Shown in pieces: positions 1 to 64,000 of a stretch of 64,000 bases of DNA. The stretch comes from Somniosus microcephalus (lineage: Eukaryota): NCBI GenBank assembly GCA_052327205.1, contig JBMRGM010000043.1, positions 25,358,001-25,422,000 on the forward strand, in the 5' to 3' direction. A program made the translations under genes and the position numbers. Numbering within the stretch: the stretch's first letter is position 1; every line of letters begins with the position of its first letter. Below the pieces are notes generated by a model that saw only the letters and a list, made by a program, of their open reading frames with translations, was not told the DNA's origin and made no database searches.

Positions 1-355
1 GCTTGACAGGGTAGATTCAGGGGGGATGTTTCCCCTCATGGGGGAACCTAGAAGTAGGGGGCACAGTTTCAGGATAAGGGGTCGCCCATTTAAAACGGAT
101 ATGAGGAGGAAATTCTTCTCTCATAGCGCTGTGAATCTTTCAAATTCTCTACCCCAGTGAGCTGTGGAAGCGGATTCATTGATTGTATTCAAGGCGGAGA
201 TAGACATATATTTGAGCTACTGGGGAGTCAAGGGTTATGAGGAGCGGATGGGAAAGTGTCGTGAGGGCAAGATCAGATCAGCCATGATCTTATTGAATGG
301 CGGGGCAGATTAGAGGGGCCGAATGGCCTGCTCTTGCTCCTATTTATGTTTCTTA
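1..355 (+). mobile_element. CR1 LINE 3' end fragment
   Basis: Typical CR1 ORF2 C-terminal and 3'UTR sequence (…aggggccgaatggcct…ctcctattt…); paralogous to 60290-60645. Confidence 0.8.
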
Positions 356-646
356 CGAAATATCATGTAGATGTTACGAGCAGGTGTAAATTTAAACTAA
401 CTCAGCCTGGCCGAAAATGGACTTGGTCTTGTGAAATGCCTGTTGTCAATCGCAACCAATTTAACTCACCTACTACAATGGAGAGTAAAGTCCATTGGGT
501 GTAAACCCAGAAATTGTCCCGATCCCGTCAGTTTGCCGCCAGGGTGGGCGAAATTAAAATGACCCCGAATGAGGCTGGATTAATCTAATTCTGTCCATCA
601 ACGTGCCCAGATTGTTGCCTTTATAATGCATCTGCTTTATTTACAG

Positions 647-678
647 ATAACGATGGTGGCGCCTCAGGAAGGAAACAG
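647..678 (+). CDS. Gene A (FCRL-like) penultimate cytoplasmic mini-exon (NDGGASGRKQ)
   Basis: ttacag|…|gtaagt, 32 nt, phase 1 to 0; same exon at 60936-60967. Confidence 0.8.
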
Positions 679-1264
679 GTAAGTTATCTTTAGAGGGGAA
701 AGATGCTGCTGATAAATATCACAACCAATGCGGGTAGATTTCTAACGTACCTCCGCAAAGTAAAGCGTCGGCCATCAGTTATAGGAAAGACCCAATTGAA
801 ACACACACCCTTATCAAAAAGATATTCGTTTGGACTGTGAAACGAGCAGCACATTCGCTGTCCACCAGTTATGGTCCCACACTGCACAAAAGCAATTTTA
901 ACCCCGATGTCTATTATTCTCTATCATTGGGACATATATGCTGCTTGCGACTTGGGCTTAAAAAGTGCGATGACGATCTTTCACGCAGAATGGAAAACGC
1001 ACATTTTTAATTTGCAATGATTTGAATTAAAAATAGAATCCGGCAGTTCCAATCGACGCCAGTTTTAAGCCTGGGCCCAATTTCTGAAATCTATATCATT
1101 CTGTCTGCAAAGGTCGCTGCTAAACTGAATATATTGGCTCCACACCACTAAAGTAGCCCCTGATTAGTATTTTAAATCCAGACCATTATTTCCAACATTC
1201 AGTTGCCAGTTGTTTACAGAATAATAAAGAACATTGTAGTTTCGTTTCCCTGAAAGATCATTGC

Positions 1265-1862
1265 AAACATGGGTGCAGTAGCTTAGTGGTGACATAACTG
1301 GACTAGTAATCCAGAGACATCGACTAATGATCCGAAGACATAAGTTCAAATCCCACCATTGGCAGCTGGAGAAATTAAACTCAGTTAATTCAATAAATCT
1401 GGAATAAAAAGCTGATAACATTAATGATGACCATGACACACTCTGGTTGTTGTAAAACCCAACTAATGTCCTCAAGGAAGGAAATTGATTGTCCTTATCT
1501 GGTCTACCCTATATGTGACTCCAGACCCACTGACAATGTGGTTGACCATTAACTGCCCCTGAAATGGCCGAGCAAGCCGCTCAATTGTACCAAACTGCTC
1601 CGAAAATATGTTACCCTCATGGGAACACCTGCCCCTCCAAGTTACACACCATCCTGACTTGGAAGTATATTGCCGTTCCTTCATCACCGCTGGGTCAAAC
1701 TCCTAGAACTCAGTGCCTAACAGCACTGTGGGAGCAATGTAACTTCACAGATTGCAGTGTTTCAAGAAGGTGGTTCGCCACCACCTTCTAAAAGGCAATT
1801 AGGAATGGGCAATAAATGCTGGCTTTGCCAGCGACGCCCACATCCCGTGAATGAATAAAAAA
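1265..1862 (+). mobile_element. tRNA-derived SINE with LINE-derived 3' tail
   Basis: tRNA-like head (agcttagtgg…gttcaaatccc) and tail gccagcgacgcccacatccc-gtgaatgaataaaa; copy at 61557-62147. Confidence 0.75.
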
Positions 1863-2149
1863 TAATCATCCTTTGTTTAAATTTAGTCGGTTGTTTATTC
1901 ATTGCTAGTTTCATTCCAACCATTTTATTTTGATTTTTTACTCAGAGAGGAATCATAAGTCGAAGGGTGTGACCTCAGCCAGTTAATTGTCAGTAGATTT
2001 GACCATACTGTAAATCGGGTGATATTGAATTCGCCATCCATTATCCATCTCTCCCGACTTCTCTTCCACTGAAATCACCACTGATTCTCTCTCGGCAGCT
2101 GTGCATCACCGACCGAAACCAATTTCAACCCCATATTCTTTAATTGCAG

Positions 2150-2278
2150 GATAACAAGAATGGCCCCAGTGACTATTGTGTCGTATACGCCACAGTTAAC
2201 CGTACAAACACTGTAGCTAGTTTGGAAGGAGGTCCAATGGAAGAAGGCTGCGTCTACGAAAACCTCCCACGGAAATAA
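2150..2278 (+). CDS. Gene A terminal exon, ITIM-bearing tail DNKNGPSDYCVVYATVNRTNTVASLEGGPMEEGCVYENLPRK*
   Basis: ttgcag acceptor, open phase-0 frame to TAA; VVYATV fits the ITIM consensus V-x-Y-x-x-V; second Tyr motif CVYENL. Confidence 0.85.
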   Translation, partial: DNKNGPSDYCVVYATVNRTNTVASLEGGPMEEGCVYENLPRK

Positions 2279-3299
2279 GAGTGAAGCAGGATTAAAAAGC
2301 ATCGAAACAACGAGAAAAATGAATGCAGGAAACGTCAATCACCTTGTGCTATGCTCAAATTACCTGGCCTCAGGGACTTTAGTCTGAAGGCAGGTGAGGC
2401 CATTGTTCCTTGTGCAAGGTCTTCAAGGCACAGAGATCCTGCCCACCAGCAATTAAATATAAACCCATGCTTTACCCTGAAAGGACTTTATAACTCGAGG
2501 GACATCATGTCGCATGTTTTGCAGCTTATATTTTGCAGAAGGATCCTACGTGTGGCTTTGGTGGTGCTGCGTGCAAGACTATACTGTGTGTAAGACTATT
2601 ACATCGGAACATACACGCAGTTTATCGATGTTCTAATGCAATTAATTAATTGATGCGTTGGGGCTCTTGCTCTCATAATCCACCAGTGTTCTTGCATTCT
2701 TCCATAACTGCAGAGGGAGTTCAGTAGATCCCCTGGAGAAATTATGCAAATGCCCGAAGAAGGTGGGTGAAATCCTGTAGCAATTTCTAGGGTCAATTTT
2801 ATCTTTAGTCATGTTGTAAAATGAGTGCTATCAAATTGACCACTGATATAACCCCACGACATATTTACATATCCATTAAATTCAATATAAAGGAAAAGCG
2901 GGCATGATGTAAATTGGGAGACATGATTGGTATCGTACATTTCCCATCCTCACCCAAAGTTCAAATTAGTTCCAATCTATCTGAATGCCACAAGTAAACT
3001 GTATAGCGTAAGTGGTTGCAGTTTAATCTTCATGACCTGCGAGTTTAGCATTCCATGGGCAGACCGCATGATAGAATATCTGGTGGGGAGGATGTCCCAT
3101 TACTTGCAAAGCCAATCGAATTTTGCTTTCTTTCAGGCTTTAAAAATCAGGCCATTCTGTTACCGGTATTCCTCTTGCCAAATATTCCTTCCACGTTCCA
3201 GCGGTAAAGACTGAACTCTACCTCACCATATATTAGTGCCAAATGCATAAGTCATAGCGTTTTTTAATGCTACATGTTATGATGGGATTTTAAAAAATT

Positions 3300-4640
3300 A
3301 CACAGAACTTAAAGCTCAGTAACCGGCCATTCTGTCCAACTTATCTGTGCTGGTGTTTATGTTCCACACGCAAAACTTCTCACCTTCATTCATCTAATCC
3401 TATCAACATCTCCTTTAATTCCTTTCTCTCTTTGGTACTTAACCAGCTTCCCCTTTATCTAGCTTTCGCTTCAACCACTCCATGTAGGAGCAAGGTCCAC
3501 ACTCTCACCACTGCCTGGGAAAGATGTTTTTCCTGATTCTTTATTGCATGCATTAGCGACTATCTTATATTAATATAAAACTTCAGAAATTTCTATAAGT
3601 GGAATCATCTTCTCTATGCATAACCTATCAAACCCCTTCATAAACTTAAAGAACACTACTCGGTCTCCCCACAGCCTTCTGCTTTCTACAGAAAAGAATC
3701 CCAGTCTATTAGGTATATCTTGAGTGTTAAGACATTTCAGTTCTCTTATAATCCTCCTCAATCCTTTTTAACTTCTCTTGTTCTATTATATCCATTTAGT
3801 AATATATTACATAAGCACATTAGAATTAGGAGCAGGAGTAGGCCATTTGGTCTCTCCAGGCTGCTCTGGCATTCAATAAGATCATGGCTAATCTTCAAAC
3901 TTAACTCCACTTCTCCGCCCGATCTCCATGTCTCTTATTCCAACTAGAAACCAAAAATCAATCTTATCTCAGCCTTGAATGTACTCAATGATTCTGCATA
4001 CACAGCTAATTGGGAAATATGATTCCAAAGAGTCACAAACCTCTGAGAGAATTAATGTCTCCTCATGGCTGACCCCATATCTTGAGACTATGCCCCCTAG
4101 TTCTAGACTGTCCAGTCAGGTGAAAGAGCCTGTCAGCATTTATCCTGCAAATCCCCCTCAGAATCGTATGTTTCAATGAGATCACCTCTTATTCTTCTAA
4201 AATCCAGTGAGTATGGTCCCAATCTACTCAACCTCTCCTCATCGGACAACCCTCTCATCCCGGGAATCAACCATAGTGGACCTTCATTGAACCGCCTTTA
4301 AGCTAGAGACCACAAGAGGACACAATACTTTAATGTGGTCCAACTACGTTTCTATACACATTTAACATGGCTTCTCTGCTTTTCAATTCTTTTCCTCTAG
4401 AAATGGACTCCAATACTTTGGTATCATTTTTAAGGCGCTGTCAACTTGCATTACTAATTTTAATGATTTGTGAATGTTTACCCCTGGATCCCTTTGCTCC
4501 TCTACCCCATTTAGATTCTTTTTTTGCGAGTATTAAGTGGCTTCCTCAGTCCCCCTACCAAAACTCACAAACTAACTATGATAAAATTTGCTTGCCATGT
4601 ACACGCCTATTCTGAAAGTTTATTTAAATATTTTTATATT
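3300..4640 (-). mobile_element. Nested CR1 fragments
   Basis: Reverse-strand CR1 ORF2 remnants (LGFFSVESRRLWGD…) and two 3' ends. Confidence 0.75.
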
Positions 4641-5189
4641 TTCTCGTGTTTTGACAGCTTTTTATCGTTGAATAATAATAAATATAATTTTAAGAAATAT
4701 TCCCTGTTGTTCACAGATTGACAAACAAGTGTAAGTCTATTCATTAGGATTTCAAGCAAACATTCTGCTAATTCAATGCACAAATACAGCGGCTTAAGTT
4801 GGTAACTGGGCAATGACCATAACGTTCTGCCGGTGTTTCACTGGAGACTCCCTCCAATTGATTGGGTAAGACAGGGGAGGAAAATGTATTTCTGGCGACT
4901 TTCACTCATAATCCGCTGCATGTTTAATATATATATATTTATTTTAATCAATAAATATTCTGGGATGTGGCACAATACGAATATGGAAACAATTATTTTT
5001 GGCGATGGCGTCATAATGATTAACCTCTTTTTCTGAAAATTAGAGAAAGGAATAACAAAAATTACGTCAGTTCCTTATGGGCATTCCACATAAAGTGTTA
5101 TAGCGCATTGTCACTCTGTTTTTATCTACCCATCGATCTATCATTTTGTGTTTGTCCTACTACCTATCTAACTATCTCTCTGTATATTC

Positions 5190-5880
5190 ATCATCAGTAT
5201 AACAAATAATCAAAGGCATGCATCAATAGGACAGTTGAATTTCCAATCATAGATTGTATCAGTAGAATGGTACAGGCACTAACCATAGACCTGTATCAGT
5301 AGTACAGTATAATTGATAAACATAGGCCTGTACGAGTAGGACATTAAAGTTTCAAAAATCTGCCTGTACCGAAAGGACAGTATAGTTACTATTCAAAGTC
5401 CTGCAGCAATAGGACAATATAAACAGTCATCAAAATATCTGAGCCAGTATGAGAGTTTCGGTATTCACCATAGGCCTGCACCTTCTTACAGTATAGTTAA
5501 TGATTAGAGACCTGCAGCAGTCGGACATTATAGGCACTAATCACAGGCCTGTATCAGAAGGACAGTGAATATACTGAGCATTGACCGGCACCTGTAGGGC
5601 TATGTACTAATTACTAACTGCACGAGTAGTAAATTAAAGGTTCCTTATCCAGTGGCTCTGTATGGGTCCGAATCATAGACCAACACCAATATAACGGTAC
5701 AGATTTTAATTGGATTTCGCCACAGTAGTATAGCGTCGGTATTTTTTGGAGATCTGGGCAATGGGGACAATTTAGCTATCAATAGCTGACCTGTACTAGA
5801 AGTGGTGTCCAAGTGCTGATCATATACATTCTGCAGTAGGAGAGTCGAGGCAGCAATCATAGACCTGCAGCATTAGGTGA
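5190..5880. repeat. Degenerate ~37-bp minisatellite upstream of gene B
   Basis: Recurrent aggacagtata…cacagacctgtaccagt units at ~37-nt spacing (e.g. 5290, 5327, 5363, 5400). Confidence 0.75.
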
Positions 5881-6220
5881 TACCTAGAGTGAGCCCGAGA
5901 GAGGATCAATATTGTTCGGCTCAAGGAGATGCCTCATACAAGCCTGGTTTTAGGCTTCAGTAATTTGAGAGACGAATCACCTAGCTGCGAAACATTACTG
6001 ACTGGATCAAGCTCTCGGGACTTCAATGGTTAATTGTGCCAGAGTGTAACAGGTTCAGTGGTCTGATTTTTCACTGGTATCAGCACTTCGCCTCCCTTCC
6101 CCCTCTACCGTTGTACCAGGCCACACACACAGAGCTGGGGTGACCGCTTGCAAAAGCCAATGACAAAAACAATCCTTCAGCCTGGGGCCACAGACCAGGC
6201 CAGTCCCTGTGTTAACGGTA

Positions 6221-6303
6221 GAAAATGCTGGAAAATATATTTATTTTCCAGCATTTTCTGTTGTAATTTCGGATTTCCAGCATCTGCAGTATTTTGCTAT
6301 CGT
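6221..6303. mobile_element. Short Penelope-terminal-repeat insertion with fold-back end and 14-bp TSD
   Basis: TSD ctgtgttaacggta at 6207-6220 and 6304-6317; single copy at the paralogous site ~31898; sequence resembles the Penelope end at 22000-22060. Confidence 0.75.
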
Positions 6304-6537
6304 CTGTGTTAACGGTACAAGCTGCGGTTAGAATAAATCATGTTTAAAACAGTTTGAAGAGATGTCTCCGGCCTGTATTCCAACTGTTCCCTACTGTTAA
6401 GAATTTATTTTAAAACTGACAGGGCTCAGTTAACTTTTCAGCATTAGGGTGGACTCGTCATCACGTCCGGTTTAATTTCCTCTTGTCTCCAATGTGGTCA
6501 GAAGTCAGACTGCTCTCAGTGCGCAGTCGCCTTGTGC

Positions 6538-6608
6538 ATGGACAGTGAGCTCCACAGCTGCAGACTGCTCCCGGGGAACTCGCTCCAGCCGCTGTCTCCT
6601 CATTCCCC
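6538..6608 (+). other. Gene B putative 5'UTR exon 3' part with uORF
   Basis: ATG 6538, donor gtaagt at 6609; next acceptor ends at 6706; conserved at 32128-32198. Confidence 0.5.
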
Positions 6609-6790
6609 GTAAGTACAGACTCGGGATCTGCGCGTGCGGGCGTTTGGTACTGAAGAATTAGAACAGTGTCAGCGGCTGAATGTGATTCTATGATATCACT
6701 TTTCAGGTGAACTGAACATAAAATAGTTAATCCGAAGTGCGCGTCTTCACAGAGGGAGGTGGACTGCTGCTCGGATCCCCCGCATTCGAA

Positions 6791-6821
6791 ATGAAGCACA
6801 TCTGTCGCCTTCTGCTCTTCT
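6791..6821 (+). CDS. Gene B leader exon S1 (MKHICRLLLF)
   Basis: ATG, hydrophobic stretch, phase-1 gtaagt donor; paralog 32709-32739. Confidence 0.8.
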
Positions 6822-8602
6822 GTAAGTGAATCTCGAATATTTCCACTGCTTTTGAAAATCTGCGTCACTCACGCCGGACACATAATCAGATTAATAAAGC
6901 TCATTCTGTGAGAGGGATCATCACGCTAAGTTAATATTCGGTCTTTATTAAGGTCAAACATTCAATTAACATGCATTGTAATGTCATTTCTATGCTTCAG
7001 TTTTAATCAGAATTTAGTGCAACAACAGAAATAAGTTTGCTTAGTCTGGCTAACAAGATCTTTCTGCTCATCTAAGGGGATCCCTCTTCACTATTAAAGG
7101 TTGCAGCCCACTTAAGATTGCTTCTAAATGGTCCAATATTCGATATTTTACCAATTATTTAGCCTCACCCGCAGAAACTGTTTGGACATTTCTTATTCTT
7201 GTAGTTTTGTTTCTTAAAATAAAATTAACATTTTTATGCACTTCATATCAAGTATCAGCGTTTGCTCAGTTGACTCACTCTCACAAATTTCATTTAATAT
7301 ATGCGGTGAGCTTTACAGTGCGTGGTTTCTGTAGCTAGATGTAAAACGTGGTCCATATCATTGCTTGATGATTGCCAGTGCCTCAGGCACGCTTCTTGTT
7401 GAACATCAGCCGCAGAGAGAGAGAGAGAGCGGCAGAGCGAGAGAGAGAGGCAGTGCGAGAGAGTCAGAGCGAGGGACAAACAGATAGCGGCAGAGAGATA
7501 CAGGTAGTCAGAGATAGGAAGAGAGTAAAAATCTAGATGTGCTCGAGGGAGAGTGACAGAGAGAGAGAGAGGGCAGGAGTGTTTTCCAACTCAGCTTTGC
7601 ACATTCACTATGAAGGGCTTATTTTATTTTCTGTTGTGTGGGACAAAATAGACATTAACGGGACGACATCCCATGAGCTAACAAAGCTGAGGAGAACACA
7701 TTTACTATGATTTAACTTGACCTAAACTGATGGCTTAAGGGTATTTGGCAGGGAAATGTATAATGCTGGATCTTCAGTTTTAATTTCTGATGCTGTTTAC
7801 TGGAATTTAGACAGAAGTGACTCTTTATGAACACATGACATTGAGGCTGCCTGCCTGTGAGATGCTGACGTCAGCGCTCTGTTGTCTTGTTAACCACTGG
7901 ACCACAAGAACAGAAAACAGGAACAAACAACATGGTTTGCATTTTTAATGTACCACCGATTCTTTCACCAGAATCTCATCTATTTTAATAACTTCACATT
8001 AGTTGTGCAACCATGTTGGTCACTGCTAGTTCCACAGATTAATGAGGTAGAGCTTAAAATATGTGAAGTTAATCTCAAATTGTTCTTTCTTGAGCTTATA
8101 ATAGGCCCCATGATTTATGTGTTGCATAGCACATAAAACCCAATTTGTGAAAAGAATTGGCCTAACTGAATGCTTGAAACATTCACCTTAATGAATCATA
8201 GCTGGACGAAAGTCCCAGGTTCCACATGTTGAACAATGAAATACAGACACATCTGCATTGACCATTGACCCTTTTGCAATTATTTTTGCAAAGTTTGCAG
8301 CAACAGGCATTGCCTTAGTAGTGTGATTCCTGTGGTCTGAGGCGCGACAAAAGCTTTCTGCTGCTTTCTGCTTCTAGCTGCTGGGTCACATACTGTCTTC
8401 ATGGGCATCAGTTGCAACCAAGTCAATACTTGTAATTCTGAACAGGTTAAAGATGAGTTAACTGATGATAGGAACATAACAACAGGGGTAGGCCATTCAG
8501 CCCTTCGAGGCTGTTCTGTCATTCAATTATATCATGGTTGATCTGTATCTCCGCTCCAATTACCCCACTTTGCTCAACATCCATTTTTACCCTTACTCAA
8601 CT

Positions 8603-8995
8603 AGTGTCAGCCGTGGCTCAGTGTACAGCATTCTCGCCTCAGAGTCAGAAGGATCGTGGATTCCGGTCCCACTACAGGGACTTGAGCACAATCAACTAAG
8701 CTTATACTCCAGTGCAGTGCTGAGGGAGTGCCGCACTGTCGGATTGGCCGATTTTTGGAATTGATGTTAAAGTGAGGCCCCCTCAGGGGAGTTATTCCTG
8801 GTGCATTGGTCAATATTTGTCCCTCAATCAACGTAACAAAAACAGATATTCTGGTCATTATCAACATCATTGTGTGAAAATTGGCTGCCACATTTCCTAC
8901 AGTCACTAAACTTTAGAAGTCCTTAATTGGTATTGAAACGCTTTTGGAAGTTCGGAGGTCTTGAGAGGCACTATACAATTGCGAATATTTCTTTC
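8603..8995 (+). mobile_element. DeuSINE (SacSINE1/AmnSINE-type)
   Basis: tRNA-like head plus Deu-domain-like sequence (…caatatttgtccctcaatcaac…ctggtcattatc…ttggctgcc…); copy at 35006-35395. Confidence 0.75.
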
Positions 8996-9558
8996 ATTTT
9001 ATAACAAAAATCTATCGATCTCCATCTTGAAAGCACCAACATACCCCCAGAATCCACAGCGTTTTTTGCAAAGAGCGTTGCAATTTCTCACTACACATTG
9101 TGTGAAAAAGTGCTTCCTGATTTCCATCCTAAATGGCTTATGAACAATTTTAAAGAAATGTTCCCTGCTCCTTGACAGAACAATCACACTAACTGGCTCT
9201 CAGAACAATGAACATTTTATTAATTGTGAGTTTCCTTTCATCTGGCAGTAACTTTTCCAAGTAGCCCTCAGACCATTAGGAACTTAAATAAAAACAATGT
9301 ATCTTTGTTCGTGAGAGGGACAATTGGCATCATTCGATGTATTAATATTTTACATTTACTTCAACTTAACTGAATACATGTCGCCACATATAGACTGGTG
9401 GCAAATGTGTTACTGCCTGTTTTATGTCCCTGCCGAATTCGAATTTCACCCCCTGTGTCTTTCTAACATTCAGCTGCCTTACAGCTGAGCAGCTTAGGTC
9501 AAACTTGAAGATGGTCTCAAATAATGAAACATATTTTACATTGTCTTCTCTATTTCAG

Positions 9559-9588
9559 TGCAAATTACACATCAGGCGACCACACAAG
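9559..9588 (+). CDS. Gene B leader mini-exon S2 (LQITHQATTQ)
   Basis: tatttcag|30 nt|gtttga, phase 1-1; paralog 35959-35988. Confidence 0.75.
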
Positions 9589-10261
9589 GTTTGATGACAA
9601 TAACGTCCATTAATGATAATAATTCAGTTTGTGGAATGAACGCTTCCAATTTATATCTATAGGACAGCAGCAATCCAGCAATTGAGTAATTGGCAGCTGG
9701 TCACCCGAGGATAAAACTGACCTTCTGGATACGCAACCTTTAAGAGACATGCTCAATCATCATTTTCATTGATTCAGGGTGAATGTAAAGTGGGTGCTTT
9801 CTCTAATGATCTTCCAATTCGAACCCTAGTTTTAACCTCAGCACCAAGTTTAATTTCTACCACAATATAATAAAGAGACAGTGGCCTAGAAATTGGACTG
9901 GGTACCTGCCAAATCATTTAACTGAGGATTGGCGGTGAATAATAATAATTGAGTAAATAAATGGATGGATTGTTAGACAGCTCTTTGGTGAAGTAACAGA
10001 GAATGCTGATGACATTAGTGCGGTTAAATGTTGTGTTTGTAGACTTTCAAAAAATGCTTAATGAAGTACCATATAACAGACTTGTTAGCAAAAATCGTAT
10101 TGTTATCATTGCGATTAAGGGGTACGGTCAGCGTGGTTAAGAAATTCTCTGAGACAAAAAGCAGAGAGTAGTTTTAAATTTTCACTTTCTGTGACTGGAA
10201 GGGAATATTCAGTGTTAATCAGAGAGTCGTGGAATTATACAGCGCAGAAAGAGGCCCTCAA

Positions 10262-10697
10262 CATAAGATAAGAAGTAGGAGCAGGAGTAGGCCATATGGC
10301 CCCTCGGGCTTGCTCCACCATTCAATAGGAGCATGGCTGATCCGAACTTAGACTCACGTCCACTTCCCTGCCCTGTCCCCATAACCCCTTACTCCCTTAT
10401 CAGCTAGGAAAGTGTCTATCTCTGTGTTAAATTTATTTAATGTCGCAGCTTCCACAGCTCTCTGAGGTAGCAAATTGCATAGAATTACTACCCTCTGAGT
10501 GAAGAAGTTTCTCCTCATCTCAGTTTTGAAAGGGCAGCCACTTATTCTAAGATTATGCCCCCTAGTTCTAGTCGCACCCATCGGTGGAAACATCCTCACC
10601 GCATCCACCCGATCAAGCCCCTCACAATCTTATATGTTTCGATAAGTTCGCCTCTCATTCTTCTGAATTCCAATGAGTAGAGGCCTAACCTACTCAT
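10262..10697 (-). mobile_element. CR1 3' end at the junction where gene B's Ig exons are missing
   Basis: ORF 10354-10608 (RTRGHNLRI…EMRRNFFTQRVV) is CR1 ORF2 C-terminus. Confidence 0.85.
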
Positions 10698-11420
10698 TGT
10701 ACTTGATCTGATTATACCAATAACTTTTCTTTCGGCAAAGCAAAGACTATATTGAATTCGCCTGATGTATACCTCATAAACGACACCTCACACCGCAGGT
10801 GAACATTTAGAAGTTGAGCTTATGAATAAGAAATTGAACATAATACGGGAAAATGTTCTGAAATAAAAAGCAGCATTTCCCAAGTGCGTTTTCTAATTTG
10901 AAATGCACAGGGAAATTACAGGAGCTTGGAGAGAAAGTCAGAGAGTGAGAGATTGGAAGTGGTAAGAAATACCTTGGCTGAAAATAACAGTATTGTGAAG
11001 GCCTTTGCAGCAGGATGTAGCAGAGATGGAAATAGGATTAATGAGGTGGTTTAGGACAGTTGAGCCAATGCACTTTCACTAATGGTGTGATGATGGAAGC
11101 TGCTAATCTGAATCGGCCAGAAACAATTGACTGCATGGTGTAAAGACAGTGAAAAATGTGGACGAGATATGTCAGAACTATGGTGAATATAAATAGCAGG
11201 GTTTTAAATTTGTGCGTTGAAGGACAGGGAGCTCGATGGGCACAATGTTGAGTAGCTTTCAGTTTGGGACAGGAAACTTTGGATTAGTTGGAGTTGTGGA
11301 TGGCAGCGCTTGGATCCCAGAAAGGAAATCATTGAAGTCAATGAGGCTAGAGCTGACAAATCCATGATTCAGTTTTCAGGAGGGACTAAGTTGGGGAGGG
11401 AGGAAATCATTTCTATGCAG

Positions 11421-11476
11421 TTGCTAATATGACTAAACCTCCTCTGCAAAGTGAATTCGTCACGGGGCAGTGACTG
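11421..11476 (+). pseudogene. Remnant of the 3' end of a D6-type Ig exon in gene B
   Basis: Aligns to ~45215-45281, and the downstream intron (gtgagt-ttataagta…) matches 45282-45660; frameshifted. Confidence 0.65.
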
Positions 11477-11999
11477 GTGAGTCATTATAAGTAACTAGGT
11501 GGCAAAACAAAACAGGTGGCTCAAAGGCCGAGCAGCGCGGGAATTACTGCTTGTGCCATAAGCTTGAATGGTGTAACATCTCCTTTGACATCCATCTGAT
11601 TGAAGGGAGGCACTGCGCCATTTATATTAAACAGGTGAATGAAAAAAATACAAGGAATTTCATCTTAAGGCATCAAGTATTAATTCTAAAAATCAATAAA
11701 GTTTTTTGAAGGTTTAACTGAATAGATCTCTTTTTATCAATGTCAAATAGAGGGAATTTATACAGATAGGTCAATGTTTAAAGTCTTAATACAAGAATCA
11801 GCAATTTCTGTGCTGTAGATTTTAGAGTATAATTTCTCGACAGTCGTTGCTAATGTACTTCATCTCAAATAGAATAGATAGGTTCGAGCCCTTGTTCGAT
11901 TGGCATCAGTGGAGCTCCCAGTCTGCAGTCTCGAGTTATGTTGAAGGCATCGCCCTGAGGGCTAATTTTAACTTTGGGAGAAGGTGTAACATGAGTCAT

Positions 12000-12360
12000 A
12001 TAGAATACATAGAGACATAGAGACTTGCAGCACAGAAGGAGGCCATTCAGCCCTTCGTGCTTATGCTGGCTCTTACAAAGATCAGACGTGCTTAGTCCTA
12101 CACACCCGCCTTTTGTCCATAGATTCTTAATCCTCAAGTACCTGCCCAACTCCCCTTTCAAATTATTGATGGAATCTGCTTCCACCATATTTTCAGGCGG
12201 AGCTTTCCAGATTCCGACAACTCTCTGAGTGTGAACAAAATCTCTTCATCTCCTCACTAATTTTTTGCCAATTATTTTAAACCGGTGACCTCTGGCAATT
12301 GACCCACTCGCCAGAGGTAATAGTTTTGCTCAAACTACACGATCAAAACCGCTCATCATC
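12000..12360 (-). mobile_element. CR1 3' end fragment
   Basis: Reverse CR1 tail and VEADSINNLKGELGRYL remnant. Confidence 0.7.
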
Positions 12361-13295
12361 TTGCAGTGGCCTCCCATTGTAAACCCCACCGGTTAGTTGC
12401 TTCCTGGTGTATGACTAGCGACTAATTCGACATGGAGCATTTCATACCATCCTGCAAATATCAAGTTACACCCCTGAGCATAAAACATGTGCCCAATGCG
12501 ATGCCGCCCCTTTTGCCCGTCTGTCCCAGGCAGATTTAAACCGTAAACCAGAAACGTTAGTTTGAACTGATATTCAGAAGGTTAGAACTAACTTTTTCAA
12601 GGGCAATTGGGGATGGGGAACAAATGCTGGTCTTGCCAGCGACGCCCACACCCAGTGAATGAATAAAATTTCCACAGAACTGACGGTACGACACAAGGAC
12701 AATTCTGAATTAAGAGTTTTCATGATTCCCTTTACAGCTTACCTGAGCTTTAATTTTGAACTTGAACTTGCTGAATTATTTCCTGGGAGGGGAATTCGGG
12801 AAGCAGTTTGGGAAATTAGGTCCAAGGTGGCTAAAATTTATTGCACTGATGGAGGAGCGATTGGAACTGGAAACCCAATAGGCCACAATCAAAGAGCTGA
12901 AGGATGCAATGATATGGTTAAATTTAGGGGAGATATTTCAGAAAGCAGGCGAATACGAGGACATGCAATTCAAATTTGATACAATGGCGGCTTTGGATCC
13001 AGATGGTAAAAACATGGGCAAGGAGAATTTAGTGCAGATCAGAGCTATTTGGATCATCTGGAGTTTGTAGATCGTGGATGTTGGGTCCAGAAAGGAAGGC
13101 GTTGTAATAATGGAATCTCGAGATGAGAAATCCATGGATTATTGTTTTATGATGGAAGGGCTGTGGTGGAGCTGGAGGGAGTCAATTGACTGCCAATCTA
13201 AAATGTATTGTTAATGATACACTTGGCGATAGATTGAATCAGTATTACTTGAAACGTTGTTATGTTGTTAATGGGATATGTTTAATTGATTCCAG

Positions 13296-13397
13296 TGCAG
13301 ATTCACACAACCGCGATCAGAGCCTCCATTCTTACACTTTTTCTTATCAGTGCCCTCATTGCATTGGTTTCGGTCAATCTTCCCACCAAGAAACAAG
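13296..13397 (+). CDS. Gene B transmembrane exon (VQIHTTAIRASILTLFLISALIALVSVNLPTKKQ)
   Basis: ttccag|102 nt|gtgagt, open, phase 1-1; paralog 52732-52833. Confidence 0.8.
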
Positions 13398-14997
13398 GTG
13401 AGTCATGTTTTAGAGGCAGGTGATTGGCTCTATAGTCACGTGAATAGATTCAATATATTCCATATTTAATTGCCACATTCAAATTGTCAACATATGTTTT
13501 GGGAAAGAGACGAGTAGTCTGGGCTGGAGAAAGCAAAGGTTGCTTGCAATGATTAGTTCAGAACAGACAGGAGCTCAACTATGGGGTGAATTTGCTCGGT
13601 TAAGCGAATGTGTTCCCCTGTGTGCTGTAGAGATTCGAGTATCTCTGGTAAACAGGATCGAGTGCAAAACAATATGGTGGATTTACCATGTTTAATTGGA
13701 GTTTAGCACGGAATATAACAAACTAGGAATGCAGCAAAAACATATGTCTGTGACAAGCAGCTGGTATCAGACCTGATCAGATAGACGGCTGGCGTGCGTG
13801 AACAGTTCTCTGTCTTCCTGCCTTTCTCTCTCTCTCTCTGGGGCCTTCGATGGAGAGTGTGGGATCACTCTCAAATGAGTGTTCGACCAGCTTAACGTCT
13901 CATTGCAACTTCAGCTCGGCTTTCCCCTCCACCGTCTGCGCAGGCAAGCACTCGAGGTGTCACTTTCATTCTCTTTGTAGAGGTGGACCTGAGGCCAAGT
14001 CATTGACAAGACCATTGAATCTATAAGGATTCCTCTGATGACTTCTTACCCTGTAACACGTGAGGTTCTTCATCCAATTGGTCCTATTTTTTAATCTATT
14101 TGAAGGTTCTTCCTTTGTAATTTGTGTTTTCACTCTCTTGTCTCTTTCCTCCTTGACCCAGCATGTACAAGGCCCGACACAATCCCTCTTGTTCATGGCC
14201 CCAGCCAAAGCTGTCACACATTCACCAGTCGCTATTTCACCTTCATCTAGCAAACGGCCCATTCTAAGATGGATACTTCAGCCTCCTCAAATTGCTTTCA
14301 TTCTATATCTTTTCCTAATTAACATTTCATTATCTTCGCAAGCAGTTCTGCTAAACAAACTCCAAATTCTATCTGTAGAGTTTACAATATGGTTTTTAGT
14401 AACAATGGATGAAACAAAGGTTGGGCCTTCACTGTCCAAATTAACAAATTCAAAACCCTAAATTACATACAACAGATATAGCAGGCCTGGCAGGGCGATC
14501 CTATGGACCACTGTGTGGAATGTTTATGCCTCACCTAAACCAACTGATTAAATTCATTGTCTCAATTTATAAGGCACGTTTTCCATGAAAAGGTAACTTC
14601 ATCAATCACTCACTTCTCTCAAGCCGAAACATTCAATCATTTAAACACAGTATTATTGGTGTAGCCATATACATTTTCAGGCAGCCCTAGTCTTTAACAG
14701 TGCTTTTCAGAATAGGTATGCATCTGGGCAAGGGGCAGAACAATAAGTGGCAGCATCACTCGTGGTTAGTGTAAGGAGGTGATGTGACTTAAAGGATTTG
14801 TAATGCATTTGATGGTAATATCTTAAAGGTTTCGGATGTCTTTTCTGTATTGTTTCTGTATTAATAATTTATGTAATGTACGTATGTAAATATTTAGAAT
14901 TGAGATGAATGAATATGTTTGCTGTTAAACAAAGCCAACTGTACAACAATGTTTACAGGACAAGTTGCTGAATTATGTTTCTTCCTATTTCATGCAG

Positions 14998-15028
14998 ACA
15001 TTTCTTCAAGAATTTTAAAACAAATGGG
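14998..15028 (+). CDS. Gene B cytoplasmic exon 1 (DISSRILKQM)
   Basis: atgcag|31 nt|gtaaat; paralog 53359-53389. Confidence 0.75.
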
Positions 15029-15123
15029 GTAAATCCGAGAATTTTTTATATGAATAAGGCATAGTAATATCCCTGAATATAGTCAGTCTCCGTATAGCTG
15101 AAGTAAACACGGTTAATATTTGT

Positions 15124-15305
15124 GGGGCAGATTTTCAAGTTTCATTGAGTTTAACTCTGGCCTAGGTATCAACTGCCTGTTATAGAAAGTGCCTCATTTT
15201 ATTTCATTTGCATTCAATGGGATTGACAGACTTTGGCTTTCTACAACGGGTGTTGGTTCTGCGATGCCACTTTTAAGCCTGGGTGGCAAGTTGAAAATAT
15301 GCCCC
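15124..15305. mobile_element. Short MITE
   Basis: Terminal inverted repeats ggggcagattttcaa / ttgaaaatatgcccc (14/15 match). Confidence 0.6.
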
Positions 15306-15888
15306 TTTGGCTATAGGCCTCAGTAGTAGCTAGCACTCACACTATTATACTCTCTGCAGTCCGTAAGAAGTGATCTCTTTTCTGATTTATGTCAGTTGCA
15401 CCTGGCCTCTCTAGCCTAAACAGAGTGATGGTGCAGTAAAAGGGACGACTACAAATCGTTTTACAGTCCGCACGAAATTAGATTCCAGTGACTTGTGAAC
15501 GATTTTGTGAAGAAGACATTATACCCCAAACTCTTCCATCACTTAGTGAACTTGGCCATTCGTCAATCCTCACATTTAATCCTCATGTAAATCACAGGGA
15601 ACTGAAGCATTCTCGGATTTAGTGTGCAGGGCGATTGTGCATGTATTTAATTTTAGTAACATTCACAGAGTGACTATCTCAGACAGTGCTCCATTTAACT
15701 AAACAAGCGTTTCTGGATACAGTTCCAAATTTAATAGCCTTGAACCCCTTTGTTGGGAGGGAATATCTCGTCCCCTTGTGAAGCCAATCGCATTTTATTG
15801 TTCGACTCTACTATGCTGGATCTATTTCCACATGTGTTTCAACCTCTTACTGAAAGTTGCTTGAACTTCTGATATGCTTCCATGGCCC

Positions 15889-18800
15889 TGTGATGAAATA
15901 ACTCTGTGTTCTGGTATTTGTATTGTTGTTGTTGTTGTTGTTGTACTTGAACTTGTAATGTCTGGAATGTTCCACCGGAGGGAACCACTAATGCTCCTCC
16001 CTGGCCCCGCCCCTCTTCTGGTATGTTCTACCAAGGGCTCGGTCCATGATGAACTCTGTTAACTCTGCCATGATTCTTTACTTAATAAAAGCCTTCAGCC
16101 TTAAGCTTTAACTTCACGGATTCGGGCAGTTATTTGGCACATCACTTTTATTAAGTAACAACTTTTGGAAGATGGATCAATTTTTGAAACCAGAGTTTCT
16201 GGATATCGATCCGCATTCGGCAGATGCGTCGAAGAAATTTACGCATTGGCTGTGATGTTTTGAACACTTTATCGCTTCGTTCGATTCGACGGTTAACAAG
16301 TTGGGTCTTCTAACCAACTTGGTAAGTCATCAAACTTACTCTATAATTGAAGATATTACTACATATGAAGAGGCCCTCGCAGCTCTTAAAGCCCAGTTCC
16401 TTAAGTCGGTTAATGAAGTATACGCCAGGTATCTCCTGTCTACTCGCAGGCAATTACCCGAGGAAACTCTGGACGATTTCCTGCAGGACCTTAAGGCTTT
16501 GGCTAAGGGTTGCAACTACAAGGCTGTCTCTGCCATAGTGTATCAGGAAGAAGCCATCCGCGATTCTTTCATATCTGGCCTCCGATCTAATTATATTAGA
16601 CAGAGACTCCTCGAGAACGACTCGTTAGTTTTAAAAACGGTCGTCGCTGCTGCTCGATTGTTAGATGTAGCCCAGAAGAATTCAGAAGTGTATGCATCAG
16701 CCCATGCATCTCTCTCAGCCTCGTGTGTTCCGAGTATGGAGGCATCTATAACACCAATGGAGCCCCCACTTAATCCTATTGTTGCGGCTGTGCCCCATGG
16801 GTCTAAGTGTTATTTTTGTGGCCAATCGAAACACCCCAGGCAAAGTTGCCCAGCCAGAGAGGCTACCTGTTTTAAATGTAAGAAACGGGGACATTTTAGT
16901 AAAGTGTGTAAGGGTAATCCTGTATCCGAGCTCTTCTCTGCTGCCACCTATCTTTTTACTCTAGCCTCGGCTACGGTTGACCAGACCATACCGTGTTCCT
17001 TGTCAAAATCTATGATGGACATCAAGATTAATGGTCGTCCTACTGGGTGTTTGATAGACTGTGGCAGTACTGAAAGTTTTATACACCCCAACCTTGTTAA
17101 CTCCTGTTCGTTAAAGGTGTATCCTACTTGAAGAGAAATTGTGATGGCGTCTAAATCCCTTACTTCGGAGGTAACTGGTTATTGTAATGTCACATTGACC
17201 GTTAAGGATACGGAGTATAAGGACTTTAAACTCCTCATATTACCTCAGTTGTGTGTGAACTTAATGTTAGGCTTGGACTTCCAGTGTCAGCATGAGAGTG
17301 TTACCCTTAAGTATGGTGGATCTCAGCCTCCACTCACAGTCTGCGGCCTTTCTACTTTAAACGTAAGTCCGGCTTATTTGTTTGCGAACCTTGCTCCTAA
17401 TTGTAGACCTATAGCGACTAAGTGTCGATGATATAGTTCAGAAGATAAAACATTTATAAAAGAGGAAGTGGAAAGGCTTCAACGGGAGGGAATCATCGAA
17501 CACAGTGGTAGCCCGTGGCGTGCCCAGGTGGTGGTGGTTAAAACTAATGAGAAGAAAAGACTTGTGTTCGATTATAACCAGACTATAAACTTGTATACCC
17601 AATTAGACGCCTTTCCTTTGCCTCGCATTTCTGAGATCGTGAACCAGATAGCTCAGTACCGCGTGTTCTCCACCATGGATTTATAGTCTGCCTACCATCA
17701 ACTCCCCATCAAAATAGAAGACCGACCTTATACGGCCTTCGAAGCTAATGGGCGCCTGTACTAATTCCTTTGGGTGCCATTTGGAGTGACGAATGGGGTA
17801 TCCGTCTTCCAATGGGAGATGGATCGTATGATGGATGAATATGCATTGGAAGCAACATTCCCGTACCTGGGCAATGTTACCATCTGTGGGCGTGACCAAC
17901 GGGAGCATGATCAAAATCTTGCGATGTTCCTAGAGACTGCAAAGAGGTTAAACCTGACCGACAATGAAAACAAATGTACCTTCAATACTACACGTTTGTG
18001 TATTCTTGGTTGTGTTGTGGAGAATGGGGTAATCGGGCCAGACCCTGAAAGATTACGCCCACTTAAGGAATTACCTTTACCTCACACTGTAAATGCTTTA
18101 AGAAGGTGTCTGGGATTCTTCTCGTACTATGCCCAGTGGGTGGCTAGCTGTTCAGATAAAGTCCGAACTCTTATTAAGTCGACGTCTTTTCCGCTATCGG
18201 CGGAAGCTCAGGAGGCTTTCCTTAATATCAAACGGGACATTGAGAAGGCAGTGGTATGTGCCGTGGATGAGAAGCTCCCTTTTCAAGTGGAAAGAGATGC
18301 ATCTGATTTTGCGTTGGCAGCAACTCTTAACCAAGCTCGTAGACCAGTAGCTTTCTTCTCTCGTTCATTGCAAGGACCAGAAGTTCGACATTCTTCAGTG
18401 GAAAAGCAGGCACAGGCGATTATCGAAGCAGTCAGGTATTGGAGACATTATCTCGCTGGCCAACGTTTTACGCTCATTACTGACCAGCGATCCGTGGCCT
18501 TTATGTTCAACACTAAGCAGAGAGGCAAGATCAAAAATGATAAGATTTTAAGATGGCGAATAGAACTGTCAACATATGACTGTGATATTCAGTACAGGCC
18601 TGGAGTATTTAATGATCCATCGGATGCTTTGTCACGAGGAGTATGTGCTAGTCTAGGTACAGACATGCTTCAAAGTCTCCACGATGCACTCTGCCACCCT
18701 GGGGTTACCAGAATGAACCACTTCATTAAGTCCCACAATCTACCCTACTCTATTGAGGAGGTCCGCACAATGACCAGAACCTGTCATGTTTGTGCTGAAT

Positions 18801-19995
18801 GCAAACCCCGCTTCTATAAGCCGTCCGAGCCAGCTCATCTTATTAAAGCAACTCGACCACTTGAGCGTTTGAGTCTCGATTTTAAAGGTCCCCTTCCATC
18901 GAGCGACCGTAATGTCTTTTTTCTTAATATTATAGACGAGTACTCTCGGTTCCATTTTGTTAACCCCTGTTCGGATGTGACTAGTGCTGTTGTAATTAAA
19001 TGCCTCTGCCAACTGTTTTCCTTGTTCGGCATGCCTAACTATATACATAGTGATAGGGGTTCTTCCTTTATGAGCGAAGAATTACGACAGTTTTTGCTAT
19101 CGAAGGGGATTGCAACGAGTAGAACTACCAGCTATAACCCTCGTAGTAATGGGCAGGTCGAGAAAGAAAATGCGACAGTTTGGAAGGCTATCGTACTGTC
19201 TCTGAAGTCATGAGGCCTGCCAACCTCTCGCTGGCAGGATGTCCTGCCAGACGTGCTGCATTCCATAAGGTCTCTTTTGTGTACAGCGTCGAATGCCACC
19301 CCTCATGAAAGGATGTTTAGTTTTCCAAGAAAAGCTACTAATGGAGTATCGTTACCCACATGGTTGACGACCACGGGCCCTGTGTTGTTGCACAGGCATG
19401 TGAGAGGCCACAAGACTGATCCACTGGTGGAGGAAGTACAACTCCTCCATGCTAATCCCCAGTATGCGTATATTCAATATTCGGATGGGCGAGAGGATAC
19501 GGTCTCTATTAAAGATCTTGCACCTGCTGGAGCTCGAAAACAGTTCGACTCTGAGAGTAGAGTTTTCAATCGTGGTATTGGACCTTCAGAGACACAAACC
19601 CTCAGTGTGGAAAATACTGATGATTCTGGGAATTCGAATGAACGGGAGGTAGTACTCCGGGAGGAGCCTCAGCAAGAGTTACGTCATTCCCAGAGGATTA
19701 TCAGACCTCCTGACAGACTGAATCTATAGCAGGGGGTGAATGTGATGAAATAACTCTGTGTTCTGGTATTTGTATTGCTGTTGTTGTTGTTGTTGTACTT
19801 GTACTTGTAATGTCTGGAATGTTCCACCGGGGGGAACCACTAATGCTCCTCCCTGGCCCCGCCCCTCTTCTGGTATGTTCTACCAAGGGCTCGGTCGATG
19901 ATGAACTCTGTTAACTCTGCCATGATTCTTACTTAATAAAAGCCTTCAGTCTTAAGCTTTAACTTCATGGATTCAGGCAGTTATTTGGCACATCA
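15889..19995 (+). mobile_element. Full-length Ty3/Gypsy LTR retrotransposon (decayed), in a gene B intron
   Basis: LTRs 15889-16144 and 19741-19995 (TG…CA; 7 substitutions + 1 indel counted); 5-bp TSD GGCCC; PPT agggggtgaa. Confidence 0.97.
16172..19729 (+). pseudogene. gag-pol (CCHC knuckles, protease LIDCGS, RT, RNase H, integrase) in one frame broken by in-frame stops
   Basis: ORFs 16301, 17141, 17468, 17774 and 19253 share one frame; stops near 16253, 17129, 17429, 17684, 17762 and 19211. Confidence 0.92.
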
Positions 19996-21528
19996 GGCCC
20001 TCAATTTGAAACTGTAGTAGTCTTTTGTTGAGCTTCGGTATAAAAACACATCTGTATACACATTCCCCAAAATACTCTAACTCCTTTCAAGGCTCTGCCT
20101 CCCTGGTTTTGGAACTAACCTAGTGACCCAGCCGTAATATTCAAGAAGAGTCTTGTATGTTTTTTAGTTAAAATGATGAAAAAACTGTACTCACTGCGCC
20201 AGATGCGGGACATCTGCTGGGCAGAGCAGAGAAAGAAAGATCTGGTGGGAAGGATCTCTTGCTGAAAGCAGAAACGCTTGATTTCTGTTCCATTAAGTAC
20301 CGTGAAAGGAAAATCTGGCGTGTTGTGCAAAGGATTTGTGAACCTCTCCACCATATTCTCCTCTTTGCGTTCCTTCAACATGTATCTTAACAAACAAATG
20401 GCAGGAAAATGCACTTTACTCCACGGTCTTGCACCAATACCAACTAAAATTATAAGATGATCTCTCTTGATTTATACGTTACATGGCGATGTATCTCAAT
20501 ATTTTCTTCACTTTCCTAATTGACTTTCAACACTGCACCCGCTGTTTTTCCAAACTGATGCCCAAATATCAAAGATGCATTATTCCATTTATTCGGTATT
20601 GACATCTGCCTTCCAGTTAGGACACAATAATGTGAAGTTCATTTTATGGTGGAGTAGAAAACAGGTGCTAAGTGATCGCCGGCCAGTTTTACACATCGCC
20701 TGATTTTGTTTCCAAATTCGGCTGAAGTGTAAAACGAGCAGTTAATCCTCTAATGCCCACTTTCTGCTGGATGGTAAAAGTGAATATTATCATCAACTTT
20801 CCAACTTGCCGCTCCGACATAAACTGGCATTACTGGTCAGACATCCATTAGAGATAGCGTCCGATTTTCCTTTGAAATAATTTCGAAATTAGAAAAATGC
20901 GGCGAGTGCTGTTACTGGTCTTCGATTCCTCCACCAGATTTTTCATTTCTGTACTTGTCCCTGTTGATTCTTACTGCACAGGCAGTAATGTTGATCATAT
21001 ATACACCTCCAGCAGTCACTCTTAACAGTTAACAATCTTCAAGGATGAGCAGTATAACTTCATCTGGGGCCGCAGAGCACAGTGAGCACTAGTGAAACCA
21101 TATCGCATTATGGACTCCGCCAATTAGATTTTCCATAAATGTCAATGGTTCAAAAATGATCTGGAGGACTTTTAAATGGACACCCGATTCGCTACCTCTC
21201 GCTTTGAGCTGTCTTCAAGTAACAAATTCAACTCCAGTGAGTCAAGTTCAGTGAGCTCTGGAAAATATCAGTGAGGTCATTCAGGATCTGCTAAGTCAGC
21301 GACTTTAGGACCCTTGGGAGGAAAGTGCCAGAGCTCGGGCCCCGGTCTACCTTGAGCTTCTTCAACATGTCCAATTGATGTGCCCTTGCGATTTTAAAGA
21401 TTGGTCTCTTGTAAACTGCTTGCTGATTTTTGACAATTATTCTACTATTTCACGTTATTTAATAGTGATTTTTCCGTTGTCGGTGATTATTGTTAAACTT
21501 TCATCTCTGGAAACATTTCTGCACTAAG

Positions 21529-21620
21529 GGAGGCAACTGGAAATAGAGCTCGACCCCCGAGTGAAGAGAAGTCTGCAGACAATTCCGAGTATGAAGCTGT
21601 GGGATCAGCCCGAAGCACCG
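21529..21620 (+). CDS. Gene B cytoplasmic exon 2 (EATGNRARPPSEEKSADNSEYEAVGSARST)
   Basis: 92 nt, phase 2 to 1, gtaagc donor; same size as paralog 55353-55444; SEYEAV fits S-x-Y-x-x-V. Confidence 0.7.
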
Positions 21621-21999
21621 GTAAGCTCGACCTAATCTGCATGTGATGAACCGTAGATTGTTCAGGGTAACATTTCCATCGGGAGCTCTCTCAATACCGT
21701 TATGACTTCAGCAGAAATTCGGCGAAATCTCCAGAGAGATGAGCCATTCTGCAAGTTTTCCACCGAAATTCCACAGAAGTTATGACGAGACATTGGGAGA
21801 AGCCACATAGAAATTCTATTTCCTCATCTGCGTATAATCAACACAACCTAGCGTTAGATTTTCTCCTTCACTGTCTGGAATTTCAGCATCAATATCTATA
21901 ACACTTTCTCAAAGTCTATGTCAAGTCTATTTCTATGTCTCTGCCTATGTCTATGTCTGTGTCTATCTCGAGCTCTATGTCGAAATTTACATCTACCTC

Positions 22000-23105
22000 A
22001 AAAAGAAAATACTGCAGATGCTGGAAATCTGAAATAAGAACAGTAAATACTGGAGATACTCAGCAGGTCAGGCTGCATCTCTGATGAGAGAAACAGAGTT
22101 AACGTTTCAGGTCGATGACCTTTCATCAGTTGGAAAAAAGCAGGAAATGGAACAGATGTTTACGCAAATGTAGGGGCTAGGAAAGGGGGAGTGGATGAAA
22201 GAAGAAAAGGGAAGGTGTGTGACCAGATAGAAGGCGAGAGAGATTAAGAGACATTACGAGATATTCAAGGCGAGAGGGGATGGTAATGGGACAGGTTAAG
22301 AAACAAAGGATGGCTCTAGATGAAGTGTAAATTGCGCTGGCAGAATGGAACACAGCTGCCATGTGAGAGGGAAGAACAGAAGGTACAAACAAAACATGTG
22401 GATAAAAATATATATCTGATATTGGCTGAGGTTATGGTCTGAAATTGTTGAATTGTATGTTGAGTTTAGAAGGCTGTAAAGTACCTAATCGAAAGATGAG
22501 GTTCTGTTCCTCGAGCTTACGCTGAGCTTCCGTGGAACAAAACAAGAGGCCGAGGATGGTGAGGTCTGAGTGGAAATGGAGCAATGAATTAAAGTGACAG
22601 GCGACCAGAAGCTCAGGATCCCCCTTGCGGACTGAACAGAGGTCTTCCGCAAAGCGATCACCCAATCTGCGTTTGGTCTCCCAAATGTAGAGGAGACCAC
22701 ATCGTGGGCAGTGAATACAGTATACTAAATTCAAGAAGTAGAACTAAATCGCTGTTTCAGCTGGAAGGGGTGTTTGGGGCCCTGGATAGTGGGAAGTGGG
22801 GAGTTATAAGGGCATGTGTTGCAATTCCTGCGCTTGCACGGAGAGGTGCCGGGTGAAGGGGAAGGGTTGTTTGGGTTGATAGAGGAGGGGACCAGGGAGG
22901 GAGTCGTCCCTTCGGAATGCTGAAAGTGGAGGTGAGGGGATGATGTGTTTTATGGTGGGATCACGCTGGAGGTGGTGGACATGGTGGAGGATGATTCGTT
23001 GAATGTGGAGGTTGGTGGGGTGAAAGGTGAGGACAAGGGAAACTCTATTGTGCTTCTGGGAGGGAGGGGCAGGGGTGAGGGCAGAAGTGCGGGAGATAGA
23101 ATGGG
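22000..23105 (-). mobile_element. Penelope-like element 3' fragment (GIY-YIG endonuclease, terminal repeat)
   Basis: ORF NLVYCIHCPRCGLLYIWETKRRLGDRFAE… and VSLVLTFHPTNLHIQRIIL. Confidence 0.88.
22097..22131 (-). ncRNA. Minimal hammerhead ribozyme core in the Penelope terminal repeat
   Basis: Minus strand CTGATGA-A-AGGTC-ATC-GACCT-GAAAC-GTTA: both conserved core boxes plus stem II; stem I looks damaged. Confidence 0.6.
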
Positions 23106-23363
23106 CACGGTCTATATCTACCTCCATCACTATATCTATAACTATCTCCATGCCTATGTCTAGCTCTACCTTTATATCTCCATCTCTATCTCCACGTCCA
23201 ACTCTCTTATCTGTATCTCTCTGTGTATCTTAGTCTCTCTCATTCTAACTCTATCTATCTCTATTGCTCTAAATCTCTCTTTTTGCACCTATCTATCTCT
23301 ATCTCTCTATCTCTTTTACACTCGACCTATATCCATTTCTATCCCTATCTCTCCTATCTCTAT

Positions 23364-23950
23364 GGGCAAGTTTTCTGTTCGGAACCTTCCTTCGGACGGA
23401 GGCCTTATCTAAGGATTTATCTGCTGGCTCCGTAGTTACCTAGATTTCCGATCCGTGTCCTCTGTTCTACGAAATAAGCAGAAGCCCAGTTATCCCAGGG
23501 GAGCATGCGTTTTGTAAGCGTCCCCGGGATCACGTGGCCCATGGGGAACTAATCAAAGATGGGAAGCCCTCTTCACATTTTGAAAGGTCTCCAGGGGCAG
23601 ATCTTTCAAAAGAATGATTGGCGATCTCTTGAAAAACACAGTTAAACATTATTTTATTCATCACGTTTTAAAAATTAGTTAAAATGACATTAAATCAAAT
23701 ATTTTAAACAAAAATCCCAGGCAAAATATTTTGAAAGGTTTTCAGCAGGCACAATTTGGGCTGAAAGCTGAATTCTTCACCCGCAGATTTCCTTTTACCG
23801 GACAGGCAGAGGATTAAGAAAATTCTTGACAGATCGGAAGTGCTGGGTTTTAGTGCATGCGCATCACATGCCTGAAACCGGCACTTGCGAGGTCCCTACG
23901 GGTGAGTGCACAACTCGTACGGACCCGTGGGTGTGGGAAAAACCGGCCCC
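23364..23950. mobile_element. Non-autonomous DNA transposon (GGGC…GCCC ends)
   Basis: Imperfect TIRs; shares the gcatgcgc…aaaccggcactt motif with 40795-41554. Confidence 0.6.
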
Positions 23951-24377
23951 ATATCTCTAACACTATCTCAATGACCAAGTCTATGTCGAGCCTTCTTCTG
24001 TATATTTGTCTATGTCTATGTCTGTGTCTATCTCGAGCTCGATGTGGATATCAATGTCTATCTCCATCACCATGACTATAACTATCTCCATGTCTATCTC
24101 TAGCTCTACCTATACATCTCTATCTGTATCTCTGCCCCTGTCTACCTATCCTATCTATAGCTCTTTGTATATCACAGTCTCTCTCATTCTATCTGAACCT
24201 CTCACTCTAAATCTCTCTCTCTCTATTCCTCTAACTCTATATCTCTAATGTACCTATTTAACTCTATCTCTCTATCTCTATATCACTCTCTGTATCTCTC
24301 TATATCTGTCTATATCCATTTAAATTTCTAACTCTACTATCCCTTTGTATATCCAAGTCTCTCTCTCTATACATTTA

Positions 24378-25159
24378 TCTATATATATAAAGGAATCGAT
24401 CTGTCTATCTGTCTGTCTGTCCTTCTGGCCTCGGGTGTGCATCTGTCCGGCTATGCGCTCGAAAGTTATAGAGCCTAACTACGCGCGCGTTAACTCTGAA
24501 GAAAGCGTACACTTCTGGGACGGTCGTAAGCGTATTTACTTTTCGGTCGCACGAAAATTGTTAGCGCCTTATGCAAAAAACCTTCAAAATTAAACTCATT
24601 ATCTGCAACTTAGCATTGATTGACTGACGTCAAGGTTCCTCCAATCCTGTGCCATCACGATTGACCAATCCTACAGAATGGTCCCCTGATGGTTGGCCAA
24701 TCGGTGTGTGTGTGTGGGCGGGACTAATCATTTTCATCTCAGGGATCTGGCAGCCATTGTTTCACTGCCATTACTTCAGCTTCCAGCTCAAACTACTTTG
24801 ATCATCCAGCTTTGAAAAAGTTAATATCTCTTTTTAAAATAACATAAGATTTACCAAAAACGTTTTATAAAAACTTTCACTTTTATTTTTCAAGGTATTA
24901 AAAGGTAGAAATGTTGCCCGGCAGCAGATTGAGAGAGGGACACAGACATGGCCTGAAAGCCTGGTACTCGATTTAAAATGTTGCCCGGCAGCAGATTGAG
25001 AGAAGGACACAGAGACCGGGCCCAAAAGCCTGGGACTCCATTTAAAATGTTGCCCGGCACCAGATTCACAGAGGGACACAGGGAGGCCCCAAAGCCTGGC
25101 ACTCGATTTAAACCGCCCGCCCCAAAACAGCCCTGGAAAAGCCGGGCTGCCCCAGCTAG
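24378..25159 (+). mobile_element. Non-autonomous Helitron
   Basis: Sits between A and T; starts TC (tctatatatataaagg…), ends with GC hairpin cagccc…gggctg then CTAG; no TSD; internal ~68-bp tandem repeats at ~24908-25112. Confidence 0.82.
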
Positions 25160-25948
25160 TACTCTATTGGTGTCAGTATGAACGTTATTTATTTCTTTCG
25201 CTATCTCTTACTCCAGATCGTCCTCTATAAGATTCTCTATCATTATATCCATTTCAATACCCTCTCTGCCCATGTGCGTATCTCTCTATTCCGATTAATA
25301 TTTCTATCTCTATCTCCATGTTGATCACCAGTTCTAGCTAAATCTCCAATACTTCTAACTTCATCCCTCCAATCTCCATCTCAATGTATATCCCAGTCTC
25401 TCTCATTCTATCAGTATTTCACAAACTATTTCAATGTATCTCTATTTCTATCGATCTATCTCTCTATCTATGTCTCTCTATCGCTATCTCTATCTGCCTA
25501 ACTGTATCTATCCCTATTTATCTCTATCTCTCTACCTCTCCATTTCTCTATCACTCTCTCTATCTACGTCCATTTAGAACTCTATCTCTATCACCCTTAT
25601 CTCTACCTCTACCCCAATTTCTTTCTGTATACTTATATAGCTCTTTTTGTATCAAATCATTTATCTGTACCTCTATCTCTATCTCTAATTCATTCTCTAC
25701 CAACATCTCCAAACTTATGTCCATCTCAATCCTTTCTCTGCCTCTGTGCCTATCACAATCTTCTCTGTATTCTGTATCTATCTCTATTTCTACCAATATC
25801 TCTGCCTCTACCTCTATCTCCATCTATAATCTATAATCTGTATCTCTGTCTCTCATCTGTCATTAATCTCTGATATTTCAGTAGTACCCTTATTTACACG
25901 ATTGCTAAACTGTGTAAACCCGTAGTTAAGTGAGATGCATTTCCACAG

Positions 25949-26142
25949 AGAGAAAACGTGCAATACGTAGAGGAAACAGGAAGTTAAATTATGCATATCT
26001 TGCAGTTACTTTACTTGGAGACTCTGAAGAGCCGAGATGGTTTTACTTCTCCACCACTCAATTGACCGAAATAAAAGTGATCTTACTGTCCTTACAAATC
26101 TCATTATTAATCCTTATTTTCGATCTGATAATTATTTCCTAG
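25949..26142 (+). CDS. Candidate gene B terminal exon (degenerate 32-nt exon with lost donor, read-through ERKRAIRRGNRKLNYAYL…IIIS*)
   Basis: ttccacag acceptor in phase 1, in frame with exon 21529-21620; aggaaacag-gaagtta versus aggaaacag-gtaagtta in genes A and C. Confidence 0.35.
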
Positions 26143-29100
26143 TAAGAATATGTCAATCGAGTAATAGAAATGGACTGAAAATGTGCAATACAATTGAGAT
26201 TGTTGCATTGATAGAATGTTAATTTCCTTTCATGGAAAGTTTGAATCTTCTGACTATTACGTGGCTCCTGTGACATGAATCATCAACAACTGGAAGGGAA
26301 TCGAGTGCCTGGGCATCTGGAAGAAATATACAGATGATCGGAGTATACAGGAAACTACGTAACATTCCGGAGGCAATAATTGAAGCAAGCATTTTATTCC
26401 TACAATTGGCTAAAAAGTTTATAGCAAGGGGAGCACCTCATTTCGAGATGCTCAGTCAAAAGAAAAAGTGTGCAATCGTCACGTTTTAACCACGATTAGG
26501 ATCTTTCTTCACAAGATCCTCTATGTGCAGAACCTGATTCATCTCTCTGTTGTATACAACTGTTGATTGATCATCACAGAGAATAAGTAGCCCACCTCGA
26601 ACAACTTAAGCATCTGTTTGTGGATGTAGATATCCGAAGTTCAATGATCTATTGAAACCTTTGGTAAACTATCTTCCTGACTGTGATAGGAATATTTTCA
26701 TTCGGACCTAAAAGACTTTCTATCGCTTGGACATTTCGCTTGTATTCACCAGATTATTAACTGCTCATCTCCCAGATGTTTCGGGAGATCTTCTGATTGA
26801 ATGATTTCGCCTGGAATTTTCGTATTGGTACTAATTGGTTGCTTATAACTTGTTGCTTATAGCTCATTTCTGCTACTGACCAATTTGATGATGGTCTGGA
26901 TATTTGCATGTATAAGCCTGATAATTTCTGAAGCTCACTGAATATTTGTTACTCGAATAATTCTCTGCTGGACAATATCTTTCAGAGTCATGTTTCATTG
27001 AATATAACAAATTGACGTCGGAGAACACTGTTTGGCTGATTTTAACTTGATTGCATCATTTCAACTACTGATCAGTTGGGTTCGGGCCTCGATAGTTTCA
27101 TGTACAAGCAGGTTGGCTGAATGTAACCTTGGCGCTGTTTATTGGCAGCTGAATAGATAATTCTAACCGGAATAATTCTCTGCTGGACGCCTTATTTCAG
27201 TGACGGGATATCCATACATTTCTTATGGAATTCGGAGAAAACTGATTGATTGATTGATCCACAGTGGGCTCTTCTAATTTAACAATAATCGACATTACTA
27301 TTGCAGCAGTTATCATCAGGAGAGAATAACAAACCCGTCTGAAGACTGTTCCCTATTACTGAATGACAACACAATACTTAACGCATTCTGCATCTCAATG
27401 TCAGGTGGAATCAACGTCTGAGGGAGGGAAGATTGTGACTGAACTGTAACATGAATCGTCCTTCGTACAAGAGATCTAAGTAGATGAATGATTAACTATT
27501 GGAAACACTAAACGGGAGAGATCGGCATTGGTTATTGTTGAACAGACTGGGTGAAGGGGTCGAATCAATGGTTGAAATGGTGAAGAAGCACGAAGTTTTG
27601 AACTTAAGCATAATGTGGAGATGCTGTGTTGGATAGTTTGAACACGATCACCGGTTCTGATACACTTGTTTAGTAAACCTTCCTGTATCAACCGTGTCTA
27701 GACTCACTTAAAATTAAGGGAATCGACTCTTGTATGTTTAACGCTGTTACATTTGAAAATGTTGCTCCAGTTAGTCTAGTCATAGTAACTGACTTACTGG
27801 AATTCGACAGCGGTACAGGTGATTTACTAATAGTTTGAGTCAAGTACAATTTCAGATGCATGATAGCATAAATGCAGGCAACGCTATTGATTAGTGAGGG
27901 GAATGATATTGAATCATATTTAATAGCTACTCACAGATTGATGTGGTGTTAATGATTCACAGCATAATAGTTTCCCCACAGGCTGAAGACGGCAGGATTG
28001 GTGCTTGACACATGACGTTTTTAAAGCCTTGATGAAAGACTGGGGGGATAGTATTTTGTGATTGAATGTCGAGGAGAATTGATGATTCACTGACAGACTG
28101 CAGTCTACAGATTGGAACAATAGTATTATCCTTTGCAGTTAAAATCGAGAGAAAGGGACATGGGCGAGGTGTCATTGTTTTATAAAACAATAGTGACAAT
28201 ACTATTTTTAAATAAAGAATAACGAAACTGAGTAAATATAATAATCATTACTGATCAGAATGTTGCTAATTAACTGATATTCTGTTAATGCTTAGGAGAG
28301 GAGCGGAATTATTGATTCACAGCCAGTCTGCTCAGGGACATTAATTATCGAAATAAAATAGAAGCAGATAATCTGAATGAGCTACAGGCAGTTTGGGGAT
28401 GAAAGTTATTACCAGCTTGCAAAGACTCAGACACCTGATGTATAGCGTTATAAGCAGCAATGCACAGGGTTGATGCCAGAATGAGTTCAGGAACTAATAG
28501 AGAGACAGCAGAAAGGGACGATATCAGATATTTACCCAAACTTATATGGAAATGTAGTGACTGCAGGAAGATTGAGTGGACCTGTAGTGAGATTGACAGA
28601 GAGGCTAAAGGTTAGGTTTTAAGATGCATCAGCTAAGGTGGGGCTGGACACAATTGGGGATTGCTGGTAATCTCGGATAAAGCTGTTACAGATCCAAATA
28701 GAAATATTTGACAAGCCCAACAAGCAACGATTTGCAGGGAATGTCACTATTTAGATTGTTGGGGTGGTTGTTACTGATTGTCGATGGACACTGGGTTCAG
28801 ACCGGAGCAGATTTGTCATTAACAAATAACGGAATTAAGGCGCTGTCCATGACGTGGAGACAAAGTGATGTTTCTAATGATTCACTAAAGACTCGGGGAC
28901 GGTCACAACAAAGAGGTATTATTTAATCATTGATAGTAGGCTGTTAAACCGAATATCCAACATATGGGGACCGTTCACAAAACTTAAAGATTTCCATCCC
29001 ATCTGCAGTCTGCAGTGTGCTGAGGTTTCCCATTGACAATCTGGCGGAAAGAGACGCAGTAATCGTTAATTTTGGACCGGAACACGGGGATGTTGCTAAC

Positions 29101-30019
29101 AGACAGAGCAGTCGCTTTGCTGATTTACAGGCGCACAGTTTGAGCTCTGCTTTGCACGGGGTTTTCTGGGCTGCGAGCTCGCACTGGCAGAATTGATAAC
29201 ATATTGAATGGAGACATTGTTCTATTCATAGACTATTTGGGCAGGAGATGTCCAAGTTGATGGACTCATGTACTCTGATACTCCGCCAGTGAGTCGGAGG
29301 TATACTGTGGGGAAATGAGAGTGTGTCCGATGTTGATAGGTAATGGAAAAGCACGACCCGAGATTTGTATACACCGAGACGAGGTAATATACTGCTGGGT
29401 GACAGATATAATGTAAACGTAAATCCCTGGTGATTTCTAGGCATATTGCTCGGGGCATTACTTGTGTGCATAGCAGTGCTTTTATTGTTGAATGACAAAT
29501 GTCCTATACCAGGCGGTGTGGCAGCATTGTCACTGCACACACGTTTGAAGAATTCTATTTTTGTGATTGTAGTTAGCAGAGAGTTATTACTGATGACTGA
29601 CATTCTGGTGTGGGGGGAGTGTCTGTAATTAACGCATGTGCTGGTTGCCAGCTTCAGTTTGACACGGGTATTCAGAGTTCTCCCCTTCATTGCACAGTTT
29701 CTGACGTACTTTGAATAGGCCGCAGTGTTAAATAAAAAACTGAGCGTGTTTTATTGGTGTAAACTGTTTGGATTTGCAGCTCCGAATAATCTAAAGTGCT
29801 GCAATCAATTAATTGTTCATTATTAAGATTACAATTAGTAAATGCATCTTTGCTATTGAAATGCCAGCTGGTTTTTAGAAATCTCTGCTGTTTCTGGCCA
29901 GGGTGAATTATTTACAACCAATGATCTTTTATTAATTTCGATATGAATACTGCAATAAATGTTGAAATGTTGTGATACATTCAGAAGCTGTCTTTAAATA
30001 TTTTACAAACTGAAAGCTG

Positions 30020-30610
30020 ACCGGTACCAGTTCAGGTAGGGTATGGCATAACCAAAGGGCAGGACCTGTATAGGTAGCATATGTATCCATCCCAGAATTT
30101 CATGTAGTATTGACAGACCTGTAGCAGCAGTAAACTGTAGGTACTTATCACAGACCTGTACAAAGAAGTTAGCGTGGGTACTAATCACAGATCAGTATCA
30201 ATAAGCTTGTGTAGGTAATAACATAAAGTCTGCACCCATATGACAGTGCAGGTATTAATCATAAATCATAGTTTTGGTATAATCAGGAATCTGTATATTT
30301 TGCAGTCTATGTACTAATATCAGATCTGCAAATTTAGGGCAGTGTCGGTAATAATCACAGATCTGTACACAGACAGCACTGTAAGTACTGATCATAGACC
30401 AGTAGTAATAGGACAATATATGTACTACTTATACACGGAATAATCATGGTCATGAAACAGTAGTACAATATAGATAATAGTCATAGAGCTTTACCAGTAG
30501 AGCAGTGCCGGCACTAATCAGAAAAGAGGGTATTCTAGTTAAGAATTACAGACTAGCACCTCAGCATAGGTACTAAACATAGCCCTGTACCAATAGGACA
30601 GTTGCGGTGC
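30020..30610. repeat. Degenerate ~37-bp minisatellite upstream of gene C
   Basis: Same unit as 5190-5880. Confidence 0.7.
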
Positions 30611-30639
30611 ACATCAGTGAATAAAACCTGTGGGACCTT

Positions 30640-31245
30640 GGGCCTCATAAAGAGAGACATAGAATACAAAAGCCAGGAAGTTAGGCGAAATGAACATAAA
30701 TCACTAGTTCATCCCCTGGTAGAGTGTTCTTTCCAATTCTGGGCACCGCACTTTAGGTAGCACGTGAAGCCTTTGGAGATGGTGCAGAAGAGATTTATTA
30801 GAATGGTTCCAGGGATGAGGGTTTACAGTTATGGATAGACTAGAGCAGCTGGGGTTGTTCTCCTTAGAGCAGAAAAGGCGAAGAGGAGATTTGATAGAGT
30901 TATTTATAATGATGAAGTCTTTAGGTAGACTAACCAGAGAGAATCACTTTCCAATGACTGAAGGCTCGATAACCAGAGGGCAGATAATTAAGTTGATTGG
31001 CAAAAAACCAGAGGCGACATGAGGGAAAACTTTTTAACAAAACGCGTGGTTATGATATTGAGTGGTGGGTGTAGATTCAATAGCAGCCTTCAAAAGGGAA
31101 TTGGATAATTACTTGCTGGAGATAAAAACTGCAGGGATATGGGGCAAGAGCAGGGGAGTGGGGCAAACCTGATTGCTTTTGGAAAGAGCCAGCACAGACT
31201 CGATGGACCGAATAGCCTCCTTCCGTGCTGTACTATCCCAACTTC
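30640..31245 (+). mobile_element. CR1 3' fragment
   Basis: MDRLEQLGLFSLEQKRRRGDLIE remnant and 3' tail. Confidence 0.8.
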
Positions 31246-32708
31246 TATAAAATTATTGACTCGTGCCAGTAGGACAGTATAGATACAATTTGTAATGCTG
31301 GGGCAAATGTTTCACAGCCATACTTATTGATTGTATTCACAGGCTTATATATCTACGTATAGTGTCAGTGATATGGTTAATAGATTCATACAACACTTAC
31401 TCAGTAATTACAAAGGTACACCACATTAATAACAACATGCATGGAAACATTTTTTAACACAGACAGCACTGAATGGGTAAGATATTCCATTGACCTGCAT
31501 GTCTGCAATGAGATAGCTAAACTTATCTAGAGTGCAAAAATTAATGTTAAAATATAATTAGAGACTTGGTTCTGGTAGAGCAATGTTAATGGTTACCTGG
31601 AGTGAGCCGGATGGTGGGATTAGATTGGACAGCTAACGCAGATGCAACTGATGATAAGCCTGTCTTTAGGCTTCAGCAATTTGTGAGTTGAATCACCTTT
31701 GTTATACACCGGGTTAAACTCTTGGGACTTCAATGGTTAATGGTGCCAGAGTGAAACACGTTCAGTGGTAACTGTTCCTACTGGTACCTGCCCTTCATCT
31801 TGTTTCCCAGGCCACACACACGGAGATGGGGTGACCGCTTCCGTAAAACCGTGAAAAAAACCAAGCATTCAGCCTGGGGCCACAGATCAGGCCAATCTCT
31901 GTGCTAACGGTACAAGCTGCGGTTACAGTAAATCTTGTAAAAACAGTTTCCAGAGATGTCTCCGGCCTGCATTCCAACTGTTCCCTTCTGATAAGAATTT
32001 ATTTTAAAACTGCCAGGGCTCAGTTCACTTTTCAGCGTTAGGGTGGACTCGTCATCACGGTTTAAATTCTCCTTTTCTGCAATGTTGTCAGAAGTGACAG
32101 TGATCTCAGTGCGCAGTCGCCTGGTGCATGGGCAGTGAGCTCCACAGCTGCAGAGTGCTCCCGGGGAACTCGCTCCAGCCGCTGTCTCCTCATTCTCCGT
32201 AAGTATAGAATCGGGATCTGCGCGTGTGGGCGTTTGGTACTGAAGAAGTAGAACAGTGTCAGCGGCTGAATGTGGGCGGGTACATTTGGCGGGAGCAGGA
32301 GTGGGAAGCGGAACAATGCACTTGGGAATAGGTTGTTCTGTTTTTGAAGGAATTGATCTGTTCTGGCGGTCAGTGGAAATGTTATCCAAATCTGACTGAA
32401 TAGAGGCTGCATTGAAACAAAGAGAATTATGATCCATGGGTTTTTAATATTTGTCATGGCTCTCTTAAAGGCGAGCGACTGTCAGCAAAGTGGAAAAATG
32501 CAATGCTTTTGGGAAAGGGCAGGGGAGCGGGACCAATTAGCAAGTTCTGTCGAAGAACCGGAACAGGCACCAAAAGCCGAATGGCCTCCTTCTGCGCTGC
32601 ATGATTGTTGATTTAACTTTTCAGATAAAAGGAACTGAAAACAGCTGATCCGAAGTGAGCGTCTTCACAGAGGGAAGGAAGCTTCTGCTTGGAACCCCCG
32701 CTTTCGAA

Positions 32709-32739
32709 ATGAAGCACATCTGTCGCCTTCTGATCTTCT
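32709..32739 (+). CDS. Gene C leader exon S1 (MKHICRLLIF)
   Basis: ATG, phase-1 gtaagt donor. Confidence 0.8.
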
Positions 32740-33304
32740 GTAAGTGAATCTCAAATATTACCTGTGCCTTTGAAAATCTGCGTTACTCACCCCAGACCCA
32801 CCATCAGATTAATAAAGCTCATTCTGTAAACGGCAGCGGCACACTAAATTGATATTGACAGTTTCTGAAAGTAAAACATTTATTTAAAAAGGCGATGAAA
32901 TGTCATTTCTATGTTTCAGTTTTAATCGGACTTTAGTGCAACAATGCTAAGTTTGATTAGTCAGGGTACCAGGATCTTTCTGCACGTCTGAAGAGATCCC
33001 TTTACTACAGCAGGTTGCTTCTAAACAGCATAATATTTTTTGCGTTACCAATTATTTAGCCTCACCTGCAGAAACTGCTTTCAAATGTCTAATTCTTGTA
33101 GTTCTGTTTATAAGTAGGAATTAACATTGTTATGCACGTCATATCACGTGTCAGCGTTGTCCCAGTTGTTTCACTCTTACTAAATGCTATTAATAAATTC
33201 AGTGAGCTTTGCAGCGCTTGGTTTCTGCGGCTAGCTGTTAATCTTGGTCTATATCATTGCTTCATGGCTTTGTGTGGCACGGGCTGTCTTCTTTTTTATC
33301 ATCT

Positions 33305-33950
33305 GCTATAGAGAGAAAGGGAGAAAGATAGATTTATAGAGAGATAGAGAGGGAGAAACTTTCACACAAACACACACAAACAGATAACGAAAAAGCAGAG
33401 ACAGACCGAGACAGAGATATAGTCAAATGGAGAGAGAGCAAGACAGAGAGAAAGAGATGGAGTCAATGTGTCAGAGTGAAAGAGGAAGATTAACACACGA
33501 GAGAGACAGAGCCAAAGAGATACCTCAAGTCATAGACACAGACGACTGAGAGAGAGACACACAAAAAGATAGAGAGAGAGAGAACATGAGGGTGAGAGAA
33601 GGAGGTAGAGACACAGGTACAATGAAACAACATGCAGTGATAGCCAATGAAAGAGAAAGAGTGTCGAATAGACAGAGAGAGAGCAACAGAGAGTGAAATG
33701 CAGACAGTGACACTGACATAAGTTAAGTCAGAGACAGGTTGAGACCGAGAGATATACGGGCAAACAGATGATAGTTTGACAGAGAGAGAGAGAGTCAGCG
33801 AGGGAGAGATAGATTGAGCGAGTGACAGACAAACAGAAGGAAAACATTCAGAGAGGCGGTGGGCTAAAGTTTCTGTGAGAGAGCGAAAGAGAGATGGGCA
33901 GAGCGAGTGACACTCAGATAGGGACAGGGCGAGACAGAGAGAGAGCATTA
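33305..33950. repeat. GA-rich degenerate microsatellite
   Basis: (GA)n/(GACA)n-like tract; shorter version at 7410-7575. Confidence 0.8.
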
Positions 33951-35005
33951 GTCTTATTTTCAACTCACGTATGTGCAAACACTATGATTAATTTTTTTAA
34001 TTACTGGTGAAAGGGAGAGCAACATACAGCAATGTGTTACCCGGGCGCCATTTTGAATTTCTGGCTCGTTTAGTATCTGCTGCCTAACCTGGAGTTACAA
34101 AGCTGAAGAGATAACATTTACTTTGATTTAACATGACCTAAACTGGTGGTTTTAAAGGAATTTGGCAGGGAATTTCATAATTGTGGATCTTTAATATTAA
34201 TGTCTGATACAATTTACTGTAACTTAGACAGAAGTGAGTCTTTATGGTCAAATGTCATTGAGACCGCCTTGCTGTGAAAGGCTGATGTCAGCGCTCTGTT
34301 TTCTTGTTAGCCACTGGACCACAAGAGCAGAAAACAGGAACAGACAACAGGGTTTGCATACTTAGGGTACCACCGGCTGTTTCACCAGAGCCTCATCTAT
34401 TTTAAAAACATGACATTAGTTGTGGGACCATGTCAGCCACAGCTAGTTCCACAGCTTAATGCGGTGAATCTTAAATGATGATAAGTCATTCTTAACTTGT
34501 TTGTTCTTGACCTTATAATCGCCCGCATGTTTTATTTGTTGCTCAGCACATAAACTAGTGAAAATAATTGGCCCAATTGAATACTTGAAACATTCACCCC
34601 ATTGATTCCTAGCTGGGCAAAAGGCCCAGGTGCTGCATGTTATACAATGAAATACAGAGACACCTGCATTGATCATTGACACTTTTGCAATTATTTTTGC
34701 AAAGTTTGCAGCATCAGGCATTGCCTTAGTAGTGTGATTCCTGTGGTCTGGGTTGGGACAAAATGTTCCTGCAGCTAGCTACTTGGTCATGCACTGTCTT
34801 CACGAGCAACAGTAGCAACCCAGTCAAAACTTGTGATGCTGATTAGGATAAAGATGATTTAAATGATGATAGACACATAAGAAAAGGAGGAGCCCATTCA
34901 GTCCTTCCAGGATGCTTTGTCATTCAATTATACCATGGTTGATCAGTACCTCCACTCCAATGACACCCCTTTGCTCAGTATACATAGTTACACTCACTCA
35001 ACTAG

Positions 35006-35395
35006 AGTCAGCCGTGGCTCAGTGGGTAGCAGGCTCGCCTCAGAGTTAGAAGGTTCATGGATTCGTCGCATTCCAGACACTTGAGCACAAAAATCTGGGA
35101 TTAAACTCCAGGGCAGTGCTGCGGGAGTGCTGCACTGTCGGAGGTGCCATCTTTCGGATGATACGTTAAAGCGAGGCCCCCTCGGGGAGATTATCCCCGG
35201 TGCCCTTTGCAATATTTGTCCTTCAATCAACATAACAAAAGCAGATAGTCTGGTCATTATTATCATCACTGTGTGAACATTGACTGCTACACTTCCTACA
35301 GTGACTACATTTCAAAAGCACTCCATTGGCTGCAAAGCGCTTTGGGAAGTCCTGAGGTTGTGAAAGGCGCTCTAAAAATGCAAGTCTTTCTTTTT
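35006..35395 (+). mobile_element. DeuSINE (paralog of 8603-8995)
   Basis: tRNA-like head plus Deu domain. Confidence 0.75.
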
Positions 35396-35958
35396 TTCAC
35401 TAAAATCTATCTTGATCTCCTTATTGGAATTCCAATTTACCCCCAGATTCCGCAGCATTCTTAGCGGAGTGGGTTTCAATTTCTCACTGCGCATTGTGTG
35501 AAAAGGTGCTTCCTGATTTCCATTCTAAATGGCCTATCACTTATTTTAAAGAAATGTTTCCTTCTCCATGACAGAACAAACACACTCAGTGGCTCTCAGA
35601 ACAATGACTCATTTCAATCTGTGTCAGTTTCCTTTCATCTGGCAGCATATTTTCCATGTAGTCCTCAGACCATTAGAATCTTCAACAACAACAAAATCTC
35701 AACTTTGTTCGTGAGAGGGTCAATTGGAATAATTCGATGTATTAATATTTTACTTTTACTTCAATTGTAATGAATATCTGGCGGCACGTATAAACTGGCA
35801 GTAAATGTGGTACCGCCTGTTTTATGTCCCTGCCGAAGTCGAATTTCTCCCCCCGGGTGTTTCCTGTATTCAGCTGCCTTACAACTTAGCAGCTTAGGTC
35901 AAACTTGAAAATGGCCTCTGATAATGAAACATATCTTACATTGTCTTCTCTATTTCAG

Positions 35959-35988
35959 TGCAAGTTACTCAGCAGGCGACCACACAAG
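35959..35988 (+). CDS. Gene C leader mini-exon S2 (LQVTQQATTQ)
   Basis: tatttcag|30 nt|gtatga. Confidence 0.75.
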
Positions 35989-37294
35989 GTATGATGACAA
36001 TAATGCTCAGAATTGATAATCTAGTTTGTGAAATGAACCCTTCCAATTTATAGCTAAAGGACTGTAACAATCCAGCAATGGAGTAATTGTCAGCTGTTCG
36101 CCCATGTGTAACACTGTCGTTCTGGATTCCCGACTTATAAGAGAAATGCTCAATTAACATGTTGATTGATTCAGTGGGAATGTAATGTGGGCGGTTTCTC
36201 TAACGGTCGGCCAGTCAGAACCCCAGTTTTAAGCATCAGCGCCGAATTTAATGTGTACCACAATATATTAAAGACAAAGTGAACTATAAATTGGTCTGGG
36301 TAACTGCCATCTCAGTCACCTGAGGATTGGAAGCGAGTATTCATAATTGATTAAATAAATGGATGAATATATAGACTGTTCTTTGATGAAGTAACAGCAA
36401 GTTTTGATGAAATTAGTGTGATAATGTTGTGCATAGACTTTGCAAAAGCGCTTAATGAAGTTCCAAATATCAGACTTGTTAACACAATTGAAACCAATAT
36501 GAATAAGGGGCAGTGGCAGTGTGGATAAGAAATGGACTAAGACTAAAAGCAGAGACTAGTTGTGAAAAGAATATTCAGTGGTGTCTCACAGAGGTCTGTA
36601 TTGGGACCTCTGTTCTGTCTGATATTTATATAACACCAGGAATTTGGTATACACGGGCGCAATTACAAGCCATGCAAAAGTCCCGAAGCTAGGAAATGTA
36701 GCAAGGAATAGGAAAGATTGAAGCAGACTTCAGGATGATAAAGACAGATGGGCGAAAAAGACAGACACATGGCAGATGCAATTTAATGCTGAAAATTGCA
36801 CAGGAAAGTTAATAAAAGTGTACCAGGGACATGGGATTTCAGTTGCATGGAGAAACGTGGGCTGTTCTCCTTTGAGCACAGAGGATTACGGTGTGATTTG
36901 ATAGATGTGTTCAAAATCATGAATGGTTTTGATATTGTAAATAAGGAGACACTGTTAAGATTTAAGTTAATTGTTAGATTTAAACTGCCTACCGCCTGAT
37001 AGAGGGAGGCGATTGTGCCGCGCAACCATTGGTCCTACTGAAAATGGTAGGGGGCAGAATGTCAGCGTTAAAGGAATGGTTAATCTACCGATCCCATGAA
37101 AAGGCCGTTACCACCCGATTTCAGCAAGTTAATGTCGCTTCTTAAATAGAAATGTCGATCAATAGACTCCTGATTGGCAGCGCCTGGTTGTGACACTGAG
37201 TAGAAATACCCACTGTATTGACTACAGTAGATAGTGCATAGATTAGAAGTTTCAATATTTCTAATCATAAATTCCATTTATTGTCTTTCTGCAG

Positions 37295-37544
37295 CTTCTG
37301 GGCCGGAAGTGCTGGTTAGTTATCCCAGCAGTGGTGTGGTAAAGGAAGGAGAGGAATTTAAGCTGCGGTGTCGATACAGTGGCAAAGCTACTTACGCTAA
37401 TTGGTTCAAAAATAATATACCTTTACATGAACCTCAGTGAGTTTTATGAATCGCTTGCAGACAGCAGCAGTGGAGGCTCTTACCAGTGTGAACTGTGGTC
37501 AAACAAATGGGAGAGGAGTGAGGCTCTGGAAGTTGTCACGATCG
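37295..37544 (+). pseudogene. Gene C Ig exon D1, frameshifted
   Basis: KEGEEFKLRC…NWFKNN in one frame, then GGSYQC…LEVV in another; 250 nt. Confidence 0.85.
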
Positions 37545-38557
37545 GTAGGTAACTATGACACTTAAAATCATAGAAAATAGCAAAAAGATGGAAAAATCTG
37601 CATTTATATAGCATCTTTCCCGACCTCCGAAAGCGCATCACAGACAATTAAGTACTTTTCAATTATAGTCACTGATGTAACGTGAGATAAGTGACAGCTA
37701 ATTCCGGCAGAGCAAAGCTCCCACAAACTTCAGTGTAATAATGCTGGTTGAGCGATTGTTCTTCCAATTATTTTTCTGGCATCTTTAACGCCCACCTAAG
37801 AAGGGATACAGGGCCTCAGTATAATGTCTCGTCAAAAAGTCTCCGTTTCCTTCTAATAATGGCACAGGGAGTCTTTGGTGTGGGGTTCGAACCAACGCCT
37901 TGTTGTCGCAGAGCGAGTGAGTGGGCCACGCCCATTGTTGATTATTGGCTGCAGAGTCAAACCGCTGGAAGTGACCACCGTCGGTCGGTGAACTTTGAGC
38001 CGTAGTCAGCTCAGACTCTTGTCCCGAAAATTTACGGTTTTAAAGAGGCCTCTCAGTATATGGTAAGACAGTGTATCAAATATATTACTTACTTGAGCAA
38101 AATTGCCAAGTGGTCACTGGGATGAAGCGTGCAGCGAGTCAACAAAACTGAAGTCCCTCTTCCCTGATACCATCCTGGCGCACCTCCCTTCAACCAGCTC
38201 TGCTCGAAATAGAACAATCCCAGCTCCTTTAGTCTCACCACACCCAATGAACAAATACGAGCCGTTCCTTGAGAGAGGGCCGAGTTTGTTGCAAATTTGT
38301 AGAATCGGGTTTCGAAGTAAAAGTTATTTGATGAACGTTTGAAGGACAACATATGGGGCATCAGCTGAACATAAGAAGGGACACGTGACTTTCTAATGCC
38401 GCATTTGTCACTACGGCTTTTCGGGTTATAGGTCTGTTGTTCTTTACTGAAGTGATTACTATTGATGCACTTTAATGGAAATATACTATAGGATGTCATA
38501 CCTGTAGTTTAACATATTCCAATTTGTACTTACTTAGTTTTTCTTACATATTTTCAG

Positions 38558-38818
38558 CTTCTGATATGATTTTAACTCTTGAAGTAAAACCAAGAGCCAC
38601 GCTTTCAGGTGAAAGAATTATCCTGAATTGTTTGGTGTCTGACCAGAAAGGGAGAGGATACTTCCTGTGGTATCAGAAAGAAGAGATAATATATGGAAGT
38701 TCTCAATCTCAGTACATCATAGCTAAAGCAGAAATTACAGATGAGGCATCGTATCGGTGTGAATGCAAAATAGGCTACAGGAAGTGGGTCTCGCAGGAAA
38801 TAAACGTCACCGTAACAG
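38558..38818 (+). CDS. Gene C Ig exon D2
   Basis: 261 nt, phase 1-1; GERIILNC…WYQK…DEASYRC. Confidence 0.9.
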
Positions 38819-40400
38819 GTTGGTCGCTGGCTTTGCTGTTTCCTTCCGAAACTTGCTGCTTCTTAATTTGCTGAAAGATGGAAAACGATTCGAAGAACAT
38901 TTTTTGGCTGGACAATTTTTGCTGAAATTGGTAAATATTTGCAATTACTGGGAAAACATTCCAAGCTGGGCATTTCAGGCAATCTTCTGGGTCGCATGTG
39001 GGGAAAATCACACACTCCGTTAACTGTAAGGGCCCCATGAATCCGTAGGAGGGGAGGTCTCCTTCTCGGTTGCTCCTGAGAACTATCGGGAAATGCCGTT
39101 GGAGTTCATCTGCGTTTCATTTCCGTGCTCTCACGCTGCTGGGCGATTGCATGGGCATCCCCGTGCTCATATCATTAGGCCTGCATATGGGTTAGTAATA
39201 AGAGTGTGGTTAGAATGTGGAACTCGCTCCCACAGGGAGTAGTTGAGGGAACTGCATTTAAGGTGAAGCTAGATAATTACATGAGCGAGAAAGGAATTGA
39301 AGGATATCTTGATGAGGTAGATGATGAAGGGTGGGAAGAGACACGTGTGGAAGATAAGCACCTGCATGGACCTATTGGGCCGAATGGCCTGGCTCTCTGC
39401 TGTAAATACCGTGTACAATGTACTATGAGTCTGGAGGGATGTTTCTGGTCTTCCACAAAAGTTTCCTATTCATTTACAATGGCGGACCCCAAGAGAGGAG
39501 GGCTCTTGAAGGACACTGGTGGTGGAGCTTTCGTCCGCTTAATCTGCCAACCAAAGTCTTTGTGAGGATCCAAGGGCATCCTAAAGTGGTAGCAAGGTAG
39601 GTAGTTATTTGAATTAAATTCTCACACCCCAAACTCCTGCCTGTCGATCGTAGATATTGGAAGATTTTGAACTGCTAATTTGTGACTGCAACCAGAAAGC
39701 CCCATTTCAAAGCTAACATGAGTCTCCTGGCAGTGATCTCGGTCCTACTGATGTGTATGCAAACCAACGTAAGACCATCCCAACATAGGCGGATTTGATG
39801 CTAATGGATGGAAGATTGTAGCTGGTTCAGGCTTACAGCTGAGGCCTGGAATATTTGGGGCACTCTTTACCTTAAGTTCACAACGCACCAAGGCACCTTG
39901 TGCCCACTGGCCGATTCAGAATGCAAAATGAGCTGGATGCACTTTTTTCAGTATCTGGTGCTGTGGATGGAATGCTCCTCAAAAAATCCGGCGTAATTTC
40001 CTTCTTTAGAAATCAAAAGTATACATATACGGCGGGTTCAGTGAGCAATACGTGATCCTTTGTGCCGGATTTTCTATTCCCTTTTCTGCTTATGAGTTTC
40101 TTAACCGCCGTACCCAACATAGATTATTTTCAATGTTCCAACCTAAGAGTAGCTGGGCCAAATGGTGGGGAAGTGCTGCAGGAGGAGAGCAATATCAACA
40201 AACCACAATTGGAACCATCAGTAAATTCAACACAAACTGTCCACTGAATCCTTTCTGCTCTGTATTTGCCCCAACCTGGATTGGATTTGGGATTAGGATT
40301 ATATAACGTGTCCAATGTATTCGGGCTGTTTTCGAAGCAGTTCTCAGTTTGATTTAATCATTTGTTAAACTAAACTACGAAATTCTGCTCCCACCATTAG

Positions 40401-40658
40401 ATGGCGATGTGACCTTCCAGGTCGACCCACCTTCGGTTTTGGAAGGAGATGTTCTGAATCTGAATTGTCGGTACAGAAAATATTATTGGATCAATAGAGA
40501 TGTTGGCTTTTACAAAGGCAATAGAAGGATCCACTCAATGAAGTTGTATAATTGGAAAGCTCAGCATAGCATTAGAGTGAATATTTCAAAAGACAGCAGA
40601 TCATACCATTGTACTATTGACAATAAGATTTCTCGAAGTGTTCACGTTCACGTTCACG
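40401..40658 (+). CDS. Gene C Ig exon D3 (FcR D2-like)
   Basis: 258 nt; VLEGDVLNLNC…VGFYKG…DSRSYHC. Confidence 0.88.
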
Positions 40659-40794
40659 GTACGTATGCAATATTTCAATTGGTGTTATCCCTCTTTAATA
40701 TTTATAAATATTACAGGTCCGATAAGTTCTGAATCTGTACAAAATTATACATAGTTCTGTGATTCTGGAATAATTTGTTCACGTTAGGTCATAT

Positions 40795-41554
40795 GGGCCC
40801 AGAAATTGGTGTCGGGTGCTTCCCGCGGGTGCAAGACCCCGACCTACACTTACAAAGCGCGCCGACAGTTGAAGCCTGGCCCTGCATGGATTTCCTGTCA
40901 GTGGCCCGGTTCAGCTCCCGGCGCGCTGTGCTTGCGTGATCCAGCGGCGTCGTTAGTTTGATGAGCCGGCTGGGATCACGTGAGCACTGGGCAACCAATC
41001 GGAGGTTGCAAAAGTTCATTCATGAGTTTGATAGTAAGAAATGTCAAACTCATGAAAACTCCGGGCACTCAAAACAGTACTTAAACTTCAAATAAAAGTT
41101 TTAAAAAATCCCACTAATTAAATGAACTATTAATAACTGTAAAAAAACTATTTTAAACAATTATTCAATTTTTTGAAAAAAACAATTTTTTAACAAATCG
41201 GGTCTAAAAATACACTTACCTTACTATAAATTCTTTAAAAATAATAAACATGTGGAAAAATTTTCCTAACTTCAATAGACTACTTACCTTTTAAAACTAA
41301 GTCCTTATGTCTGCTTTTTTCACACGTAAAAACCGAAGGCCTTCACGCACGGGCAAAGCTTAAAAAAAGGAATTTCAGCGCGCTCGCGCACACTCCTGCA
41401 CGCATGCGTTCGACCTCTGAACCCCTTGGTTCAGAGGAAAGGAAATGCCGGTTTTCCGCGCATGCGCTGTGCATGCTGAAAACCGGCACTTCCAGCCGGC
41501 CTACACGTGACTACCCCGTCCGTACTCACGCGTTGGGACCCAAATTACTGGGCC
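40795..41554. mobile_element. Non-autonomous DNA transposon (MITE)
   Basis: TIRs ggcccagaaatt / aattactgggcc. Confidence 0.7.
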
Positions 41555-42447
41555 ATGATGTTTATATATCAACATGCTACTTTAGCCAATATATAACCCA
41601 GGGTGGGTCTCCTCCCGTGCCAGCTCCAGCAGGTTTCTTTCTCCTCCCACCCAACCTTTGGGCAGAATTTGGCGCCTTCCCCCATTACCACCATGTCACA
41701 TCTAGAGGCTGACGGGCAATTTTCTCCCACGAAACCGAAATTTGATGCTGCCTCTGTCCTTAATAACCACGATGAGGATTTGACGTAAAATACCAGCAGG
41801 TCCTCGTGAGACCCTGGAGCTTCAGTGGTGGGTCCGCTGATGGAATTCGTGGAAGGATAGAATAAGCAGTGTGCTCCTCTCCACTGTGTTTTGTTATTTT
41901 AACTTACGTGTTTGGCGTGAGCTTAGTCACAGATTCCAAATAAACGATGTCCTTGTCATCGTAGCGGGTGTGTTATATCATCACCGATCCATCGCCCTGG
42001 CCGTGAGAATCCAGAGTCTTTGTAATTTCCGATGGTGACAGCTGAGCTGGGGGCTGGTTGGGAACACAGCGATGTAGCTGCGAACATTTGAGGAGTTCAC
42101 CATAGTCATAGTAGATGCTGAGACACGGCAGATAATGTCTAAAAGAGAAAAGATCTATGGGAGGATTCCAACTGAAACATACGTCTTGTCCTGTTTGGAA
42201 TTCCTGTTTCAGCACAATATATTAAGCATATTAAGTTCTCCGCAAACAAAGCAGCGAGAGGAATTCCATAAAAATATAGTACTGCTTCCTGCTCTAGTGT
42301 TCCACAATACAGCTGCTGGTTACCATTAATTGTAGACGCCCCTAGTGGCGATTCTCGGTATTGCCTTGCTCCTATTAATAATCTCTGCTGTTTGTTTATC
42401 TCAGTGATAGGAACTGTTACCTGTCAATCCAGATTCTGTTTTCACAG

Positions 42448-42726
42448 AACACTTCTCCAAACCTAAACTGAGGACTTACCCTGCTGTTGAAATATTTGAG
42501 GGACACCAGTTAATATTCATCTGTATGATTGAAACAATGCCGTACACAAATGGCCTTCAATACTCATTTTACAAAAATGGCGAAGCTCTGATATTGAATA
42601 CATACAACAACTTTAAGCTCACAGAGACAGCTTCTTTGAAGGACTCGGGGAGTTACCTGTGTGAAGCAAATGTTTTCTACCGCTATGTGAAAAAGAAGAG
42701 TGATGAGGTTTCCATTGAGGTTAAAG
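42448..42726 (+). CDS. Gene C Ig exon D4 (FCRL D3-like)
   Basis: 279 nt; EHFSKPKL…EGHQLIFIC…LQYSFYKNG…DSGSYLCEA…KKKS. Confidence 0.92.
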
Positions 42727-44056
42727 GTAAGGACAGCCAGCTGTAATTATTGTTGATTGAAAGAATTCTTCAGGGGATTATAGTTAAATAAACATACGAG
42801 AGGGATCCAGTCTGGTAAAGGATTTATCCACATGTTTATCACGTAACAAATCAATTTTGAATGCAACCTGTTTAAATCATAGCGCCATCTGGTTCTTAGA
42901 CTATCCATACATTTGCCGAAAACCGAAATTGTAAAAGCTGCAACGTTTGAGGACCAGTGCCCACTCCCAGTGGGTAATAGTAGCTTCCTGCAATAGTGTG
43001 GAATTGGTCGATATTGAATTTACCTCCCATTATATGTCCCGCCCGTTTTTGCCTCCATTGATCTTCAATGGACAGGAAAATCATGCGTAGTGTGGAATTG
43101 GTGCAAGATTCGATACCGTGCGTTTTTACCCGTGGCCCCAAAGTAAAGTGACCTTGCTCTTTCTGTCTGGAAGATGCAGCAGCGATCAGAAGCTGGTCAG
43201 GCACAACAGGGTGATGAATCGGACAATGCCTTACCACTTACTAGTCCCGGAAATCTTTTATAGTTGAAATCTCGGGGGTAAAGTTTAACATTGAGAGCGC
43301 TAATGTGGATCGGCAGAAAATGGAATTGAAATTGGCCTGTTTTTAAGAAGGGTGACCAATCTGCTACCACCGGATTTGTACCCCAGAAAAACTTGAATTT
43401 TCACCCCCTCCAATTTCAGTAGAGTTGGAGGCAAAACGCCCGAGGTCACTAAAGTCTGTGCCTCTGATGCCCGGAAATTCATTTCCATTCCTTCAGATCC
43501 GGTAAATCATAACTCTAGCTTCGCATTTTCAATGGAGCAGGCAATCTGAACACAAGCTGGGAGTTATCAATCCTGTGTTGACAGTGGATTTCAGAAATAT
43601 TGTATTGTCACTAGCTGAGCGTTTAACATGAATGTCCTAAAATTTGCAAGTGCTGCAACAATGACCAAGCATATTTCAGTGTTTATGACTGGAGAGTAAA
43701 GCATCGCCTGGGCGGAGAGCAGAGATCAAATGGTGGGGTTGTGGGAGTGGGGTGTTGGGGGATAATCTCACAGGACCCGCAGGATGTTTCTTCCATTCAT
43801 TTCAATGGAAGGGTTAACTAGTTCTCAAATCAAGCCACGGCAGGATGTTCAGATCTCAGGTGATAGCTTTGTCGGTGTCCCGAACTGCATATTCCCATAG
43901 CAGAGCGTAATCAAGGATTATTGAAAGCCCCTTTCTCTGAGCCGCTGTCGGCGTTTCATTGATCTAATCATTAACGTGTGTTGTCCAAACACATAAATTG
44001 TTAAGTCTGTGATGGATGTGGAACCCGGAAAATCCATATATCATTCTATTTTATAG

Positions 44057-44289
44057 AGGTTTTCTCCATACCCACATTGAAGGCTCAGTCTGGAGCTCAA
44101 TTATTTGAGGGCCAACAGTTAAATCTCGCCTGTTTGGTTAAAATATTTCGATCACTTCAGCGGCAGACCACAGCTATTACATCAAGGAGATATCTCGGCC
44201 GGATGATTCGGGGATTTACCTGTGTGAAGCAACCACTTGTAACAATGATGTGATGAAACGCAGCACTCCGGTTTCAGTTTCAGTCAAAC
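44057..44289 (+). pseudogene. Gene C Ig exon D5 with internal deletion and frameshift
   Basis: EVFSIPTL…EGQQLNLAC, then shifted DDSGIYLCEA…KRS; 233 nt versus 279 for sister exon D4. Confidence 0.85.
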
Positions 44290-44993
44290 GTGAGTAAAAT
44301 TTACGATAATTGTTTATCACTTTAAAAGAGAACATTAAAATCATAGAAAACCAGTAGCGCTGATTCAACAGATGACGCCAGGGAAGAAAAACGTTATTCA
44401 CCAGGATAGACTTGAGCTACAGGGACTGACAGTGCCGAGTTAGCGATGGCTAAGTGTTATTTCATTAGTGTTTTTTACATGCCAATTGGGAGATAGGGCG
44501 ATTAGGAAAAGCTATTCTCTCTGATTGCGAAGACAGGAAGGAGGGATCAGTAAATTATAATTATCACTAAACGCGAGAGGGTAGCGCTTAGGAGTACATT
44601 TTATGCGTATCTGACAGCTGGAATATATAATGATTTACCCAGGAGGAGCGGTGGAGTTAGATATCATTGCAGTTAGGTACGGTAGTGTTTATGGTACTGG
44701 AATAGTGCAGAGTTATTTCTTTTCACTAGCAGAGTCACTAGGAATAAGGACCAGGCCAGAAATAGGAGGGTGGCCATAAGTGGATTGCAGTAGGACTCAT
44801 TGTAATTCCAGGATCAGGCTTTCCTCTATTAAGTCCAACTACTTCTAAAGTAGGAGAGGGAGACGGGCGCCCAATATTGGTGTGGTAACCTACATGACGA
44901 GGCTGTTTATTATGATTAGAACCCTATTTCACTTGAAAGTAAGAATACAAATTCTACAAAAGCAATGTAATTAACAAATGGTTATATTTGCAG

Positions 44994-45281
44994 GAATCCC
45001 ACTGGCCAAACCGGAACTGGCAATCAGCCCTGGTAAAGATTTAATAGAAGGAGACAGAGCGTCGTTAACCTGCACAGTGTCCAACGGTTCTACCCCAATT
45101 ACCTTCATTTTCTACATAGACCCGAATAAAGAACTCTTCCGAGAGGAGTCCAGCCGAACCACAATTACTTACCAAATCGGTGAAGTCAACCAAAGCACTC
45201 AAGGCGATTATAGTTGTGCTGTTTCAAACGAAGCGACAGGACATCCTCTACACAGCGATGTCGTTGCGGTTTCAGTGATAG
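44994..45281 (+). CDS. Gene C Ig exon D6
   Basis: 288 nt; IPLAKPEL…EGDRASLTC…GSTPITFIFY…GDYSCAVSN. Confidence 0.92.
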
Positions 45282-45664
45282 GTGAGTTATTATAAGTACC
45301 TCAGAGGCAGAACGAAACAAGTGACGCAAAGTCAGATCAGCCTGGGAATCACTGCTTGTGCCGTCAGCTTGGATGGTGGAACATCTACTTTGACATTCCC
45401 CTGTGTGAAATGAGGCACTGCGCCATTTACATTAAACAGGTGAATACCAAAAAAGAACAAGATTGTCATCTGATCGCATCAAGTATTGGTCTATAAACTG
45501 CAACAGTTATTTATAGGGTTAAAAAGGCCGATCAGTCTGTTTAATTGACAAATTGAGGGAAGTAATACGGATAATTTAACGTCCCAAAACATAATACAGT
45601 AGGTAGTAATTTCTGGGCTGTATGTTTTAGACCACCAGTTCTCGACAGTTGTTGCTAATATATT

Positions 45665-46275
45665 TGTATTCGTTTATGGGATGTGGGCGCCGCTGGCAAG
45701 GCCAGCAATTATGGCACATCCCTAATTACCATTGAGAAGGTAGTGCTGAGTGGCCTTCTTGAACCGCTGCAGTCCGTGGGGTGAAGGTACTCCCACAGTG
45801 CTGTGAGGGAGGGAGTTCCAGGATATTGATGTGGCGACGATGAAGGATCGGCGATATACTTCTAAGTCAGGATGGTGTGTGATTTGGAGGGGAATTTGGA
45901 GGTGATGGTGTTTCCATGCCGCTGCGGCCCTTGACCTTCTAGGTGGGAGAGGTCACGGGTTTGGGAGGTGCTGCTGAAGAAGCCTTGGCGAGTTGCTGCA
46001 GTGCATCTTGTAGATGGTCCACACTGCTGCCACGGTACGTTTGTGATTGGGAGAAGGAATGTTTTAGGAGGTGGATGATGTGTCACTCAATGGGGATGCA
46101 TTGTCCTGGATGGTGTTGAGCTTCTTGAGTGTTGTTGGTGCTGCACTCACCAGAAAAGTGGAGAGTATTCCATCACACTCCTTACTTGTGCCTTGCAGAT
46201 GGTGGAAAGTCTTTGGGGACTCAAGAGGTGAGTCACGTGCTGCAGATTACCTTACTCTGACCTGCTCGTGTTGCT
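45665..46275 (-). mobile_element. Non-LTR retrotransposon 3' end (shares its tail with the SINEs)
   Basis: Reverse complement of the gccagcg-cgcccacatccc tail plus upstream LINE-like sequence. Confidence 0.65.
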
Positions 46276-46810
46276 AATATATTTCAAGATCAATTGGGCA
46301 AAATAGGTTCTATCCCTAGATTATTGAAATATTGGCAGCATTGGAGCACTCAGGCTTAAAGCCCGAATTAGGCATCGCTCTGAATGGGGACAATGCAACT
46401 TTAGGTGAAGGAGAAACGTGGTTCATATCGAATTGTTCGCCCATTATAACCCCCGTCCTATATTTCGTTCCATTATATTCAGTGAGAAGGGAAACCGGGT
46501 GTGGTGTATGACTGGTGGATAATTCCACATCCTGCAATTCACACCATCTTGTAAAATTACAAATAATCCCCGAGATGTTCCGTATGAAACTTAGTGCAAG
46601 TTGTACTGTTGGCTCATTGTAACCAGTTACTATTTGGAGAATGTGCAGAAACTTTAGTTAGAACTAATATTCGTTTTCACTGATGGTACAGCACAAGGAC
46701 AATTCTGAACTAAATGTTTTCGCCAATGCATTTGTAGCTGATCAGCAATTCTTGAACCAGTCTGGTTTATTTATCTGATTTAATCTTAGTTAGTACTCAA
46801 AATAGGTATC

Positions 46811-49800
46811 TGTTGTGTCCGTGTGTTAATGGAGACACGGAATGCAGGAGTTGGTTTAACAGGTGTTTACTGAACAAAGTCTGGAGGTGAACAAAACGAT
46901 ACCAGACACTATACAGGCTTATATAGCCCGAGTGGCCACTACCGGCATTATAGTACACAGGGGCTCTTAAAGGCACATACACCACAATTCCTCCCATTTT
47001 AGACAACCAGTACATAACATTTTAAGTAATTGTTATTAACATGTGTACAAGAACGATAATCTACACATTTGCTGCAGTTAATCAATTATAAGTCAGTCTC
47101 TCTGGAGGCTTCCTGACTCGGTACGGATAACGCCTCGGTGGTGTAGTAGCTTTCGGTGGTATATTAGGTTCTTCTAGCAAGGTCGATTCAGCTTCAATAC
47201 CAGTGTCGGATTCATCTGGTTCCAGTATTACCGGATCGGAGGTAGATACTATGGGTATCTCTGCTTCATCATTAGGCGTATAGAGTGGTGGTGTAGGTTG
47301 TCCCTTTTCGGATGACTCTATGATCTGGTCAGCATGGCGCCTTATTATGCTTTCTCCAATGTCCACGGTATACATCAGCAGTCCTAGTCGTGTGCAAATA
47401 GTTCCAGGCTGCCATTTCTCGGTACAGTAGTCCCGGGCCAAATCCTGTTGACCTATCTGGAAGGTTCTAGTTGGCCTTTCATTCATGCCTTGAAATTGGC
47501 GGTTCTCTATGTCCCTTTGGATGTTTGGCTTGATCAAATCCAGCCGGCATCTTAGTCTTCTATTGAAAAACATCATGGCGGGAGTTTGGTTTGTAACCAC
47601 ATGTGTTGCATTCCTGTATGCAAACAAGAAGTTATCTACCTTATGCTGTAGATTAATTTCTTCATTACCTTTATGGCCTTCTTGAAGGTCTGGACAAACC
47701 TTTTAGCCAATCCATTGATGGCGGGATGGTATGGGGCGGACGTGTAGTGCTTAGCCCCATTGTTTTTTAAGTACTTCCTGAAATCTTCGGACACAAATTG
47801 TGGTCCATTATCAGAATAAATCTGTTCAGGCAGCCCATTCCTGGCAAATATGGTCCTTAATACTGTGATGGTATTTTCCGTGGTGGTGGAGGACATCTTT
47901 ATTTACTCCGGCCACTTGGAGTGTGCATCAACTGCGATTAAGAACATTGAGTCCATAAATGGACCAGCAAAGTCGATGTGTCCCCTTTGCCATGGAGATG
48001 AGGGCCACTCCCATGGATGTAGAGGGGCTTGTGGTGGGGCGTTTTGGACCTTCTGGCATCCTAGACAGCCCTTGGTCATTTCTTCGATGTCTCCATCGAT
48101 ACCTGGCCACCATACAAACGCTCTGGCTAGGTTCTTCATTTTCACTCCACCCAGATGCCCCTCGGGAAGCTCCTTTAGCACTTTATCCTGGAGTTTGGGT
48201 GGAATCACCACTCTGGATCCACACATCAAGGTTCCTCAGCACACTGACAGCTGTTCTCTCCTTTGCGAGAATGCTGGCAACAGTGGTTCACCGTTAAATC
48301 GTAGACTCGTGAGAGAGTTGGGTCATTTCTCATTTCCTTTTCAATGGTAGAATTTGTTACTGGTAGACATTCCACTATGGTTGAGTGGAACATTTCCACT
48401 GGGTCCACTGTAGGTGCCTCTTCTACTGTTGGCAACGGTAGACGCGATAATCCGTCAGCATTTCCATGCTGTTTTGATCCTTTGTATTCTATGTCATATT
48501 GGTGTGCCCCTAGGAAAAGGGGCCACCTCTGTAGCCTTTGCGCTGTCATAATGGGAATGCCCTTTTTAGGGTTGAATATGGAGACGAGGGGTTGATGGTC
48601 AGTCAACAAGGTCAATTTTTGTCCGTGTAGGTAATGGTTGAATTTCTTAACGCCCCATACCAGGCTGAGTGCTTCCCTGTCGATGTGGGCATAGTTACGC
48701 TCAGCTCAGTTCAATGAGCGTGACGCAAAAGCTATCGGCCGCTCCGAGCCATCAGGGAATCTCTGCGCTAATACCGCTCCTACGCCGTAAGGGGATGCAT
48801 CGCACGCCAGTCTGATTGGCAGTGATGGGTTGTAATGAGCCAAAACTTCCTTGGACGTGATCAAGCCTTTACATTTATGGAAGGCACGTTTACAGTCTTC
48901 GCTCCATTTCCAAATTATTCCCGTTTGTAGCAGTTCGTTAAGAGGGTGAAGAACAGTTGACAAGTTCGGTAAAAATTTATGATAGTAATTTATCAATCCC
49001 AGGAACGACCTTAATTGTGAGACATTTTCAGGTGCTGGGGCTTTTATGAGCGCTTCAATTTTTTCAGGTGACTAATTATGTGGCCACAATATGATATTTG
49101 TTTCTGGAAAAATTCGCACTTGGGGTGATTTGCTCGTAGGCCCCATTCTCTCAGACTCGTGAGCACCTGCTCCAAATTGGCAAGGTGCTCGTTGTCGTTT
49201 TCTCCTGTTACAAGGATGTCGTCTATGTAGCATTGAGTCCCCGGAATCCCTTGCAGGACTTGCTCCATAGCCCTTTGCCAGATAGCTGGAGCTGATGCTA
49301 CTCCGAAAACCAGTCGATTTTACTAGTACAGGCCTTTGTGTGTGTTTATCGTGAGATATTTTTAGAAGCCTCCTCAACCTCCATCTGTAGATATGCCTGA
49401 GCCAAGTCAATTTTGGTGAAACGTTTCCCTCCGGATAGTGAGGCGAAAATATCTTCTATCCTCGGAAGAGGATACTGTACCGTGTGAAGGACCGGGTTTA
49501 CAGTCACCTTGAAGTCCCCACAGATGCGAATTTTTCTCTGTTCTTCAGGTTTATCATTATTCAACATTTTCTTCATGACCGGGACGATGGGTGTTGCCCA
49601 CTCGATCCAATCTATCTTGGATAACACGTCTGCCTTTTCCAAATTCTCCAGCTCTGCCTCGACTGCTGGACGAATTGCGTATGGCGCCGGCCTTGCCTTA
49701 AAAAACTTGGGAATTGCCGCATCTTCCACTTTTATTGAGGCAGTGACGCCTTTCAAGGTTCCTAGTTCCTGTTGAAACACTTGTTTGGCGTTGGCCAAGA

Positions 49801-51549
49801 TATCTTTTAATCATTCAGGTTTGACGTCATCATAATTTTTTTTCTCACTGGCCACCGTCAGTGCCTGAATGGAGTGCCAGTCTAAACGTATCTTGCTGAT
49901 CCATTCTCGTCCCAACAGCGCTGGACCACCATCTTGCAGAACATATAAATACAACTTCTGTATTTCCTTGCCGTTGTATACAACAGGCACCCTTATTTTC
50001 CCTCTGGGGTATACTTTCTGGCCTGTATATGTCTTCAAGATAATGGATATGCCTTTCAAAGTTATATGCTGAAATAGCCGCTCGTAATCCCGTAGACTTA
50101 TGATGGTCAGAGCTGATCCTTTATCTATCTCCATTTTAACTGGGGACCCCGCTATCGTGAGGGTAACCCAAATGGTCTGGTAATCTTCTTTGGCAATTAC
50201 ATTATGTAATTTGAGAGAGCTTAGTCTCTTGTTTCCGGAGTCGTTATCGCTCTTCTGGTCTTTGGAGCTACTGTCCGTCATCATTTGTACCTTTCTGTAC
50301 TTTTCCTTATTGATTTTTTTTCTGTCAATGGTTTTTTTGTTTCCAGATCGGCATACATGTGTAATGTGTCCCATCTTTCCGCATTGCCTGCATGCATTGT
50401 CCTTGAACCAGCAGTCCCTCTGGTAATGGGTGGATCTGCCGCAGCGATAACATCTCTCTCAACCCCGTGTCATTTCATGGGTGCCGCAGTCTTGTGGCTT
50501 TTGCTGTATCTCTGCAGCTCCTCTTGCTGCTGCTTCGCATGATACAGCTACACTGAAAGCCTTGTCCAGTGTCAAATCTTTCTCAGAAAGTAGCCTTTTT
50601 CGTGTTCCTTTACTTAGGAGACCGCAGACGAATTTGTCTCGTAGAGAACCTGCCAGTCCTGCCCCGAATTGGCAGTGTAGGGTATCAACAATCTCCTTAA
50701 AATTCTTGTCCATCGGTTTGGCTGGAGTGATTAAGTTTTCTAACAGCCTGTATGTCCTTGCACCCATTAGATTTAGAAGTACCGATGCCTTTTTATCATA
50801 CTCTATTTTATTCGCTGTGAAATATACCACCACTCTCTCCACATATGTGGTCCAATCCTCTATATCGCCATCGAAATCAGTAATATTGCCAGTCTTAGGC
50901 ATCCTGAAAAAAAATGGCGCCTCCCGCGCTTTCCTTTCTTCCCCGCAGAAAAAAATGGCACCTCCCGCGCTTTGCTGCCGCTGCTGACAACTCTGTTCTC
51001 CGCGGTTTTTATTTACACAGGTATTTTTTTTTAATAGGTGGAGACTCGTTCCCGCCGGACTCTCTGGGACTTTTCCCTCCCTCTGCTTGGTCCGAACGCC
51101 GACCTGCTTTGCAGCGCCGGCCGTCTCCCGTATGCTCCACCCTCTGTCTCTGTTTACCTCCGCCTTCGCTGCTCGGTCCCACTGCAGAGCCAGCCGATGG
51201 AGCCCCAGCCCGCCGCCCAGGAAGGATTATTGCAGTACCTGCCACCAGCTCGGCTAGCTGGTGAAACCACAGTTTTTTTTTCTTTCTTGTTTTTCTTCGA
51301 CTTTCGCCTGAGGAATCGATATCCTTGAAGTGCTGCCGAATTGCAGGTAAGTCCGTTTCCAATTCGTCGCCACTGTTGTGTCCGTGTGTTAATGGAGACA
51401 CGGAATGCAGGAGTTGGTTTAACAGCTTTTTACTGAACAAAGTCTGGAGGTAAACTAAAAGATACAAGACACTATACAGGCTTATATTGCCCGAGTGGCC
51501 ACTACCGGCATTACAGTACACAGGGGCTCTTGAAGGCACATACACCACA
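46811..51549 (-). mobile_element. Full-length Mag-like Ty3/Gypsy LTR retrotransposon (decayed) in the gene C D6-D7 intron
   Basis: 176-bp LTRs 46811-46986 and 51374-51549 (9 differences counted); PBS TGGCGACGA; PPT; TSD gtatc/gtttc; gag, PR, RT (YIDD), RH and IN ORF fragments. Confidence 0.96.
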
Positions 51550-51618
51550 GTTTCAATTTTGAATTGTAACTTGCAGAATTAATTCTCTACATCGTTAAAC
51601 TTATTTGCTTTTCTCTAG

Positions 51619-51921
51619 TTCCTGTAGCTGGTGCTTCTCTCACATCCACTACCAACAAAACTGAGATTCCAGCTGGGGACCATCTCGTTCTCCAGTGCTT
51701 GGTGAAGAGAGGCACTGCACCGCTTTTCTGCTGGCACCTGAACAACCAACAGTTAGAAAATAAGAGCGAATCTTATCACTTAAGTACGAACGGGAGTGAA
51801 CTCATTATCAGTTCATTCCAGACAGGCCATGGAGGTCGATTTCATTGTGTAGCGACCAACAGCGGGACCTATGAAGGAATATTTAACACAACCAGCAATT
51901 ATATCAGTGTCACGGTACAAG
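51619..51921 (+). CDS. Gene C Ig exon D7
   Basis: 303 nt; VPVAGASL…GDHLVLQC…FCWH…GRFHCVATN. Confidence 0.9.
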
Positions 51922-52731
51922 GTAACAGAACATTGTGTTTGATCTGATTTTATTAATTACTTTTCTTTCGGCAAAATAAACAGTATATTGAATTCGCATG
52001 ATTTATATATCATAAAGGACACATCGCACCTCAGGTGAAAATTTATAAGTAAAGTTTCGAATTAAGTAATTGAACTTAACTAAGTGAAAGTCGTTCTGAA
52101 ATAAACTAGCAGAATTTCACAACGGCGCTTTAGAACTTGAAATCCATGTGGATACAAAGTGACAGAGAGGGGAAGGTTGGGAGGAGTGAGCAAAAACCTG
52201 GCGGCAAATATGGTTCCTGAGAGGATGTTTGAAGCAGGCTATAATAGAGGTGGTTTAGGAGAGTAGAGCAAAAGTATTTCACTAATGGTGTGACAAAGGA
52301 AGCGCGTGAGCCCAATAGGCGACAAATCAATTGACTGAGGGCTGTAAGGATGGAGATAAAACTGGAGCAGATGTGTAAGAAATATAGTGAACACGAGGAC
52401 CAGGTGTTTAATGTTGTTACATTCGAGGACAGGAAGCTAGATGGGAAAAATGGCGAGTAGGAATTGGTGCGGGACAGGGACGTCTGGTTTAGTTGTAGTT
52501 TGTGGACGGCGGCGTTAGGAGCTCAGAAAGGAAGGCTTTGTAATAATCTAACCTGGAGCTGACATGTCAATGGATCAGTGTTCCAGGGTCGTGGGACTGA
52601 GGTGGTTAGAAAGGGAATCCATTCAGTGCAGATTTTAAAAACAATTTTAATTCTACGTATGGTGCCAGGTTGAATTTGTAATGCTTGGAACGGTTTCATG
52701 CTATTCGTGAAATAAGTTTGTTTGATTCCAG

Positions 52732-52833
52732 CACAAAGTCACACAACCGCGATCACAGCAACAGTTCTTCCACTTTTTCTGATCGCTGCCCTGACTGCAC
52801 TGGTTTTCTTCAAACTTCGGAAGAAGAAACAAG
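52732..52833 (+). CDS. Gene C transmembrane exon (AQSHTTAITATVLPLFLIAALTALVFFKLRKKKQ)
   Basis: 102 nt; uncharged TM followed by a basic stop-transfer stretch. Confidence 0.88.
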
Positions 52834-53358
52834 GTGAGCAGTGTCTTATGGGCAGGTGATTGGCTCGACAGTCACGGGACGGGATTCGTTACCCTCCATA
52901 TTTAGATGCAGCATTCGAAAAGTAACAGGCTGATTTGAGAGGGAAATGCACAGTGTGGGCGGGAGAGCAAAGAGGTATTTACACGGATGACTTTGGATCA
53001 TGAACTCAGCTTACTGGGTTGAGGATATGTTTCCACTTCTACCATTCTCAAAAGGAATAAATCTGTGTGAGGGGGAGAATAATAACTTGCACGTGCTTAG
53101 GAAGAGAATGTGAAATCTGATAGATGATTAGTAATGATTGGGGTTATCGTAAAGTTTTCTGGACGTTCTTTGTGCATTCGTGCACTGTTTTATATAATTA
53201 TTGATATAAATGCACGTTTATAACAGATTTAAATTATTATCAATGAAAATGTTTACTGTTTGGCGATTACTTAAAGAAACCCAAACCATCTCTAGGCAGT
53301 AAGAGTGCCATATTTATTGCACAACTTGCTTAAATATGTCTCTTCCTATTTTATCCAG

Positions 53359-53389
53359 ACAATTCCTCAAGTGTTTCACAGCAGCAGGG
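53359..53389 (+). CDS. Gene C cytoplasmic exon 1 (DNSSSVSQQQ)
   Basis: atccag|31 nt|gtaagt. Confidence 0.78.
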
Positions 53390-53659
53390 GTAAGTCTGCA
53401 AAATCTTTATATTAGTCAGTCGTAGCTATATCCATGATTAAACTGAAAGCTCTTTGGCACGGGTGCAAATTATAAACCCCTGAATGGAACTGAATATCAG
53501 ACTGGACATAGAGAGGCGTTAGGTGCGCTACCACCAGTTATGCCGCCACGTACAAATGGAATTACACCCCATAGTCTCTGATATAGCTCCGATGGAGACG
53601 GTTACAGTGTTTAAGAGCTAAATATTCCCATTTTTTGTTCTTGCTTTTTAGTTTATCAA

Positions 53660-55270
53660 CAGGTCAGTCAGCCGAACATAGGTATTGGAAACCATTATTA
53701 GTGGGAAAAAAAACTTTTATTTTGGAAAGACTTTGGTTAATCAAGGAGATCCATCATGGATTTGTTAAAGGAAATCATGTGTGACTACCTTGACTGAATA
53801 CTTTGATGAGATAACAGAGACTTTTCATCAAGATAGTGTAGTAGATGTTGTATTTATAGACTTTCGGAAGGCAGTCCTCCGGGGCTTGTTAAAAAATATG
53901 TAAACCCATGGGATTAAGGGAAAGTGGCGGTATGGATACAGAATGGGCTCGGTGATTGGAAGCAGAGTGTGCTGGTGGATGGATGTTTCTTAGACTGGGA
54001 GGTGGTTTTGCAGTGGTATTTCCCAACAGTCATTTTGGGTCCATTACACTTGGCAACTTAAATGACCGAGCAAGACAAAGGTGTAGGGAGCAACATTGTA
54101 AATTTGCAGATGATACGTAATTTGGCCAGGCAGTAGATCGTGATGAGGATAGTTGTAGCCTTCGCGGTGACATAGACAGGAATGGTTAAATTGGCAGAAG
54201 CATGGCAGATGGAGTTCAACCCGGAGAAATGTGACGTGATGTACTTTTGGAGAACTAATCTGGAAAGACAATATACAATAAAGGACACGATTTTGAAAAG
54301 TGTAGATGAGCAGAGATAACTTGGTGTGCGTATACACAAAACCTTAAAGATGGCAGGACAAGTTGATAAAGTGCTGAAAACAGCATATGGTTCACTTGTT
54401 TTTTTTAAATAGTGGCTTAGCATATAAAAGCAAAGAGAACATGCTAGAACTTTATGAATGAGTGGTTAGGCCTCAGCTGGACAATTCCGGGCAGCAACTC
54501 GCCAAGGTTTCTTCGGCAGCACCTACAAAACCCACGAAATCTTCCATCTAGAAGGACTTGGGCAGCATGCTTATCGGAACACAACCACCTCCAAGTTCCC
54601 CTCCAAGTCAAACACCATCCTGACTTAGAAATATATCGCCAATCCTTCATCGTCGCTGGGTCAAAATCCTGTAACTCCCTCCCTAACAGCACTGTGGGAG
54701 TACCTTCACCACATGGACTGCAGCGGTTCAAGAAGGGCAATTTGGGATGGGCAATAAATTCTGGCCTTGCCAGCGACGCCCACATCCCAAATACGAATAA
54801 AACCACGCTTCGGGAAACATGTAAGAGACAAAGAAAGGACACAGAGGATGTTTGCAGGATATTACCAGGGAAGAGGAGTGATTGGATAATAAGGGCTTGA
54901 ACAGACAAGGTTGAGAGGTGAGCCAATAGAGATTTTCAAGACGATGAGAGGTTTTAATAGAGGAGAGAGCGAAACAGTATTCCCTCTTGGTCAATAACTA
55001 GATGTCTTAGATTCAACATCATTGTAAAAAGATCTTGAGAGGAGATGTTGAGAATTATTTTTCATTCAGAGAGTTGTCGGGATCTAGAACAGTTTACCAG
55101 AAAATTTGGTGGAAGCTATTTCCATAAATATCTTTAGCAGTGATATGGACTGATCTTTGTGGATGAGGACCTTACATGGCAGCGGACACAAGCCAGGAGT
55201 ATAGGACAAAGGACGATTGCTCCTTCAAGGAGTTCTAGGTTCTGGATAGCTACTGCTGAATGTTTCTGTG
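53660..55270 (+). mobile_element. CR1 fragments with an inserted SINE/LINE tail (~54495-54800)
   Basis: RT remnants (…aaatttgcagatgatac…) and tail motif. Confidence 0.7.
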
Positions 55271-55352
55271 ATTCTGTAACATTTCGTTAAAAAGTGAACT
55301 TTGAGTTGTTGATGCATGAATCCTTAATATCTGAGAACATTATCGTGTACAG

Positions 55353-55444
55353 GGTGCCAAAGTAAAATAGATCTCGAACCCCGAGTGATGTATCATCTGC
55401 GAGCAATTTCACGTATGCAGTTGTTGGATCAGCCCGAGACACTG
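55353..55444 (+). pseudogene. Gene C cytoplasmic exon 2 with in-frame TAA (55363)
   Basis: VPK*NRSRTPSDVSSASNFTYAVVGSARDT; 92 nt like the gene B exon. Confidence 0.72.
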
Positions 55445-56433
55445 GTAAGCGTGAAATGACAAATGTGAGAAATATATTAGATTGTGCACGGTAGCATTTG
55501 TGCTCCCGGCAACCCCACCGTAACTTCAACGGAATTTCGGTAAATTCAGAGAAACGACCGTTTCTGCATGCCTTGCGGCAATATTCCACCGACGTTGCGA
55601 GGGGACATGGAGGAAATCGCCCGTGGGAATTGGAATTCTTCATCTGCAAGCATTCAGCATACCCTCGTGTTAGATTTACATTTACTGCCTGGAAATTAAT
55701 CATCGCGTAGATGGAGCATACGAAGGGAAATAGTTTGGGGCGGTTGGCACGGTTCTATTGAGCCATATTAATGGAAAGAAAAGCTGGTGGGCTCCGTAAA
55801 GGATGTGTCTTTTGCCCCAGCAGTCTGAGCTGTCTGTACTCTTTGCAGGTGAAGCTAACTGCTCCGACGCCAAGACAAAAAGCTTGCCCTTATTCCCTAT
55901 TCATTTTGTGTTCATTATTTCCTCTACTTCTCATTTTTCTTTTTCTGAAATTAGTGGTTCTCAATCGGCCGGGATTGGTCGGAGGACATCTGGGTGCTAG
56001 TCCAAAGTGTTAATCTCGGAATCTGATAATCAGACATAATGAACAATATCTTGAATACTAAATTGATTTGGGGAACTGTCTCCTCCCCACCATTAAAAAT
56101 CAACTTTCCAAGCAAAGGATGCTGGAACTGGTCCTCAGACCGATATCCTGGTTCTGGGACTGGAGAGAATGAGAGAATGTGCTGCTCACCATCACCCTGT
56201 TTACAAGCAAGCGACTCAGCACTGCCCCATTTCTTGGGACCAAACCACTTCATGACTTTGCTCAAGGGACTGTGGCTCAGCTTGTGTTTGGTCAGGTTAA
56301 TTAATTGCTTGATTTTAAAACCAGTAAACACAGCAGTAAATGTCCAATCATTATTGTAGGATGGGTCTGGTACCTAAATGCTTCCTTGATTAACCATGTA
56401 ATTGAGCACAGTTTCTTATTTTTCTCTCTACAG

Positions 56434-56489
56434 TTTCTAGTTCTGATCAGGTAACATACAGTGTATTAAAGGCACGGAGCCCATGGAAG
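56434..56489 (+). CDS. Gene C cytoplasmic exon 3 with ITIM VTYSVL (likely 1-nt deletion)
   Basis: ctacag|56 nt|gtaagg; ends in phase 0 whereas the next exon needs phase 1. Confidence 0.6.
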
Positions 56490-57272
56490 GTAAGGATTCG
56501 GTGTGTTACTTGGCTGGAGGGATTTGTATATCTCATAGATCTTGATAGCTACTGTGAGGGTAGCGACTGTCTTGAGACTGTGAGAAGTTACCTAAGAAGG
56601 GTCTGAATCGATTAATGCATTATAGGACTGGCACCACAATACCAGTATTTGTAAATGAAAAAATCACTATAGGCACTTTGTAAGTTCCATCTCTTGGGCG
56701 TAGTATCCTCAGAACCTGCACATAAACTCCCCAGTTCTGTTTTTTAGATAACTACTGTGTGGAACATCGTAATTGGCCAGACTATAAATGAACCATAAAC
56801 TGCAACGACGATAACAAATGCTTAATATAAGTCGATCGATACAGATGAAGGCAATAAACGTGTACATTTGGAAAACATAATCCATTCTTGGACATTTAAA
56901 TCAAAGCTATGCAATTAATGGTTATATATCATCCTTATTAGATTGATGGAAATTAAATGTTCTAATCACATGCACCATATTCATATTATGGATACTAGTA
57001 TGGTTGTCTAAATTCATTATCGCTTTCAATTAATTTATATCAAGGAATCAATCAATCTACCTCTCTAAATATGTATCCATGTAGCCATCTATTTATGTAT
57101 CTATCTATCTTTATATCTATCTTCCAAATATCTATGTATCTTTCTATCTATCTCTACATGTCTTCCTCCCTATATCTCCATATATATCTATCGTCTCTCT
57201 GTCGTCTATATATTAATCCCTCTTAATGAAGCCTCCTTATTGTCTTGTTTTCTCCTTTATGTTTATATGTAG

Positions 57273-57338
57273 ATGATACCGGAACTGCTGCCCATTTAGT
57301 GTAGTCGGAGTTCACGATCAGAATGTCACGAGATTGTG
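57273..57338 (+). pseudogene. Gene C cytoplasmic exon 4 with TAG at a probable Tyr (LV*SEF)
   Basis: atgtag|66 nt|gtaaat, phase 1-1, joins 60936 in frame. Confidence 0.6.
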
Positions 57339-57439
57339 GTAAATTCTTTCAATTGTTCGCAGCTGTCGGAAAAGGGAGATTATAATTACAGTTCTAGATA
57401 ATGTTGGGATATTCCTCTGCTTGCTATAGTGGGAATGAG

Positions 57440-60400
57440 GCACATGGACTGTTTACTAAACAGTGGGGGGATGTTTCAGGTGAAGGGAAATTTAGAAAGT
57501 CAAAGAGAAAGGAGAAGGCAATAGTGCAGGGTAGTGATAGGGTTCAAGATAACCAGAGAGTGACAAGAGGAGACAGAGAATACAAACATAAACGTGCACC
57601 TGCAGATAGATTCAGAGTAGGTAACAGTGGTACAAAAATAAATAAAAGCTCTTTATCTGAATGCACATAGCATTCGTAACAAGATAGATGAGTTGCCGGC
57701 ACAAATAGAAATAAATTGGTATGATCTGATAGCCATTACAGAGACGGGATTGCAAGGTGACCAAGGCTGGGAACTGAATATTCAGGGGTATTGGACATAT
57801 CGGAAGATTAGGCAGAAAGCAAAAGGAGTTGTGGTAGCTCTTTTAATAAAGGATGAGAAAAGTGCAATGGTGAGAAATGATATTGGCTCAGAAAATCAAG
57901 TTGTAGAATTAGTTTGAACGGAGATAAGAAATAGTAAGGGAAATAAGTCACTAGTGAGAGCAATTTTTGGCCTCCTAACAGTAGCTATACTGTAGGAGGG
58001 AGTATAAACCAAGAAACAATAGGGGCTTGTAAGAAAGTTACTGCGATAATCACGGGCGATTTTAATCTTCATATAGATTGAACAAATCTAAATGAGAAGG
58101 TTAGCCTTGAGGACGAGTTAATAGAATGTATTCAGGATGGTTTGTTACAATAATACGTTGTGGGGCCAACCAGGGAGAATGCGATTTAAGATCTGGTAAT
58201 ATGTAATGAGGCAGGAATAATTAATGATCTCATGGTAAAGGATCCTCTGGTGAAGAGTGATCATAGCATGATGAATTTCTACTTCAGTTCGAGGGTGAGA
58301 AAGTTGGGTCTGAAACTAGTGTCTTAAACTTAAATAAAGGCAATTACAAAGGAATGAAGACAGAGTTGGCTAAAGTAGACTGGGAAAACAGATTACAGAG
58401 TAAGATGGTGAATTAACAGTGACAGATATTTAAGGAGGTTTTTCATAACACTCAGCAAAGATTTATTCCAGTGAGAAAGGGCCTTAGTGCGACCTTGGGA
58501 GTACTGTGTGCAGTTTTGGTCTCCTTACCTAAGAATGGATATACTTGCCATAGCGGGAGTGCAGCGAAGGTTCATCAGACTGATTCCTCGGACAGCATGA
58601 CTGTCGTATGAGGAGAGATTGGGCCGACTAGGCTACATTCACGAGAGATTAAGAGAATGAGAGGGCATCGCATTGAAACGCATCAAATCCTGACAGGGCT
58701 AGACAGACTGGATGCAGGGAGAATGTTTCCCCTGGCTGGGGGGGGGGGGGAGGTCTAGAACGAGTGAACACATTCTCAGGATACGGAGCAGGACATTTAG
58801 GACTGAGATGAGGGGACATTTCTTCACTCAGAGTGTGGTGAACCTATGGAATACTCTACCACAGAAGGCTGTGGAGGCCAAGTCACTGATTATATTTAAG
58901 AACTAGATAGACAGATTTCTAGACACAAACGGCATCAAGGGGTATGGGGAGAGAGCGGAAATATGATATTGAAATAGAGGATCAGCCATGATCATATTGA
59001 ATGGCAGAGCAGGCTCGAAGGAACGAATGGCCTAATCCTGCTACTAATGTTGCATGTACTATGTTTTCTAAAACAATGACTATCATTGGAGAAAAAATAC
59101 GAGGCAAACTAATGAGACTAAAGTCTGACAATTGCCCTGGACCTGATGGCTTACATTCAAGCGTTTTAAAAGAAGTGGCTGCAGTGATACTGGATGCGTT
59201 GGTTTTAATCTACCAAAATTCCCTGGATTCTGGAGAGCTCCCAGCGACTTGGAAAACTTCAAATTTAACGCCACTATTCAAGAAAGGATGGAGACAGAAA
59301 GCAGGAAACTTTAGGCCAGTTAGCCTAACATCTGTCATTGGGAAAATGCTGGAATCCATTATTAAGGAAGTAATAGCAGGACATTTATAAAATTATAATG
59401 CCATCAATCAGAGTCAACATAGTTTTATGGAAGGGAAATCGTGTTTGACAAATTTACTTGAGTTCTTTGAGGATGTAAAGAGTAGGGTGCATAAAGGGGA
59501 AGCAGTAGATGTAGTGTATTTGGATTTCCAGAAGTCATTCGATAAGGTTCCACATAAAAGGTTACTGCACAAGACAAGAGCTCTCGGGGTTGGGGGTAAT
59601 ATCTTAGCATGGATAGTGGATTGGCTAACTAACAGAAAACAAAGAGTCGGGATAAATGGTTTATTTTTCGTTTGGTAAACTGTAACTAGTGGGGTGCCAC
59701 AGGGATCATTGCTGGGACCTCAACTGTTTACAATCTATATTAATGATTTTGCCAAATTTGCTGATGATGCAACGATCGTTGGGAAACAAGTTGTGAGGAG
59801 GACATAAATAGTTTGCAAAGGGATATAGATATGTTAATTGAGTGGGGAAAAATTCAGCAGATGGAGTATAATGTGGGAAAATGTGTGGTTACCCACTTTG
59901 GTAAGAAATATAAAAAAAACATATATTATTTAAGTGGAGAGACTACCTAATGCTGCCGTACAGAACGATCTGGGAGTCCTCATACTTGAAACACAAAAGG
60001 TTAGCTTGCAGGTAAAAAAATTAATTAGGAAGGCAAATGGAATGTTGGACTTTATTGCCGGGGTTGGGGCACAAATGTAGGGAAGTCTTGCTACAATTGG
60101 GGTACTGCGTGCAGCTTTGGTCTCCTTATTTCAGGTGGGATATACTTGCATTGGAGGCAGTTCAAAGAAGGTTCCCGAGGTGGAGTCCTGAGATGAAGGG
60201 GTTGCCTTATGAAGAAAATTGGGCCTATACGCATTGGAGATTGGAAGAATGACAGGTGATCTTAGTGAAACATATAAGATTCCGAGGGAGCTTGACAGAG
60301 TCGATTCAGGGAGGATGAATCCCCTCGTGGGGCAATGTAGAATTAGGGTGCACAGTTTCAAGATAAGGGATCGCCCATTTAAAACGGAAATGAGGAGGAA

Positions 60401-60645
60401 TTTCTAATCTGAGTGTCGTGAATCTTTGGAATTCTCTACCCCAGAGAGATGTGGAGGCGGAATCATTGACTGTATTCAAGGCAGAGATAGACTTATATTT
60501 GAGATACAGTGGAGTCAAGGGTATTGAGGAGCGGATGGGAAAGTTGCGTTGAGGCGAAGATCAGTTCAGCCATGATCGTATTGAATGGTGGTGCAGGTTC
60601 GAGGGGCCGAATGGCCTACTCTTGCTCCTGTTTATGTTTCTTATG
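57440..60645 (+). mobile_element. Composite or nested CR1 LINEs (endonuclease, RT and 3' ends)
   Basis: YDLIAITET endonuclease, PGPDGLH…RPVSLTS and VVYLDFQK RT motifs. Confidence 0.9.
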
Positions 60646-60935
60646 AAATATCAAGTAGATGATATTAGCACATGTAATTTTAACCTAACTCAGCCTGGCC
60701 GAAAATGGACAGGATCTGGTGAAAGGCTGGTTGCCAATCGCACCCAATTATACTCTCCTACTACCGTGGAGAGTAAGGTCCATTGGGTGGTAAACCCAGA
60801 AATTGTACCAATCCCTTCAGTTTACTGCCAGGGTTGGTTAAATTAAAATGACGCCTGATTAGGCTGGCTTCATCTTATTCTGTACATCGACGACCCAGAT
60901 TGTTGCCTTTATAATGCATCTGCTTTATTTTACAG

Positions 60936-60967
60936 ATAACGATGTTGGTGCCTCAGGAAGGAAACAG
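60936..60967 (+). CDS. Gene C penultimate mini-exon (NDVGASGRKQ)
   Basis: ttacag|32 nt|gtaagt. Confidence 0.8.
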
Positions 60968-61556
60968 GTAAGTTATCCTTAGAGGGGAAAGATGCTGCTG
61001 ATAAATATTACAACCAATGCGGCTAGATTTCTAACTTACTTCTGCAAAGTAAAGCGTCGGCCATCAGTTAAAGCAATGGCCCAATTGAAACACACACACT
61101 TATCGAAAAGATATTCGTTTTGACTGTGAAACGAGCAGCACATTCGCTGTCACCCGTTATGGTCCCACTGCCGAAGAGCAATTTTAACCCCGATGTCTAT
61201 TATTCTCTACCATTGGGACAGCTATTCTGCTTGCTTCTTGGGCTTAAATAGGGCGATGAGGATCTTTCACGCAGAATAGAAAACGCACACTTTTAATTTG
61301 CAATGATTTGAATTAAAAGTAGAATCCGGCGGTTCCGATCGACGCCACGTTTAAGCCTGAGCCCATTTTGTAATATCCACATCATTCTGTCTGCAAAGGT
61401 CGCTCCTAATCTGAAAATATTGACTCCACCCCACTAAAGTAACCAGAGAATAATAATTTAATTCCCAGCCATTACTTCAATCATTCAGTTGCCAGTTGTT
61501 TACCGAATGATAAAGACCATTGTAGTTTCGTTCCACCGAAAGATCACTGCAATCAT

Positions 61557-62147
61557 GGGTGCAGTAGCTTAGTGGTTACATAACTTGACTAATAATCCAG
61601 AGGTCTCGACTAATGATCAGATGACATGAGTTCATAATGCCACTACTGCTAGCTGGGGAATGTAAACTCAGTTTATTAAATAAATCTGGAATAAAAAGCT
61701 GATAACATTAATGGTGACCATGACACTCTCGGGTTGTTGTAAAACCCAAATAATGTCCTCAAGGAAGGAAGTTGACTGTCCTTAACTGGTCTACCCTATA
61801 TGTGACTCCAGACCCACTGGCAATGTGTTTGATACTTAACTGCCCCTGAAATGGCCTAGCAAGCCGTTCAATTGTACCAAACCACTACGAAAAGAGGTTA
61901 CCCCTATGGGGCCACCTTCCCCTCCAGGTCACACACCATCCTGACTTGGAAGTATATTTCCGTTTACTCATCGCCGCTGGGTGAAACTCCTGGATCTCCC
62001 TCCCTAACAGCACTGTGGGGTAACCGTCATTAAACAGACTGCAGCATTTCAAGAAGGCGGTTCGCTGCCACCTCTCAATGGCAATTAGGAATGGGCAGTA
62101 AATGCTGGCCTTGTCAGCGACGCCCACATACCGTGAATGAATAAAAA
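61557..62147 (+). mobile_element. tRNA-derived SINE (paralog of 1265-1862)
   Basis: Same head and tail. Confidence 0.75.
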
Positions 62148-62448
62148 CTTATCATCGCTTGTTTAAATTTAATCAGTAGTTTCTTCATTGCTAGTTTCAT
62201 TCCAACCACTTTATTCTGATTTTAAACTATAACAGTTAACTCAGAGAGGCATTAGAAGTGAAATAGAGTGTCCTCAGCCAATTAATTGAAAGTAGTTTTG
62301 ACCATACTGTAAATCGGGCGATATTGACTTGGCCATCCATTATCCATCTCTCCCGACTTCCCTTCCACTGAAGTCACCACTGATTCTCTCTTGGTAGCTG
62401 TTCACCGCCGCCTGAGACCAACTTCAAACCCATATTCTTTAATTACAG

Positions 62449-62577
62449 GATAACAAGAATGGCCCCAGCGACTATTGTGTCACATACGCCACAGTTAACC
62501 GTGCAAACACTGAAGCTAGTTTGGAAGGAGGTCCAATGGAAGAAGGCTGTGTCTGTGAAAACCTTCCACGGCAATAA
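62449..62577 (+). CDS. Gene C terminal exon DNKNGPSDYCVTYATVNRANTEASLEGGPMEEGCVCENLPRQ*
   Basis: Open to TAA; ITIM VTYATV retained; distal Tyr replaced by Cys. Confidence 0.85.
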   Translation, partial: DNKNGPSDYCVTYATVNRANTEASLEGGPMEEGCVCENLPRQ

Positions 62578-64000
62578 GAGCGAAGCAGGATTAAAAAGCA
62601 TAGAAACAACAAAGAAAACCCAATGGAGGCAACGTCAATCAACTTGTGCTCTGTGCAAATTACCTGCCCTCAGCAACTTTAGTCTGAAGGCAGGTTAGGC
62701 CATTGATCCTTGTGCAAGGCCTTCGAGGGACAGAGTGCCTGCCCGCCAACAATTCAATTTAACGTATGTTTTACCCTGCCAGGACATTATATCTCGAGGG
62801 ACATCATGTGGCAAGTTGTGCAGCTTCTATTTTGCAGAAGGATCCTACATGTGGCTTTGGTGGTGCTGCATGCAAGACTATACAGTGTGTAAGACTATTA
62901 CACCGGAATGTAGACCCAGGTTATGCATGTTCTAATGCAATTAGTTAATGGATGTGCCTGGGCTCTTGCTCTAGTATTCCGCCAGTGTTCTTGCATTCTT
63001 CCATAACTGCAGAGGGAGACCAGTAGATCTCCTGGAGAAATTATGCAAAAGACCGAAGAAGGCTGGAGAAATCCTGGACAAGTTCTAGGGTCAATTATAT
63101 CTTTAGTCATGTTGTAAAATGAATGCTATCAAATTGACCGCTGATATAACTCCTCTTCCGTTAACTTCAATGTAAAGGAAAACCCGGCATGGTGTATAAT
63201 GGGAACCTTGATTTGATATCGTCTATTTCCCATCCTCGCAAAAAATTCAAATTATTCCAATCTATCTGAATGCCACTAATAAACCGTGTATAGAGTAAGT
63301 GGTTACAGTGTAACCTTCATCACCTGGGAGTTTAGCACACCATTGGCAGATCGCATGATGGAACATCTGGCGGGGAGGATGGCCCATTACTTACAAAGCC
63401 CATCGTATTTTGCTATCTTTCAGCCTTTAACAACCAGTCTGTTCCTTACCGGTATCACTCTTGACAAATCTTCCTTTCATGTTCCGGCAGTAAAGACTGA
63501 ATTCTACTCCACCGTATATTAGTGCCAAATACAAAAGCCATAGCATTTTGTTATGCTACATGATATGATGGGATTTTAAAAAAATACATAGAATTTAAAC
63601 CATGGTAAACGGCCATTCTGCCCAACTGGTCTGTGCTGGTGTTTATGTTCCACACGAGACTCTTCTCACCTTCCTTCATCTAATTCTATCAACAACTCCA
63701 TTAATTCCTTTCTCTCTTATGTACTTATCTAGATTCCCCTTTAATACATCTGTGCAGTTCGCCTCAACCACTCCATGCAGGAGCAAGGTCCACATTCTCA
63801 CCACTGCCTGAGAAAGCTGTTTCTCCTGTTTCTTTATTGGATGCATTAGCGACTATCTTATATTTATGAACTAAACTTCTGGAATTTCTAAAAGTGGTAT
63901 TACCTTCTCTATGTCTACCCTATCAAAACCACTTCATAATTTTAAAAAACTCTCCTCAGTCACCCCTCAGCCTTCTGTTTTCTACAGAAAAGTATCCCGG

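Follow-up and report, generated by a model that had tools for sequence, protein, structure and literature searches.

The 64-kb window, by which we mean the whole stretch of DNA analyzed here, contains the remains of three copies from an expanded family of shark genes, a family that probably shares an ancestor with the tetrapod FCRL genes, lies on a contig carrying markers of the leukocyte receptor complex (LRC), and has intact members predicted to be inhibitory leukocyte receptors. The three copies in the window are all dead, and copy C is a pseudogene. Judged from its sequence, the family is FCRL-like and likely inhibitory, and evolves by birth and death. In the following, C43 is the contig carrying the window, while C21, C28 and C39–C41 are other contigs of the same assembly.

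Copies A, B and C are arranged head-to-tail, all on the + strand (Table 1), as the first-pass annotation had described. That annotation had also given each copy a full structure with seven Ig exons, which proved to be a composite: no copy in the window has a working full structure, and only copy C has seven Ig exons. Copy A is represented by its last two exons, its body lying upstream of the window, with exon 4 disrupted. In copy B, the interval from S2 (ending at 9588) to the TM exon (starting at 13296) contains no Ig exon, and tail exons beyond c3 were not found in the window. A scan of the window with an Ig HMM detected Ig segments in copy C only. The tail regions of copies A and C are 85.7% identical over 3.7 kb.

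Table 1. Features of the three receptor gene copies in the window.
Copy	Feature	Position	Strand	Remarks
A	Tail exon c5	647..678	+	32 nt
A	Last coding exon	2150..2278	+	VVYATV and CVYENL
B	Leader exon S1	6791..6821	+	31 coding nt
B	Leader exon S2	9559..9588	+	30 nt
B	TM exon	13296..13397	+	Arg-bearing "B" type
B	Tail exon c1	14998..15028	+	
B	Gypsy-type LTR retrotransposon in intron	15889..19995	+	LTRs 96.9% identical; RT, RNase H and integrase domains
B	Tail exon c3	21529..21620	+	SEYEAV
C	Leader exon S1	32709..32739	+	31 nt
C	Leader exon S2	35959..35988	+	30 nt
C	Ig exon 1	37295..37544	+	Short divergent domain, subtype apparently not assignable; frameshifted
C	Ig exon 2	38558..38818	+	Subtype apparently not assignable
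C	Ig exon 3	40401..40658	+	FCRL D2 type
C	Ig exon 4	42448..42726	+	FCRL D3 type; top PDB matches FcgRI, FCRL5 and FCRL4
C	Ig exon 5	44057..44289	+	D3 type; internal 46-nt deletion and frameshift
C	Ig exon 6	44994..45281	+	D4 type common to FCRL and PECAM1
C	LTR retroelement in intron 6	46810..51552	-	Terminal repeats 94.4% identical; protease and zinc-knuckle matches
C	Ig exon 7	51619..51921	+	Amphibian FCRL D6 type
C	TM exon	52732..52833	+	Uncharged
C	Tail exon c1	53359..53389	+	
C	Tail exon c3	55353..55444	+	FTYAVV; in-frame TAA at 55363
C	Tail exon c4	56434..56489	+	VTYSVL; 1 nt short
C	Tail exon c4b	57273..57338	+	TAG at 57302 replaces Tyr of the paralogs' LVYSEV
C	Tail exon c5	60936..60967	+	
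C	Last coding exon	62449..62577	+	VTYATV; terminal YENL changed to CENL, Tyr lost

Copy C possesses seven Ig exons flanked by AG/GT, one TM exon and six tail exons; a seventh candidate tail exon, "c2", was dropped, its splice sites being inconsistent among the paralogs. The copy carries three frameshifts, two stops and an LTR insert, and its reading frame meets the first stop at amino acid 68. Exon 1 is two nucleotides short near 37435 and exon 5 is 46 nucleotides short near 44150; because of these losses the two exons are not phase-symmetric, so that the phase-1 Ig exons described earlier fail in these two cases. This decay, like the LRC markers around the cluster, had been overlooked, as had exon c4b. 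Otherwise the description of the leader and tail was sound: the split leader is present in copies B and C (31 + 30 nt), copy C has a TM exon and a tail of mini-exons, and all of the quoted tyrosine motifs were found (FTYAVV and VTYSVL in copy C, SEYEAV in B, VxYATV in A and C, and CVYENL in A). Of these, FTYAVV and CVYENL depart from the ITIM consensus.

The family comprises at least 46 TM exons, and all those found are on C43, as are 88 of the 89 matches to a D3-rich query. Ten gene models were made from the cluster, two with complete ORFs, and many other copies are broken. The complete ORFs, elsewhere in the cluster, encode 5 and 9 Ig domains, an uncharged TM and 3–5 YxxV/I motifs; in these models, D and b1-2, every Ig exon is phase 1-1 with AG/GT. 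The intact copies occupy C43:25434343–25483350 and 30722645–30757000. Wherever a copy possesses both leader exons, S1 is 31 nt and S2 is 30 nt. The tail motifs of model D are FEYAVV, VIYSVV, LVYSEV, VTYAAV and NVYENI, and three tyrosines of the tail occur in all 14 shark and ray proteins compared. A second TM type accounts for 21 of the 46 TM exons; in those read, an Arg precedes the hydrophobic core and the later tail exons are missing. The NxxR motif is absent from the family TMs read, and the B-type TM was rejected as an NxxR segment because only the Arg matches. A gene linked to the family has the domain order D1-D2-D2-D4-D5.

The proposed shark host was borne out, since the best relatives are shark proteins with 52–63% identity, followed by marsupial FCRL2 with 31%. 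Relatives occur in rays as well as sharks, and those in RefSeq (XP_067878188.1, XP_038642884.1, XP_072884649.1 and XP_043539698.1) share the architecture and the tail motifs. RefSeq entries of this family are called "Fc receptor-like protein 2/3/5/6" or "PECAM-like"; these are pipeline labels, split between FCRL and PECAM. Sequencing run X1, which differs from the assembly at many sites, was taken to be DNA because it covers introns evenly and has no splice joints at the exons.

The earlier description of an FCRL-like birth-and-death cluster is supported by domain typing, copy number and the many broken copies, while a 21-nt S2 and linkage to the 1q23 markers tested are missing; the mini S2 exon, offered as an FCRL hallmark, is 30 nt here. 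Only a fraction of the Xenopus XFL genes obey the 30/21 leader rule of FcR/FCRL genes (PMC2413239). With tetrapod subtype profiles, exons 3, 4, 5, 6 and 7 were typed as D2, D3, D3, D4 and D6, with scores of 35, 54, 57, 52 and 72 bits, respectively; on the D6 profile, non-FCRL controls scored at most 37 bits. Exons 1 and 2 did not appear assignable to any subtype. With reverse profiles made from the shark domains, the top ranks went to FCRL D2 for exon 3 (54 bits), FCRL D3 for exons 4/5 (68 bits) and amphibian D6 for exon 7 (86 bits), the best PECAM scores being 38, 41 and 36 bits. The family exons score higher on an FcR-type profile than on a LILR-type one, and PDB searches placed FCRL5 first for exon 6 (for exon 4, see Table 1), with no LILR or KIR chain among the 52 (exon 4) and 35 (exon 6) matches. 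In a tree of exon 7, the shark domain clusters with amphibian D6, published as Xenopus-specific, with support of 81/93; one long CEACAM row intrudes, and a constrained tree was better, which favours the D6 clade.

Comparisons of whole proteins did not discriminate. BLAST with the whole ectodomain, confounded by repeats, gave 185 bits for Xenopus XFL, 169 for a teleost Siglec-like protein, 166 for caecilian FCRL and 145 for shark PECAM. A shark relative was modelled with AlphaFold (pLDDT 73.7); its Foldseek E-value ranking was led by PIR-B, contactins and sidekicks, while FcgRI and FCRL5 had the best identity (22–24%) and TMt (0.57–0.59).

The dN/dS ratio was 0.89–1.15 in exons 2–4 and 0.54–0.61 in exons 5–7, with exon 1 at only 0.62; the pairs behind these figures are interdependent, and some of the exons come from dead copies. 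These values suggest that the ligand would be bound by the fast-evolving, membrane-distal exons 1–4, with exons 5–7 as a conserved stalk. By analogy with FCRL and LILR biology, a Src-family kinase would phosphorylate the tail tyrosines, which would then recruit SHP-1/SHP-2, and B-cell-receptor or FcR-gamma signalling would be dampened as a result. Turnover of the copies would proceed by unequal recombination and exon shuffling, with remnants such as A, B and C left behind. As ligand, a fast-changing surface, whether of a microbe or of polymorphic self, is more likely than an unchanging Ig Fc.

Nonetheless, the intact members could be true Fc receptors for shark IgM, IgW or IgNAR, as the first-pass annotation had suggested, which is compatible with the family assignment, if somewhat unlikely. 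Among solved structures, the nearest relatives include FcgRI and FCRL5 in complex with IgG Fc. A 1988 paper cited in PMC6795676 has the title "Fc receptor for shark IgM", and the intact copies are candidates for the receptor that this title names. Genes auto-named fcrl3/fcrl5, possibly orthologous to the family, are reported to be high in bamboo shark B cells (PMC11372145). However, rapid turnover and a distal dN/dS near 1 suit a changing ligand better than a constant Fc. The main family also has no clear D1 domain, and the D1–D2 tryptophan pair, which grips IgG in classical FcgRs, was not seen in exon 3.

A check of the flanking synteny, as the first-pass annotation had proposed, found LRC markers on C43 and the tested 1q23 markers elsewhere. 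Four of the seven LRC markers (TTYH1, TSEN34, PRPF31, NDUFA3, CNOT3, RPS9 and LENG8; PMC6557307) are linked on C43 at scaffold level, namely NDUFA3, PRPF31, TSEN34 and TTYH1. LENG8 has a weak candidate on C43, CNOT3 is on C28, and RPS9 was not found in the assembly search; ETS and RGS-like RhoGEF had no match on C43. LILR/KIR-like exon arrays also lie on C43, where the LILR-like exons form a distinct set neighboring the family; LILR-like exons also fill C39–C41. The 1q23 markers PRCC and UFC1 are on C41, and nicastrin, FcR-gamma-like and TAGLN-like genes on C40, so that none of these five 1q21-23 genes is on C43.

We consider it unlikely that this location is a scaffolding artefact in which FCRL-like contigs, rich in repeats, were placed on the wrong chromosome. 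Three 500-N gaps (C43:25238421, 30236404 and 31887578) do separate FCRL-like from LILR-like exons, and each junction checked between the two crosses an assembly gap. Moreover, a 129-kb block is present twice at 99.8% identity (25.24–25.37 and 30.24–30.37 Mb, perhaps alleles), each copy beginning right after a gap; contig depths were 9–22 in this block and 10–13 for near-exact contigs in the window, depth being no measure of copy number. On the other hand, every TM exon found sits on C43, and FCRL-type queries had no match at E ≤ 0.001 on C40 or C41. One TM + c3 module of the family lies at 21.51 Mb within a LILR-like array, 3.8 Mb from the nearest cluster. C43 also shows no gap between 25.52 Mb and, at the least, 25.93 Mb in the direction of TSEN34 (26.44 Mb), the remaining ~0.5 Mb being outside the stretch read.

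It is also improbable that the family, rather than being orthologous to tetrapod FCRL, is a shark- and ray-specific offshoot of PECAM1 or the ohnologue of PECAM1 on the TTYH1 chromosome. Exon 6 is nearest to PECAM D4/D2, its reverse profile scoring best on PECAM D4 (68 vs. 53 bits). In the best two-domain (D3–D4) tree, shark PECAM1 D1-D2 joins the family with support of 80/84, and a grouping of shark and tetrapod FCRL was neither recovered nor rejected (AU p 0.26); the trees contained no tetrapod PECAM1 or MILR1 sequence, and a quick tree of 119 domains left 62 of 116 forks open. Some members are named "PECAM-like" by NCBI, PECAM1 likewise has its leader split and its ITIM tail spread over several exons, and the two contigs are marked by TTYH1 (C43) and TTYH2. 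The latter is on C21 with a separate six-domain PECAM1-like gene, whose first domain matches PECAM1 D1. However, the PECAM row sits on a branch of 2.1 changes per column, and PECAM domains score below the family on D3 (37 vs. 54–62) and D6 (≤37 vs. 68–75). PECAM lacks the D1, D2 and D6 types, whereas D2 and D6 are present in the family and D1 and D2 in the linked gene. Furthermore, an ohnologue origin would be compatible with ancestral FCRL status.

That the genes are relatives of CD22/Siglec or CEACAM is already largely refuted and very improbable: the Siglec-like protein in the BLAST search is a repeat protein and Siglec C2 domains equal the FCRL scores on exons 1–2, but Siglec/CEACAM rows reach 41, 49 and 27 bits with the reverse profiles of exons 3, 4/5 and 7, against 54, 68 and 86 for FCRL, and an N-terminal V-set exon is absent both from the shark relatives and from the complete models, where the leader runs straight into a C2 exon.

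The preferred reading, a shark family sharing an ancestor with tetrapod FCRL, touches on published statements. Two papers state that FCRL-like genes are absent from sharks, and reviews call both FcR-like and LRC receptors absent; we found no paper on this family or on a shark FCRL–LRC linkage, most subscription papers being outside our reach. The candidates in this genome would place the origin of both the FcR family and the LRC at the base of the jawed vertebrates. If the linkage is true, two families called absent from sharks adjoin on one shark chromosome, and the view, argued for a long time, that FcR-type and LILR-type genes have a common origin and share TMs (PMC2413239) would gain a physical basis. 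The surprise is tempered by the death of all the window copies and by the labels that RefSeq already gives to their relatives. Tentatively, sharks may keep an ancestral jawed-vertebrate state, with FcR-type and LILR/KIR-type genes in one exon-swapping TTYH1–TSEN34 complex. A TM/tail module of the FCRL family, its TM exon at C43:21.515 Mb, lies 14 kb from a LILR-like exon at 21.53 Mb. FCRL would then be a PECAM1 ohnologue, D6 would be ancient, and the tetrapod FcR locus at 1q21-23 would have separated later. The short-tailed TM type with its Arg would serve as activating partner to a shark FcR-gamma chain.

Among known systems, the amphibian FcR-like receptors (Xenopus XFL, PMC2413239; caecilian "FCRL3", XP_030043362.1) likewise form a large birth-and-death cluster with shuffled domain architectures. 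They share the repeated D3, the order D2-D3n-D4-D6 with D6 membrane-proximal, the two-exon leader, the uncharged TM and the multi-exon YxxL/V tail. The shark family differs in having an additional pair of divergent N-terminal domains, in lacking NxxR in those TMs that were read and, in the main family, in showing neither a clear D1 nor a clear D5. XFL linkage is to SLAMF8/IGSF9/DUSP23/TAGLN2; in the shark, the TAGLN-like gene is beside nicastrin on C40. Mammalian FCRL1-6/FCGR1 (human FCRL5, marsupial FCRL2) have D2, D3 and D4 in the same order, with 31% identity over the three domains, and share the phase-1 Ig exons, the ITIM-type tail and the 31-nt first leader exon. By comparison, the shark S2 is 30 rather than 21 nt, D6 replaces D5, ~46 TM exons stand against a handful of mammalian FCRL genes, and the family is off the contigs with PRCC, UFC1, nicastrin and the FcR-gamma-like gene. 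PECAM1 has D3-, D4- and D5-type domains in common with the family, as well as the split leader and ITIM tail, but the shark has its own PECAM1-like gene on C21, which lacks the D2 and D6 types. With the LRC receptors (LILR, KIR and PIR-B), the family shares its contig and markers, the logic of inhibitory receptors and haplotype-like copy variation, but their Ig domains are of LILR type, whereas those of the shark family are of FcR type.

The window (G000:C43:25358001-25422000, in a genome of 6.45 Gb) carried three broken copies of an FCRL-like receptor gene on the + strand, named A, B and C, as seen by reading the sequence and mapping exons (see the table). The first-pass annotation had described a gene present as three paralogs; three copies do exist, and all the Tyr motifs it quoted are present, but the gene described was a composite. 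A search of copy B for an Ig exon found none there. Copy C comprised two leader, seven Ig, one transmembrane (TM) and six tail exons, with a stop ending the reading frame at residue 68. Exon 1 lacked 2 nt and exon 5 lacked 46 nt, while the tail had a TAA in exon c3, a 1-nt deletion in c4 and a TAG in c4b, and had lost its last tyrosine. The exon 1 lesion was probably not an assembly error, because in a public DNA run the two bases at 37435 were likewise absent from about 10 of the 30 depth units of the contigs. Two conserved, exon-like segments, ≈94% identical and each upstream of a leader exon, are probably an untranslated first exon at the 5' end; together with the first leader exon, this segment also turned up repeatedly as orphan copies across the clusters.

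Features of the window (window positions), the wider family and its chromosomal neighbourhood
Feature	Contig	Position	Strand	Remark
Copy A exons	window	647-678, 2150-2278	+	only these in window
Copy B leader exons	window	6791-6821, 9559-9588	+	
Copy B TM exon	window	13296-13397	+	two tail exons
Exon-like segments	window	6511-6609, 32101-32199		
Gypsy-type LTR element in copy B	window	15889-19995		intron of dead copy; terminal repeats 96.9% identical
LTR retroelement	window	46810-51552		intron of dead copy; terminal repeats 94.4% identical
Model D	C43	12 kb beyond window		complete ORF, 1019 aa, with 9 Ig domains and five Tyr motifs; the c4 acceptor is weak
Model b1-2				complete ORF, 663 aa, 5 Ig domains
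Divergent FCRL-like gene	C43	25634356-25656713	-	D1-D2-D2-D4-D5-D5
Its paralogue	C43	25273699-25287472	+	
NDUFA3	C43	16.22 Mb		LRC neighbour
PRPF31	C43	16.29 Mb		LRC neighbour
LENG8, weak candidate	C43	26.27 Mb		LRC neighbour
TSEN34	C43	26.44 Mb		LRC neighbour
TTYH1	C43	26.9-27.1 Mb		LRC neighbour
PRCC, UFC1	C41			
Nicastrin, TAGLN-like gene	C40			
FcR-gamma-like TM exon	C40	10607082-10607165	-	2 Mb from nicastrin

The nearest proteins were from sharks, at 52–63% identity, and the relatives that carry a species name included proteins of catshark, bamboo shark and zebra shark as well as of two rays. This makes the host an elasmobranch and most likely a shark, in agreement with the chondrichthyan origin proposed earlier.

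Against the PDB, exon 4 matched FcgRI, FCRL5 and FCRL4 best, and exon 6 matched FCRL5, summed over the FCRL5 repeats. With subtype profiles from 999 anchor-sorted tetrapod FCRL domains, the best profiles were D2 for exon 3 (35 bits), D3 for exons 4 and 5 (54 and 57), D4 for exon 6 (52) and D6 for exon 7 (72). PECAM, Siglec and CEACAM controls reached 44 (D2), 46 (D3), 62 (D4) and 37 (D6) bits, so that in this direction D3 and D6 were diagnostic and D2 and D4 were not. When shark-domain profiles were run against 89 reference domains, FCRL D2 ranked first for exon 3, FCRL D3 for exons 4/5, amphibian D6 for exon 7 and PECAM for exon 6; exons 1–2 had no clear assignment. In a 40-row tree, exon 7 grouped with amphibian D6 (81/93); one long CEACAM row fell within that group, and the likelihood was higher for the tree that kept this row out. 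D6 was termed Xenopus-specific in the accessible part of PMC2413239; the type also occurs in this shark family and a caecilian.

The trees were divided: exon 7 joined amphibian D6, but in a D3–D4 tree of 21 rows, all without tetrapod PECAM1, shark PECAM1 D1–D2 joined the family on a long branch (80/84), and in the same set a shark plus tetrapod FCRL constraint was not rejected (AU p 0.26). A PECAM1-like gene of six Ig exons exists separately in this shark (C21:69.78-69.94 Mb), and 110 kb upstream of it lies a second, partial copy. The leader exons measured 31 and 30 nt, which departs from the 30/21 rule for FcR/FCRL in the accessible part of PMC2413239. Because neither the 21-nt exon nor 1q23 linkage was found, we use "FCRL-like" rather than strict FCRL membership: typing of D2, D3 and D6 favoured the proposed assignment, and the 30-nt mini-exon and linkage did not. 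Overall, the earlier observation was partly confirmed and its interpretation partly supported.

PRCC, UFC1, nicastrin, TAGLN-type and FcR-gamma markers map to human 1q21-23. All those tested lay off C43, on C40 and C41; C43 instead carried neighbours of the leukocyte receptor complex (LRC). A further exon lay on C14, and from their TM motifs we take the C40 and C14 exons to be FcR-gamma- and CD247-like, respectively. In a 2014 survey, no FcR-gamma was reported from sharks; the C40 exon is a candidate. The LRC-neighbour list came from the accessible part of PMC6557307. CNOT3 was on C28, not C43, RPS9 was not found in a genome search, and TTYH2 was on C21 together with PECAM1. A late TTYH1 exon occurred twice, nearly identical, at C43:27.02 and 27.08 Mb, 60 kb apart.

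An exon 40 kb ahead of the small cluster matched PIR-B, LILR and KIR, and similar exons lay at C43 21.5-42.5 Mb and on C39–C41 (150 of 719 candidates scored). A profile from 17 such C43 exons ranked PIR-B first and FCRL5 second, followed by LILRs and KIRs. These very large arrays (including L095:6205-6507) may represent a shark LRC-like expansion. By coordinates alone, a B-type TM and c3 pair at 21.51 Mb lay 14 kb downstream of a same-strand LILR-like exon (C43:21511632-21530197, -), possibly a hybrid gene. Histone H3- and H2A-like reading frames lay at C43:31.891-31.893 Mb, between the large cluster's end and degenerate LILR-like exons.

All 113 genomic matches to exon 4 fell on C43, where they formed clusters spanning 25.3-25.5 and 30.3-31.9 Mb. 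The combined TM-exon searches gave at least 46 exons, all on C43 (25 of copy C type, 21 of B type); these counts are lower bounds and include many near-identical exons, and reading covered ≈0.76 Mb of the ≈2 Mb of cluster sequence. Weak matches to family Ig exons occurred at C21:57.08 Mb, C3:268.33 Mb and C12:202.8 and 204.7 Mb. Ten gene models yielded two complete ORFs and five broken ones; one was open up to the end of the DNA examined, one lacked a start and one was uncertain. Domain architecture varied from copy to copy. Mean dN/dS among paralogous exons 1–7 was 0.62, 0.89, 0.94, 1.15, 0.54, 0.58 and 0.61 (4–12 sequences per exon; the pairs are not independent, and any exon carrying a stop or frameshift was excluded). 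A divergent gene typed as D1-D2-D2-D4-D5, its second D5 copy left unscored, resembled tetrapod FCRL3 in layout more than the main family does; neither a TM nor a leader exon was located for it.

All three junctions checked between FCRL-like contigs and the nearest LILR-like exons contained a gap; the stretch read at C43 25.52-25.93 Mb, short of TSEN34 at 26.44 Mb, was free of gaps. A 129-kb block, which takes in window bases 1-9666, occurred twice (C43:25238921-25367666 and 30237354-30366093; 99.8% identical), each copy beginning directly after a gap. We lean towards two haplotypes scaffolded in tandem, in which case copy counts would be inflated and alleles would differ in gene content outside the shared block too.

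FcRL, FcR-gamma and LRC homologues were not found in sharks according to the accessible part of PMC4016189, and the part seen of PMC13337447 (2026) restated the absence of Fc receptor-like molecules. RefSeq names the relatives FCRL2/3/5/6 or PECAM-like, and the portion consulted of PMC11372145 places fcrl3/fcrl5 in bamboo shark B cells. The only addition from the accessible parts of PMC7916592, PMC9141580, PMC4536121 and PMC6795676 was the title of a cited work on an Fc receptor for shark IgM. Our literature search turned up neither an account of the family nor one that links it to LRC markers. The main interest lies outside the window, in the family's intact copies, its ancient D6 domain and its LRC neighbourhood.

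The intact copies are predicted type I membrane proteins in which the TM is uncharged and V/L/IxYxxV motifs are present, and three tail tyrosines were invariant in 14 of 14 relatives. That they bind Ig seems rather unlikely. In B-type copies an Arg precedes the TM core, and no more than two tail exons were found; that these copies are activating partners of FcR-gamma seems equally doubtful. In FCRL and LILRB receptors, ligand binding leads to tail phosphorylation, SHP-1/2 recruitment and dampened activation; by analogy, ligand binding to the intact copies would lead to phosphorylation of the tail, which may then recruit SHP-1/2 and dampen activation as in those receptors.
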